Shown one piece after another: positions 1 through 64,000 of a stretch of 64,000 nt of DNA. A program made the translations under genes and the position numbers. The notes beneath the pieces were generated by a model. It had not been told where the DNA came from. It saw nothing but the letters and a program-made list of their open reading frames with translations, and searched no databases. Source of the stretch: Mizuhopecten yessoensis (taxonomy: Eukaryota); NCBI RefSeq assembly GCF_002113885.1, contig NW_018404289.1, forward strand, positions 241,750 through 305,749, read 5' to 3'. How positions within the stretch are numbered: the stretch's first letter is position 1; each line of letters starts with the position of its first letter.

Positions 1-110
1 GTCTTTCTCACCAGATCTATTAATAGACTGACAGGCGCTCACTGTCGCTACAGCTGTCAGGCATGGTCGGTCAGTCGATCGGTGTACAGGTAAAGGTGAC
101 CGTTGTGCCT

Positions 111-311
111 GGGGGGAAGTTTCAGCGAAAAGGGGAAGTTTCAGCGGAAAAGGGAAGTTTCAGCGGAAAGGGGAAGTTTCAGCAGAAAGGGGAAGTTTCA
201 GCGGACCAAGGGGAAATTTCACAGAAAAGGGGAAGTCCTACCGGGAATGGGGAAATAAAACTTTTTTGGGGAAGTTTCATCGAAAATGGGGAAGTTTCAT
301 CGAAAATAGGG
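111..311. repeat. 19-20-bp tandem repeat GGGGAAGTTTCAGCGGAAA (~10 copies)
   Basis: Direct reading. Confidence 0.85.
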
Positions 312-1589
312 TAATTACTACCCCCTTTGCGAGGAAACTTCCCTAAAACTATTCTCTAGTGCGTACGAGGTATATGTAACTGGTACTACGGCCATTATAC
401 GTACCTGTCCACGCCTTCTGATACAAGATATAGGTTTCCAACGGGTGGAACCCATCAATTTTAATTTTTATATAAAGTCTTGGATATTCAATGATGAGCA
501 TAACATAGTCTGAACATCAGGATTTATATATATACATATCTGTAAAATACATTATAAATGTGTTATAATTATAACTGCACGATAACATCACTAACGGCTA
601 GATACTATTATAATAACGTGATAAATGTTCACGATAACAGATAGATAACCCGATAACAGATAAACGCTTTACGTACTAGTACTACACACAAACTACCTGT
701 TACTTGACGGTTATATATATATTTGCCTTTACGTAAGATGAAAGAAACATCAAAATAAATTGAGGGTCAATTCTTCAGAAACCAGTTAGTACTGGTGCTC
801 TAAGGTAAACAATGTATGCACAGAAGGAAATTGGTTTAATTGTCGTGAGTGATTCGTGTTTCACGCATAATTTACTAATTATACCTGTACATATCACCTT
901 TGTCTTGTAATGTATGACATTGTGTTAGGTCAAACCCAGGAGTTGACCTTCCCTGACACAGTGAACCAGTGTAGAGAAGGATGACTGAAGACAGGTATAA
1001 TACATACTTAATGAGAGCTAAATGACAGTTTATACCTTTAACAAACCTAATTAGACAATGACAAGGTCGTCATTGTCACAACTGAATACCGATTGACCTT
1101 TGAACTTCTGTACTATGACACCAATTTGTGGTCACTGGTTTATTGGTACAACCTGACTAGTTCCTGTATAGGTAAGGTTGCGACGTACACACGGACTTGA
1201 CACTAGGTCGCCGCCTGCGGTTACAAGACGTGAGGGCTCGGCTTCACGTTAAGTTTAAAGTTAAAAATGTGTTAACTACATGCATGTGGAAATTTTAAGT
1301 AACAGAAAACAGTTAAAACGTTTCTTGAAACCAAACTATATGTTTTTTTCCGTGGAATAAGATAAGCTATCAAAGTCTGTGGTTTTCATAATCGTCGCTA
1401 TATCGAAAATGGCCATATGTATGTACGGGCAATCATATCGAATGTGAACGACACTGTATGGAAGGTTCCTGGTAACATGTGGCTGATTCTTTATCGAAGG
1501 TCACAGTTTACAGGGGGCATGTGACTGTCATTGTAACGAATATTCCGATAACAAGGAACAGAAATTGTATCGGAGGTTACATATAGCAT

Positions 1590-2005
1590 GGTAAAGACAT
1601 TGTATCGAAGGTTACCGGTGACAAGTGACTGGCACTGTATCAATGGTAACCGGTGACGAGTGACTGGCACTCTATCGAAGGTTAACGTTGACATGTGACT
1701 GGCACTGTATCGATGGTAACTGGTGACGAGTGACTGGCACTATATCGAAGAGTACAGGTGACATGTGACTGACACTTATCGAAAAGTACAGGTGACATGT
1801 GACTGACACTGTATCGAATGTTACCGATGACAAGAAACTGACATTGTATCGAATGTTACCGATGACAAGTGACTGACACTGTATCGAATGTTACCGATGA
1901 CAAGTGACTGGCACTGTATCGAATGTTACCGTTGACAAGTGACTGACACTGTATCGAATGTTACCGATGACATGTGACTGTCACTGTATCGAAGAGTACA
2001 GGAAA
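1590..2005. repeat. 35-bp minisatellite GTGACTGACACTGTATCGAATGTTACCGATGACAA
   Basis: Units at 1869 and 1904; degenerate copies extend back to ~1450. Confidence 0.9.
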
Positions 2006-4989
2006 CATATCATACGTCAGTGTCCGTCGAATTGTACTGTACATGTGTATAACAGCTTACATATGTACAAAATGATATATGTATAAAAGCTAAACCAGAT
2101 TTCAGAGGAAATCTTACTTGGCTAAAGAAGATTAATTTAAACACTTAGATAGTTAATATAACGTTGAAACACCTTCCATAAACAAAATATATGAAGATAT
2201 TTGAAAATGTCTAAAAACGTTTCTTAAAAATAATAAGAATTTTAGTCATGCATAATATTCGCAGTAACATAACAGGTAACGTGCAGTGTATTACAGGTGA
2301 TGGTAATATATTCTAATGAATTATACATATGCATGTTTGTTTCGCAAGGAAATATTAATATGAGTGATATATTATATGTTTTGACGAGTATGTGACGGAG
2401 CGTGGTACGAGGATTACGGCGGGTTTATAGTACATCAATATACTACACAGTTGGTGGACCTTAAACCTGCGCTAACGAACATTACCTGGAATACGTTATC
2501 ATATAGGTACTCTTCAAATCAGTCGCATTAACCCCATTTGACAGTCAAAGTTCAACACGATATCGTCATATGTGTTTACATATCGGTATTTCTCGGAAAT
2601 CTGTTGTATATGTAGCCGGTGTCCCACCATGCCTTACAAAGTTACATGATTTAAGAAATCAACGTCATTACAATAATACCTATACAGAGCAATTACCTTA
2701 TAGTTTTCCGTATAAATTACAAGACAAAAGAGATTACCATAACTGAATTCACTGAGCTACGTATACTTAGAATTACACTGTGCATATCGACAGAATAAAT
2801 ATCCCAATATCCCAATATTAGATGTTGCAGCAAAGAACGTTATTTTAATACCCATTTATGAATTGTTCACAAATGATAAAAAAATAAAAATGTAATTGTT
2901 TTAAAAAGTAATAGAATATTAAAACTTATCTTATGAGATCTGTGGTCTACCAAATTACCTACATGTAGTCCATCACACGACAGCCTGGCTGTATTGTCTA
3001 TATGTGTGCCATTGTTACATCGCCCTGTACTAATTGGTTAGACATCACTGCACGAGTAGTGTTTACATAGCCTGACTGTCTCTCTAGACTTTAAAGATGT
3101 ACTTGGATACAATCATCACGTGCATTGTCCATATGATGACATGTGTCCGGTTTTGAAAGTCCAACTATATAAGTAAACTGGGGAGAATTTGACCCGAAGG
3201 CACTAGGTAATAACCATGTAAGCGACAGAGGGCCGTGTCGCATGTCGTCTCCCTGAGCAGCGTCACACATCTTCACAAACAGCGCAGTAAACAGGGCCCA
3301 GTGCATTGGTGCAAACACATGAAAGATGTATTCATCGATCCGATATATATATATGTACTGAGACGAACAAATACATTAAATAAGCAGTTTATACAAAAGA
3401 AAACCGTCTCCCGAGTAAAATTGATACTCAGTAGGAATTTAAAATTAGAGTTAGTATGAAGTATTGAGTTAACTTTGATCGTACGAGAATCAGATTTACT
3501 CATTTGACCCTAGAGATTCACGATAGATGTGTTTGAGGTCAAAAACAAATAAATTCAAGGTTAATGCTTTTCCCAAGGTGAAACTATTTAAATATTTGAA
3601 GAACATTATGTTGGTTTATGTTTTAGTATTAAAACTCCTGACGTTTATTCAAGTCATACCTATGTACTTATAATCGGCTTATGTATTTCAATGACAGATG
3701 TATTCGGTACAGATATAGAGAAATGTCTATATATACATATATACAAAATACCTATAGATGCAGACACAATAACAATTCTCCCTATTAACATAATATGCCG
3801 ACGAGGTCAGCAGGTTCGTATCTGAGAGTATATGTTACTGCCACAAGCATCCATACAATATTAATTCTGCCCGTCTCATCACTCGTTCAATATCACTTTG
3901 TGGCGTGTTTACGATAGCGACTGTGCCCGACTACAAAGACACATGGACTCGGAAAGCCAGCCCGCGGAACAAACGACACTACTTTGCAATTGCAGTGTGA
4001 ACCTTGCGCTAAGGTCATGGAGACGTTCACCTGCATCCTGTATTTTGCTCTCAGTCGTATAGTTATGTACTAAGACTGAACAACTCGTGTGAAAAGGTTT
4101 AACCTTCCAGAGTTCATGTCAATTACCTATCCATTCTAAATATTACACACGAGCAGCTTCCGGAGTGACTGTACAGCGTCAAATATACCCAACTAGTCAT
4201 AATTTAATATATTAATAATTTCTTGTACGATTGAAATCATTTAAGGCATCAATACAATAGTGTAATATATCATTGTGTACAGTAAGTGTCACCAAGGCAT
4301 GGTAATCTAGGTGCTGTTTCCATTGCGCCTTTACAAAGGTACGTGCACACCCGCACTACGTAGCGGAATCTGGTCATTACTGACAGCAACACTGCAGATG
4401 ACCCCTGGAGATTTATAAAGAAGCGTGTTTTAGAGCATCTGAGGGCGTCGAACCCTACACGTGCATGTAACGACCAGCTCCCAGAAGTCCAAAGCGCTGT
4501 TAACTTAATTCAAAATGTTTAAAACATGATTTCCAATACCAATATCTAATAGTTCCTAAATGTATCTGTACTTCTTGTTTGCAGATGACTATGCAAAGAC
4601 CCCGCTTATGTAGATTTATTCATAAACGTCAAATATTTATCAAATATTCCAATAAACCTTCCTATATATGATTTTAAGCTGTTGATACTGTGCCCAGAAC
4701 CGCCTTGGTTCATGAACGGACGATGACCGGACATATAAAGTCTGTTGGCAGTATAATATCATTATACTTCCTTTCTTAATCCTGCCGCTCATCAACAAGG
4801 TTATAATCGATATAACCTGGAATGGTGGACAAACCCGACTTCAAACGGATTTCATTTAAAGGCATGCGATGCTGAGCGGTATTGTTCGCCGTCAGAAATA
4901 AGCCGACGGTCCCCTGATTGTTCTGCCATGTTGGGAATGACGTACATAGGGGGCAGTCGCCATCAACATGGCGTCATGTGAAAATGATT

Positions 4990-5420
4990 ACAGTAGAGGT
5001 CACATCGAGAATAACCTGCGGGAGTCCTTTTGTTCCCGTAACTCTCGATGATTTCACTATTTCAAGTTCACTTTATATGTAAATGTTGGAAGTCAAAGAA
5101 GGCCACCCGAGCGTGAGAATTGACGATGTTGTGACTAGACAGGTAGTATGGGAGATGTTCTCTATCAATCTGGTCTGTACGATACATACATGTGCCCGAG
5201 TCTTCCTGACATTCGATTGTCTGAGTATGGTTATTACACAGGCGTTTGATAGCTTCCATGGGGGAATTCAAAGCTAGACTTCGTAAATAATACAGAACGC
5301 CACTCTGTTTTCGGAGGTAGGCAGCATACACAGTATGTATCTGACGGGCATTTCTGGTACAGACAGAGGCTATTATGTACATAGATAATGTACCTGATTC
5401 TGATACCCTGCACCATAAAC
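4990..5420 (-). mobile_element. Probable highly decayed Tc1/mariner transposase fragment
   Basis: Minus-strand WRSVLFTKSSF resembles the W..VLFSDESRF motif. Downstream segments weakly resemble RYRDEIL and DNARPHVARV. TA-CAGT at 4989 could be a terminus. Confidence 0.4.
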
Positions 5421-5482
5421 CCTGGACCAGGGTACTAAAATAAGGTACATAAAAAGATGGTCGATAAGCACTCCCTTCTCCC

Positions 5483-6640
5483 ATCTTCTATCTACAAAGA
5501 TAGGCGGTAATACACTATCTTTCGGTCATCTCCTATCTACAGAGATATTCGTTAATACAATGTATTACGATCATCTTCTATCTACAGAAATATGCGTTAA
5601 TACACTGTCTTACGGTCAGCTTCTATCTACAGAGATAGGCGTTAATACACTGTCTTACAGTCATCTCCTATCTACAGATATAGGCGTTAATACACTGTCT
5701 TACAGTCATCTCTTATCTACAGAGATAGGCGTTAATACACTGTCTTCGGTCATCTCCTATCTACAGAAATAGGAGTTAATACACTGTCTTACGGTCATCT
5801 TCTATCTACAGAGATAGGCGTTAATACATTGTCTTACGGTCATTTGCTATCTACAGAGATATGCGTTAATACACTGTCCTACGGTCATCTTCTATCTACA
5901 GAGAAATGCGTTAATACACTGTCTTACGGTCATTTTCTATCTACAGAGATAGGCGTTAATACACCGTCTTACAGTCATCTTCTATCTACAGAGATAGGCG
6001 TTAATACACTGTCTTACAGTCATCTCCTATCTACAGATATAGGCGTTAATACACTGTCTTACAGTCATCTCTTATCTACAGAGATAGGCGTTAATACACT
6101 GTCTTCGGTCATCTCCTATCTACAGAAATAGGAGTTAATACACTGTCTTACGGTCATCTTCTATCTACAGAGATAGGCGTTTATACACTGTCTTACATTC
6201 ATCTCCTATCTACAGAGATAGGCGTTAATACATTGTCTTACGGTCATTTGCTATCTACAGAGATATGCGTTAATACACTGTCTTACGGTCATCTTCTATC
6301 TGCAGAGAAATGCGTTAATACACTGTCTTACGGTCGTTTTCTATCTACAGAGATAGGCGTTAATACACCGTCTTACAGTCATCTTCTATATACATAGATA
6401 TGCTTTAATACAATGTATTACGGTCATCTCCTATCTACAGAGATGGCTGTCTTACGGTCATCTCCTATCTACAGATATAAGCGTTAATACACTGTCTTAC
6501 AGTCATCTTCTATCTACAGAGATAAGCGTTAATACAATGTATTACGGTCATCTCCTATCTACAGTGATAGGCGTTAATACACTGTCTTACGATCATCTCT
6601 TTTGTACAGAGATTGACGATGATAAATTACCTTACGGCCA
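5483..6640. repeat. 45-bp minisatellite CTATCTACAGAGATAGGCGTTAATACACTGTCTTACGGTCATCTT (~25 copies)
   Basis: Units at 5623 and 5668. Confidence 0.95.
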
Positions 6641-7189
6641 TTACCTTTTATGGGTAAGGTGCGATTTTAGGAATTTGTTTTGCGTGATTATTATTACCGT
6701 CTCTGATCCGTGTGAAATGTGATTTGTACTAACGTACCGTGAACCGTGTAATGATGATTTCAGTACTAACTTCAGAAAGGCTTCTTTTGTAAAATTTTAA
6801 GATAAGGAATCTCTGTGAATTTTGTTGTTAATGAAAAGATGGGATATGGTCATCGCCAGTCACCCGGTCAGTCCCGCTACACATTCCCCTTTAAAGCTAC
6901 ACCTAAGTTATAACTGATTAGTGGAGCAACACTACCACGTACAGCTACAACTGACCAGGTAGTCTAACACCACAACTCTATAACCTACCGCTTAATGTAC
7001 GTTTTATTACCTAGACTGGCAACAACGTAAGCTTTTCACACTTTTTTTAAACAATAGTTCTCACATTTCATATCAAACACTCAATAAATGTCCATCGTGA
7101 CATCAGGAAAGTAACAAAAACATGAGAATATATGCTACAATAACCGTGTATATTAACCGTGGCTATAGGAAAAAAATGTTTTTGTATAT

Positions 7190-7361
7190 CTCGTGGCTCT
7201 GACCCAAAGCATGATGACAACCTCATAGTTCCTGTATAACTCGTGGCTCTGACCCTAAGCATGACAACAACCTCACAGTTCTTGTATAACTCGTGGCTAT
7301 GACCCTAAGCATGATGACAACCAGACAGTTCCTGTACAACTCGTGGCTCTGACCCTAAGCA
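7190..7361. repeat. 50-bp tandem repeat (~3.5 copies)
   Basis: tcgtggct[c/a]tgaccc recurs at 7191, 7241, 7291 and 7341. Confidence 0.9.
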
Positions 7362-7494
7362 TTAATATTATTATTTCTTTATTTCCTCCAAATTGAAGAG
7401 TTACACCACATCAATACATTAAACATTTAAGCAATTCCTATCATCTTTACATGGAAACCAAAGAACCATATGATGACGATAGACTTATAAGAAT

Positions 7495-7720
7495 GTACCC
7501 CTGTTAACGTTAGAAAATTACCCCGTTATACGTTACGTTACCCCTAATAACGCGAGAACTTTAACCTCTATAACGTTAGAAATTTACCCCTGTTAACGTT
7601 AGAAAATTACCCCGTTATACGTTACGTTACGTTACACCTGATAACGCGAGAACTTTAACCCCTATAACGTTAGAAAATTGCCTTTTGTAACATTACATTA
7701 TCCCTTAAAACGTTATATTT
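7495..7720. repeat. Degenerate ~23-bp repeat (ACCCC...AACGTTAGAAA), related to the 8235 array
   Basis: Recurrent acccctgttaacgttagaaaatt, with a ~90-bp higher-order duplication. Confidence 0.75.
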
Positions 7721-7760
7721 ACATTTGCTTTGCATTGCCACTTTATAACACTACCAAGGC

Positions 7761-8191
7761 CAGTCCCATGTTATGAGACCATAACACAGGCGTAGTGATA
7801 TCTCCGCGGGACTGACTAACTACCGGATAGCTATTCACCTAAGAATTTCAAACGGATAAGCAAAAAAACTCACTATGATTCAATAATATTTACTGTCTTA
7901 TGTAAGTCTATTATATAATGTGAATTGAATATATTGTTTGGTTAAATTATGAAAAAAGTATCGATAATTTTGTGATTATTTCCACAAAATATTTTTTTTG
8001 TACGGGAAAAGTCACGTGACAACATTCCGTGAGCAATTCCATGGGCTGTTCTATCTCTTGAACAAACACTGCGAAATTTAAATTTTAAAATGTGTTGTGA
8101 ACTTAGAAATATAAAATTAGAAAAAAATAAATTTAAATATAAGCATAAAACAGTATTCTGTTCCGTGTTATGGTCCTATAACACGGAACAG
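7761..8191. mobile_element. MITE-like element with imperfect terminal inverted repeats and a terminal hairpin
   Basis: 7770-7787 gttatgagaccataacac is the inverse of 8165-8182 gtgttatggtcctataac (2 mismatches). Perfect 14-bp stem at 8158-8191. Confidence 0.45.
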
Positions 8192-8234
8192 GATTGCAGA
8201 CAACTAATCATAATGCGCGTTATTCATTTTATCC

Positions 8235-8597
8235 GTTAGAAAGTTACCCCTTATGACGTTAGAAAGGTACCCCTTATAATGTTAGAAAGGTACCCATTAT
8301 GATGTTAGAAAGGTACCCATTATGATGTTAGAAAGGTACCCATTATGATGTTAGAAAGTTACCCCTTATGATGTTAGAAAGGTACCCCTTATGATGTTAT
8401 ATGATGTTAGAAAGGTACCCCTTATGACGTTAGAAAGATACCCCTTATGATGTTAGAAAGGTACCCCTTATGACGTTAGAAAAGTACCCCTTATGATGTT
8501 AGAAAGGTACCCCTTATGATGTTAGAAAGGTACCCCTTATGATGTTAGAAAGTTATCCCTTATGGTGCTAGAAAGGTTCCCCTTATGACGTTAGAAA
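8235..8597. repeat. 23-bp minisatellite GTTAGAAAGGTACCCCTTATGAT
   Basis: Units at 8281, 8304 and onward. Confidence 0.95.
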
Positions 8598-9021
8598 TAC
8601 CAATTTTGTTTTACCTAGTATTTATAAATAAATCATGCCAAACATTCCAGGAACGAGACCAGGCTTCATCCGAACTCGTTGACTGATAGTCTAGCAAAAT
8701 AATCATCAGAAACATACGAAATAGAATACCAATATTCTACAGTATAGATATATGAGGACAAAATTCCAACGCAATTCAACACGAAAAGACACTAAGAGAA
8801 CTAAAAATGCTCACACTCTGGAAATAAAAGCCACTCGCATCAAAATCTAATTATTTATGTATTATCGAAATTAAATGCTATCGAGGAGAACAGGTAGTTG
8901 TTTATGTCCGACAAAAATGATCAATGGCAAAATGGTTAAAAAAGGTAGGAGTTGTAACAACAGTGCAGTCGGTAGACGTCAACAGTGTCAACAAACGCGA
9001 GGAAAGTAGACCCCTAATTAT

Positions 9022-9080
9022 GTCTGTTTGTTTGCTTGTTTGGGGTTTAACGCCCTCGTAACAGCCAGGGTCATATAAGG
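9022..9080 (-). mobile_element. Probable SINE 3' tail fragment
   Basis: tttgtttgcttgtttggggtttaacgcc...acagccagggtcat resembles the reverse complement of SINE ends with CAAA-type tails. Confidence 0.4.
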
Positions 9081-11235
9081 AAGGTTGCCCAGGGAGACAC
9101 CGCCTGGGAAAGGAAGTAGATTATAGGGAAGATTCCATGTGTGTAGCAAATGTAACGAAAGGAGATGTTTCATAATGTCAAACGAAAATAAAACAAAAAA
9201 CAAAAAAACATTCAATAATATATATACATGTATATATAAAAAATAAAATGAGGATAGCAGATGTTTGATAATGTCCAACACAAATGAGAATAGCAGACTT
9301 GAGAATTCTAACAAAAGTGTGGATAGGAGATTTATATAATGTCTAACAAAAATGTTAATAGCAGATGTTTATTAATGTTGGACAAAAATGAAAAAAAATC
9401 CAGACATTCAATAAAAATAAAACAAATGAGGGAAGCAGATGTTAATAATGTCCAAAAATAAAAATAGCAAACGTTCAATATTGTCTGACAAAATTGAGGA
9501 TAAAGATTCAAATAATGGCCAACAAAGGTGAAGATAGCAAATTCAAATGATCTCCAACAGACCTGAAGAAAGCAGATTTAAATATTGACCAACATATGTT
9601 AACACTGCCGATTAAAATATTGACCAGCACACGTGGAGTTACCAAACTTAGATGATGTCCCACAAAAAGGACTAAAAGTATACGACATAGTCAATATACC
9701 AGGACATATTTATATATGAATTCAAAATCAAAACAAAATGAAACTGGAGGCTTCAAACCAAGCGCTGGGAAAACGTGTGACACCGTCATAATGTCGCTCG
9801 ACGTCGGGGACAATTTGTGTCGGCTTTTCATCAGATCCTTTCGTATAGATCTTTTAAATCTTCTTGGGGCAATCGATATACCGATTGCTTGTCAAATTTA
9901 GAGGTGTATGGAGAGAAGTCGAAGAGATAATGTACCTAAAGGAAGTCGTCACTGGGATTAAAATGTCTCATAAAACTCGAGAAGGTCACATTTAGCCTAC
10001 CATGTGAAGCATTGTGAACAAATCGTTTAACATGACTAGGATCACTGTAAAATTCTTCAACGTGGATCGAAGCCTCTCATGTGGATAGCCCTGGCTAAAT
10101 AGTCTATTACAGTCAAGGATAGACTATCAACAGTGCCATGCTAATATTATAATCTTGGAATGGATAATCAGCAGTGACATGTAGTATACCAACGTTGGTA
10201 TGTAATTCCACAAGGAGGGGCATTAACCCAAGGATTACAGTGGCGCAGTGGTATACAAGTTTAGGATCGTGATTCCGTTTGACATAGTGTTTGGTAGCTA
10301 GGTGACCATTGATGTAATACTCCAGGATGAATGAAATGTACAAGTTTTTGTGCAATTCTTGTTATTCAAGGAAAATATATTATCAATTTATATTCAAATA
10401 TATAATGAAGTTCATCTCCGATATCTCTTACCTTACACAATTGACAAATACGTTTAAGTTCATGTACATGAGTATGTCTGGGACCATGGCTTAACCCATT
10501 ATAGTTAATAGGGTACATATAGAAAATGGCATCAACATAAACAAGGTATTATCACTACAACAGAAAGTGTCTATTGAGCTAGTGTGTCCACCCGCTGTAG
10601 CCTACATTTAGGTCTGATCAGTGGTAATTAAGATCAAAACAATGAAAAATACACACTCTTAGTGTTCAGAGACGCATACCTAAGTATAGAGAAAGGTGAG
10701 GGTGTTCTTAACGTTACAAGTTGACATATTTAGCTACAACAGATATGTTAATCTTAAACTAATATTTAACGTCATATGTGCCAGAATAAATTCCTACCAC
10801 AAGGTTACGGCCAATGTTCGGTACTCATAGTTCACCAGCAGGGTCAACGACCTTGTCAAGTCAAACGAGTCACTGGAGGTAAGAAGTATATCTAGAACCT
10901 GTCGTCAACACTTGTTATCTATAAATATATCCAGAACATATAATTGTATAGATTGATAATGTCTTTGTATATCTAGAACACGTCATCAACACCTGTAAGT
11001 ATTTATAGATTGATAAGGTATATTTACAACATATCAACACGTATAACTGTATAAGTTATAAATTATAAATGGACATACACATCTTACACATGTCGTCAGC
11101 ATGTTAGGTCTATAAACGGAGTAAAACATAAACATGATTGACATATAAGGTTAACTGACATTGGACATTATATAGTACTGCTTTAAAATAGTTTCTTGTG
11201 AGATTTTTGCTGTTGAACAAAGCATCCTCAGAGAT

Positions 11236-11325
11236 GTAACTGTAACAGGTAACGGCCAGACGGGGATTCGAAACTGGGACCTCCCAACTCTAGACGGACG
11301 CTCTAACCATTTGAGCCACCTCAGA
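11236..11325 (-). mobile_element. tRNA-derived SINE head
   Basis: Reverse complement reads GGTGGCTCAAATGGTTAGAGCG (A box) ... GTTTCGAATCC (B box), followed by a GTTAC repeat tail. No intact acceptor or anticodon stems. Confidence 0.7.
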
Positions 11326-11825
11326 TAAAGAATGACAAACAAACCAACAATCTATTCAAATAAAAGTCGGCGTTTCTGTTGATAAACGATCGAGAGATAT
11401 TGTAATATTGATGATAGCAAAAGTTCAATAAAAGTTCAGTAAACAGTAGAACTGACCGTACAGAAAATGTCTAGTGTAACAATATGAAGTAACAATAAAC
11501 GTACCGTAAATATCTAGTGTAACAATATGATGTAACAATATGATGTACCGTAAATGTCTATTAAAAGACCCGGAAGTAACAAGTTGATCTAGAAGTAACA
11601 GTAGAGGGACAGAACTGGAGGTAACCTTACTTTGATATCCATGACAATGTGAAATGTCACTTAGGTGTTTACAGTAGGACATTTTGGTGATGGAAAGAAT
11701 ACAATAAATTGAAAGAAAGTTCAACTTTACAAAGGGGACGTATCACCATCAGGACAGGAAGCCGTTAGGACCGGACACACTCCCGACTTGAAATGGCACA
11801 ATCATGACGGGACGCTACCACAGCG

Positions 11826-12063
11826 GGACACCATCAGGACGGGGTACCGTCAGAACCTGACACGACACACTTCTGATAAGACACCATCACGACGGGGTAC
11901 CGTCAGAACCTGACACGACACACTTCTGATGAGACACCATCAGGACCGGGTACCGTCAGAACCTGACACGACACACTTCTGATAAGGCACCACCAGGACG
12001 GGGTACCGTCAAAACCTGACACGACACGCTTCTGATAAGACACCATCACGACGAGACACCATC
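11826..12063. repeat. 53-bp tandem repeat (~4.5 copies)
   Basis: ggggtaccgtcagaacctgacacgacac at 11841, 11894 and onward. Confidence 0.9.
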
Positions 12064-12729
12064 CTCGTTTATGCCTTGCAAACTAATATTGGACGACACA
12101 TTATTATCAGGTAAGATTGATAGGAAGGAAACAGAGAGAAAATGGATTATGTAAATGAGGTGTTATGTGAGAAAAGTTAACGGTCAACTATCTCGAGACT
12201 AAACTAATGTTTGTCCGGAATCACCTACTACGTAAATTCTGTGTAAACATCTTCTGGTTATCTCACAACACACTAGGCTGTGTAGTGTATCTGCGTACTT
12301 AACTATCACTAGTCGTACATCTAGTTTACCCATATATCTTTATCTAGGTCACCTATAAATTCTACATAGCCAGATCCTCTAAGTTTACTCCGCATATGTC
12401 GGCCACTAAGATGTTCTGTTTGGTATACTACGTTGTTCTATTGTGTGCCCGTAATACAAACAAGTGTCAATAACCACTAGAAAGATACTGTTAAATATAG
12501 CAAAAAAACAATGGAAGACATCTTACAATGGGAAAATGCTGAAAAGCAAATAATTGATAAGTCGTAATGTTTACTTATACATTGGGCTGTATTTAGTTGG
12601 CACATATGATTGTTCAATCAATGATATAGCCATCTGTCGAGAGACAGTCATTGTAAACCAACATTAAATTAGAACGTCATAATAATGATGACGTCATCAG
12701 GTTAGGGCATTCATAGCAGATGATTGTTA

Positions 12730-13025
12730 CGTTATGTTATGTCTGTTATAGTTGTGACGTTATGTAATGTCTGTTTTAGTTGTGACGTTATGTAATGTCT
12801 GTTATAGTTGTGACGTTATGTAATGTCTGTTATAGTTCTGACCTTATGTAATGTCTCTTATAGTTCTGACGTTATGTAATGTCTGTTATAGTTGTGACGT
12901 TATGTAATGTCTGTTATAGTTGTGACGTTATGTAATGTTATGTAATGTCTGTTATAGTTCTGCCGTTATGTAATGTCTGTTATAGTTCTGACCTTATGTA
13001 ATGTCTCTTATAGTTCTGACGTTAT
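12730..13025. repeat. 28-bp minisatellite GTTATGTAATGTCTGTTATAGTTGTGAC
   Basis: Units at 12759 and 12787; related to the 31-bp satellite. Confidence 0.9.
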
Positions 13026-13047
13026 ATAATAATAATACTAATACTAT

Positions 13048-13095
13048 TATTCGGGTAAAAGGCAGATAGTGTATTATCTGCCTTTTACCTGAATA
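13048..13095. other. Inverted repeat / hairpin, 21-bp stem (1 mismatch), 6-nt loop
   Basis: tattcgggtaaaaggcagata pairs with tatctgccttttacctgaata. Confidence 0.85.
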
Positions 13096-13344
13096 CATAT
13101 TACTATTTTGCAGATTGGACATATTTACAAGTTATTTATGCCATATAACTAGTAAACAGTCAGGTGTTAACAACTGGATTGGATTAGATTATTTTAAGCC
13201 TTTACCTGGGATGACACATAAAGCCACATTGTGGCTTAATTCCAATGGGGCCCCTTAGATCTAAATCAATCAATCAAATTCACAAAATAGTTACATGATG
13301 ATATAATAGATATTGATAATTTGATAAGACTATAAGACACTAAG

Positions 13345-16300
13345 ATAATGTCTGTTATATTGTAATACCTGTCATAGCTCTAACGTTATATTATAATGTC
13401 TGTTTTAGTTCCCAACGTTATATCACGATGTCTATTATAGTTATAACGTTATATCATGATGTCTATTATAGTTATAACGTTATATACTGATGTCTTTTAT
13501 AGTTGTAACGTTATATCATGAAGTCTATTATAGTTATAACGTTCTATCATGAGGTCATTTATAGTTATAACGTTATATCATACTATCTATTATAGTTAAT
13601 ACGTTATATCATAATGTCTATTATAGTTATAACGTTATATCATGATGTCTTTTATAGCTCTAACGTTATATCATAATGTTGATTATAGTTATAACGTTAT
13701 TTCATTATGTCTATTATAGTTATAACGTTATATTGTAATGTCTGTTATATAATAGACATCATGATATAACGTCATAACTATAATAGACATCATGATATCA
13801 CGTTATAACTATAATAGACATTATAATATAACGTAATAATAATAGACATCATGATATAACGTTGTAACTATAATAGACATAATGAAATAACGTTATATCA
13901 TGATGTCTTTTATAGCTCTAACGTTATATCATAATATTGATTATAGTTATAACGTTATATCATGAGGTCTATTATAGTTATAACGTTATATAATGATGTC
14001 TATTATAGTTATTACGTTTTATCATAATGTCTATTATAGTTATAAAGACGGCGAGGGCTGATATGGTTTAGAGAAATTGTGTCATATCGCATATACAAAA
14101 AACCCGTATTTATTAGTAAGTATGTAATAAAACGTTATATCATACTATCTAGTATAGTTATTACGTTATATTATAATGTCTATTATAGTTATAACGTTAT
14201 ATCATGATGTCTATTATAGTTATTACGTTTTATCATGATGTGTATTATAGTTATAACGTTATTTCATAATGTCTATTATAGTTATAACGTGATATATTGA
14301 TGTCTATTATAGTTATAACGTCATATCATGATGTCTATTATAGTTATAACGTTATATCATGATGTCTATTATAGTTGTTACGTTTTATCATGATGTGTAT
14401 TATAGTTATAACGTTATTTCATGATGTCTATTATAGTTATTACGTTTTATCATGATGTCTATTATAGTTATAACGTTATATCATGATGTCTATTATAGTT
14501 ATGACGTTATATCATGATGTCTATTATAGTTATTACGTTTTATCATAATGTCTATTATAGTTATAACGTGATATTATGATGTGTATTATAGTTATTACGT
14601 TATTTCATAATGTCTATTATAGTTATAACGTGATATATTGATGTCTATTATAGTTATAACGTTATATCATACTATCTATTATAGTTATTACGTTATATCA
14701 TAATGTCTATTATAGGTATCACGTTATATCATGATGTCTATTTTAGTTATAAGGTTATATCATGATGTCTATTATAGTTATAACGTTATTTCATTATGTC
14801 TATTATAGTTATAACGTTATATTGTAATGTCTGTTATAGTTCTAACGTTATATTGTAATGTCTGTTATAGTTATAACGTTATATCATAATGTCTATTATA
14901 GTTATAACGTTATACCATAATGTCTATTATAGTTATAACGTTATACCATAATGTCTATTATAGTTATAACGTTATATCATGATGTCCATTATAGCTATAA
15001 CGTTATATCATGAGGTCTATTATAGTTAAAACGTTATATCATGATGTTTATTATAGTTATAACGTTATATCATGATGTCTATTATAGCTATAACGTTATA
15101 TCATGAGGGCTATTATAGTTATAACGTTATATCATGATGTCCATTATAGCTATAACGTTATATCATGAGGTCTATTATAGTTATATCGTTATATCATGAT
15201 GTCTAATATAGTTAGAACGTTGTATCATGATGTCTTTTATAGCTATAACGTTATATCATGAGGTCTATTATAGTTAAAACGTTATATCATGATGTTTATT
15301 ATAGTTATAACGTTATATCATGATGTCTATTATAGCTATAACGTTATATCATGAGGTCTATTATAGTTATATCGTTATATCATGATGTCTAATATAGTTA
15401 GAACGTTATATCATGATGTCTTTTATAGCTATAACGTTATATCATGAGGTCTATTATAGTTATAACGTTATATCATGATGTCTATTATAGTTATAGAGTT
15501 ATATCATGATGTCTATTATAGTTATAACGTCATATCATGATGTCTATTATAGTTATAACGTTATATCATGATGTGTATTATAGTTATTACGTTATTTCAT
15601 GATGTCTATTATAGTTATAACGTGATATATTGAGATGTCTATTATAGTTATAACGTTATATCATGATGTGTATTATAGTTATTACGTTATTTCATGATGT
15701 CTATTATAGTTATAACGTGATATATTGATGTCTTTTATAGTTATAACGTTATATCATACTATCTATTATAGTTATTACGTTATATCATAATGTCTATTAT
15801 AGTTATAACGTTATATCATGATGTCTATTTTAGTTCTAACGTTATATCATAATGTCTTTTATAGTTATAACGTCATATCATGATGTCTATTATAGCTCTA
15901 ACGTTATATCATAATATTGATTATAGTTATAACGTTATATCATGAGGTTTATTATAGTTATAACGTTATATCATGATGTCTGTTATAGCTCTAACGTTAT
16001 ATCATAATGTCTATTATAGTTATAACGTCATATCATGAGGTCTATTATAGTTATAACGTTATATTGTAATGTCTGTTATAGTTCTAACGTTATGTTGTAA
16101 TGTCTGTTATAGTTATAACGTTATATCATCATGTCTATTATAGTTATAACGTTATTTCATTATGTCTATTATAGTTATAACGTTATATCATGAGGTCTAT
16201 TATAGTTATAACGTTATATTGTAATGTCTGTTATAGTTCTAACGTTATGTTGTAATGTCTGTTATAGTTATAACGTTATATCATAATGTCTATTATAGTT

Positions 16301-16930
16301 ATAACGTCATATCATGAGGTCTATTATAGTTATAACGTTATATCATGAGGTCTATTATAGTTATAACGTCATATCATGAGGTCTATTATAGTTATAACGT
16401 TATATCATGATGTCTATTATAGTTATAACGTTATATCATGAGGTTTATTATAGTTATAACGTTATATCATGATGTCTATTATAGCTATAACGTTATATCA
16501 TAATCTCTATTATAGTGATAACGTTATATCATAATGTCTATTATAGCTCTAACGTTATATCATAATATTGATTATAGTTATAACGTTATATCATGAGGTT
16601 TATTATAGTTATAACGTTATATCATGATGTCTATTATAGCTCTAACGTTATATCATAATGTCTATTATAGTTATAACGTTATATCATACTATCTATTATA
16701 GTTATAACGTCATATTGTAATGTATGTTATAGTTCTAACGTTATATTGTAATGTCTGTTATAGTTATAACGTTATATTGTAATGTCTGTTATAGTTATAA
16801 CGTTATATCATAATGTCTGTTATAGTTCTAACGTTATATTGTAATGTCTGTTATAGTTCTAACGTTATATTGTTATGTCTGTTATAGTATTTAAGTTATG
16901 TCGCAATGTCTGTTATAGTTCTGATGTTTA
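13345..16930. repeat. 31-bp AT-rich satellite GTTATAACGTTATATCATGATGTCTATTATA (>100 copies), with an internal inversion and an insertion
   Basis: Units at 14901 and 14932. Inverted block ~13749-13894; unrelated insert ~14046-14128. Confidence 0.95.
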
Positions 16931-18480
16931 ATCGTATCTACTCGTCAAGCAGTCGTCTCGTCATTGGCTAAACCCACTTCCGCATTGGCCGTTACTTCCT
17001 CGATATCCTATTAACTGTACTATTGATGCTGAATACGTAATTGTTTGATTCATACGACACTGCGTGATTATACATACTGCATGTTAAATACCAGATACAA
17101 TTATGATAACGTTAGGACTGTATATATCCAGCTTTCAATTTACTTCCTTTTCAGAATTTAACTATTCTAGTCAACCAAGACTTATCTTTATTATACTTAT
17201 AAGTGATGAAATGCTATGAAATTAGATTCACAGATATTCCAAACGTTGTTTGATATTTCTATGTCTCTACAAACAGAGTTTGACTAATTTGAAAATAATT
17301 GCTGAAGTATATATTGTTGAAACCAGGAACTGTATGTATTGTTTAACTTGTTCAATTCTAAAGAATCGTGTAGGCTTTGTTTACGACGGTGTATCCTGAT
17401 ATTGAAGCAATATTGTATAGTTTTAGAATGTTTGCATATTCCTTTTGAATGCTTTTATGCATCGTATCAATACATTTCTACGCATCATTGTGTATAATAT
17501 CAATACATTTCTACGCATCATTGTGTAAAATATCAATAGATTTAAGCGTGTGGAGATTTTCGTGTGTATTGTATACTCCCCATTTTTTAATTTTTCGTGT
17601 AATTTTTGGGAAGAAATTTCGTCTAATCAGTTAAAACAATCACATTTATTAATGATATTGTGAGTTTGGTGAAATTCATGACCAGTTATCGGGATAACAA
17701 CACCAGGAGTGCTTTAATATTTCACGTCAAATCCCCATACCACTATCTACTTCTTAACGTTACTATACCATCTTCCATGGCCTTCCAGAACCAATATACC
17801 GGCCTGAATAACCTTGCAACTGTGTTATATTATACAAATATTAAAAGTAATTTCTTTTTCTGTTCATACATCATAACAATGATCGAGGAATGGTCAATGG
17901 CTGGCATTACTGTCGCGACTCTGGTGTCTGTTTAATATTGTGTTGGTTTGTTTATCATGTGTGGTTGGCAAGGTACAATCAGCACCTTTTTTCAGCATTG
18001 TAAATAGTCAATATATATGACAAAAGATACAAGATACACCGCTTAAACGTGCCAGTAAACTAACTGTTACCATACTGTAGTTAATACTGACCCTCATTGT
18101 CACAATACTTTTAAATTGTCCATTCAATTGTTAAGAATGTTGTAAATGCTGACATTTACAATCAAACCGCTAAGTCTATTATGGTAGGCGATGTCAGTAA
18201 AATGAAGTTTGCACTCCTTTTAACGTACCAGATAATGAACATTAATTAGTAGGTGAGGATATAAAGTTGCAAAACGACACAACTTTATTGGGACAATAGA
18301 ACAATGGCTCCAGATGGATTGCTGTCTAGAGTACTGGTATCAGTCTGCTTTATCCTAAACACCTTTGTATTTCTAAACATTATATATGGAGCTCCTGCCA
18401 CAGTATATAGCCAACTAATGTTCTTATAACAAACGCGGATACAACTACATTTATAAAGAACACTTGTTTATCGTAGTAGA

Positions 18481-18770
18481 TGTTTCTGTTAATATTACTG
18501 CACTGTCATAATACATGTTTCTGTTAATATTACTGCACTGTCATAATACGTGTTTCTGTTAATATTACTGCACTGTCATAATACCTGTTTCTGTTAATAT
18601 TACTGCACTGTCATAATACATGTTTCTGTTAATATTACCGCACTGTCATAATACATGTTTCTGTTAATATTACCGCACTGTCATAATACATGTTTCTGTT
18701 AATATTACTGCACTGTCATAGTACATGTTTCTGTTAATATTACTGCGCTGTCGTAGTACATGTTTCTGTT
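18481..18770. repeat. 35-bp minisatellite TGTTTCTGTTAATATTACTGCACTGTCATAATACA (~8 copies)
   Basis: Units at 18481, 18516 and onward. Confidence 0.95.
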
Positions 18771-20859
18771 GTCATTTATATACAATATTGAATTAAACAA
18801 TTATATTTAAACAAATATCAACAGAATAGTATGTTATAGTATTCTTTTATGAATAATTTTCCATAAACACAATATTTGTGCGTTTGACGAATTGAATACA
18901 ATCATCAAAAGTTCAGGATGTTGTTTGAATTTAATGTATAATATCATAAAACATTTACACACGATCTAAAGGTTTAATTTAAAATATGAAGTTTTCATTT
19001 AGTAAAAACAATTTTGAATGCGTTATTGTACGCTTAGATTTAATCACTTTTGCGTTTGTCGAATAAAAGAATGCGTAATATTTGCTCTAGAATGAAATAA
19101 TTTTTGTCTTAAACATATCTAGTAATAGAAATGTATGCTGCTATTATTACATCTATAAATATTTTTATTCATCAAATTATAATTAATTTTTATCATGTAT
19201 TTCTGAAATGGCAAAATTGAGTTTTTTAGTCATATCGTGAGCAAAACCTGTAGGTTTTTCTATAGATGAAGTTAAATATACACAATTAGCTGTAATTATA
19301 TGAACTGATCGCTAATAAGGTAATTGTCGTTGCAAAATAAATACAATTTATATATCATGTGTAAATAGACAAAAGATTTATAATAGTCACCTCGTGATTG
19401 ATTTTTTTTCCGCACAAAAAGGATCGTAAAAAGTAGAGAGCACACATCATAATCGGACACAAAGTAGTTATTTGTCATCGCTCCTAATAATCAAATCAAA
19501 TTAACCTTAAATGAATTACAAACATCTGATTGAATCGTGTCTACCTGGCATAATCACCAATATCAATACAATTTTGAATATATTATATAAAGCTCCTCTA
19601 TAAAAATCCTCAGTAATTTGCAGGTATAACGTACATTTAGTTTAAAACATGTTATAAATATCACAAACCAAAACCTTTATAGGCTGTTATTGGATGTTTA
19701 TCCATTACATGTTGTGTAGAATTAGACGTTACGTGAGAGATATACGTATATATAGAGAAACTACCAGTATACTACTATATGTCGACCATCCGTTATAAAA
19801 AATATATATAACGGCATAATTCTTACTATTAATATCGTATAACTCAAGAAATTGAATATCTGACATCAAATTTCCGTTTACAGCGTTAACATCGTCTCGG
19901 AAAGAAATGTAAAATATTCAAATATATACGGACGCTTGGTGTTGTAAATCGACCTTCTTCTTATCCTCATAAAACAGAAGATGAAACAATCTGCAACATA
20001 AACAGCATTAATACACACATACCGTACCAGTTACCCGTATAAAAACGCGCGGAGAGGGCTATCCAACATACAAGAACCAAGCGTAACCACAGAACACATA
20101 ATTGTATACTAGTAGGTATACTTGTCCGATTGTATACTGCTATATATTATACAGTCACTGCCATCTCATTGGTTGAAAACCTTTCTTCAAATATTCATAA
20201 GTAGCGCCCTAGGAATTCGCTGAATGTGCTAAACTACACTCTTCAGAGGAAATTACTTGGTGCCTAAGTCAGTGTCTATGTCTTAATAAAACATGGTAAG
20301 TTGATAACCAGACCAAAGAGAAGGTATACCATCAACGTTTTATTAAACCGAGAAGGATTAATAACAGCCACTATAACGTCAATCTAAATTTATACCATCC
20401 TACCTGATCACGGTTTGTAGCGGTAGTAAATGTAATGTCGATCTGTATATAATATACATTTATACAAATTGGAGAACACCTTTGAATATTCTTAATGAAT
20501 AAGAACGCTTTATGTTTCGGTAGTTCATGCCATTCATCCCAACGTTTAGCAATCGTGGCAACTTACTCATTCTGGATATATGATATTTTCCGAACATATG
20601 TTGCCATTTATTAATTAAAATAGGAACAAAAATTATAAGGATTATCGTTACGAAATATGATAGTAACATATGGAACTGTGCTATCTGATCGCAAATGTAA
20701 CAATATATGTAAATTCAACTAATGTATGGTACTAAGTAATCTCAAAAAACAATATTGAACGATAAACACAATACAAATACTGACTGGGAAAGGTGTAAGC
20801 GTGTGTACGAATAGGACGAGAAACATTATGACAGGTACTACATATGGTTCTAATTTATG

Positions 20860-22285
20860 TCTCCTCATTTCCCGGTGTTGTGGGGATTGATGTCTCTTCA
20901 GTTCCTGGTGTTGTGGGGATTGATGTCCGCTCAGTTCCTGGTGTTGTGGGGATTGATGTCTCCACAGTTCCTGTTGTTGTAGGGATTGATGTCTCCACAG
21001 TTCCTGGTGTTGTGGGGATTGATTTCTCCTCATTTCCTGGTGTTGTAGAGATTGATGTCTCCACAGTTCCCGGTGTTGTGGGGATTGATGTTCCCTCAGT
21101 TCCAGGTGTGGTGGGGTATTGATGTCCCCTTAGTTCCTGGTGTTGTAGGGATTGGTGTCTCCACAGTTCCTGGTGTTGTAGGGATTGATGTTCCCTCGGA
21201 TCCTGGTGTTGTGGATATTGATGTCCCATTAGGTCCTGGTGTTGTGAGGATTGATTTCTCATCAGTTTCTGGTGTTGTTGGGATTGATATCTCTTCAGTT
21301 CCTTGTGTTGTGGGGATTGATGTCCTCTCAGTTCCTGGTGTTGTGGGGATTGATGTCTCCAGAGTTCCTGATGTTGTGGGGATTAATGTCCCCTCAGTTC
21401 CTGGTGTTGTGGGGATTGATGTCCTCTCAGTTCCTGGTTATGTGGGGATTGATGTCTCCAGAGTTCCTGATGTTGTGGGGATTAATGTCCCCACAGTTCC
21501 TGGTGTTGTGGGTATTGATGTCCCCTTAGTTCCTGGTGTTGTGGGGATTGATGTCTCCACAGTTCCTGGTGTTGTAGGGATTAATGTCCCCTTAGTTCCT
21601 GGTGTTGTGGGGATTGATGTCTCTACAGATCCTGGTGTTGTGGGGATTGATGTCAGCTCAGTTCCTGGCGTTGTGGGGATTAGTTTCTTCTCAGATCCTG
21701 GTGTTGTAGGGTTTGATATCTCCTCAGTTCCTGATGTAGTGGGAATTGATGTCTCCACAGTTCCTGGTGTTGTTGGTATTGATGTACCCCCAGTTCCTGT
21801 GGAGATTGATGTCCCCTTAACTCCTGGTGTTGAGGAGATAGATGTCCCCTCAGTTCCCGGTGTTGTGGGAATTAATGTCCCCTTAGTTCCTGGTGTTGTG
21901 GGGATTGATGTCTCTACAGTTCCTGATGTTGTGGGGATTGATGTCTCCACAGTTCCTGGTGTTGTTGGGATTGGTGTCACCTCAGTTCCTGGTGTTGTTT
22001 GGATTGATGTCTCCACAGTTCCTGGTGTTGTTGGGATAAATGTCCCCTCAATTCCTGGTATTGTGGGGATTGATGTCTCCACAGTTCCTGGTGTTGTGGG
22101 GATTGATGTCTCATCAGTTCCTGGTGTCGTGGAGATCGATGTCTCCACAGTTCCTGGTGTTGTGGGGATCGATGTCTCCTCAGTTCCTGGTGTCGTGGAG
22201 ATCGATGTCTTCCTCAGTTCCTAATGTTGTGGGGATCGATGTCTCCTCAGTTCCTGGTATTGTGGGGATAGATGTCTCATCTTCT
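20860..22285 (-). repeat. 33-bp tandem repeat (~43 units) encoding a mucin-like TSIPTTPGTVE array on - (VPGVVGIDVST on +); possible disrupted coding exon
   Basis: 11-aa periodic ORFs on both strands, with many substitutions at synonymous third positions. Frameshifts near 21115 and 22210; TAA on - at 21438-21440. Confidence 0.75.
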
Positions 22286-23799
22286 TTTGGTTTTATTGAT
22301 GATCAATTTATAAACCAGGTGAGAAACTCATATCTCACATTGACTCAATCGATACGATTCCGTACTTGAAGAATGGTTATGTATTGATGAATCTTATTGA
22401 AATATAATATTGATTATCAAATTGCATATGTTTGAAACAAAACTGCTAACTTATCTCAAAAGACGTCTTTGACTTACAGCGAATGTTTTGGAAATACAAC
22501 CAGTAGAGTCGTCTAGCTTTCTGAGTGTTATTGTTCAACGACAGGCGGTTGATCCTTAATAAATAAACAGAAATGACTTGTGTACAGTAAACAACTCATT
22601 ATTTAAACCAATGATTTATATAACACATCATATTACGCAAGACGTGAAATCTGTTATTGTTAGACAGATTGCTGTACATATACGTTGATCAAATGAATAA
22701 ATTGGGAATGTAATTATATAATCGTGCTTTACGTAACAGGAGGTGATTGATTGATATTAATGTTGATATATCGATGTGAGAGTTATGTCTAAGGCAGTGT
22801 CATGTTCTCCCTGGGGCATTTCTGAAAAAAAGCACTGGGCATTTCCAAAAAAACCCCATGAAAATCTAAAATATCATAGGTAGAAAAAAAAACCACCAAT
22901 TAAAATGAACAGCCGCTTTAACTATACACATGCCAGTTAAAAATCCATAGATCAGTTCCGGTCTTGGTGTTAAGGTGAAATTATGATGGAAGGGAAGCAA
23001 CTCCTTATTACATTCGACGATTTGAAATATCATTTTTTAGATTGTGTTAATCATACATTTTCTACACTAATGCAAAGCAATATAAATTGCAAAAAAATCG
23101 AAACAGTAGCCTTAAAACTGATTTGTTTTTATTTTGATTTGCTGAGATTATAATTGAAAATTCATAAATGACATTTTATGTACAAAAAAGGTGAAAATGT
23201 ATATGTTTATAAATGCTCACAAATCTCTCTTTCCGAATGAGAATACTTTAAATATTAAAAAATCTACTCATCATTCTGGAGAGTTTTACACAAGGCTATG
23301 TACATGTAAGGTTTTTATTTAAACTGTAACGTCCTTTTCTATCACTTCTTATTGCCCGACTTAGTAGAATGTATTGTATCTGCAGTATCGTTCTGGATCA
23401 ATTTAAATCAAAAGTATTTTCAATTTTTGAACATTATCAGCAAAATTACGGCTATTTTGAATCCCAGAACATTAGCCAATTGATTTTATTAATGATTATT
23501 ATAATAGCTATGCATCGTAACGCTTGTTACAGATAAGTGCAATTCGCTATTACAGACACGTATTCCTGTTATAAACTTTCGATATTTCTTGACATATTTC
23601 CAGTTCTTCTTATCCAAAATATCGACTGGTGTATGTACGAATGCAGTCCAGTCATAATTACCGCAAAATATCCCTAAAATATCTAGATTATTTCAGATAG
23701 AATAAATATCCGGCCAATTTGACCTATGAGACAATATCTCAACGTAAAATACAGATTATACTATTATTCAAAAAATAAAAGTACAAACCAACTTCTTCA

Positions 23800-24093
23800 T
23801 AGATACTGGTTACTTAATAGCACACAGATACTTGTTACTTAATAGCACACAGATACTTGTTACTTAATAACACACAGATACTGGTTACTTAATAACACAC
23901 AGATACTGGTTACTTAATAACACACATATATTGGTTACTTAATAACACACAGATACTGGTTACTTAATAGCACACAGATACTGGTTACTTAATAACACAC
24001 AGATACTTGTTACTTAATAACACACAAATACTGGTTACTTAATAACACACAGATACTGGTTACTTAATAACACACAGATACTGGTTACTTAAT
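23800..24093. repeat. 25-bp minisatellite AGATACTGGTTACTTAATAACACAC (~12 copies)
   Basis: Direct reading. Confidence 0.95.
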
Positions 24094-27000
24094 CGAGGCC
24101 GATAAACCCCTAAACAGCAACACCTCGGAATAGAAATATATTTGAGATATGGCGCCATTTCGTAGTATCCGTTTTGTTACGAAAGAGAAAGACACCCCAT
24201 GGTGTCTATGAAATATTTTTATGAATCATCAGCCTTTATGCTTATTACAGGCAAAATTAAATCGACGCTATGAATAATTTGAATAACGAAAGCATGAGTT
24301 CAACATATGCAATTATCAAATTGCAACTCCGATATTTAATAGTAGACTGTAAGCCTGACTTATCATTGGGCTGGATTTCATGGTAATCATACCGTCATTT
24401 AGGGAGCTAATTGAAAACAGGAAATTAGTCAGGATGACAAAAATCTCATCAGATGCAAGTTAGATTTAACAATAAATAATGGCTAATTCCATGACTTTAG
24501 ATAACACTAATGTTTATATCTTTTTTCGTGTACATACCAAGACCCATTACATTAAAGGCAATTACGGTAAAGCTATGAATTTTGTTCAAAACAAAGCAAA
24601 TGTTCTCTTGCAGAGCGGCCGGTAATATATTTAATTTGAAAAGCTTTAGAATCTATTAACAGTTGCTATGTATATTCATTTTTTCAATGCAATGATAGAT
24701 GAGTAACGTTTTGGTAAATCTGTGTTGTACTTTAGTGGGACTGGTGGGGATGGCCTCTAGGCGTTACCGAAGAATGATGCATACTTATAACAAAACTATG
24801 TCGCCCCTATAATCTCCTTTATTCAGACCTCTGATTGAGGGAGACATCGTGTGACGAGTTGGTATAAGTAAGTGGTACGGCCTTAGTGGGCTATCATCTA
24901 ACTACAATTTAATGCGACATGAGGGTGGGTTGGTGAAATGTCAAATGTAAGAAAATGAACTAGGTATCGGAGCAGACAAGACGTACCTGGTGCTCGCATT
25001 TAACAACATTAGGTAGCAGCTGTTAAATAGCCAGCCGATAACCTGTAGGACGAAAGTGTAACTTGTTTACAGCACAGTGTACAGTTCGTTTATACCTGAC
25101 GTCACAGCAGTCTTATATGTCCACACATAGCAGAGTGTGAGTATTTCTGAAGTGTTATTAGAGTGAAGTATATATCATCATTTATCCGATATTGTCATCT
25201 TTATATCATCTTACACGTTTTCGTCACGTGATTCTATGGGATTCCCGGATTGATGTCTACATACCACGGTTCAGTAACCACGGTTCAGTGAAGCGTTCAG
25301 AGGAGTGGAAGTATTACAACTTCTGGCGGGACACGAAACAGATAGTAACCACAACGCCGTAGTGGCTGTAACATTAGAACAGTACATATATAGGTTAGTA
25401 CAGACTCGCTGTGGTGTATTTAACGTAAGTATAGAAACCATTGACAGTAGACCTGTCACCAAAACAACGAATTCGTCGACTACCAGTCACGTGATACGTT
25501 ACAGCTGCTGCAAAAACTAGTTTAACATAATGACCTTTTCATTAAGGATTGTTTTCTAAACATTGGTAATTATTTTACATATAATTGATTACAATGGCAC
25601 TTTTGCCATTTAAATAAATAGCATATTTGTTTCAAAATTTTCAAATTCACGTTACTTTTATCCGTAAGATTGTCCCTAGTTGCAATTTTTTGTTTTCCCG
25701 GTACTGAACTCACTTTAACGCTTCCCGGAAAGATGACATGGACACATTTAATTAAGACCTTTTCATAGAAAACCTTGTTCATAGTGCAGATTGTGAGTCA
25801 GGACATCCATTGAGAATGCTCTTTGCTATTTCGTGGAGTGCAAACTTTGTATAACTGAAATATGTATGCTGTTGTAAATGTGATTATTATGTTTATGTTT
25901 AGACATGTACAAAATTAATTAAATCCATAATTTTCAATGTTATTCATAAGTTATATTAATACGCCTCTTTATATTTATGTTTTGTAAGTATATGCTCAAT
26001 TTGACAGACATTTCAGTATACATGTATTGTTACGAACAAGAAAAAGAAAAGAGAACTGTAAATTTTCCGAACATACATTAAAATTGCATGGTGTATATTT
26101 TATTCTTTATACTTTCAGTTTGTATTATCTTACAGTTTATAAAAATCCTATTTAATATCACAACATGAACAATAAAAATAGCGTCGAATGTGCAACTAAC
26201 TACCCAATACATGTAGGATTTCGAAAAAAGTGATATCAAATAGTCAGCTTGAAGCTAGATGACCAACACTAAGTTAAGTAAAGCTGATTACCAATTATCA
26301 GTATATATGGAGTAATGTATTGAGGAGAAAAAAATTAAGTTTTTCATACGTTTCAATCTAATGCCACGCTCCTGCCAGGATTTACGATATGTTTACCATG
26401 TTTATAAATACATACTTGTGTAGTACATATATCTTTTTAATACTGATAGTGAGACTTGTCGTAAACAGTTTTGCATTACCTGATGGCGACGTGTTTCTAT
26501 TTTTAGTGTATCCCCCTCACTCGTGCACATCATTTACATACAGCATGTATTCCCTGCAGTCAACATGTTAGCATTACTAAGGAAGGCTGTTGGGAATTCC
26601 ATTTTCGTTTTGAATTTCGCATCCTGGCTACAGTGCCATCGATTGATCGTCACAAATAAAGGCGTGGGCGATCTGGAACAGGTGAGGTAACACTTTTCGG
26701 CGTAAGGTAAAGTCTTAACCCTTCAATATACATTAGTAGTAGAGTCCGCTTATTTGTCAATCAAAACTTCATATACAAACGGTGGCATTATAAAAAAATA
26801 TGAGTGTCGGTGTTTCAATATCAGTTTACTGCTAGTCATCATACTTTACGCTGGACCAAAGAGCCTCACCAAATGGTGCATAGTTGTAGGTAAGACAAAT
26901 TTAATCAAAGTATATTTATGCATTAAATATACGTTTTAGAATTGTATTGATTGAGCTTAAAAATACCAGAGCATACGAATAAGCAAGATATAAATAGAAC

Positions 27001-28069
27001 TTCGCCAATAGGGTGCAACATTTTTTTCAGAGCATGTCTTGCGTGAAAACTAACCACAATGGAGGATTATACTATAAATACAGGTTAATCTGCAGGGTTC
27101 CCCAGATTAGTACATTGTATTAAATCCCATTGTGTACTTCAACTGTTAATGCTAACAAACCAAAACGAACTTTTTTTCTCATTTTAATTTGGGTTAAAAA
27201 AATAATCTCAAAAATATGCAGATACGGATGAGTTCCCACTCCTTTTTGGCAATAATTGTTACTCTGTTGAAAAAAATAAAGTTTATATCATTTTCCTAGT
27301 ATTATTGAAAGTCACAGCTGGATGGGATTTTGACGCTAAAGGAACCACAATTATTGTTTCATATAATATTCAATTAGTATGTCATTTTGACTTTTTAATG
27401 ATCAACAAAAACCCCACCCCAACACATAACCAATAAAAATGATAATAATGCTTGAAAAATATTATTCTTATTTAACCGAAACGAACCTAACACCAGTTAG
27501 AGTTGTCAATATAGAAACGTTCAGGCGCTGACTAGTAACAGTTCACGTACAATGTCGCCAACAGAGATAACATCGTTTTAATAACGGACGTTAATAGAGA
27601 GTTTCATCTTCAGTGTTACTATGTTAAGCTACTGCAGAAAATTGTTACTCTTAAAACAATAGTTCATGTAAACCATTCAAGAATACATGACAGCTACAAG
27701 GTCCTACTCGGAGACTGATCGTGAGCGTCAAACACCTTACGACATGAATATAATGACTAGAAATACGAAACAGGAAAGTAAATAACACTTATAGCTCAGC
27801 ATTGGATTGTTTGAAGCTACATTAATATGTAACCTGGATTAGAACTGCAGTCATTGAGGGAACAACGTGATATATCACATACAAATGATATAGGGAACTT
27901 GTTGATAAGACGAAGAGATAATGTTTCTTTTCAAACGGACTGTTTAGAAGTTTTTAGGTTTTTCGGTTATCACAAGATTATCACCTGGTTATTTAACTAG
28001 ATTGCTATCTATAGCTACCTATAAAGTATCTACTATCTATATAGTAGCGGTATCGTTATTCAGGTAAAC

Positions 28070-28590
28070 AGAGTAAGACATCGTTGTAGAAACAAAGCTG
28101 TAGGACGCTTCTGTTTACATCTGTGGAGAGTAAGACATCGTTGTAGAAACAAAGCTGTAGGACGCTTCTGTTTACATCTGTGGAGAGTAAGACATCGTTG
28201 TAGAAACAAAGCTGTAGGACGCTTCTGTTTACATCTGTGGAGAGTAAGACATCGTTGTAGAAACAAAGCTGTAGGACGCTTCTGTTTACATCTGTGGAGA
28301 GTAAGACATCGTTGTAGAAACAAAGCTGTAGGACGCTTCTGTTTACATCTGTGGAGAGTAAGACATCGTTGTAGAAACAAAGCTGTAGGACGCTTCTGTT
28401 TACATCTGTGGAGAGTAAGACATCGTTGTAGAAACAAAGCTGTAGGACGCTTCCGTTTAGATCTGTGAGGAGTAAGACATCGTTGTAGAAATAAAGCTGT
28501 AGGACGCTTCCGTTTAAATCTGTGGGGAGTAAGACATCATTGTAGAAACAAAGCTGTAGGACGCTTCCGTTGAGATATGTGGTGAGTAAA
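28070..28590. repeat. 57-bp minisatellite (~9 copies) immediately upstream of gene 1
   Basis: gagtaagacatcgttgtagaaac at 28071, 28128 and onward; it explains the 19-aa periodic ORFs. Confidence 0.95.
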
Positions 28591-28660
28591 TGTTCAGAAC
28601 ACATTTAACATAGATTCGGTGGAATGTTTGTGTAGACTATGTACTTCGTTTTCAGGCTCA

Positions 28661-31600
28661 ATGGCTGCAGAACGACTGATAGGAAGATACAGAGAGTGGA
28701 CGTTTTTATCACGAAATTGGAATAATAAAAGGTTATTCCAAGTTCATGGCATTCGATCAGTTGGGAAGTCGAGATTTGTGGAAGAATTTTTGAAATTCAA
28801 AGAGGATAGCAAAGAGTGTTATGTGAAGGTGGTGCCGATCAAGGTAAGGACGGTATCTGGTGTAAGAGGGATTTGTTTGTCCTTATTCTCTGCTCTAAAT
28901 CTGTCAGCACCGGAAGATGACACGATCTGGACAGAAACTATATGCAGCACTCTGGCCGGAAGAGGAGATACAGACATCATAATAGTGTTTGACGACGCTG
29001 AGAATATACTAGAGAGGGAAAGCGCAGAAGAGTTCAAACAGTTTTGTAAACATTTGATTGAAAACTGCAGGAATGTCAAAATCATCATCACATCGACAAC
29101 GGAAGTTGTTTTCGAAGACATCGAAGAGCAATGCATGGACCTTCTGATACCTCCTCTCTCGCCAACAGATTCTGAGGCGTTACTTCGTCGTTATGCCCCG
29201 TCCGTGGACTTTGGACCACATCTTAAGACCATAATTGAGTTGTGTGAGGGGTTACCTCTTGCCATCGCCATGGTTGCTTCGGAGCTGACAGGAACCGGAA
29301 GTGACGCTTCCTCTCTGACTGTAGCGGAAATGTCTCTGGCGCTTCAAAACTGTCGTCTTGAGGCCTTAAGTCAGTTCATGTATACACGTAACGAAAGATT
29401 AGGTGAGTATCAAGCTGGTATATCGTTATGATAACTTTCATGTTCTTTTGACTTTAACAACATGCTTATTTTGTCAACAAATCATGTTCAACTTTAATAT
29501 ACTGGTTATATTACGAACTGAAGAACTGGTTTGCTCTATCCATTTCAACTACTTTTTCATTTCTGACTGATTGGTGTCAAATGTTTTCCATTTTTTTCTG
29601 TTCCCGTTGTTGCCTATTTATGATAATACTTAAACCCAATTTTGTCCTTGCGTTGACGCTATTGTATGGTTTTCGGTTTTGCTATACCAAGGAATGGTTC
29701 AAATTCATATTCACATGTTCTTGACTGATACAAAGATGGTTTTCATCATTTTATTTTTTATGAAATGTCTTGATGTTAAGTTCTTATATATATTTTTGTT
29801 AAGAAAAAAATGTAATTTCAATTTAGTCAAAGAGTTTTACATCGTGAGCATATCAATTTATAGACCTTCTATTTTATCAGTATCAAATGTTCTCCCCACC
29901 AGATGCTATATACGGCACGTTCCTGGAACGTTTACCAGAGTCCATGCGACACAAACTGGCCATGATAGGGTACATACCCGGAACGTTTACTCCAAGTCAC
30001 GTGAGGGAGATGATCGGTAAGTATTTGATTAACATATATGACTATCGGAATTTCGTTACATTATCCGCTTTGCATGTCGGTTACTCTTGAAATCGTCGTG
30101 TCATGACCACAATCACAATTGCTCTCTCTTGATCGGGAGGTAGTATGTGACGTGGCAAGAATCACGGATACTGAAAATCCGGTCAAAATGCCACACCATA
30201 AATGTGTTGACTTGTCAGAATTAAAGAAATATAGCATATGGATAGTTAATTGACAATCCAGCCTGATTGATAATTTGAATAATCAGCTTTTATGTCCTTT
30301 GTGTAGATGATCCAACCGTCGAAGAGGCGATGGAAACTACCATTACGCCATTGATAAGACGACATTTTCTGAAACAGGACGACATCACACAGCGATACGA
30401 TATACAAGGGATCCTAAGGAACTGTATTGACGACTTATTGGAGACTGTTAAGAACAGCCCAGGTAGGAACATTACTCACATATTTCATATGAAGGTAAAT
30501 AGCAAATAAGAGGACTTCATAATCCCACTTTCAAACATTCAAATTGTGGCATGTCCTTGTCATATACAAAACAAATATGTTTGAATGTATATGAAACCTA
30601 CATTCTAAGTAGCATGCCCCTCGATCGCTTACTGCCAATATATTTCAAAATCCCGTTTTCTCATTTTTATTCTAGCGTTTCCCTCAATTTTTGCCGACTC
30701 TTTTATAAGACATATATTCTCTGGACATGATGGCAGTATTAAGGGGTTTTACTATATATATTTACGTACTTACTATCTATATTCCCCTATATTTCCAAAT
30801 GGAGTGTTGATGTTATTTTGTTAATGAAATATAAATTCCTACTCAACTTTACTTACTTGTAGAGGCGAAGGAGAGGTTCTGTTTCCTATTTGCCCGTTTA
30901 ATGACGAAAATCGGAAGTATGCTGACAACTTCCGAATACGCAGACGCCCTGTGTCAGTATAACCAAGAACAACAGAACTTCCAGAAGCTTCTAACGAATG
31001 TGGAGCTGGTCTACTCTAACGAAGATATGTATTGCCTGTATATGGAGATAGCGGTCAATGCGTCCAACGTCATCCAGCAGTTCATGGGCGGTAATGTTAC
31101 CTTAACATAATTAGTCAATTCCTACAATACAAAAATACATAAGAACGAAAAACGATTAACTGCTACACAATCGCATTCCATTCTTTTGTCAAACTGTCCA
31201 GTCAATGATTTTAGGAGAACAGTCATAATTTATTATATACAACATTTTTCTGTAATCAAGCCGTTTTTTTTGTATCTATATATAGTTACCATTATTGAGG
31301 TCGACTGGACGGACATGACCTCAGTTTAAATATCTATAATAGGGCAACTCCTATACACACAGCTTTAATATAGGCCTTTATTTGAGAAATATTGGATAAG
31401 ATTTTCATATTTCTTTATTGTTGCATTTCCTACAACTCTCGCACCATTCTGTTTATTTACTTGTTCTCCTAACAGCGTACACTAAAAGGAAATTATACGA
31501 GTAACTTAAGCTGTTGTCATGTTCCCTTCACAATACATGTAATACGACAGTTCTTGGTTCGTTAACCAGTTTTTTTTTATATGTTGCCCAGTTAATTACC

Positions 31601-34265
31601 TTATAAGTAGAAATGCTTTTATGGTCAGTTCAGTAGAGTATGAAAGGAAGAGGATTACAAATTTCACGATATATTGGTAGCGAACTATTAAAGTTTCCCC
31701 CTACGTTAACAGCTGACGGATTCCAGTTCTACCAAGAGCTTACCGTTCTCTCGTCAAAACTGAACAGAAAGCTGGACGAGGCATGTGTTCAGTTGTGTTA
31801 TGGTGGAGCGTTGACCAATGTCAAGGTCAGTGTGACGCCTTGTTCACAATGCATCTCAAACCTGAAAGTTGAATTATCAGCATGAGTTGTAGAAATCATT
31901 TTCCATTTTTTTTATTCATTTCTTTATTAAGGATGAAACAGAGTTTAATTCCTTATTCTTCTTCATCTTTAGATTTTTATTTTGTTTCTATCCCACAATC
32001 CCTATTGAATGTGAACTAGGCATTTCTGGTAGTGAATTACTAGTTCTAAAAACTTGGTACCGTACGTTTTATGTAGATAGCAGCTAAGCTTTCCATAAGG
32101 TACATACTAGTTAAATTGTTTTATTTTTGTTTTTATATAAACTCCGTATTCTGGATGCTCTATATGCTAATGTACATAATATCAAGACAAAATTTAAAGG
32201 GATGTCATATATTTAGGGCATCTCTAAAGAAGGCGAGGCGAAATATCGTCTTGCAATACAGTACTTGGAAAACTACAGGGATGACCCATCGCTGTCATTG
32301 TCCGGTTGCTACCACGGTCTGAGGAAGGACATCCGTTATCATCTGGCAACCTCGTATCAGAGAATGGGGTGGAATCTGTTTATCCAAGGCAGAACAAGTG
32401 AAGCTATCGTGTAAGTAGTGATTTCTTATTTCATACTAAAACTGCTGATCGTATAGCAATGTTTGTCCTGACTCACTGTGTTAATTGTGTAATTTTGGCG
32501 TTATTTTAGTTATCTGGAAAAGGCTTTTGAGTTTGAGAACGAGTTAAAGATGTACACGGACGAACTAATCCTATCTACGTTGATGTCACTTGGAATAACG
32601 CACAACCTCTCTGGTAAGTAATCATATGTACGTAAATCAACGTTCTTCATATTTATACTGTTCAAATTGTCATAAGTTATATTTTCTTCATTTTCATTCT
32701 TTCCAGAATTCATTTCGTTGCTTAGAATCCTTATTGCTTTAATTTATTTCCTAAGTGAAAGGATCTGATTCTTTCAGCACCATGACCTATAATAGATTAA
32801 AAACGTGTAAACTCCATACGAAATACCTCTATCTATAAATGCCTATGTATAAATATTGAGGAAATATCCGAACTTTACCAGAAAAATGACTTTCCAATAC
32901 TTGTATATAAAACTGCTGAGGATCTCTTACAGATAAAAAATTGTATTATATCGTCCAATATTGTACATTTTGTATTTCATTAAAATATTTGTTATACAAA
33001 TGTACCAGAAATGTGTCATAATAGCGCTCATACCACCAGAAATATTGACATCTTATTTTTATACAATCTTTCCCTATATTTTGCAATATATACTCAATGC
33101 ACTACTTTGTATTCTTATCTAGAGCACACAATCCTCAGTGAAACGATCTTGATATGTCGACTACTGGTTTACGGCACTTCACTTTTTTGTTTTTGTTTTG
33201 GTAAATACTGTCCGCTTTAGACATTTATTTGTAAAGATTTTTTATTTGGATATTAATTGCCAAAAACTGTTTTTTTCGATTGATATTAATTGCCAAAAAC
33301 TATTTTTTTGGATGGATATTGATTTCTATTGGCTATTTTTCATCGTGGAACTATTAAAATTAGTGTTGTCTTTTATTATTGAAAAAAAGGACAAATGAAA
33401 ATGCACTTTTTTTACATCCCCAGAGAACATGAGCGTCGCTCTTCGGTATCACGAAGAAGCTCTTCGCCGGAGGAAACAACTTTACAAAACTCCAGAAGAT
33501 CCTGAGGGGGAAAGACATCCTGCTATTGGATCCTGCTACAACAACATGGGACTGACATACCGTAAGATGGAACGCAAGGACGAAACGCTCTACTATTTCA
33601 AAAAGTCATTGGAAGTAAAACAGAAAACCAAAGCCCCACAAAAATCTGTCGCGATATCGATTATCAATGTTGCCAGTGCTCTTTCCGAAACAGGAAAGCA
33701 TAACGAAGGTATGCTTATGTTACGAGATGCAACGGCAATTTTAAACAAGACCCCAAATATTTATCAAGACACAAAAGCTTTAGTATATGCAACGGAAGGC
33801 CAGATCATGCTCCGCAAGAAATGCTACAAAGAAAGCATTAAGCTCTTCAAGAAATCCTTATCCATTCGCAAGCACAGCGGCCCTAACAACTTTTGGTCAG
33901 GAGAGACATACAACGACCTCGCTAAGGCATACATTGGTCTCAATGATAGCAGACAGGCTCTTTATTGGCTGAATAAAGTGTTCAGTCTGCAAGAGGAATT
34001 AAAATCAGATGCTCCAACTAATTCGTTCGTGTACGACTGCTACGTTAGAGTCATGGGCGTGCTTGCTGACATTGGCAATTACGACGAGGTTGGTTACGCG
34101 TTTAATATTGCATTGCAAGAGCTGCAGCGCTTACGCGTGGAGTTCACTGCCTTGGGCAACGCTACCAAGATAGCGTGGGTAGATTCTGAAAGCAGTTCGC
34201 TTCCTGGAGTCTTTACCCGTCTGGTTCCCTGCACCGATCAGTCACAGCCACTGTGTGTCCAGTAG
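28661..34265 (+). CDS. Gene 1: STAND (NB-ARC-like) NTPase - winged helix - TPR protein, 830 aa; join(28661..29402,29903..30016,30307..30462,30863..31090,31713..31825,32217..32410,32510..32613,33424..34265)
   Basis: All seven introns are GT..AG and splicing gives one open frame of 2493 nt. Motifs: LIGR pre-P-loop, Walker A GIRSVGKS, Walker B IIVFDDAE, IIITSTT (sensor-1 position), PLSPTDSEALL, CEGLPLAI (GxP), RYDIQGILR (MHD position), KLC/TPR_12-like HPAIGSCYNNMGLTY. Candidate AATAAA at 34811. An acceptor at 28655 implies an unseen upstream exon. Confidence 0.88.
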
Positions 34266-35227
34266 ATACAGGTTACACAACACCATTGGTGAACTGTGTT
34301 AATTGAAGACCGTATAACAAATATGGGTGAGGCTGAATATCATACCAGATTTTTTTATGAACCGACGCACGCTCCAAAACCTCGAAATTTCATTCAGTTT
34401 AAAAATTAACTAAATCGAGTCAGATATACATGATATCCAACCTGCATGCAAGTCGCGTGTAGCATAGAAGTTAGCTCTCACACGCGAGATTATTTCTTTT
34501 GGACATACATTTACTGATAATATGGTTTCATTTTTTTGTACCCGTATGATGTGTTTATATATTCTCCCTTTAAATAATTTGTGAAACTACCATCATACGG
34601 ACGTGGATATAATCCAAACATAGCTTATTTTGACTTGTTGATTGAAATATTAATCTGTTTTTAAAATACTGTCTCGCTGTTTCTCAACTTTCTATAACGT
34701 ATGACGTCGTGTCGTTTTCATCAAGAAGACAATAAGCAGGACCTTGACACAATGAATAATTCATGTTTTGCGCATTTTCTCCGCTCTTGAGCTCTAAATT
34801 ACATATTTGCAATAAATTTCTTTTGTCGAAAACATTAACTTTATTTGGCTTTCTCTATCGACGAACTCAGTATTTAAATAGGTATTTCCTTAGTTCGCAT
34901 CTCTAGAATGTTTCCCATCGAGTGATGGTTGGTTATCATGTTTATCTAATTCGAGTAAGTTAATTTTCATGTTGTGTAAAGACACGATTTTAAAGTGTCT
35001 TTTAACAATCTACAAACTAACTAAGGAGAGTTAGATAAACATGATAATCAACCATCACTTGTTTAGATACATTTTCTTCCACAACGCCAAGATATTAAAT
35101 CTAAAAAATCTAATTTTTCTCTTGGAATACATTATTCCCGTTCGGGGAAACAATTGCCATGAGTTTTTACATGACAAAGCATTGTTACTTGATGTCGTTA
35201 TTTGAGGATTGACCAATGAAATAACGT

Positions 35228-37765
35228 CCAATGTGTTTCCCGCTAGTGGGTTACCAAACATGATTACCAACTCCCACCAGGTTTATCCAATGAGTTTCCC
35301 GCTAGAGGGTTACCAAACATGATTACCAACTCCTAGCAGGTTTATACAATGAGTTTCCCGCTAGTGGGTTACCAAACATGATTACCAACTCCTAGCAGGT
35401 TTATCCAATGAGTGACCCGTTAGTAATTAACCAAACATGTTTACCACTTCTTATAGGTTTATCCAATGCGTTTCCCGCTAGTGGGTTAGCAAACATGTTG
35501 ACAAACTCCTAGTAGTTTTATCCAATGAGTTTCCCGCTAGTGGGTTACCAAACATGGTGACCAACTCCTAGCAGGTTTAGAGTTTCCCGCTAGTGGGTTA
35601 TCAAAAATGTTGACAAACTCCTAGCAGGTTTATCCAATAAGTTTTCCGCTAGTGGGTTACCAAACATAGTTACCAACTCCTAGCAGGTTTATCCAATGAG
35701 TAACCCGCTAGTTGGTTACCAAACATGGTTACCAACTCCTAGCAGGTTTATCCAATGAGTGACCCGTTAGTAATTAACAAAACATGTTTACCACTCCTTA
35801 TAGGTTTATCCAATGAGTTTCCCGCTAGTGGGATACCAAACATGGTGACCAACTCCTAGCAGGTTTAGAGTTTCCCGCTAGTGGGTTATCAAAAATGTTG
35901 ACAAACTCCTAGCAGGTTTATCCAATGAGTTTCCCTCTAGTGGGTTACCAAACATGGTGACCAACTCCTAGCAGGTTTAGAGTTTCCCACTAGTGGGTTA
36001 GCAAACATGATAACCAACTCCTAGCAGGTTTATCCAATGAGTGACCCGTTAGTAATTAACCAAACATGTTTACCACTCCTTATAGGTTTATCCAATGAGT
36101 TTCCCGCTAGTGGGTTAGCAAACATGTTGACAAACTCCTAGCAGGTGTATCCAATGAGTTTTCCGCTAGTGGGTTACCAAACATGGTTACCAACTCGTAG
36201 CAGGTTTATCCAATGAGTAACCCGCTGGTGGGTTACCAAATATGATTACCAACTCCTAGCAGGTTTATCCAATACGTTTCTCGCTAGTGGGTTACCAAAC
36301 ATGATAACCAACTCCTAGAAGGTTTATCCAATGAGTTTCCCGCTAGTGGGTTACCAAACATGATTACCAACTCCTAGCAGGTTTATCCAATGAGTGACCC
36401 GTTAGTAATTAACCAAACATATTTACCCCTCCTTATAGGTTTATCCAATGAGTTTCCCGCTAGTGGGTTACAAAACATGGTGACCAACTCCTAGCAGGTT
36501 TATCCAATGAGTGACCCGTTAGTAATTTATAGGTTTATCCAATGCGTTTCCCGCTAGTGGGTTAGCAAACATGTTGACAAACTCCTAGCAGGTGTATCCA
36601 ATGAGTTTTCCGCTAGTGGGTTACCAAACATGGTTACCAACTCGTAGCAGGTTTATCCAATGAGTAACCCGCTGGTGGGTTACCAAATATGATTACCAAC
36701 TCCTAGCAGGTTTATCCAATGAGTGACCCGTTAGTAATTTATAGGTTTATCCAATGCGTTTCCCGCTAGTGGGTTACCAAACATGATTTCCAACTCCTAG
36801 CAGGTTTATCCAATGAGTGACCCGTTAGTAATTTATAGGTTTATCCAATGCGTTTCCCGCTAGTGGGTTACCAAACATGATTTCCAACTCCTAGCAGGTT
36901 TATCCAATGAGTGACCCGTTAGTAATTAACCAAACATATTTACCCCTCCTTATAGGTTTATCCAATGAGTTTCCCGCTAGTGGGTTATCAATCCAATGAG
37001 TTTCCCGCTAGTGGGTTACCAAACATGATTACCAACTCCTAGCAGGTTTATCCAATGAGTGACCCGTTAGTAATTAACCAAACATATTTACCACTCCTTA
37101 TAGGTTTATCCAATGAGTTTCCCGCTAGTGGGTTATCAAACATGTTGACAAACTCCTAGCAGGTTTATCCAATGAGTTTCCCGCTAAAGGGTTAACAAAC
37201 ATGTTGACAAACTCCTAGCAGGCTTATCCAATGAGTTTTCCGCAAGTGGGTTACCAAACATGGTTACGAACTCCTAGCAGGTTTATCCAAAGAGTTACCC
37301 GCTATTTGGTTACCAAATATGGTTACCAACTCCTAGCAGGTTTATCCAATGAGTTTTCCGCTAGTGGGTTACCAAACATGGTTACCAACTCCTAGCAGGT
37401 TTATCCAATGAGTTACCCGCTAGTGGGTTACAAAACATGTTTACCAACTCCTAGCAGGTTTATCCAATGCGTCTCTCGCTAGTGAGTAACCAGACATGTT
37501 TACCAACTCCTAGCAGGTTTATCCAATGCGTTTCTCGCTAGTGAGTAAACAGATATGTTTACCAACTCCTAGCAGGTTTATTTAATGCGTTTCTCGCTAG
37601 TGAGTAACCAGACATGTTTACCAACTGCTAGCAGGTTTATCCAATGCGTTTCTCGCTAGTGAGTAAACAGATATGTTTACCAACTCCTAGCAGGTTTATC
37701 CAATGCGTTTCTCGCTAGTGAGTAACCAGATATGTTGACCAACTCCTAGCAGGTTTATTCAATAA
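35228..37765. repeat. 59-bp satellite (CCAATGAGTTTCCCGCTAGTGGGTTACCAAACATG..., ~43 copies) with interspersed subvariants
   Basis: Units at 35281 and 35340; a variant unit gtgacccgttagtaattaac recurs. Confidence 0.95.
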
Positions 37766-37939
37766 GTTGGCAGCGAGGAAATCTATGGTGGCTTTGGGAG
37801 AAAGTAATTTGACCACCGTAATATGTTACAACACCTACAAAATCGACCAACTGATATGACGTGTATAATAACTAAACAAATAGGAATTGAAATGATTATA
37901 CTGTATCTTTTGTGTCGGAAATTCCATGGAATCTTTCGC

Positions 37940-38570
37940 TATGGATTACCGAGTTAGCTTCCCTTGTAATAACCACATCCATTGTGTGACCATGGGTGTG
38001 TTTAGTTTCTGTCACATGGTGAATTAGACCCCTGGAATCTAGTAGCCCAGAGAACTGACTAGTATTAACATAAGATATATCTTCTAAGTGGAAATATAGG
38101 TCACATGTGATAATAATCCCTTGTGGTACAACAACTTGGTGGTTTAAAAAGATAGAGCACTAAAAAAAACCCACAGTATTTCGGAAACCGTTCTGTTTAG
38201 ATTGAACAGACCTGTAAATGATACACAATTTGAATTGTTTATCACCAGCAATGACAGAACAAGTCACGTGCTCAAAATGTGTGCCTAAATCATCATGGCT
38301 GGAATAGAGATGTCTAACACTTAGGCCTTTCTTAAACAGACAAGCGACCACACCACCACGACTGTTGAGTCTAGCATTGTGAAGGAATTCTTATCCTCCT
38401 ATTGTTATTAGCTCAACTAGTACCTGGTCATCGATATGGGAATCCAACCAAGTTTCTGTTAATGCCAGAATATCAATGTCCTGAGATGTTACAACATTTC
38501 CGATGGACAGTGACTTGTTCTTCAACGAGCGACAGTCCAATGACACTAGATTCACAGGAATAGCTGACTT
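37940..38570 (-). mobile_element. Degenerate non-LTR retrotransposon (CR1/L2-like) ORF2 apurinic-endonuclease fragment
   Basis: Minus-strand translation gives LDCRSLKNK, DILALTETWL, RGGVVACL, CIIYRS, IIITCDLYFH (GDFN motif) and HGHTMDVVITR (GHTLD motif), with internal stops. Confidence 0.85.
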
Positions 38571-41390
38571 ACAATAACCGGTTGTTGTTTGATGACATGT
38601 TAACTCTCGTACGAGACCGTGTCGGAATCCGTGTGGAACTATCGTAACGAGAGTTCCGATAGTTTTGGTGGCTGTTACGTCTGTTGGTGCATTGTATCTA
38701 TGGCGGCCAGACCATTTGTGGTGACCAGCTGGACCAGATAATCGGTTTCCAGGACAGAACATTTAAATATCTTTGTTTTCCTTTTGAATAAGTGAACATT
38801 ATCAAATGTGTTATTGTATAAATTAAAAAGTCTCCGTTTCTTTGTAGGAAAGCAGTTATGATTAAATATTTTTTGAGCAGTGTTTGTTTCCGAACCAGGA
38901 AATTATCATACGGTTGTCAAAGTGATATTATTACCGACTATATGAAGTTATCAATAACTTGTTAACTCTGTCTTAAAGTGTAGATGACTCACATGTTACC
39001 TTGATTCGAGCGGGAAGTCATATTGACATGTGTCACAAAGGTAATGATAGAGGTGTAATTTGAAGATACTAGAGCAATATGAAAATTATAATGAAAAAAA
39101 AGTACCAAAAAAATAGATAAATAAAATAAAAAAATGAACAAAAACAAATGAATTCTAAGGTTAAAGGTATCGTGCCGCTAACCTGCGCTCGTTTTGCGTA
39201 TCAGCGGGATAAAACTGACATTTAAAAAAAATGTTCTTACATAGCAAAACTTATTTACTTTCCGTTAATACAACACTCAGGATGTGAAACGTGTCAAAGA
39301 TATAAAAGAAAAAGGATATAAATATTATTTTCTTTCGTGTCGAATTCAGTAATTTACATAGTGTTGAGCATGACCTTTTGGGGTTCTTTAGGTGTTGTTA
39401 GAAAAGTTCGCCAAATAGGAAAGAAGAAAAGTTTTGAGAGAACATTATGTAGCTACATGTATTGTCATGACGATAGTTATATACATGTGTTCTTTTACAG
39501 ACATACAAATGTATGTATTTAGGCAGATTCCATTATAAATATATGTTTAAAAATTAGATTTCATCTTAAAGACATATTTTTGTGTGTTTCATGGTAATAC
39601 GCTAATTCTTTATAGTTAGCTTGCGAGTAGCATTTCCTTTTAACAGTATCTTTCCATCCACTCCATACTGTCATACAAGTAAGGAAAGTCAAGGTGATTT
39701 GTAGAATAAGTGTTAAGAAATGTCCTTCCTCATGATTTATATGTGAAACATTAATGTTCTCTCTTTCAATCAATAAGAAAGCGTGAAAAATCAATAGAAA
39801 ACCTTTCTGTCCATATCACCGAACAAAGGTTTATAGAACATATGAACAGTATTGCTTTAATAATTTAGAGGGAAGGACGTTAAGCCGAGAAAAACATGAC
39901 TTATATTTCTGATAAAAATCAATTCCTTCATCGAAAACTATTTTGAGGACAGAGAGAACATAAATGTTAAAAGATGGTATACCTGGGTTTTGAATTAATT
40001 TACATATCTTGTAAAATACATTCTGTAGTTTTATACATTACATGCATCCCTGACAATGAGAAATACCATTTCAAAGCAATTTTTTTTCCGGATCGTAAAA
40101 CATGTATGCATTATATGCGTGTTCATAAAGCACACCAAACTATCATATGTTCTTTCGGTAATATCCGAGGAGTGTGAAAAATAATCAAAGTGCGTGGCTA
40201 TCTTAACCACTTTCCAAACTAAGCAAACAAAACTTATCAACCCTCAGTCTGAATGTCTGTTAGCTGAGTGAGATATAGGTGCCTTGTATTTAAAAAAACC
40301 ACACAATATCATTATTCAGTACTGGAATCTAAAAGCATTTTGAGGACTGATATGAAACGAACCATTCATATTTATTGATACAATTGAGATAGTTAACTGT
40401 GATGTAATTCGAGGCAGGGGGTTCGCCATCCCCAACATTACAAGGGTTACGCTCTAAATGTTCTCATCAACCCTGGAACAGGACAAAATAAAACGCTCTG
40501 CACGCGTCCCCTTGTGGATGTTACAGGTATACCGGTTTAATCCTTTGCTGTAAATCGATATAATCGATCGGCAGCATAGCGGTCATCTGTAACTTTCAGA
40601 GGAAAGACATCAGCCTAGCAATTGGTCAGGTGTTTCATTTGAAACCAATCAAGTAGTTATCCACGAACTATCAGTTTCGTCATGACTTTTTTTCAGGGAT
40701 GAAGAGAAACGTCAATGATCCTAATCCCTGGAGAATCGTGGATGGGATTTTACTCACGTTGTTGTTTGCGTGCGTAGATTTCCTGGACAACCCAATACTG
40801 TTGATTATTTATTATGAGTCGTAAAAAATGTTTATACTCATAGAGTTCACAGGCTTGATGTACATGATATGTACATAAACAATAAACGTTAAATACAAAA
40901 ATAATATGTCTCAATATAAATAATTATCTAAAACAGCATTTTGTTTACTGTTATTATATTTTCAGAATATCATATTAACATTGGCAGATTATGAATTTTA
41001 TATCCAAGATCTGATCGCTAACCTTCATATGTATTATTGTGTTGATTTTGGTGGCTTGACATGATAATCCTCAGTTCTTTTACTTCTAAAAGAATGAATA
41101 ATGATGTAAAACGAAATGTGCTATACTTAATAATCTGAACTCTATTACTGTTTTCGTTTTTCGATTAACACTACTCCGATCTTCTGAAAACATACTCTTG
41201 TTCTTTCTAGATAAACCGACCATTCTCACTCTGTTTTAAACAAATATAACAGTCCCGATGTATAGTCCCGGAGTAATGATCTAGGAAGAGCAAGGCACGG
41301 TGATATAAGGGTAGGATACAATAAAATCAGCAGCATTCTGGAGAGTGACGAAAAAGGAATGGGGGTCAAGTTATGGTCTCTGATCTTTAG

Positions 41391-41583
41391 TCAAGGTTTC
41401 TGCAAAAAATATGAGTTTTGTTTAAATTATTGAAGATCGTTTTGAAACCCGTAGATTTTTCGGGGGAACATGAAGGGACTTTCTACGTCATAGAACATCT
41501 GAACCTCTAAAGCTTCTCACAGACGTCATATATACCATTGAGGATACATACGGGGCCTTTTTGGAACTATAGCCCTCAGAGGG
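41391..41583 (+). pseudogene. Decayed copy of exon 4 of the STAND-TPR family (relic of a fourth paralog)
   Basis: 41513-41554 encodes LLTDVIYTIEDTYG and is 39/42 nt identical to gene 3 exon 4 (LLTDVMYTTEDTYG). Flanks align with the RFCK, VDSSEYLEG and ELALR segments. It carries a TAA and indels and is preceded by ctttag. Confidence 0.8.
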
Positions 41584-42094
41584 AAATATGGGTATACTTG
41601 CCTGTGCGTTCTATCTTGATATATAGTTGTAACACGTGGTCGTGGTAGCTGTTGATCCAGTGTCCTTTGATCCTTTGTGACTGACATAATTCCTTGATTT
41701 GACAGGGGTACCTCATGTTTTACCTGCTTCCTGTTTCGTAACTATATATTTCCACAAAACAAGGACAATTTTCCTTACAATTGATCCCTCTTACAACAGA
41801 ACATATATAATCTATTTACAAGGGCCCTAAAACAGCTATCTTTAATAGCCTTAAACATGGATCTGATACTTCAGTCGTTTTAGTGTTCACTTGTATGGTT
41901 ATACATATCCGCTTTAAAGTGTCAGTTACGTGGCTTATCACAACCCAAATCTACACCACTACTACATTGTGTAACAACTGTTTTCTACTGAACAGATGTA
42001 CACCCGGCGTTATTTACGAGGAGAGTAAACAGTGTCTGGATAACACCGCCATACCACTAAAGGTATTACATGATACCACACCAAGGTACAAACA

Positions 42095-45000
42095 ATGTCC
42101 ACTCTAAGTGTATTCGTGGGGAGAGAAAGGGAAATAGCGGATATTGTATCTAATTGGCATACAAACAACACATTTTTAGTTTATGGACTACGATCTATAG
42201 GGAAATCAACATTGATTAGAAAATATCTGTCAGTTCTGAAATCGGACACACCAGAACTTACGTTTACCTGGATTGATATGAGATCAATAAAACACCTTCG
42301 CCAGGTGTACATATCTCTGATCGGGTCTCTGTCGTCTTCGGATATTCACATGGAAATCGACTGGATGAACGGAATCGTAGAGTTGATAAAGACAAATGTG
42401 TGTAGCGATCATGTCATCATATTTGATAACGCCGAAGATACCATTGAAGATGGGCGGTGTACTGAATTTCAAAATTTGTGCCAAGTTTGTATCTCCAGTT
42501 CAGAAAAAGTGAAAGTGATCGTTACATCTACAACTGAAATTGGGTTTAAGGACAGTACGTTCTCTTTGACTTTATCTCCTCTATCGACGGAGAGTTCTGC
42601 TGAACTGTTACAAACATGTGCTCCCTCTGTAAACTTTGGAGCCAGCTTGGCGAGCATTGTCGATCTGTGTGGAGGCTTTCCTCTGGCTGTACTGATGACG
42701 GCGTCTATTTTAGAAGACAGAGATACTCTTTTTACACCAAGTGATATGGTCGACTTACTTCAGCTATATCGTCTTAAAGTCCTCAGTCAGGACGTCTATC
42801 AGCGGCAGGAGAGAATAGGTATCTTTGCTCTTTATCCAATGAGTTGCTCTTGCTTCTTGCTTTTTCAAAAATATGCATATTTTTTGTCATTTAAAGTAAA
42901 ATCTGCAGCATGAGATCAACCTATTAAAGATACTATTAGATTTTTAAATGTTATACGTATTGCAGATGTCTGCACAATAACGCCACAATTTCGTGTCAGT
43001 TTAAAATCCATACAGTGATCACATTATATAACGGTTTTAAGTAACAATAAACCAGGATGTTTCTAACTAATTCGCTTATGATATTAAAACTTTATAATTG
43101 GTGGAATACACAAATAGTATGGTAAACAGTTGCGTTTCTATCTTATGCACAGATTATATGATAAACCATGACGATTTTAACTAATAAACATGATTAATCA
43201 GGACATTTATTAGTAATACACAGCTAAACAAAACAAAAAAACCCAAATGATTTTTCTTAGTAAAACAAATCTAGAACGATAAACCATGGCTTTGTAATAC
43301 ACGGATAATGTATTACACAGAACGTTAAAATGTAGTATGACACACCATATCGTTTTAATAGACAAATAGATAAAACATGACATGTTTTACTGGTAATACT
43401 CTGAAACAGGATAACTCAACAATTCAAATTAAAATTAACAACACTTTAATAAATCAACAAAAAAAGTTCCATCACAACAACTGCCTTGGCAAACCGGAAA
43501 AAATACAACCGTGATTACAATAGGTTGCCGGTATTAAGGTACAAAAACAGTACACTCAGTTTACATAGAACCCGTATGTTAGGTAATAACCGCGGGAAAA
43601 CCCAGCGCGGTAAATTCAAATGCTCTTATTTCTGTTTCACACAAAACCATCTTATAAATCCTGTCATACCTTGACACAAAGATAGCACGGAGAACCGTAA
43701 CGTTTCAAACTGATAAACAGAAAGTATGATAAAAAGCCTTTTTATTTGATACAAAGTTTTTATTCTGTTTGTTAAAAATAAAATATCATAAATCTTGAAG
43801 TTTCTAACTAGTTCGAAGATTTTTTTTATTATTGACTTACTGTATGACATGCAACATTTGGTGTTACCTAATTTTGCGGTTTACGTTTATAAATCATTCC
43901 GTTGATACGACTTTTCGCGTGTGGCCGTACACGTTTACATGAGATTTATAAGTTGTACATATTTTCACTTAATTCAATCGTAAGTGCGACAGCCGAGAAT
44001 ATCAGTCCATGGAAACAGGTACATATACTACAATGTGTTACAGTGGAATGTATTTTATTTTCATTTTTGGCAAAATGTTTGGTAAGGTAAAAAAGTGGCA
44101 TGGTCAATCGATTTGCTGTATAAAATATACTGAACAAAAAAAGAAACGGTTTATATTGTAGTTGATGAAATAATAAACATATCCTGATTATGGATTTTTT
44201 TGAAAAATGTATTCATGTTTATGTTATAGTATGTGTTCTGAATGCTAACTACACACATTGATTGTTCCTAGCAATTGTGTACGGAGAATTCCTAAAGAGA
44301 CTGAGCGGGATCCTCACAGGAAGGCTATCCATTATCTGCTATATCCCTGGATCATTCACGATAGAACAAGTAACGGAGATGATCGGTAAATATCAGATAA
44401 ATATAAAAATCAATAATAACAATGCCTGTACATACTTGATACAATGCTTATACAATCTATACTCTGTTTATGATCGCCATCCGATTGATCTCGTTACCAG
44501 GTTGTTATGCTGTAGCATCGCATTGGAGGAATTAGAGATCATCTATATGCATTTGGTTACTTTTCTCGATCCGTACCACACGTATGCGCTCATTACACAT
44601 TTAATTATTTCTTAGAAATAAATATTATGTGTATACAAAGTTTCTGATAATTGCCCAAAATTTTGTGACGTCACAATATCTATCAGTTGATGGTGATGTC
44701 GCAAGATATGTGGGATTTGAGGCTGCTGGAGTAAAAATGCGCTCACAGGACCATCCATACTTATTTATTGCAAATATATCGTTAGTTTAGATATACATGT
44801 ATGAGTAATGTAATATCTCCAAAGGTTAATTAACAATAATCTTTCAACCAATTATTAGCTATAATGATATACGAAACGCTGTAAGTAAACACATTCTTGT
44901 ACTTTTTGTACCTATATGTAATATACTATGTCAACACTGAAAGTAACATATAAAACAGGTAACTTGTCTTACTTTTTTTTGCATTTAATTTGTTTTCACA

Positions 45001-48000
45001 GTAAGCACAAATGTGTCGTAATTATGACTTTATGTAATTATTTGTAACTATCAATGAGGTACAAAAACTGATAAACAGTATGGACACTATACAAATACTT
45101 GAAAAATAAACTGTAAACAATTAACATACACAAACCATGATCAAAATGCAAGTAATTAACACTAAAGGTATACAGGCATCTGACAGAGTAATGAACAGTA
45201 TGTTAATTGTGAAGAATATGCAAACCCTATAACAATATGCTTGCGCTTTGAATATAGTTAAATGAACAATTTTAATCCAAACGTATTTACTAGGACACAA
45301 AACAGACGGAGAAACAAAGAGGTTGACCCTTGACCCGGTGATGCGTCATCACGTGGTACACTATGACCAATCCACACGTCGTTACGATGTGCATGGGTTG
45401 CTCCGAGACTGCATAGAAATGTTTGAGGACACCAGACATCTCCCAGGTAAGTTTACTGATGACGAAAAATAGTAAGCAATATCGACCTTATGTCTAAATT
45501 ACTGTGCTAATATTTTTGTCAAGCAAGCGCTAAACCGGACTGCAAGACTGCCGTGCGAAAAAGGAAAACAAAACTATGTAAGCTTTGTATTGTTATGATG
45601 TAATTTTAGACAGGTGTCTTTCATACAGGTTTCCAAGTAAACAAATATTTTAATAGCTGGTCGTATATACTTCATGGTATTTCCACGTTGTATGGTTACA
45701 AAACTGTTTCCTGTAGCCTGTTAGTAGTTTCCTGTTGATTATTTATTCAAGCGTCAGCAGATTTCTAAGACAAGTGTCTAACACTGAATAAGATTTGGGG
45801 TTCCGTTTTTTTCAAACTGTCTTTTAGGAATATGAGTTTTTTTGTATAAATTATATCAATATGGAAATTTTTGATCACGGAACACGCACTTTATTTTCAT
45901 CTTCGCGCAGGCTGTTGCTTATGTAACAAGGTCGAAAGGTCTTTAGCCGTACAATTTGCTAGAGATATCCGATTAGGGATTGTGTGTGGTTTTTTTTTTA
46001 CTTTTATGAAGCTTGAAATATATCTATTTAAGTATAAACATTTATGTTACATTTCAAACCACTACCAGATATTTTATACTTGTATGTGTTAAAAATCCAT
46101 CTTAAAATTTAAGTTGAGACAGAAAAACTTGGGTAAAATAAATAACAAAATTATTTTCCAATTTTGCAATGTTAAATTCCAAGGTATATATAGTATTTCG
46201 TAACCACATACTATATATCCTCATGTTTCGACAAGCGCTACCGTAAATCATTCAGAAATGTGTCTAATTTCAGAAACAAGGAAGCGGTTTTGTAAGGTGT
46301 TCGCACGGCTTATGAACGCCATCAGTGAGAAGGTAGATTCTTCCGAGTACCTGGAGGGACTGTGTCTGTACAACTTAGAACGTCAGAACTTCCAGAAACT
46401 TCTTACTGACGTCATGTATACCACTGAGGATACATACGGGCTCTACATGGAACTGGCCCTCAAGGNGGGGGGGGGGGGGGGGGGGGATCAAGCTGTCTTT
46501 CTTTTGGCGATTAATCCCTCGGCTCTGTTTGAAGTCTGCTTCCACAATGAGAAGTATACTAACGAATTTGTAACATAATTTCCAAATTCATATAGTAATT
46601 TCAATTTTACACAAACGTTCTTTTAAAATATATTATAATTTATACACGTTTGGCATATCCGTTGAATTCATATTTTAATCATTCATACCTTATAAGTCAT
46701 TACTATCTCCCTCGAAACACATTTGCGAAGACTAATAAATGTGGCTCCTTCTATTCGCTCGGGCGTCTCCGCATTCTGGGCAACAGCTCAAAAACCATTT
46801 CATATACATTATCTCTTCAAACCTTGCATACACAGCAGGCTAGTGCCCTAGTTGCATTGTTTGATATTATTCAATTGCTATTTTCAAAATCTTTTCTGTT
46901 ACAATGGAAACAAATTGTCAAAAATAATTACAAAATTCAGAGTGTCGGAGCTTTCCCGGGCAACAAGTTTAATTACATCTAACATGTGTCTAAAAGAGAG
47001 AGTGTACGCGTACCGGACTAGTGCCCGAGGTCTTTCCTCTGACCATATAAACACAGTCAAAACTTCAAATTCAGTGTTTCAAAGCATTTCCGGATATCTA
47101 CTGTCAAACTGTTCCATATATCCTTATCAAGTTGGTAAACCTAAAAGTCTAGTGCTCCCAAAAATGAAAATGATTTACGAACCTTTCCTCAAATCTCGTC
47201 TAAACTGGAAACACCTGTAAGATCCTGTACAATCTCACCGACTGTGACTAAGATTGCGCTGTACACTTACGCAATTGAAGAACTGGTCGTGTTTTTCTTT
47301 ACATTTCCAGTCGATATATTTAGAAATAAGTAAGTGTATATTCTTTGCTTGAGTAAGTGATTCATGAAAGCTCGTTTTATAGAATTCATATATAATGGAA
47401 ACATGATTTAAATCTATAAATATACACAAGTATAATGTGATGTCGGGCATCATTGGATGATATGTGTATATGTCCACTAATCAATCGTGAAACTTTACAT
47501 GTAGGTGGGTGTTTTAGCTTCCTTCCTCATCTCCATTTTAAGAGGTTGTTTCCGTGGACCGAGTGCTTGTATAACACTTATAACATTGCCTTGTAATGGA
47601 GATCCTATTTCGACCTCTTGCCTATGACGATAAAAATATAGTAATACTCGTCTTCCTCCTTTATAGATACGGGTGTGCAGTTTTACCAGGACCTGATGGC
47701 GTTATGTCGGAATAACAAAAACCTTGTGGACGAAGCTTGTGTCCGGATCCAGTTCGGGAGCATGCTCACAAATGTCAAGGTCTTTTTTGTCTTTCATGTT
47801 AGATCTACAGAATATACACACACATATAACGTTGCCCAACAAATGCGGATTGGTCGCCATTTTCAGTCGCGTGCCGGTGTATATGAACGATATTTTCCGC
47901 TCCTATTCCATAGGTGTTACACTTTTCATTTATTATACTTCTATTTTAAATTATATATAATGAATATCAAACTGCATTGTCACTTTAATGATGTAAATCG

Positions 48001-50435
48001 TGCAGAACTTGAACAAATGAACAGTCCACGGTTATAGGTGGCTGATCAACATGTCAACATTGATTGATGAGGTTCAGAATTGTTTCAACTTACAGTCGAT
48101 ATGTTTATACAATCTTTATTACTTGAATCAAACTAGCAAAACAAAAAGTATAAACTTCATTTATTTCACAACAATTATGAAACAAGTTATTTCAACTTAT
48201 ATTATTCACTCTTGTTGACCCGGATGTTAGCGCGTGGGGGTCTTAGTATGGGAGGAAACCGGAGTACCCGGAGAAACCCCACGTGGTCGGGCAGACCGCC
48301 TTGGTGAAAGGCAAGTGCGCTATCCACTGCACAACCCGACCACCCTGAAAAACAAAACAATTTAAAAGTTGATCAGAGATTTTGTTTTTAGGGAACAACA
48401 TCGCTAGCCGAAAAAAACTATTTCATCGCTTTAGACGTTTTGAATGAAGTCTCCCAGAGCAGCCCATCAGGACAAACAGGTGATAAAGTCGTACGTAGGT
48501 CATTGGCGTTGGTCTATCAGAGGATCGGATGGAACGTAGGCAGTCAGGGACGATGGCAGGAAGCCCTGGTGTAAGTTTTATCTAATTAAAGGTTTAAAGT
48601 TCAAAAAAATAATTAAAGTACCAAAATTTCACAGTGTCAAAATAGAAAGACATAACAGTGAACTATAAAAAAAAGAATATTGTATTGGAGTCATTTTTCC
48701 CCGAATATGACAACGTTTTATTGCATTAAATTTGATATTTTCCTGCTCGAAGATTTACTTTTATTACTTGTTTGTATATATGGGGTCGGCTAACCCTTTC
48801 TTTATATTGTGTGAAGGTACCTGGACAAAGCTTTCCACCTGGAGCAGGAATTACATATGTATTACGAGGAACTTGCCATATCAACTATTCAATCTTTATC
48901 TGTATTTAACACCTTTCTGGGTGAGTAAAGTAGCAATATAAATATAACAAAATCGGAACAGTACCCAAATCGAATTGATCACTTTTTTCAAAAATACTTT
49001 TAAATCAGCAGGTGTCAGCAGTTCAAATAGTACAATGATATACAGACAAGCATCAATTTTGGCTACAGATGATTACATTTTAGTTCTTACATCAGAAGAC
49101 TATTTCAAACGCAAAAATGAAGTTTTGTAAGAGGGCTTTGTATGCTGTTGGGACTGTAGGAATAAATTCAGCCTATAGAAATACTTGAATTCACATAAAT
49201 GCCAAAGTTCATCATAAAATGTTGAAATGCTGAAAAAAAGTTCATTTAAAGCGTAAGATATTGCAGAATTCAAGTCATGATCCGATTTTGATACTGTCAT
49301 TTGCAAACACCGAAAAAATGCTAATTGGTGAGTCAAAGTGTTCTATAAAAGTATCCAATACCCGTCGATATTTTTCTTATGATGCAACCGTAAATGAATA
49401 TAATAAATCATTTTAATTTTTAATGAATGAATAAAAACGATGGTTTGGTGATACGGTTTGGGTACTGTCACTTTAGATAATGATGTATATTTGTTATTTC
49501 GATTAAATGTTGAAGGAATTAAATCCTGTCTTTATTAATGTTCGGTATCGAAACATTTAACGCTGTAACATGAAAAAAATACATCCATTTTTATTCTCAT
49601 CTTATTATGCATAGGCTATTTTTAAAACATCTTTACAGGTAATCTGGAACTTGGATTGAAATTTAACAAGGAAGCATTTAGAAGAAGAACTGCCTTTTAT
49701 GGGACGGAGGAACATCCAAATGTGGCGACACTTGTCAACAACCTAGGGCTCATCTATCGTAGACTAGGTCAGAAGGACACGTGTCTGGAGTGCTTTATGA
49801 ACGGATTACGTCTGAAGCGTAAAACAAAGGCTACAGCTAAGTCTATTGCAATATCCTTGGAGAACGTAGCACTGGCTTTTACTGACAAAGGCGACCACGA
49901 CCAGGCACTCAATTATTTAAAAGAAGCATATGATTTGCTAGATAAGACTCCAAATCTTTACAGGGACAATAGGGCATATGCGTATTCCATTGAAAGTGAG
50001 GTTTTACAAAAACAAGCCCGACACGCTGAAGCCATATCAAGACTTAAAAAAGCAGTGAACATCATTGTTCGTGAGGCCCCTGATGAAATCTTTACAAGCA
50101 AACTGTATTTTGAAATAGCGAATTCCTATTTCGCACTGGAGAACTACCCAAAAGCTATAGCTTTTTGTAACAATGTGTTCAATTCAAAACATGTACTTCT
50201 AAGGGAGGCTCCGACATGTGACCGTCTGTTCCAGTCTTGCAAGACCGCCATACATTGTCATACCAAACTAGGAGACGACATAAACAGACGGAAATGGTAC
50301 GATGAAGCAACAAGGGAGGCAACTCGCCTCATACAAATCTTCAGGAGTTACGGAAAAGACGAAAAAGTTTCAATAATTACGAACGAACTTCGGTCACTTC
50401 AGAAGCGATTTGAAAGTGACGTAGAAAGTAACTAA
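42095..50435 (+). CDS. Gene 2: STAND (NB-ARC-like) NTPase - winged helix - TPR protein, ~801 aa; join(42095..42818,44272..44385,45294..45446,46274..>46465[gap],47667..47779,48392..48570,48817..48920,49639..50435)
   Basis: Same exon phases as gene 1, with equal lengths for exons 2, 5 and 7 (114, 113, 104 nt). Motifs: FVGRE, GLRSIGKS, VIIFDNAE, VIVTSTT, CGGFPLAV, RYDVHGLLR, HPNVATLVNNLGLIY. Exon 4 is cut by N + poly-G at 46466; the length assumes a 222-nt exon 4 as in gene 3. In-frame TGA at 42071 upstream of the ATG. AATAAA at 50531. Confidence 0.82.
46466..46486. other. Assembly gap (single N) followed by 20 G
   Basis: Literal n at 46466 followed by a G run; it truncates gene 2 exon 4. Confidence 0.9.
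48205..48345 (-). mobile_element. tRNA-derived SINE with V-domain-type core, in intron 5 of gene 2
   Basis: Reverse complement has a tRNA-like head (GTGCAGTGGATAGCGCAC) and GGTTTCTCCGGGTACTCCGGTTTCCTCCCA, matching the V-SINE core. Confidence 0.75.
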
Positions 50436-51995
50436 ACTGACGCCAGTGACAGATTGTTCATTTATAATGAAACATCTACTCTTACCTAGGAAAAGCATCT
50501 GAAGACCTTATTTGATGCATGTTTGTGTCAAATAAAGAAAATTATTTCTACCACAATCACTACAGATTTCCTTTCACACGATTCATTGGATAAACCTCGC
50601 TAGACATGATTTCATTGGTTAATCGTTTAATTGTTACGTCATGTAGCAATGCTTTGCGACTTCATCTATCTTCTATTGTGACGTCATGACTCATGGCGAT
50701 TGTTTTCCCATCGGAAACAGACAGGGAACCTTTGATTTTCCAGATAAGAAATGGGCGTAATTTGGAAAGAAAGAAGTAGGGTGAAACTTCGTAGTGAAAA
50801 ATAAGGTACGATGAAACATCAGAAATATAAGGGGAAACAAATTTAGGAAGAAATGTTGGAAAGACAGATGTAAGATGAAATACTGTTAATGAGAAGTATG
50901 GAGTATGCAAGACCACCCACGTGAGGAAAAAATATTGTACGGGAAGATGAATACTGGGCAGCTTAACCCATACATATACCTTTGGCATTATGAGAAAAAA
51001 AAAAATAATCGGAAAAGCCTACTCGAGTTAGATAAATTTAGGTCTGAGAATGACATTTTAGTGTGAGTTGTATTTGTAGAGATATTTATGTATGTAAAGA
51101 ATATAAGCCGAAAACTGTCTATTCTGTAAAATATTGGACAGTCTGAGGCTTATATCTTACTAAAACACACACCCTCTTTGTGTTAATATTGGACAATTTC
51201 AATATCTGTTCAGTATGTGCAATCAACCACGAAGGCTATTGATACAATAAAGGATAGTGGTGTCCTTTAGCATACTTTGCATGCTTTTGTACAAGTGCAT
51301 GCATTACAGGTATGTGAAATATGCCCGAGTAGAATTTAGTTTCATTTGAATAATGTCATCCAACATTGAAGGTGCGTTCCCAACACAGTCCCTGTGCAGT
51401 ACATTTTGAGCATCAGCATTCAGTATTGAAATGGATTAAATTCAAATAATGTGATTGATTTATTGAAGAAAGTGATTACAGTATATTTCTGGGATTATAT
51501 ATGTGAGAGAATGAAATGAAAGAAATAAACCACACAATTAAAGTGAGAAAATTCAAGATTTTAACACCACCTCCAAAATATTTTCATCAAAGATATATCA
51601 CAGCTATATATCTGGGATTATACACGGATATCTCAAGAAAGAATGAAATTTTGTGCACATAAATTGTGGAAAAAACGCAAGATTTCAACTGCCCTCAACT
51701 CCAAAGTGTTATTTCCAAAATTACAAATTCAAATGAAATTACAATTAATGCTGGAAATGTGTTTCTTAGTAAAGTGTTTGGATAGGTATGCATCTATATG
51801 GATGTTTCATGGAAAAAAAGTGTTCCGTGATTCAAACCTTCTTTCAAGGAAAAAATATAGCGCATGGGAAATCTGACTATGGGAATATAAATACCGGATA
51901 TACTTTTCACATTTATTTTGTTACTATGTTTTCCATTGTATAGCATAAGTATGTGCTCATTCAAAAGCTTACCATGATCTGTCCAATATGTTACA

Positions 51996-52089
51996 TGTAG
52001 CCGTCCAATGAGTTACCTGTAGCTGTCCAATAAATGGATTCTTTTGTGTACTTATTGGACAGCTACAGGTAACTTATTGGACTGCTACA
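51996..52089. other. Inverted repeat / hairpin, 38-bp arms (36/38 paired), 18-nt loop
   Basis: 51996-52033 pairs with 52052-52089; the arms are built from a ~22-bp subunit. Confidence 0.85.
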
Positions 52090-53808
52090 GATGATGCCTA
52101 TGAATTCTGTTGATCATAGTACGCAAATAACAATGGATGACATCACAGCTGTGTTTTAATGCCAGTTGTTATTGTAAACACTTGTACATTAATTAAGTAA
52201 TTTAGAAACAAATGTCAAAATGGACATATTTGTATACTGTATTTGACGTGAGCATTGTAGTAAATCAATTATATAATTATATTCAAATATTGAAAATTGT
52301 TCTTGAGTGGTACAGCTTCCGCTTTATGCCTACCACTAAGTAGAAAACGATAATGCTAGACAATAGGATCCAAGGTCTTTATACACTTAGATCAGTTTTC
52401 GACATGATATCTTCTTTATCGTCTTTTGCCTTTTTCGGAGTAGAAAAAAGTAAATGAATGCATTTCTTCAGTTTGCTATTAGGTATGGTAGTGTATGGAA
52501 TAGAAAAGTCAAATGATCTGACATCAGAAATTTGAGAGAAAAAAATCCAGATGGTTCAACATACCTTTTGAGTTTTTAAAAAATCCTCATTCTATCAATT
52601 TAATTATTTAAATTGTATTAAGAAAGGTTGCAAGCTGTTAATAGCGATAAAACATGTTAGTAGGGAATCTCGTGAAATGTCGCATTGCCATACATCCGAA
52701 AGAGGTCCGTATAATCATTATTTAACAAGCATTTAGAGTGAGCAATGCAGAAGCGTTGGAAATTTGAAAAAAATAATGATCTTGAAAATCAAAATATTGA
52801 AAAATGATTTTGTAGGATTTCATTTGTTTTCAAGCAAGATAAATAACCACATACCTATCACTATCAGGGTAAATAATTGAGCTTGTTTTGGTTTTATTTG
52901 GAATGCAAGCTACTAACTATCGGAATGCTTAGATTTCCATAAAATCAATTCTACATAGTTGCATAACCATTATAAAAAAGTTTCAACGAGTTTTGAAAGT
53001 TAATTTCAAAAGTGTGGAGTCTCCTTAAGAATTTGAATGTGAATTTGACTACATACTGGAATTGATTGGAGTTATTTGTACCAGAATAACATCAACATGT
53101 CTCAACAGTGCCGAGTAGTATTATGGAATGTTCCTATAAATGTTTACAATAAGGGGTATTGGTATGGTGTTCAATTGTCTTGAAAGTTTTCAAACAAAAC
53201 GTTTATAATGTAAAGTGTTAAAGTAGAATGTCCCACCTTCCTTTCTATTGTATACAGGCATTGACAAGTTAGTCCTGTTAGTGCTGTTGTTGTTTTCTCT
53301 ATATCCGTACAAAGACAACCATAGACTGCAAGCCTTTTCAGGGAGCGAAAACATTTTAAATTATTCGCAATTAGGATGTAGAAAGTATCATGAAAGATAT
53401 TTCATGACCAGAGGTGCAGCTGATAAAATCCAGCTTGATAACTAAGAGGTGGAGGTATCCTTGTGGTGGAGATGTTTTGGTGTAAGGGAAGTTATCATAT
53501 AAGTATTCCTTTAGTGTATAACTCTTTGCTGTAGTTAAAGGACAATCATCTGCAAGTCAGGAAATCGCTGAAAAAATAGGAACTTTTCTTCGTAGGAACA
53601 CAGATCGCTGAAAATCTCTGTCTTAATGAAGTAACAATGGAAATGAATCATTATGATTTTGTAATAAACATATCACTGAAATACATTGAAAGTTGAATAT
53701 TTATCAAAATTGTGAGCAAAAATTAAAAAACCCATTATAATAGAAATAGATTAATATAAAAGACTTTATGTTTATTAATGAAGCTACAACAATAGGAGAA
53801 AGGTGAAA

Positions 53809-53986
53809 TAATAAACAAACATGTGTTACCAAATAAACAAACATGTGTTAGCAAATAAACAAACATGTGTTACCAAATAAACAAACATGTGTTACCAAAT
53901 AAACAAACATGTGTTAGCAAATAAACAAACATGTGTTACCAAATAAACAAACATGTGTTAGCAAAATAAACAAACATGTGTTAACA
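53809..53986. repeat. 22-bp minisatellite AAATAAACAAACATGTGTTACC (~8 copies)
   Basis: Direct reading. Confidence 0.9.
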
Positions 53987-54832
53987 AAATTTATATTTCC
54001 CATAAGAATCTCTATATGCCGATAAAAATGGCAAATAATTATGATAATTGTTCGAAAACTTCGGTATTTGGTAGAGAAATATACAAAGAGTTTGCGGAAA
54101 AGACATTGCGAATCGCTCCAAATAATGAATGCGAGACTAAGTGAGACAAACATAGGCCAAAACATTTAAATCTAGCTACCTCCTCATTGTTGCTTGAATA
54201 AAATCTATTATTTATGTTTTGCCCATAAAATTGTAAAATAACACGCGAATTCGTTTAAAAGATTTAACTTTTTCCTAAATACTTCCGCAACAAGATGAAG
54301 AGTGTGATTTTTAACCAATATAAGTGTATAAGGAAGTGTTCAATGTATTGTTAGCTTTACTCAGAACTCTGGGTCTGGTTCTCGTCACTCGTTGTTATAT
54401 GTTTCGTATTGTTTAATGCAACGTTAATGCAAATATGTTATCAAACTAACAAAGCTAAGACAAACTGAACTCAAACAGATAGGGTTTAGATTTTTAACGC
54501 TTCAATAGTCTTGGTTTACATTGACAATACTTCATACGGATTGGTCGAATCATGTGTTCATAAATTTATCGTACCCTTGACATGTGAAAAAAATAAGTCA
54601 ACTACAGCATAGAATTTCACAAAAAGCTATTACGAGGACAATTGAGCAAGAGTCTTACGTCATTAATGTACGTATACAATTTAAATGTTATTGGCAGCAT
54701 GCTTTGCACTGTCCTATGGTGACTGTGTGACGCTCAGTACACACCAGAAGGCTACCTTTAGAATATAGCAGTGTAAATGTGCCGGCAGAACAGAACTATA
54801 CAAATATTAGAAGTCACCCTGTGTCTGAAGTC

Positions 54833-57800
54833 ATGGGATTTGTTGGTAGAAAAGATGAATTGATGGAACTAAAAAGTGAGTTTGACTCAAAAGACATATT
54901 TGCTATATATGGATTGCGTTCTGTTGGAAAATCTCGACTTGTGGAAACTTTTATAAATCAGCTTTCATGGAGAAGTATTTGGATCGACATGGGAAACATG
55001 AAGAGCATGAGACCAGTGTATATGACCTTACTTCAGAGACTACTACCAGATAGCGTCTCAGCACAACGCGGTATTTCTAGAACACCTACTGTCGCTGTCG
55101 AGGACTGGTGGACCGGTATTCAGAGTATTATCAATGAGGGTGTGTCAGAGCCCACTGTCATTGTTCTAGATAATGCTGAAGACGTGGTGGAGACAGAAAG
55201 AATTGCGATGGAATTCCTTCAAATGTGCGTTCTTCTTACATCTACCTCGAGAAGTATTAAGGTGTTCGTAACATCTACAACGGAAATGTCGTTTGATGAA
55301 AACAGCATGATTTCCTTATTTTCATTTCATCTGAAAGCTTTGGATCAGGAAAGCTCGGCACAACTTCTTTCAGCTAATGCACCAACCGTTAACTTCGGAT
55401 CCAATATGGCGACCATCGTAGAATTATGTGAAGGTCTTCCTCTTGCGCTGTTGATGACGTCATCGATTCTTGAGGACAAAGAATCATTGTTTGCTGCTGG
55501 CGATATGGTCCGTCTCCTTCGTTTATGTCGTATGGAAGTTCTGAGTCAAGCTTTGTATCAAAGAAAAGAAAGAATAGGTATAATAACATATATACATTCT
55601 ACTGTCTTATGAATCATTGGTGTGCTTTAAATTAAAATAGTGTATTTATAAAAAGGAGCTACATAACGTATGAAAAGTTTTTATTAGTAACGAGATATTA
55701 CATTAAATAACACGGCCTTTTCGAGCCAAAGAATAACATGTAAATCATACCAAATCTACATAATCTTGTCTAAAATCTTTAATTATTTGTGAAAACTTCA
55801 ATACAATAAATTAATTATCGTTGAATATGTAAAAGCAAGTGTCTGATATCAACGTAAAAAATTATCAGGATTTATTCTCAAAAATAATTCGTTTTTTGAC
55901 AGGCAATGTCTATGGGGAGTTTTTACGACGACTTTCAGTGTCTCTGAGAAACGATCTCGCTACCTTGGTGTATATACCCGGATCGTTTACAGACTCTCAG
56001 GCGAGCGCAATGATCGGTGAGTCTATTTTGGAAATATCTGTGTACAACAAAACGTTAATGTTGAACAGCAATATGGGATCATAAGGGAGTCTTATATAAC
56101 TAAATATTTTGGTATTTAATACAAGAGGCAATCATGATGCAAAAATTAAAAAAAATCTGCGCATCAACCTATAAAAGCAGAAAACAAAGTACATGTTTTT
56201 GTGAAGTCGTAATAAGGGAAACAACTCTTACATTCCTGAGTAGAAATGGTGTGTTTAGGATGTTCAAGGTCGTGCATTTTCGTCGTTTGGTACTTAAAAT
56301 GTCTGACATGGACTTAATCTCTATTTGGCTATGGTGATTTTATTAATATACCCATACCTCGGCGAAGCAACAAAACCCGTAAAATAATAACAGTCTATGT
56401 AAGATGTAATACAGCTCTTATCTTCAAAGACATCAGCAGACGAGCGTTACATGTCCTTTGTCGTCACTTTAGCGGCCGTATTTCTTGACGATTTTTTTTT
56501 ATACTTCGGATAAGATTGACTAAGGACATCATCGATTAAACGTCAAAACCACTGTAACTAAAATAGAAATTCATCAACACAACCATAGGACGCTGGCAAT
56601 TCTACCCTGTTTTTTTTTTTTTTTGAAGGTCAAAGAAAAAACTTCATGTGGTAAAGATGGTAACAGTTGACAGGGATTTATATTTTTAACATATATTGGC
56701 TTTTACAGGAAACACGTCTAACAAAGAAACCCACATAACCACAATACAACCGATAATGCGGCGGAACATCATCCACCACATCCGGGGTACGGATCGGTAT
56801 GACGTCCACGGGATACTGCGAGACTGCGTGGCTTTGTATCTGGACGTGAAGAATCTCCCAGGTAAGCCATGCTTTTTGTTTTTTGCAGAGAGCAAAAACG
56901 TTTAAAGGAAACCTTAAGGTAGAAATAAAACAGTACTTATACTTGGACTTGGTCAGTAATTGCTTACTTTGTTTGGCTTCATGCATCGACTTTTATCGAA
57001 ACCGAAATTTCTAAAAGGCATCTGTGCTCCCCTACTTTATATTTCTAACAATACTTTTAAATCATACAGTTTAAAAAACTGACAGGGAACTTAAACTATT
57101 AATAAACAACAGATACACCTTTACAATACTGACTTTCAATTATTGTTAATTGATGTTTTTTCATTTGAAGAAACAAGGAAACGGTTTTGTAAGATTTTCG
57201 CACGGCTTATTATCGCTATCAGTGAGAAGGTAGATTCTTCCGAGTACCTGGAGGGACTGTGTCTGTACAACTTAGAACGTCAGAACTTCCAGAAACTTCT
57301 CACTGACGTCATGTATACCACTGAGGATACATACGGGCTCTACATGGAACTGGCCCTCAGGGCGACACACGTCATACAGAGCTTCATGATAGGTAATGTT
57401 ATATATATGTCACGGATGGTCCTAGTTCGTGATATCTACCATCGAGTGGGTAATTATTTTATCATAATGATATGTTATAAAGATTTTCTGTCTTTGTTAC
57501 TTTCGCAATAAATATTGGTTTTCAGTTACGTTTTCGTAAAATTAACGTAAATTTGGTATCCCACATAGCATCCATATGTTTGCAATGTGAGTTTTAATGC
57601 TACTCCTGAGATATACTGGTCGTAATACCTATCGAATATATAATTTAGCATCTCAGTCAGTCGAATTTACAAATTAGTTATGAAGGCATCAGCGGGAAAT
57701 AATGAGCGTAAATTGGTATCAAGGCATATGCCTCCATTAGATAATTCAATATCCATTTTATTCATAACGGCCTTTTTAAACAAAACATTTCTCGAAAGGA

Positions 57801-60511
57801 ACGATTGTGATTTATGTGTGGTCCGGTGTCAATTTTTAAATTCCGCCATGTTTCAGTTATATTTTCCTGTTCATATCATGGAATGCTGCTGCGCATATTT
57901 CTGAGAATTATTTGATGGTCGTTATATTTTCAGAATATGATTTCAAATTCTACACCGAGCTGATGCGAATGTGTCGTAACAACAAGAACTATGTGGATGA
58001 AGTTTGTATCCAGATACAGTACGGCAGTGCACTCACCAACGTCCAGGTAAGCTTGCTATCCGATGTGTATGTCACCAATGTAGGGTGCATTTTTCTTAGT
58101 GATAATCATTCCAGCTAAATCAATAAATATATTAAAAATATATATAATGGATCAGTTGATTTCTTTTGTTTTTAGACCAAACGTATTTGCTATGCAATGA
58201 ACTGTAAACAGGAAACTGTTCACGCGTCACAAAGATAACTCCTGTGACTTTAACAATACAATATCACGTCTAATTTTTCTAAACATTTTCTTCCGGTTGG
58301 TAAGTATGTATGGAAAATAGGCATACGCTTCATTGGTCATTTGTCTGATGAAGGTGACAGTGGACATATCGTACTAGTCATCGAAACGTCACATATTTTT
58401 TTTTTATTGGTTGTGTAAAATGAACTTCTCATAATCACGTCCGATTGTCTATACAGGGAGATAACTCCTGTGACTTTAACAATACAATATCACGTCTGAT
58501 TGTCTATACAGGGAGATTTAATGACTGGTGAGACGAACTATATGAAAGCTTTGACATTTCTTGAACACAACTCGACCAACGATTCCACACGGGACCTTCG
58601 ACCAATAATGGCCTTGGCCTATCAGAGAATCGGATGGAACATCGGTTGTCAAGGCCGGTGTCAAGAGGCGTTAAGGTCAGCTAAGTTAGCAATGATTTGT
58701 CGCGAACTAAAAGAGTGCGAGTTTAAAGGAGCTGTCAGACTAAAAGTAACAATGTGGCTACATTTATCAGATTATCATCATGTACATAATTATGGAACAA
58801 GTTTTGAAATGAATCGTATTTAGATAAAGGCTATGCACAGTTTCTCCATCAACAAATTATATTTCTGAACAGAAACTTGCGTTAAGAACTATTGAACTAC
58901 CATAAATGTTTTCTGAAGATAACAAGCTCGTGGTTCAAATGGTCTCTTTTCTGTTTCAGATATCTCTATAAAGCCTTGAAGCTAGAACAAGATCTAAACA
59001 TGTATTATGAAGAACTTGCCATGTCAACAATACAAAGTTTGTCCTGTTTCCATGTCACTTCCGGTAAATACCGCACTGTGTCCTCTATCATCAATACTGT
59101 CGGTCAATCTACGATTTGTAACCGTAGACATTCTAAACTTCTAACGATTAACAAAATATGGCGTTTTGGTATGGAACTTCGTACATATTTTAATGATAAC
59201 ACTGCTGATAGATTCCCTAAAAAATCAGGTGATAGCATACTTACCAGGTTTGAATTTAATCCAGTAAAAAGAGGTCCTTGGGAAGTTGTTTTTATCTATA
59301 AATGAAATGAAAAATATTGTTCAAATATATTTAGTCTTTTTAATCATTCATTTATCTGTATGTTGTTGCTGAGCGTTCTAACTCGCCCTTTCCTTTTTTC
59401 AATTGATATTACACCCTTTTTTCAATTGTTGTTACAAAAGTATTACTTTCAAAGATAGAAGATAATGGTACCCCATAAAGGATTGATCAAGTATGTAAAA
59501 ACTGTACAATAACTAACATGGGAACTATTTCTATTTTCGAAAAAACTTAAAATGTAAATGTTCATTAGCCTCCCATACATAAGATCTAACAGATATAACA
59601 GCTGACTGATATTACTTCATCAGTGGAAACTTGCCTATCTGTTGAACTTAATTTGGTATTTCTTCTGTTTAACAACAGGTAACGTTAAGGAAGGTATCAA
59701 ATTACATCAGGAAGCTTTAAAGAGAAGAATCGAGTGCTACAAAACTGACCAACATCCATATGTTGCTTCCTGCATCAACAATTTAGGAATTGCCTACAGA
59801 AAGTTGGGGCAAGAGGAAGAGGCTTTACACTGCTTCCAGCGAGCGCTTGTCGAAAAAAAGGACACCAAAGGAACGGGGAAATCTATCGCAATATCAATGA
59901 AGAATGTAGCTTGGTCACTAACTGAGTGTGGTAACCACGTCGAGGCTTGGGACAAGATCGAGGAAGCATTCAGCATCCTAAACAAAACCCCAAACCTATA
60001 TTTAGAAATTCGGTGTTACTGTCATGCTGTGGAGGGCAGAATACTACGAAATACTGGACAGGATGAAGAAGCAATTCAGATATATAAGATGTCTCTAACA
60101 ATTGCTAAAAGTCATGCTCCTGTGTTTTTGTTTGAATGCATGATTCATTTGGAAATAGGAGAGCTTCAGTTTAAAAGAAAACGATATGATATCGTTCTCA
60201 AAAGGCTGGAACATGTATTTAAAGTTGGTCCTTCGCTGATTTCCGAAGATCCCTCCTCTGACATTTTGATCGACTCTTATGTCGTGGCCATAGATTGTCA
60301 CGTAGCGTTACGTGATATGTATATGGCTACGCTCCGTGGTACATATGCTGTCAGAGAAATTGAAAGGTTACTGCAAGTTTGCAATGATTTTGAACTTGAA
60401 GACAAGATTACGACACTTAAAAAACGTGAATATGAACTGAAAGAAAAAATAAGGAATATGAAAATGATAGAATTTAAAGATCAATCTAAAACGAGCAATT
60501 TACCAAATTGA
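54833..60511 (+). CDS. Gene 3: STAND (NB-ARC-like) NTPase - winged helix - TPR protein, 815 aa; join(54833..55577,55903..56016,56709..56861,57171..57392,57934..58046,58512..58675,58960..59063,59679..60511)
   Basis: GT-AG introns with the same phases give 2448 nt of open frame. Motifs: FVGRK, GLRSVGKS, VIVLDNAE, VFVTSTT, CEGLPLAL, RYDVHGILR, HPYVASCINNLGIAY. The frame stays open upstream to a candidate acceptor at 54761, so the start could lie in an upstream exon. Confidence 0.87.
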
Positions 60512-60995
60512 ACTATAGGAGTTACAGTTTTTAGTATAAATGTGTAAATCAAAATCATCAATGTTTGGTCATCGTAATGGAGTCCGTGGGAAAAGTATGA
60601 AAAAGCAGGACTTAAGAGAAGTTTTAGTTTTGTCAAATACATATCGAAAAAAGTGTTGGAGAAAAAAACAATACCGTGTAGATATCACTTTTTAATTCGG
60701 TATGATGTACTGAGGCAAGGCTTGATTAGTATCTTTGTAATAAACAGTTCTACACTTAGTTGCAAAAGTATCAAAAGGAAAAATGTTTTCTTTTTTCCTT
60801 TTATTTCCTTTACTTAAATTCGAAAAATATGCGATTGTTATGTACGTACCACTTACCCATTTTGAGCTAAAACAAATTCAAACAGAAAACTTTTTAGAAA
60901 AATAATTTAACAAAACCTTATTGCAGCAATAACAAAAAAAATCATCTTCTACACATTTCTTTGCACTAATTTGATGCAGAAGCCAATGACAGTTT

Positions 60996-63365
60996 ATCTA
61001 CCAGGCGAGAATAGCCAAGTCCTTATCTAGGTCTCAAATAAACAAACATCATCTACCTGGCGAGAATAGCCAAGTCCTTATCTAGGTCTCACATAAACAA
61101 ACATCATCTACCTGGCGAGAATAGCCAAGTCCTTATCTAGGTCTCAAATAAACAAACATCATCTACCTGGCGAGAATAGCCAAGTCCTTATCTAGGTCTC
61201 AAATAAACAAACATCATCTACCTGGCGAGAATAGCCAAGTCCTTATCTAGGTCTCAAATAAACAAACATCATCTACCTGGCGAGAATAGCCAAGTCCTTA
61301 TCTAGGTCTCAAATAAACAAACATCATCTACCTGGCGAGAATAGCCAAGTCCTTATCTAGGTCTCAAATAAACAAACATCATCTACCTGGCGAGAATAGC
61401 CAAGTCCTTATCTAGGTCTCAAATAAACAAACATCATCTACCTGGCGAGAATAGCCAAGTCCTTATCTAGGTCTCAAATAAACAAACATCATCTACCTGG
61501 CGAGAATAGCCAAGTCCTTATCTAGGTCTCAAATAAACAAACATCATCTACCTGGCGAGAATAGCCAAGTCCTTATCTAGGTCTCAAATAAACAAACATC
61601 ATCTACCTGGCGAGAATAGCCAAGTCCTTATCTAGGTCTCAAATAAACAAACATCATCTACCTGGCGAGAATAGCCAAGTCCTTATCTAGGTCTCAAATA
61701 AACAAACATCATCTACCTGGCGAGAATAGCCAAGTCCTTATCTAGGTCTCAAATAAACAAACATCATCTACCTGGCGAGAATAGCCAAGTCCTTATCTAG
61801 GTCTCAAATAAACAAACATCATCTACCTGGCGAGAATAGCCAAGTCCTTATCTAGGTCTCAAATAAACAAACATCATCTACCTGGCGAGAATAGCCAAGT
61901 CCTTATCTAGGTCTCAAATAAACAAACATCATCTACCTGGCGAGAATAGCCAAGTCCTTATCAAGGTCTCAAATAAACAAACATCATCTACCTGGCGAGA
62001 ATAGCCAAGTCCTTATCAAGGTCTCAAATAAACAAACATCATCTACCTGGCGAGAATAGCCAAGTCCTTATCAAGGTCTCAAATAAACAAACATCATCTA
62101 CCTGGCGAGAATAGCCAAGTCCTTATCAAGGTCTCAAATAAACAAACATCATCTACCTGGCGAGAATAGCCAAGTCCTTATCAAGGTCTCAAATAAACAA
62201 ACATCATCTACCTGGCGAGAATAGCCAAGTCCTTATCAAGGTCTCAAATAAACAAACATCATCTACCTGGCGAGAATAGCAAAGTCCTTATCAAGGTCTC
62301 AAATAAACAAACATCATCTACCTGGCGAGAATAGCAAAGTCCTTATCTAGGTCTCAAATAAACAAACATCATCTACCTGGCGAGAATAGCAAAGTCCTTA
62401 TCTAGGTCACAAATAAATAAACATCATCTACCAGGCGAGAATAGCAAAGTCATTATCTAGGTCTCCATTAAACAAACATCATCTACCTGGCGAGAATAGC
62501 AAAGTCCTTATCAAGGTCTCAAATAAACAAACATCATCTACCTGGCGAGAATAGCAAAGTCCTTATCTAGGACTCAAATAAACAAACATCATCTACCTGG
62601 CGAGAATAGCCAAGTCATTATCTAGGTTTCAAATATACAAACATCATCTACCTGGCGAGAATAGCAAAGTCCTTATCTAGGTCTCAAATGAACAAACATC
62701 ATCTACCTGGCGAGAATAGCAAAGCCCTTATCAAGGTCTCAAATAAACAAACATCATCTACCTGGCGAGAAAAGCAAAGCCCTTATCAAGGTCTCAAATA
62801 AACAAACATCATCTACCTGGCGAGAATAACAAAGTCATTATCTAGGTCTCAAATAAAAAAACATCATCTACCTGGCGAGAATAGCCAAGTCCTTATCTAG
62901 GTCTTAAATAAACAAACATCATCTACATGGAGAGAATAGCAAGGTCATTATCAAGGTCTAAAATAAACAAACATCATCTACCTAGCGAGAATAACAAAGT
63001 CATTATCTAGGTCTCAAATAAAAAAACATCATCTACCTGGCGAGAATAGCAAAGTCCCTATCTAGGTCTCAAATAAACAAACATGATCTCCCTGGCGAGA
63101 ATAGCAAAGTCATTATCTAGGTCTCAAATAAAAAAACATCATCTACCTGGCGAGAATAGCCAAGTCCTTATCTAGGTCTTAAATAAACAAACATCATCTA
63201 CCTGGCGAGAATAGCAAGGTCCTTATCAAGGTCTAAAATAAACAAACATCATCTACCTGGCGAGAATAACAAAGTCCTTATCAAGGTCTCAAATAAACAA
63301 ACATCATCTACCTGGCGAGAATACCCAAGTCATTATCAAGGTCTCAAATATACAAACATCATCCA
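60996..63365. repeat. 55-bp satellite AAATAAACAAACATCATCTACCTGGCGAGAATAGCCAAGTCCTTATCTAGGTCTC (~43 copies)
   Basis: Units at 61201, 61256 and onward. Confidence 0.95.
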
Positions 63366-64000
63366 CAGAAGATATTATGTAACTACAAAATATAAAAGGT
63401 CGCAACAGAAAAAAAGACCAAAGACAGCGTGGACTCCATGCTGACAACACCCAGCTGCCAGTGAGAGAATTCAGACGGTTGTGCTCTTTACAAGTAGTGT
63501 GCATAGCTGATTCAGTAGAAACAAGCGGTGTGAATAGCTCGTTAGTGGAGACGAAACTACGGTGTAAAAATCAAGTCAACATTCAATTTTTGTACGAAGA
63601 TTTACTTTCTAATGGAACAACTGGGGTCCACATTAATAGCAGTAAGTAACACCATATCTGTAGGAGTTATACGACTGATGTTGATAATTCTCTAGGTGCG
63701 TTCGTACCGAAATTCGGACCTGTAGTAAGTGAGAAGTTATTGTAACGCCGTCATATTTTACAAATCAATTATAATAAGAAAGGAACCAATAAAATTATAA
63801 ATAAATAAAGGAAAATAGAGTTTATTTGATCAAATACTATTTCGGGTGCTGAATATCATACCAAAAAACTATAAAAAGCATTGAATACTATACATAAGTA
63901 ACATGTGATACAATTTATAAGAATGTATTGAGACAGTATATCTATCATGTGATATTATACAGTGTACATAAGTATAATGTGAAAGTGTACATAATTATCA

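Follow-up and report, generated by a model that had tools for sequence, protein, structure and literature searches.

The window analysed here is a 64,000-nucleotide stretch of Mizuhopecten yessoensis scaffold NEDP02000962.1, in which three paralogous genes, A, B and C, lie on the + strand (Table 1). The paralogs were found by tblastn of exon open reading frames against the window and their exon borders were set by reading the DNA. The introns were observed to be GT-AG throughout (21/21), and their phases run 1,1,1,1,0,2,1 in each gene. Exons 2, 5 and 7 are each of equal length across the three genes. The gene A model is the same as RefSeq LOC110442765 (P0167, 830 aa) and that of gene C the same as LOC110442801 (P0001, 815 aa), with 0 mismatches exon by exon in both cases. 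The first-pass annotation had described three same-strand paralogs of eight exons with shared phases and equal exons 2, 5 and 7, which is borne out by the DNA and by the RefSeq matches; its boundaries were exact, as 28661 is the ATG of A and 60511 belongs to the stop of C. Both A and C are already annotated in RefSeq, labelled 'uncharacterized protein', and the genes are therefore not unannotated.

Table 1. Positions of the three genes, their exons and a solitary exon relic in the window
Feature	Position	Strand	Description
Gene A	28661-34265	+	8 exons
A exon 1	28661..29402	+	start ATG, NBD (P-loop, Walker B), HD1 with GLPL; NB-ARC 35.8 bits; = P0167 residues 1-247
A exon 2	29903..30016	+	114 nt; winged-helix domain, first half; P0167 match
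A exon 3	30307..30462	+	winged helix, second half; MHD-like motif IQG; P0167 match
A exon 4	30863..31090	+	first arm hairpins; P0167 match
A exon 5	31713..31825	+	113 nt; arm end; P0167 match
A exon 6	32217..32410	+	first TPR-like hairpins; P0167 match
A exon 7	32510..32613	+	104 nt; missed by tblastn, found by frame reading; P0167 match
A exon 8	33424..34265	+	TPR sensor, stop codon; TPR_12 E 4.5e-23
Solitary exon-4 relic	41451..41579	+	in-frame stop; ~0.5 kb upstream of gene B; blastn 74-75% to B/C exon 4, tblastn and frame reading
Gene B	42095-50435	+	8 exon-homologous segments
B exon 1	42095..42818	+	NBD and HD1; NB-ARC 28.4 bits; 75% identity to Pecten maximus ortholog
B exon 2	44272..44385	+	114 nt
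B exon 3	45294..45446	+	winged helix with VHG
B exon 4, surviving part	46274..46465	+	cut by N at 46466 and poly-G; 3' ~30 nt and donor missing
B exon 5	47667..47779	+	113 nt
B exon 6	48392..48570	+	segment of B
B exon 7	48817..48920	+	104 nt
B exon 8	49639..50435	+	TPR sensor, stop codon; TPR_12 E 9.6e-21
Gene C	54833-60511	+	8 exons
C exon 1	54833..55577	+	start ATG, NBD, HD1; NB-ARC 39.7 bits; = P0001 residues 1-248
C exon 2	55903..56016	+	114 nt; P0001 match
C exon 3	56709..56861	+	winged helix with VHG; P0001 match
C exon 4	57171..57392	+	arm; unusual AAG acceptor; 96% DNA identity to B exon 4
C exon 5	57934..58046	+	113 nt; P0001 match
C exon 6	58512..58675	+	P0001 match
C exon 7	58960..59063	+	104 nt; P0001 match
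C exon 8	59679..60511	+	TPR sensor, stop codon; TPR_12 E 1.2e-17

Gene B is incomplete in this assembly. The surviving part of exon 4 ends where a single N and then a run of about 20 G interrupt the sequence, with the 3' end of the exon and its donor site absent, and therefore no full B reading frame can be written despite the eight exon-homologous segments. If the gene were a dying copy, the cluster would be decaying to two working genes; besides the truncated exon 4, this would be consistent with the fragmentation of the B-like copy of Ylistrum across frames, with the lone exon-4 relic upstream of gene B and with the fact that a stand-alone B protein was not found in protein collections. However, the remaining seven exons are all open with intact GT-AG sites, and the break coincides with the N and poly-G run, which resembles an assembly fault. 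A complete B ortholog is present in Pecten maximus (P0166, 804 aa), and dN/dS between it and gene B is 0.19. We therefore consider the decay of gene B unlikely.

The encoded proteins consist of an NBD, HD1 and winged helix, which together form the NOD, followed by a helical arm and a TPR sensor. The Pfam NB-ARC model (PF00931) matches exon 1 of all three genes above its gathering cut-off of 23.5 bits (Table 1), and the full-length proteins P0001 and P0167 score 36.1 and 32.4 bits respectively. Exon 8 of each gene matches TPR_12 with E values of 1e-17 to 5e-23. A, B and C are thus STAND NTPases of the NB-ARC (AP-ATPase) clade, and the STAND (NB-ARC)-WHD-TPR architecture read earlier from the DNA agrees with these scores and with the fold matches given below. 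An effector domain was not found at either end of the proteins: at the N-terminus only 2-6 residues precede the conserved NOD motif FVGR, and the C-termini are TPRs.

The P-loop, Walker B Asp, GLPL and winged-helix His were found to be conserved across 30 family members. The Walker A motif is G[IL]RS[VI]GKS in A, B and C, and G27, G32 and K33 are invariant in the 30 members. After the Walker B Asp, gene A has a second Asp, and Asn stands there in most of the family, B and C included (FDNAED); a nearly invariant Glu lies three residues later. GLPL in HD1 takes the form CEGLPLA or CGGFPLA, where P203 is invariant and G201 nearly so. The MHD-type His is located in exon 3 of B and C (RYDVHG(I/L)LRDC), and Gln is found in its place (IQG) in A and the orthologs of A. 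The sensor-1 Arg (TTR of RNBS-B) is absent, the family having hhhTSTT(E), such as ITSTTE, where the Arg of 'LLTTRD' in NRC1 aligns to Thr by alignment rather than by structure. The 'full STAND motif series' of the first-pass annotation is therefore correct for Walker A, the Walker B Asp, GLPL and the MHD-like His (Gln in A) but not for sensor 1, where Thr replaces Arg, or for the second Walker B position, which is Asn in B and C. This Thr and Asn may leave the proteins with slow nucleotide hydrolysis or none, and the switch may depart from the textbook cycle.

The AF2 model has a pLDDT of 90.3 and a pTM of 0.82; it places a winged-helix beta hairpin and helix at residues 308-330 and has an all-helical C-terminus. 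The best whole-protein match in Foldseek was the archaeal STAND-TPR protein PH0952 (E 7e-13 over 746 columns), and matches were also obtained to Apaf-1 (E 2e-7) and Avs3 (PDB 8dgc, E 2.7e-7). The NOD matched those of NRC3, NRC4, Roq1 and CED-4 at 4-5 Å over about 360 columns (CED-4, 4.3 Å/359 columns; Roq1, 4.0 Å/354; NRC3, 4.5-4.9 Å/~370), and the TPR part was observed to resemble LGN/Pins, OGT and APPBP2. A family profile searched against the PDB matched plant NRCs (E 2e-12), Apaf-1 from the NBD through the winged helix (E 3e-9) and PH0952 (E 5e-9), and no NACHT protein was among its hits at E<0.1.

Proteins of this family, about 800 aa long, are present in all major bivalve groups, gastropods, a cephalopod, a nemertean, a hemichordate and a crinoid, and the named hits appear to include neither vertebrates nor ecdysozoans. 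The order A-B-C is kept in Ylistrum and A-B in Pecten, and each of A, B and C pairs with its own scallop ortholog at 99-100 support. Judged from these sequence comparisons, the tandem paralogs A, B and C are old, having been duplicated before the scallop genera diverged, which upholds the tandem paralogy proposed earlier. About four copies were found per scallop genome (A, B, C and a fourth, D, on another scaffold) and one to four in the other molluscs sampled. Between orthologs, which share 66-79% protein identity across scallop genera, dN/dS is 0.10-0.19 at dS of about 1; by exon it is 0.10-0.21 in exon 8 (TPR) and 0.13-0.19 in exon 1, and hence the TPR exon is not elevated at the gene and exon level. 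The family is conserved, low in copy number and under purifying selection.

Our preferred reading, to which we give about even credence, is that A, B and C belong to a conserved, low-copy animal family of NB-ARC-clade STAND switches with a putative role in surveillance or cell death. Such a role is suggested by the DED, Death, HEPN or CHAT effectors found in more distant relatives of this NTPase; the domains observed were DED and Death in amphioxus, HEPN_DZIP3 in Lingula, DUF4559/HEPN_Swt1 in an octocoral and others, and SAM with CHAT. By this analogy, intracellular surveillance or regulated cell-death signalling would be the most likely function, a conclusion that we hold less firmly than the classification of the proteins. 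A conserved ligand, whether endogenous or a foreign molecule that does not vary, is more likely than a pathogen protein that evolves rapidly.

By analogy with Apaf-1, plant NLRs, MalT and PH0952, the NOD would at rest be closed around its nucleotide, with the arm and TPR serving as a clamp. Binding of ligand to the TPR superhelix would release the clamp and permit nucleotide exchange, after which the open NOD would oligomerise. An autoinhibition model has been described for TPR-type STANDs (PMC6468293), and the double autoinhibition by arm and sensor assumed here is borrowed from PH0952/MalT. The oligomerising NTPase of the first-pass annotation would have no visible output because the effector domain is absent; for the same reason, output would have to be provided by a partner that has its own gene and is recruited to the oligomer, or by oligomers in which the paralogs mix. 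A partner or effector gene was not identified within the 64-kb window. In the extreme case, A, B and C may act as a mixed sensor/helper oligomer that signals via a separate partner, an animal counterpart of plant NRC networks or of NAIP-NLRC4 composed of NB-ARC-TPR proteins that lack effectors, in which exon 4 (arm) of B and C would be kept nearly identical by gene conversion or constraint for the same docking; we regard this arrangement as highly improbable.

The first-pass annotation had interpreted the genes as a lineage-specific intracellular pattern-recognition cluster in which the TPR senses ligand; taken further, this would be an expanding cluster whose TPRs diversify to track the ligands of pathogens. 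Tandem paralogs with a STAND-TPR architecture common to fungal NLR-like proteins and Avs, which are only about 35% identical to each other in the TPR exon, would fit this interpretation. However, the cluster is not lineage-specific, since A, B and C have orthologs in the same order in Ylistrum and Pecten and the family reaches a hemichordate and a crinoid, and the age of the duplications, with each paralog having its own ortholog, also argues against this interpretation. The copy numbers do not point to expansion, and the dN/dS values carry no sign of an arms race at the gene level. Furthermore, Tandem Repeats Finder detected no tandem array inside any exon 8, which is thus without near-identical repeats of the fungal NLR type, and no Avs model was matched. 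Of the features of innate immune receptors, family expansion or rapid turnover is absent and the dN/dS of the sensor is not raised at the gene and exon level. This interpretation is therefore disfavoured, and we consider it very improbable.

Alternatively, the proteins could form a conserved regulatory scaffold outside immunity, acting as TPR adaptors that are gated by nucleotide and used in development or housekeeping. Precedents are NPHP3, whose NACHT-type NTPase and TPRs function in cilia, and LGN/Pins, whose TPRs function in spindle orientation. The low copy number, the 1:1 orthology across scallops and the uniform purifying selection, with the TPR exon evolving at no higher rate than the NTPase exon, are what would be expected of a regulator outside immunity and speak against an immune or cell-death role; the hemichordate and crinoid relatives of matching length, the absence of an effector domain and the likeness of the TPR part to LGN/Pins, OGT and APPBP2 point in the same direction. 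On the other hand, the proteins are not NPHP3 orthologs, and the apparent absence of the family from vertebrates and ecdysozoans among the named hits would be unusual for a core housekeeping gene. In addition, the identity between scallop genera does not indicate strong constraint, and the closest of the more distant relatives carry death-fold, HEPN and CHAT effectors, as conflict systems typically do. We consider a scaffold of this kind doubtful rather than probable.

To our knowledge, functional study of animal STANDs is limited to Apaf-1 and the NACHT-type NLRs. The first-pass annotation had called such proteins poorly characterised in animals, and our literature search likewise found no paper that characterises this family in animals or mentions the locus identifiers. 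Earlier genome surveys (Zmasek 2007, PMC2246300; Kamm 2019, PMC6321704) had described NB-ARC-TPR architectures in invertebrates and the replacement of WD40 by TPR in invertebrate homologs, and NOD-arm-TPR has been proposed as the original arrangement of STAND proteins (PMC6468293). What is described here is a small, conserved and effector-less family that survives in many marine invertebrates. Its clean 1:1 orthologs and confident AF2 model offer a workable entry to the questions of what NB-ARC-TPR proteins sense in animals and how a signal is passed on when the protein has no effector of its own. For annotation, a merged A+B gene model and the apparent assembly fault in gene B are flagged, and the misleading database names 'nephrocystin-3-like' and 'OGT SEC', which were assigned to some family members because of their TPRs, are corrected.

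Among known systems, the scallop proteins resemble NPHP3 in having a P-loop NTPase followed by TPR_12-type repeats and in giving weak hits to NPHP3 models. Orthology to NPHP3, an alternative named in the first-pass annotation, was rejected, as NPHP3_N scored 19.9 against a cut-off of 24.8, in C only, and TPR_NPHP3 scored 13-31 against 100; the NTPase of NPHP3 is NACHT-type with an N-terminal TeTIR domain (bioRxiv 10.64898/2026.09.21.753143). A canonical NACHT-LRR NLR was also rejected, since exon 1 of A, B and C gave no NACHT hit at E<=1 and the C-terminus is TPR_12/TPR_10 rather than LRR. The order of a STAND NTPase and a TPR-type sensor is shared with Avs3 and the fungal NB-ARC-TPR NLR-like proteins. 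However, Avs and fungal NLRs carry N-terminal effectors (nucleases, proteases, HET, HeLo) that the scallop proteins do not have. Assignment to bacterial Avs was rejected on this ground and because PADLOC gave only weak hits at the P-loop level (PDC-S27, PDC-S01 and a TPR model). A fungal-type identity was rejected for want of an N-terminal effector (HET, HeLo, PNP_UDP and others) and of the hypervariable, near-identical TPR arrays of fungi.

As in Apaf-1 and CED-4, an NB-ARC NOD (NBD, HD1 with GLPL, winged-helix His) precedes an arm and a repeat sensor, and the family profile aligns to residues 125-450 of Apaf-1. Unlike Apaf-1, the scallop proteins have no CARD or death-fold, the sensor is TPR and not WD40, and Thr replaces the sensor-1 Arg (R265 in Apaf-1). 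Orthology to Apaf-1 was rejected as both the N-terminal CARD and the C-terminal WD40 propellers are absent. PH0952 shares the NOD-arm-TPR order at a sequence identity of about 15%; unlike the effector-less scallop proteins, PH0952 and MalT carry a DNA-binding effector domain and act as transcription factors in prokaryotes. By sequence profile, the closest solved relatives are the plant NB-ARC NLRs (NRC helpers, Roq1 and Sr35; E 2e-12 to 1e-10). The LRR sensor, CC/TIR executioner, sensor-1 Arg and large, fast-evolving families of these plant NLRs have no equivalent in the scallop proteins, but the GLPL and MHD-type motifs are shared and the NODs superpose at 4-5 Å.

Three paralogous genes, A, B and C, lie in tandem on the + strand of this scallop scaffold, assigned as Mizuhopecten yessoensis NEDP02000962.1 (about 241750-305749) from the locus of the gene C protein and from the protein names. 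Listing the ORFs and searching the window with the exon ORFs by tblastn gave the same eight coding segments in each gene. No further copies of these segments were detected by tblastn in the window, with the spacers and the region upstream of A also checked. Every exon border was read directly in the DNA before being tabulated. Every intron has GT-AG borders, the phases run 1, 1, 1, 1, 0, 2 and 1 in each gene, and exon 2 (114 nt), exon 5 (113 nt) and exon 7 (104 nt) have common lengths. The gene C model was observed to equal RefSeq XP_021342269.1/LOC110442801 exon by exon with split codons agreeing, as does the gene A model with LOC110442765, and therefore the coordinates and structural description in the first-pass annotation are correct. 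The acceptor of gene C exon 4 is AAG (tttcatttgaag, window 57155-57170), which is weak, yet it is the one chosen by the RefSeq model.

Coordinates of the genes, exon-4 relic and satellites (window positions) and of the domains in the AF2 model of the gene C protein (residues of P0001)
Feature	Position	Strand	Remarks
Gene A exons	28661-29402, 29903-30016, 30307-30462, 30863-31090, 31713-31825, 32217-32410, 32510-32613, 33424-34265	+	2493 nt, 830 aa
Gene B exons	42095-42818, 44272-44385, 45294-45446, 46274-46465 (cut), 47667-47779, 48392-48570, 48817-48920, 49639-50435	+	
Gene C exons	54833-55577, 55903-56016, 56709-56861, 57171-57392, 57934-58046, 58512-58675, 58960-59063, 59679-60511	+	2448 nt, 815 aa
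Lone exon-4 relic	41451-41579	+	~0.5 kb upstream of gene B; DNA 75% identical to B/C exon 4; in-frame stop
NBD	residues 1-170		five-stranded
HD1	residues 172-236		with GLPL motif
Winged helix	residues 248-330		with beta hairpin
Helical arm	residues 336-449		
TPR-like hairpins	residues 450-810		about eight
Satellite	5482-6613		45 bp x25
Satellite	13374-16920		31 bp x114
Satellite	20853-22278		33 bp x43; yields long spurious ORFs on both strands
Satellite	35227-37768		59 bp x43
Satellite	60996-63363		55 bp x43

Exon 4 of gene B is interrupted at 46466-46487 by a single N followed by ~20 G, and the sequence beyond is unrelated to the exon. Searches at the DNA and protein level downstream of the poly-G run recovered neither the last ~30 nt of the exon nor its donor site. 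The N and poly-G run look like an assembly or read artefact and not biology; the remaining seven exons are open with intact splice sites. Full-length analyses were carried out with the database proteins of A (P0167) and C (P0001) while gene B was analysed exon by exon, and no stand-alone B protein occurs in the protein collections searched. In the GenBank annotation of the scaffold (locus L004, 1-5603, window 44833-50435), a 1675-aa gene product ends at the gene B stop codon, which points to a single model made by merging A and B.

We noticed that exon 4 of B and of C (46272-46465 vs 57169-57362) are 96% identical in DNA and 94% in protein, the protein identity of the other exons being 35-68%. 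This likeness begins at the acceptor AG and does not include the intron. Exon 4 of the Pecten B ortholog is 84-88% identical to both B and C. The B/C likeness could stem from gene conversion, from the arm domain being strongly constrained or from an effect of the assembly. A search of the spacers and the region upstream of A for more copies or relics gave only the lone exon-4 relic, matched at 41510-41569.

Large satellite arrays take up much of the DNA that flanks and separates the three genes. A 57-bp unit, repeated nine times with 97% identity (28070-28589), ends 72 bp before the gene A start codon and is presumed to lie in the promoter or 5' UTR of this gene. A 22-bp repeat upstream of gene C (53810-53988) and the downstream 55-bp satellite have the core AATAAACAAACAT in common. 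The N-terminus of a retrotransposon endonuclease was suspected in two adjacent minus-strand ORFs (38160-38762) which gave no Pfam match, and no claim is made for them. No RNA families were found in the window with Rfam.

Exon 1 matches NB-ARC above the Pfam cut-off in all three genes and exon 8 gives a strong TPR_12/TPR_10 match in each. Scanned singly, the middle exons had no Pfam match, being too short for one. Assignment of the winged helix and the arm comes only from aligning the family and from the AF2 model. This model of P0001, with 30 family sequences as input, has a pLDDT of 90.3 and a pTM of 0.82. The domains fit the exons, with NBD and HD1 in exon 1, the winged helix in exons 2-3, the arm in exons 4-5 and the sensor in exons 6-8. 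Foldseek against the PDB placed the archaeal STAND-TPR protein PH0952 at the top (E 7e-13, 746 columns), followed by Apaf-1, Avs3, plant NRC3, NRC4, Roq1 and CED-4; in its TPR part the model is similar to LGN/Pins, OGT and APPBP2. The STAND-winged helix-TPR architecture proposed in the first-pass annotation is borne out. PADLOC gave no Avs match.

A phmmer search of the PDB with residues 1-340 of P0001 gave no match. A NOD profile built from 23 family members retrieved plant NRCs (E 2e-12), Apaf-1 (E 3e-9) and PH0952 (E 5e-9), where the Apaf-1 alignment spans the NBD through the end of the winged helix, and no NACHT proteins were retrieved from the PDB at E<0.1. The Foldseek and profile matches therefore place the family in the NB-ARC (AP-ATPase) clade and not in the NACHT clade. 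The P-loop and the GLPL motif are intact and present, respectively, in A, B and C. The Walker B Asp is conserved, with Asn as the next residue in B, C and most family members (FDNAED) and a second Asp in gene A. Thr is found in place of the sensor-1 arginine (ITSTTE), and the MHD-like motif of the winged helix reads hHG in B and C and IQG in A.

Per-exon dN/dS values against orthologs (Nei-Gojobori, dS ~1) were 0.10-0.11 for A, 0.16 for C and 0.19 for B, and those of the TPR exon (0.10-0.21) are not above those of the NTPase exon (0.13-0.19). The analysis thus shows a NOD-arm-TPR protein that is well folded in the model and evolves under purifying selection.

When 1.84 billion representative proteins were searched with a profile, 1761 matched at E<=1e-3 and 48 at E<=1e-30. 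Named ~800-aa members were found in all major bivalve groups (Ylistrum, Pecten, Argopecten, Mytilus, Pinctada, Ostrea, Saccostrea, Mya, Mercenaria, Sinanodonta, Potamilus and Solemya), in gastropods (Haliotis and Gigantopelta), one cephalopod and one nemertean, and more distant ones in a hemichordate (Glandiceps) and a crinoid (Antedon). Each of them is either labelled 'uncharacterized' or bears a wrong name prompted by the TPRs. Logan contigs of 2.7-4.4 kb carry single ORFs of 820 and 1205 aa and appear to represent spliced family transcripts assembled from other species.

In Ylistrum balloti an A ortholog comes first, then a degenerate copy resembling B and then a C ortholog, and Pecten maximus has a complete B ortholog after its A ortholog. 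Matches to B in the Ylistrum copy (L002 18426-22788, equal to L001 16-4378) are fragmentary with shifting frames, so B may be a pseudogene there, though it is intact in Pecten. Exon 8 of the Pecten A ortholog (locus L003, 4086-4911) appears as two overlapping pieces in different frames, and the annotated product has just 653 aa; either a frameshift or a fault in the assembly could explain this. A tree built from the exon-1 region joins each of A, B and C to its own scallop orthologs (support 99-100) and makes B and C sister groups (support 97). Scallops have a fourth paralog, D, on a different scaffold. The cluster is thus old and does not stem from a recent burst, and the family is small. In the hemichordate gene the NOD is within one exon; one TPR-region intron is common to it and the scallop genes in position and phase, which argues for vertical descent within bilaterians, and another is offset by 1 nt. 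Recent horizontal transfer from bacteria is ruled out by the many introns, the wide animal spread and the hemichordate-matching intron.

The first-pass annotation read the locus as a lineage-specific immune receptor cluster, which is not supported in view of the wide animal distribution, the 1:1 scallop orthologs, the few copies and the even purifying selection. Low copy number, 1:1 orthology and evenly distributed constraint speak against a classical pattern-recognition receptor. A role in cell death or defence is suggested only by the effector domains that more distant relatives carry on this NTPase: amphioxus has DED-NTPase-TPR(-Death) proteins, HEPN_DZIP3 occurs in a Lingula protein and one further protein, DUF4559/HEPN_Swt1 in proteins of an octocoral and others, and SAM with CHAT in a single relative. 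A non-immune regulatory role is a serious rival to this defence reading.

No effector domain was found in the proteins themselves, which start 2-6 residues ahead of the NOD's conserved FVGR and finish at the final helix of the TPRs; the signal must then be relayed either by a partner protein or by mixed oligomers. By analogy with the STAND switch model of Apaf-1, plant NLRs and MalT/PH0952 (PMC6468293), the resting protein would have a closed, nucleotide-bound NOD held by the arm and the sensor. Ligand binding would release this clamp, leading to nucleotide exchange and oligomerisation, with output through either of those two routes. The NOD of the model (m6a3fcd74740e) superposes at 4-5 Å on CED-4 and oligomeric plant resistosomes and at ~24 Å on closed ADP-bound Apaf-1, figures which do not tell the state of the model because the alignments are unequal in length.

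The bivalve immune literature searched for nephrocystin-3 gave nothing useful. NB-ARC proteins where TPRs replace WD40 are known from sea urchin, amphioxus, Nematostella, Hydra and placozoans, some of them carrying death-fold or TIR domains (PMC2246300, PMC6321704; discussed in PMC3879445). The literature searched contained no functional studies of these proteins, and no paper defining or mentioning the ~800-aa effector-less family or these locus identifiers. Since proteins of this kind have already been reported and the ~800-aa family is not defined in the literature found, A, B and C are new members of a kind of protein already known, within which they fall into a well-delimited subfamily.

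What the first reader, a model, noticed from the sequence alone, without database searches (positions are those of the whole stretch)
42071..42208. Apparently 'headless' STAND receptors with no N-terminal effector domain
In all three genes the first ATG lies only 2-6 codons before the (F/L)(V/I)GR motif that opens NB-ARC domains. Gene 2 has an in-frame TGA 24 nt upstream (42071). I found no CARD, DD, TIR, nuclease or pore-forming exon upstream. Effector-less STANDs usually act as sensors needing a helper (as NAIP does with NLRC4) or as decoys, which would imply a partner encoded elsewhere. Caveat: genes 1 and 3 have phase-1 acceptors (28655, 54761) with open frame into the ATG, so an unseen 5' coding exon is possible.
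Basis: partly seen in the sequence, partly recalled or inferred. Interest (0 to 1): 0.7.

Follow-up and report, generated by a model that had tools for sequence, protein, structure and literature searches.

The report
Scallop NB-ARC–TPR genes truly lack heads
Three neighbouring scallop genes encode switch-type ATPases (NB-ARC plus TPR repeats) that start right at the ATPase domain with no signalling "head". This is real and is the conserved state of a small, uncharacterised animal gene family, so it is a sound but fairly ordinary finding.

Summary
The window is Mizuhopecten yessoensis (G000:C962). It carries three tandem 8-exon genes of about 805-830 aa, each NB-ARC NOD + helical arm + TPR.

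**Starts.** The first ATGs (28661, 42095, 54833) lie 5, 6 and 2 codons before the (F/L)(V/I)GR motif. Gene 2 has an in-frame TGA at 42071.

**Gene 2, RNA evidence.** A spliced cDNA contig runs unspliced from 41802 through the TGA and ATG to the donor at 42818. It then joins exon 2 at 44272 (GT-AG). Three raw RNA reads show the same junction. No coding 5' exon feeds gene 2.

**Gene 1.** It has a conserved non-coding 5' exon with an in-frame TAA at 26657.

**Gene 3.** The Ylistrum orthologue has a stop 27 nt upstream of its ATG and no AG in between.

**Family.** RefSeq models and orthologues in Pecten and Ylistrum start at the same Met. 62 of 64 close relatives (molluscs, nemertean, hemichordate, echinoderms) are equally headless. 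Only the amphioxus members examined carry a DED. No DED, Death, CARD or TIR_2 match lies on the contig.

**Selection.** dN/dS of 0.10-0.22 in both NOD and TPR exons argues against decoys.

The "sensor needing a helper" idea stays untested. This is a new member of a known kind, of moderate-low interest.

The parts
41802..42094 (+). Gene 2 5' leader (minimum extent), unspliced. It holds 4 uATGs and the in-frame stop.
   Evidence: cDNA contig of run X1 (1095 nt) is colinear with 41802-42818 with 1 mismatch. uATGs at 41857, 41895, 41996 and 42070.
42071..42073 (+). In-frame TGA 24 nt before the gene 2 start codon
   Evidence: Sequence and frame walk. It lies inside the transcribed, unspliced leader.
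42095..42818 (+). Gene 2 coding exon 1. Start codon 42095, FVGR 42113-42124, Walker A 42185-42208, GFPLA motif. Ends in phase 1 at the donor 42818|GT.
   Evidence: ORF. Pfam NB-ARC 28.4 bits. The junction 42818>44272 is seen in the X1 contig and in 3 raw RNA reads of X21. The loose end matches 44272-44301 exactly. GT and AG intron ends.
44272..50435 (+). Gene 2 exons 2-8 (arm and TPR). Approximate positions: 44272-44387, 45266-45445, 46267-46464, 47666-47779, 48392-48571, 48818-48919, 49626-50435. A single N at 46466 abuts exon 4.
   Evidence: tblastn with the Pecten maximus orthologue P0168 covers residues 1-796 except 395-404, which fall at the N. TPR_12 and related Pfam hits on the last exon. 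The N was not filled and the exons were not joined.
26540..26681 (+). Putative non-coding 5' exon of gene 1. Conserved donor CAG|GTGAGG at 26681/26682. In-frame TAA at 26657-26659.
   Evidence: Conserved with Ylistrum L011:8181-8314, including the donor. In the frame set by the acceptor at 28655, a stop precedes the donor and no in-frame ATG follows it, in both species. Inferred; no RNA was laid here.
28661..34265 (+). Gene 1 CDS (LOC110442765, 830 aa). Acceptor at 28655, ATG at 28661, exon 1 to about 29402, last exon 33423-34265.
   Evidence: The RefSeq protein P0169 maps at 95-100% identity, starting at 28661. NB-ARC 35.6 bits. The Ylistrum orthologue P0002 starts MAERLIGR.
54833..60511 (+). 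Gene 3 CDS (LOC110442801, XP_021342269.1, 815 aa). ATG at 54833, exon 1 to about 55580, last exon 59663-60511. Upstream in-frame TGA at 54728.
   Evidence: P0001 maps at 100% identity from 54833. NB-ARC 39.4 bits. AF2 model with pLDDT 89.9: NBD 1-170, HD1 172-236, WHD 248-330, all-helical 336-810.

Best explanation
The three genes, plus a fourth paralogue on contig C4112, encode complete, expressed STAND ATPases of about 805-830 aa. Translation begins 2-6 codons before the hhGR motif that opens the NB-ARC nucleotide-binding domain. The rest of the protein is NBD-HD1-WHD, a helical arm and a TPR solenoid. There is no fused effector at either end. This is the conserved, probably ancestral, state of a small family found in several bilaterian phyla. 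It is kept in scallops as a syntenic set of orthologous genes under purifying selection.

Inferred mechanism, not shown here: like other NOD-arm-TPR STANDs, the protein rests as an ADP-bound closed monomer with the TPR packed on the NOD. A ligand or partner bound by the TPR releases it, nucleotide exchange follows, and the NOD oligomerises. Output must then be made in trans, by proteins recruited to the oligomer or to the TPR, because no death-fold, TIR or enzymatic domain is fused. Whether the pathway is immune, apoptotic or housekeeping is open.
For: **RNA, gene 2.** The X1 cDNA contig is colinear with 41802-42818 and spliced to 44272. Three X21 RNA reads show the same junction. The in-frame TGA at 42071 sits inside that leader.

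**Gene 1.** A conserved 5' exon with a conserved donor carries an in-frame stop in both scallops.

**Gene 3.** The Ylistrum orthologue has TAA 27 nt upstream of its ATG and no AG between them.

**Models and orthologues.** RefSeq models start at the same ATGs. The Pecten and Ylistrum orthologues keep the same Met.

**Family.** 62 of 64 close relatives (at least 100 bits) have the motif within the first 40 residues. The two exceptions are a fused tandem model and a model with an 83-aa extension that has no Pfam match. Transcript contigs of two relatives have in-frame stops 21-27 nt upstream. A quick tree puts 82 of 86 rows of the family group as headless.

**No head domain nearby.** The N-terminal extensions of distant relatives give no tblastn hit upstream of any gene. 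No DED, Death, CARD or TIR_2 match lies on C962 or C4112.

**Fold.** AF2 pLDDT 89.9, pTM 0.81, NOD plus an all-helical remainder. The best Foldseek match is 6mfv (PH0952 NOD-arm-TPR), followed by Apaf-1, NRC3 and CED-4. The profile also hits 6mfv (8e-19) and NRC1.

**Selection.** dN/dS is 0.10-0.22 in NOD and TPR exons.
Against: - Only gene 2 has direct RNA evidence, from one assembled contig plus 3 reads. A contig cannot show the true 5' end or exclude rare isoforms.
- For gene 1, use of the conserved 5' exon is inferred from conservation, not seen in reads.
- For gene 3 in this species, 11 AG dinucleotides lie between the upstream stop at 54728 and the ATG, so a coding 5' exon is not excluded by sequence alone.
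- Gene models of relatives come from similar pipelines and could share a bias.
- The mechanism is by analogy only. The Walker B reads DNAED and sensor-1 lacks Arg (TSTT), so even ATP hydrolysis is uncertain.
Confidence: 0.8

Rival explanations
1. Sensor-helper reading. The headless proteins are immune sensors that, once activated, nucleate a separate helper STAND or adaptor carrying a death-fold or TIR domain, as NAIP does with NLRC4 or plant sensor NLRs do with NRCs. This is a special case of the best explanation.
For: The architecture lacks any effector. The amphioxus relatives P0069 and P0086 carry a DED, which links the wider family to death-fold signalling. The genome encodes many free death-fold and TIR domains elsewhere: 26 DED, 84 Death, 65 CARD and 123 TIR_2 matches.
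Against: No candidate helper lies in the cluster or on the contig. All four single-exon NB-ARC genes detected in the genome are headless. The genes are stable 1:1 orthologues with dN/dS 0.10-0.22 and no excess TPR divergence, unlike typical fast-evolving pathogen sensors. No expression or infection data were examined.
Confidence: 0.25
2. Missed 5' coding exon. One or more of the genes has an upstream exon, or an alternative promoter isoform, that adds an effector domain. On this reading the headless look is an annotation artefact.
For: Gene 1 has a strong, conserved acceptor 5 nt before its ATG. Gene 3 has an open frame of 105 nt with several AGs before its ATG. Only gene 2 was tested with reads.
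Against: The gene 2 leader is unspliced for at least 293 nt and carries an in-frame stop. The conserved 5' exon of gene 1 has an in-frame stop in two species. The gene 3 orthologue leaves no room for an acceptor. There is no similarity among the three upstream regions. Known heads of relatives give no hit upstream. No death-fold or TIR HMM match lies on the contig. 62 of 64 relatives are headless.
Confidence: 0.06
3. Decoy or decaying copies. The genes are truncated remnants of once-headed receptors and now act as non-signalling decoys or pseudogenes.
For: The Walker B second acidic residue is replaced (DNAED) and the sensor-1 Arg is absent (consensus). Ylistrum seems to have lost an intact gene 2 orthologue, leaving only a fragment.
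Against: Frames are intact over all exons. Gene 2 is transcribed and correctly spliced. dN/dS is 0.10-0.22. The same motifs are family-wide consensus across phyla, so they are not recent decay.
Confidence: 0.04
4. Non-immune scaffold. The proteins are housekeeping regulatory switches or TPR adaptors, comparable to nephrocystin-3-like or kinesin-light-chain-like TPR proteins, with no role in defence or cell death. This is also compatible with the architectural part of the best explanation.
For: The family is small (4 genes), old and under purifying selection. The TPR part is most like KLC, LGN and OGT TPRs. NCBI names some relatives nephrocystin-3-like. Transcript fragments of gene 2 are held by runs of at least 6 studies, which suggests broad low expression.
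Against: The NOD is of the Apaf-1/CED-4/plant-NLR type. Relatives carry DED, Death, HEPN and CHAT heads, which are typical of defence and death systems.
Confidence: 0.3

Closest known systems
PH0952 of Pyrococcus horikoshii and MalT-type NOD-arm-TPR STANDs (PDB 6mfv; PMC6468293)
   Same: Best structural match over the whole length (Foldseek E 7.7e-13, 740 columns) and best NOD match by profile (8e-19). Same order of NOD, helical arm and TPR sensor, with the NOD beginning at the hhGR-type motif.
   Different: [quoted passage not shown] The crystallised form was the N-terminally deleted protein. The scallop proteins have no effector at either end. Identity is about 15%.
Apaf-1 / CED-4 / Dark (animal NB-ARC apoptosome proteins)
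   Same: Pfam NB-ARC above cut-off. NBD-HD1-WHD fold matches Apaf-1 and CED-4 (TM by target up to 0.67). GxPLA motif present.
   Different: No CARD. TPR instead of WD40. Walker B reads DNAED and sensor-1 has no Arg. A single-sequence search finds no PDB relative.
DED/Death-NB-ARC-TPR proteins of amphioxus, sea urchin and cnidarians (PMC2246300, PMC7642931, PMC6321704)
   Same: Same NOD and TPR core. Amphioxus P0069 (DED-NB-ARC-TPR, 982 aa) nests inside the family in the quick tree.
   Different: Those carry an N-terminal death-fold domain. The scallop genes and nearly all mollusc, nemertean, hemichordate and echinoderm members do not.
NAIP-NLRC4 and plant sensor/helper (NRC) NLR networks
   Same: Conceptual only: a receptor without its own executioner domain that would need a partner.
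   Different: NAIP is NACHT-LRR with BIR domains. Plant pairs are NB-ARC-LRR. No helper was identified here, and the genes are not fast-evolving.

Membership tests
NB-ARC (AP-ATPase) clade of STAND NTPases | Pfam PF00931 match above the gathering score | tested here: met
   35.6, 28.4 and 39.4 bits against a cut-off of 23.5 for the three first exons. 36.1 bits for P0001.
NB-ARC (AP-ATPase) clade of STAND NTPases | Walker A GxxxxGK[ST] and the GxPLA (GLPL) motif | tested here: met
   G-x-R-S-x-G-K-S and C-x-G-x-P-L-A are invariant among the three genes and across 25 family members.
NB-ARC (AP-ATPase) clade of STAND NTPases | Canonical Walker B hhhhDD/DE and sensor-1 Arg | tested here: inconclusive
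   The first Asp is conserved (D113 of P0001), but the next residue is Asn (DNAED). The sensor-1 region reads TSTT without Arg. The catalytic consequence was not tested.
NB-ARC (AP-ATPase) clade of STAND NTPases | NBD-HD1-WHD fold | tested here: met
   AF2 model with pLDDT 89.9. Foldseek matches to Apaf-1, CED-4, NRC3/4, ZAR1 and Roq1.
Canonical tripartite NLR / Apaf-1-like receptor (effector-NOD-repeats) | N-terminal effector domain (CARD, PYD, DED, Death, TIR, BIR, CC) | tested here: not met
   The CDS starts 2-6 codons before the NOD. No Pfam head in 18 close relatives. No DED, Death, CARD or TIR_2 match on the contig.
Canonical tripartite NLR / Apaf-1-like receptor (effector-NOD-repeats) | C-terminal repeat sensor | tested here: met
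   TPR_12, TPR_10 and TPR_1 hits on the last exons. Helical solenoid at 336-810 in the model. It is TPR, not LRR, so this is not a bona fide NACHT-LRR NLR in the sense of PMC3879445.
Sensor/helper NLR pair | A partner STAND or adaptor with an effector domain, genetically linked or shown to co-oligomerise | tested here: not met
   Linkage only was tested. All three cluster genes and the fourth paralogue are headless. There are no death-fold or TIR matches on C962 or C4112. Physical interaction is not testable with these tools.
MalT/PH0952-type transcription-factor STANDs | DNA-binding effector domain at one end | tested here: not met
   No HTH, LuxR or ArsR Pfam hit. The model shows only NOD, arm and TPR.

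The most novel reading that the evidence does not exclude
An ancient family of effector-less NB-ARC-TPR STANDs, present in several bilaterian phyla, forms its own signalling module. Scallops keep it as a syntenic set of orthologues. Its oligomer would recruit free death-fold or other adaptors in trans. That would be an animal counterpart of plant sensor-helper NB-ARC networks, with amphioxus having fused the DED adaptor onto it secondarily.
Probability: 0.15. Interest if true: 0.65.

Novelty: new member of a known kind. Interest (0 to 1): 0.3.

Why it matters
It settles, for one gene by RNA and for the other two by comparative gene structure, that these scallop STAND genes are complete without an effector domain. 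It also shows that this is the rule for a conserved family across molluscs, a nemertean, a hemichordate and echinoderms. That defines a clean set of animal NB-ARC proteins whose output must be made in trans. They are useful targets for partner screens in bivalve immunity or cell-death research. The result does not reveal a new kind of system, and no function is shown.

Tried and rejected
**Searches that came back blank**
- blastn among the three upstream regions found no shared block.
- tblastn of 42 N-terminal extensions of distant relatives against the window hit only the NB-ARC and TPR exons, nothing upstream.
- The search for homologous proteins with gene 3 exon 1, meant to fish out transcript fragments, found nothing at E<=1e-40. 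No cDNA route to the gene 3 5' end was found.
- Single-sequence phmmer of the NOD against PDB gave no hit at E<=1. Only the family profile reached 6mfv and NRC1.
- Genome-wide HMM scans for DED, Death, CARD and TIR_2 gave no match on C962 or C4112. Exon-split domains could be missed.
- The literature searches found no paper on this mollusc family.

**Limits and steps not taken**
- The careful tree did not finish, so only the quick tree with SH-aLRT support was used.
- Read laying could be run only once, so genes 1 and 3 have no read evidence.
- X15 proved to be genomic DNA, not RNA.
- No complex-prediction job was sent, because no binding claim is made.
- Gene 2 was searched exon by exon, and the family work used database proteins (P0001, P0169, P0168).
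Full report
**What the window is.** The window is G000:C962:241750-305749 of a 988-Mb, 82,659-contig assembly. Database proteins that map at 100% identity identify it as Mizuhopecten yessoensis. P0001 is XP_021342269.1 (LOC110442801) and P0169 is LOC110442765. Three same-strand, multi-exon genes lie in tandem. Gene 1 spans 28661-34265, gene 2 spans 42095-50435 and gene 3 spans 54833-60511. In each, a large first exon scores above the Pfam NB-ARC gathering cut-off and the last exon is TPR. A fourth paralogue lies on contig C4112. A genome-wide NB-ARC HMM scan found only these four single-exon matches. That count is a lower bound, because genes with split exons are missed.

**The observation.** It is correct as written.
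- Gene 2 starts at 42095 with MSTLSV-FVGR. Its Walker A, GLRSIGKS, ends at 42208.
- TGA at 42071-42073 is in frame, 24 nt upstream, with no in-frame ATG between. Only one AG (42085), in poor context, lies in that stretch.
- Gene 1 starts at 28661 (MAAER-LIGR) and gene 3 at 54833 (MG-FVGR).
The one at 54761 is weak.

**RNA test for gene 2.** Twenty public runs hold part of 41000-43000. Laying four runs on 37800-43799 (6,000 letters, avoiding the 59-bp satellite at 35227-37768) gave the following.
- One 1095-nt contig of run X1 is colinear with 41802-42818 with one mismatch.
- It then continues for 78 letters that match 44272-44301 exactly.
- The skipped stretch 42819-44271 begins with GT and ends with AG, so this is spliced cDNA.
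- Three raw RNA reads of X21 show the same junction.
- The transcript therefore reads without any splice for at least 293 nt upstream of the ATG, straight through the in-frame TGA.
- X15 covers the whole stretch at even depth and is genomic DNA.

No coding 5' exon feeds gene 2 in this transcript. A contig cannot show the true cap site or exclude rare isoforms.

Gene 1:
- Comparison with the orthologous locus of the scallop Ylistrum balloti (L011) shows three conserved upstream blocks.
- One block, 26540-26681, ends in a conserved donor: CAG|GTGAGG here and CAG|GTAGGT in Ylistrum.
- The acceptor 5 nt before the ATG is also conserved.
- In the frame that this acceptor imposes, the upstream exon has TAA at 26657 in Mizuhopecten and TAA at L011:8218 in Ylistrum. 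No in-frame ATG follows either stop.
- I read this as a non-coding 5' exon. That is an inference from conservation, not from reads.

Gene 3:
- The Ylistrum orthologue (MELIGR) has TAA 27 nt upstream of its ATG and no AG dinucleotide between, so no acceptor can bring in a coding exon there.
- In Mizuhopecten the open stretch is 105 nt (TGA at 54728) with 11 AGs, none in a good context. The RefSeq model starts at 54833.

Gene 2's Pecten maximus orthologue P0168 starts MSNLDIFVGR, with a stop 60 nt upstream.

**No head domain nearby.**
- The three upstream regions share no sequence.
- The N-terminal extensions of 42 distant relatives give no tblastn hit upstream of any gene.
- None of the 26 DED, 84 Death, 65 CARD or 123 TIR_2 matches in the genome lies on C962 or C4112.

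**The family.**
- A profile of the three first exons, searched against 1.84 billion cluster representatives, found 136 proteins at E<=1e-10.
- Among the 64 that score at least 100 bits locally and cover the domain, 62 have the hhGR motif within their first 40 residues.
- The two exceptions are an old oyster model that fuses the TPR of one tandem gene to the NOD of the next (P0053) and a model with an 83-aa extension that has no Pfam match (P0033).
- Typical members are 790-840 aa.
- Named members come from many bivalves, a gastropod, a cephalopod, a nemertean, a hemichordate, a sea urchin and crinoids.
- Transcript-like contigs of two relatives carry in-frame stops 21-27 nt before the ATG. One of them was seen in 117 contigs.
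- More distant relatives (below 100 bits) often have heads: DED in amphioxus, Death, HEPN_DZIP3, DUF4559/HEPN_Swt1, SAM+CHAT, CHAT, and bacterial SARP/BTAD.
- In a quick maximum-likelihood tree, the family group of 86 rows has 82 headless members. The DED-bearing amphioxus P0069 nests among headless deuterostome members.
- This suggests the head was gained in amphioxus rather than lost elsewhere. The careful tree did not finish and the root is arbitrary.

**Fold.** An AlphaFold2 model of gene 3's protein, built with 25 family sequences, is confident (pLDDT 89.9, pTM 0.81). It shows NBD 1-170, HD1 172-236, WHD 248-330 and an all-helical arm and TPR from 336 to 810, with nothing else. The best Foldseek match is 6mfv, the NOD-arm-TPR STAND PH0952, followed by Apaf-1, NRC3, CED-4, Avs3 and ZAR1. 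The family profile also reaches 6mfv and NRC1 by sequence. PH0952 was crystallised without its natural N-terminal DNA-binding effector, and that paper states that STANDs generally carry at least one effector domain (PMC6468293). The scallop proteins look like the effector-deleted form, but naturally so.

**Selection.** Nei-Gojobori estimates between orthologues give dN/dS of 0.10-0.22 in both the NOD exon and the TPR exon of all three genes, with dS about 0.85-1.5. The comparisons were Mizuhopecten against Ylistrum for genes 1 and 3, and against Pecten for gene 2. These are old, constrained genes. They are neither decaying decoys nor a fast-diversifying receptor array.

**How it most likely works.** Two things are shown here. 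The genes are complete and headless, and gene 2 is expressed and correctly spliced. The rest is inferred from what is established for NOD-arm-TPR and NB-ARC STANDs. On that model an ADP-bound closed monomer is autoinhibited by the TPR. Binding of a partner or ligand releases it. Nucleotide exchange and oligomerisation follow. Output is made by proteins recruited in trans. The family-wide DNAED Walker B and the missing sensor-1 Arg leave even ATP hydrolysis open.

**Comparison with the literature.** NB-ARC or NACHT proteins with TPR repeats are well known from cnidarians, placozoans, sea urchin and amphioxus, usually described with Death, DED or CARD heads (PMC2246300, PMC7642931, PMC6321704). 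I found no paper on this mollusc family, and the databases call its members "uncharacterized" or "nephrocystin-3-like". I therefore class it as a new member of a known kind.

Noticed in passing
window 46272-46465 and 57169-57362: Exon 4 of gene 2 and exon 4 of gene 3 are 95.9% identical over 194 nt, while the rest of the two genes is 67-79% identical or not alignable. The identical patch ends exactly at the single N (46466). This is either gene conversion or an assembly join that borrowed the paralogue.
   Followed up: partly
window 41451-41579: A decayed copy of exon 4 (about 75% nt identity to both genes; peptide KLLTDVIYTIEDTYGAFLEL) lies about 520 nt upstream of the gene 2 ATG. It sits just before the 5' end of the cDNA contig. 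It is a relic of a partial duplication, not a head domain.
   Followed up: partly
window 28070-28589: A 57-bp satellite (9 copies, 97% matches) sits inside the presumed 5'-UTR intron of gene 1, ending about 65 nt before the acceptor. Its units carry donor-like GTGG/AGAGTAAG strings. This recalls the splice-site repeats that another note reports for this genome.
   Followed up: no
window 35227-37768, 60996-63363, 20853-22278: Three large minisatellites are present, each of about 43 copies: 59 bp, 55 bp and 33 bp. The 33-bp array creates a 390-aa pseudo-ORF (VPGVVGIDVS repeats) with no Pfam match.
   Followed up: no
window 38391-38762 (-): An ORF fragment with an endonuclease-like motif (DIDILALTETWL) looks like a LINE remnant between genes 1 and 2. 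The DNA run X15 shows raised depth at 38000-38400, which fits a repeat.
   Followed up: no
window 41857, 41895, 41996, 42070: There are four upstream ATGs in the transcribed gene 2 leader. The uORFs from 41895 (70 aa) and 42070 (27 aa) overlap the main start, so translational control is possible.
   Followed up: no
window 28748-29101 and the equivalent parts of genes 2 and 3: Walker A has an Arg (G-x-R-S-x-G-K-S), Walker B reads DNAED, and the sensor-1 region is TSTT without Arg. These are consensus features of 25 family members across phyla, not a scallop peculiarity.
   Followed up: partly
L010:213-569 (= L011:18623-18979), Ylistrum balloti: Between the Ylistrum orthologues of genes 1 and 3, only a 39%-identical fragment of gene 2's first exon was found within the stretches fetched. 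The gene 2 orthologue may be lost or degraded there, while Pecten maximus keeps it.
   Followed up: partly
window 19853-20216: A 366-nt block is 71% identical to Ylistrum L011:2182-2526, about 8.5 kb upstream of gene 1. It has no ORF of 50 aa or more. It may be a conserved non-coding element or an old repeat.
   Followed up: no
window 41661, 42052: The genomic DNA run X15, from another individual, has 15-nt and 5-nt deletions in the gene 2 leader and about 2-3% substitutions across the intergenic region.
   Followed up: no
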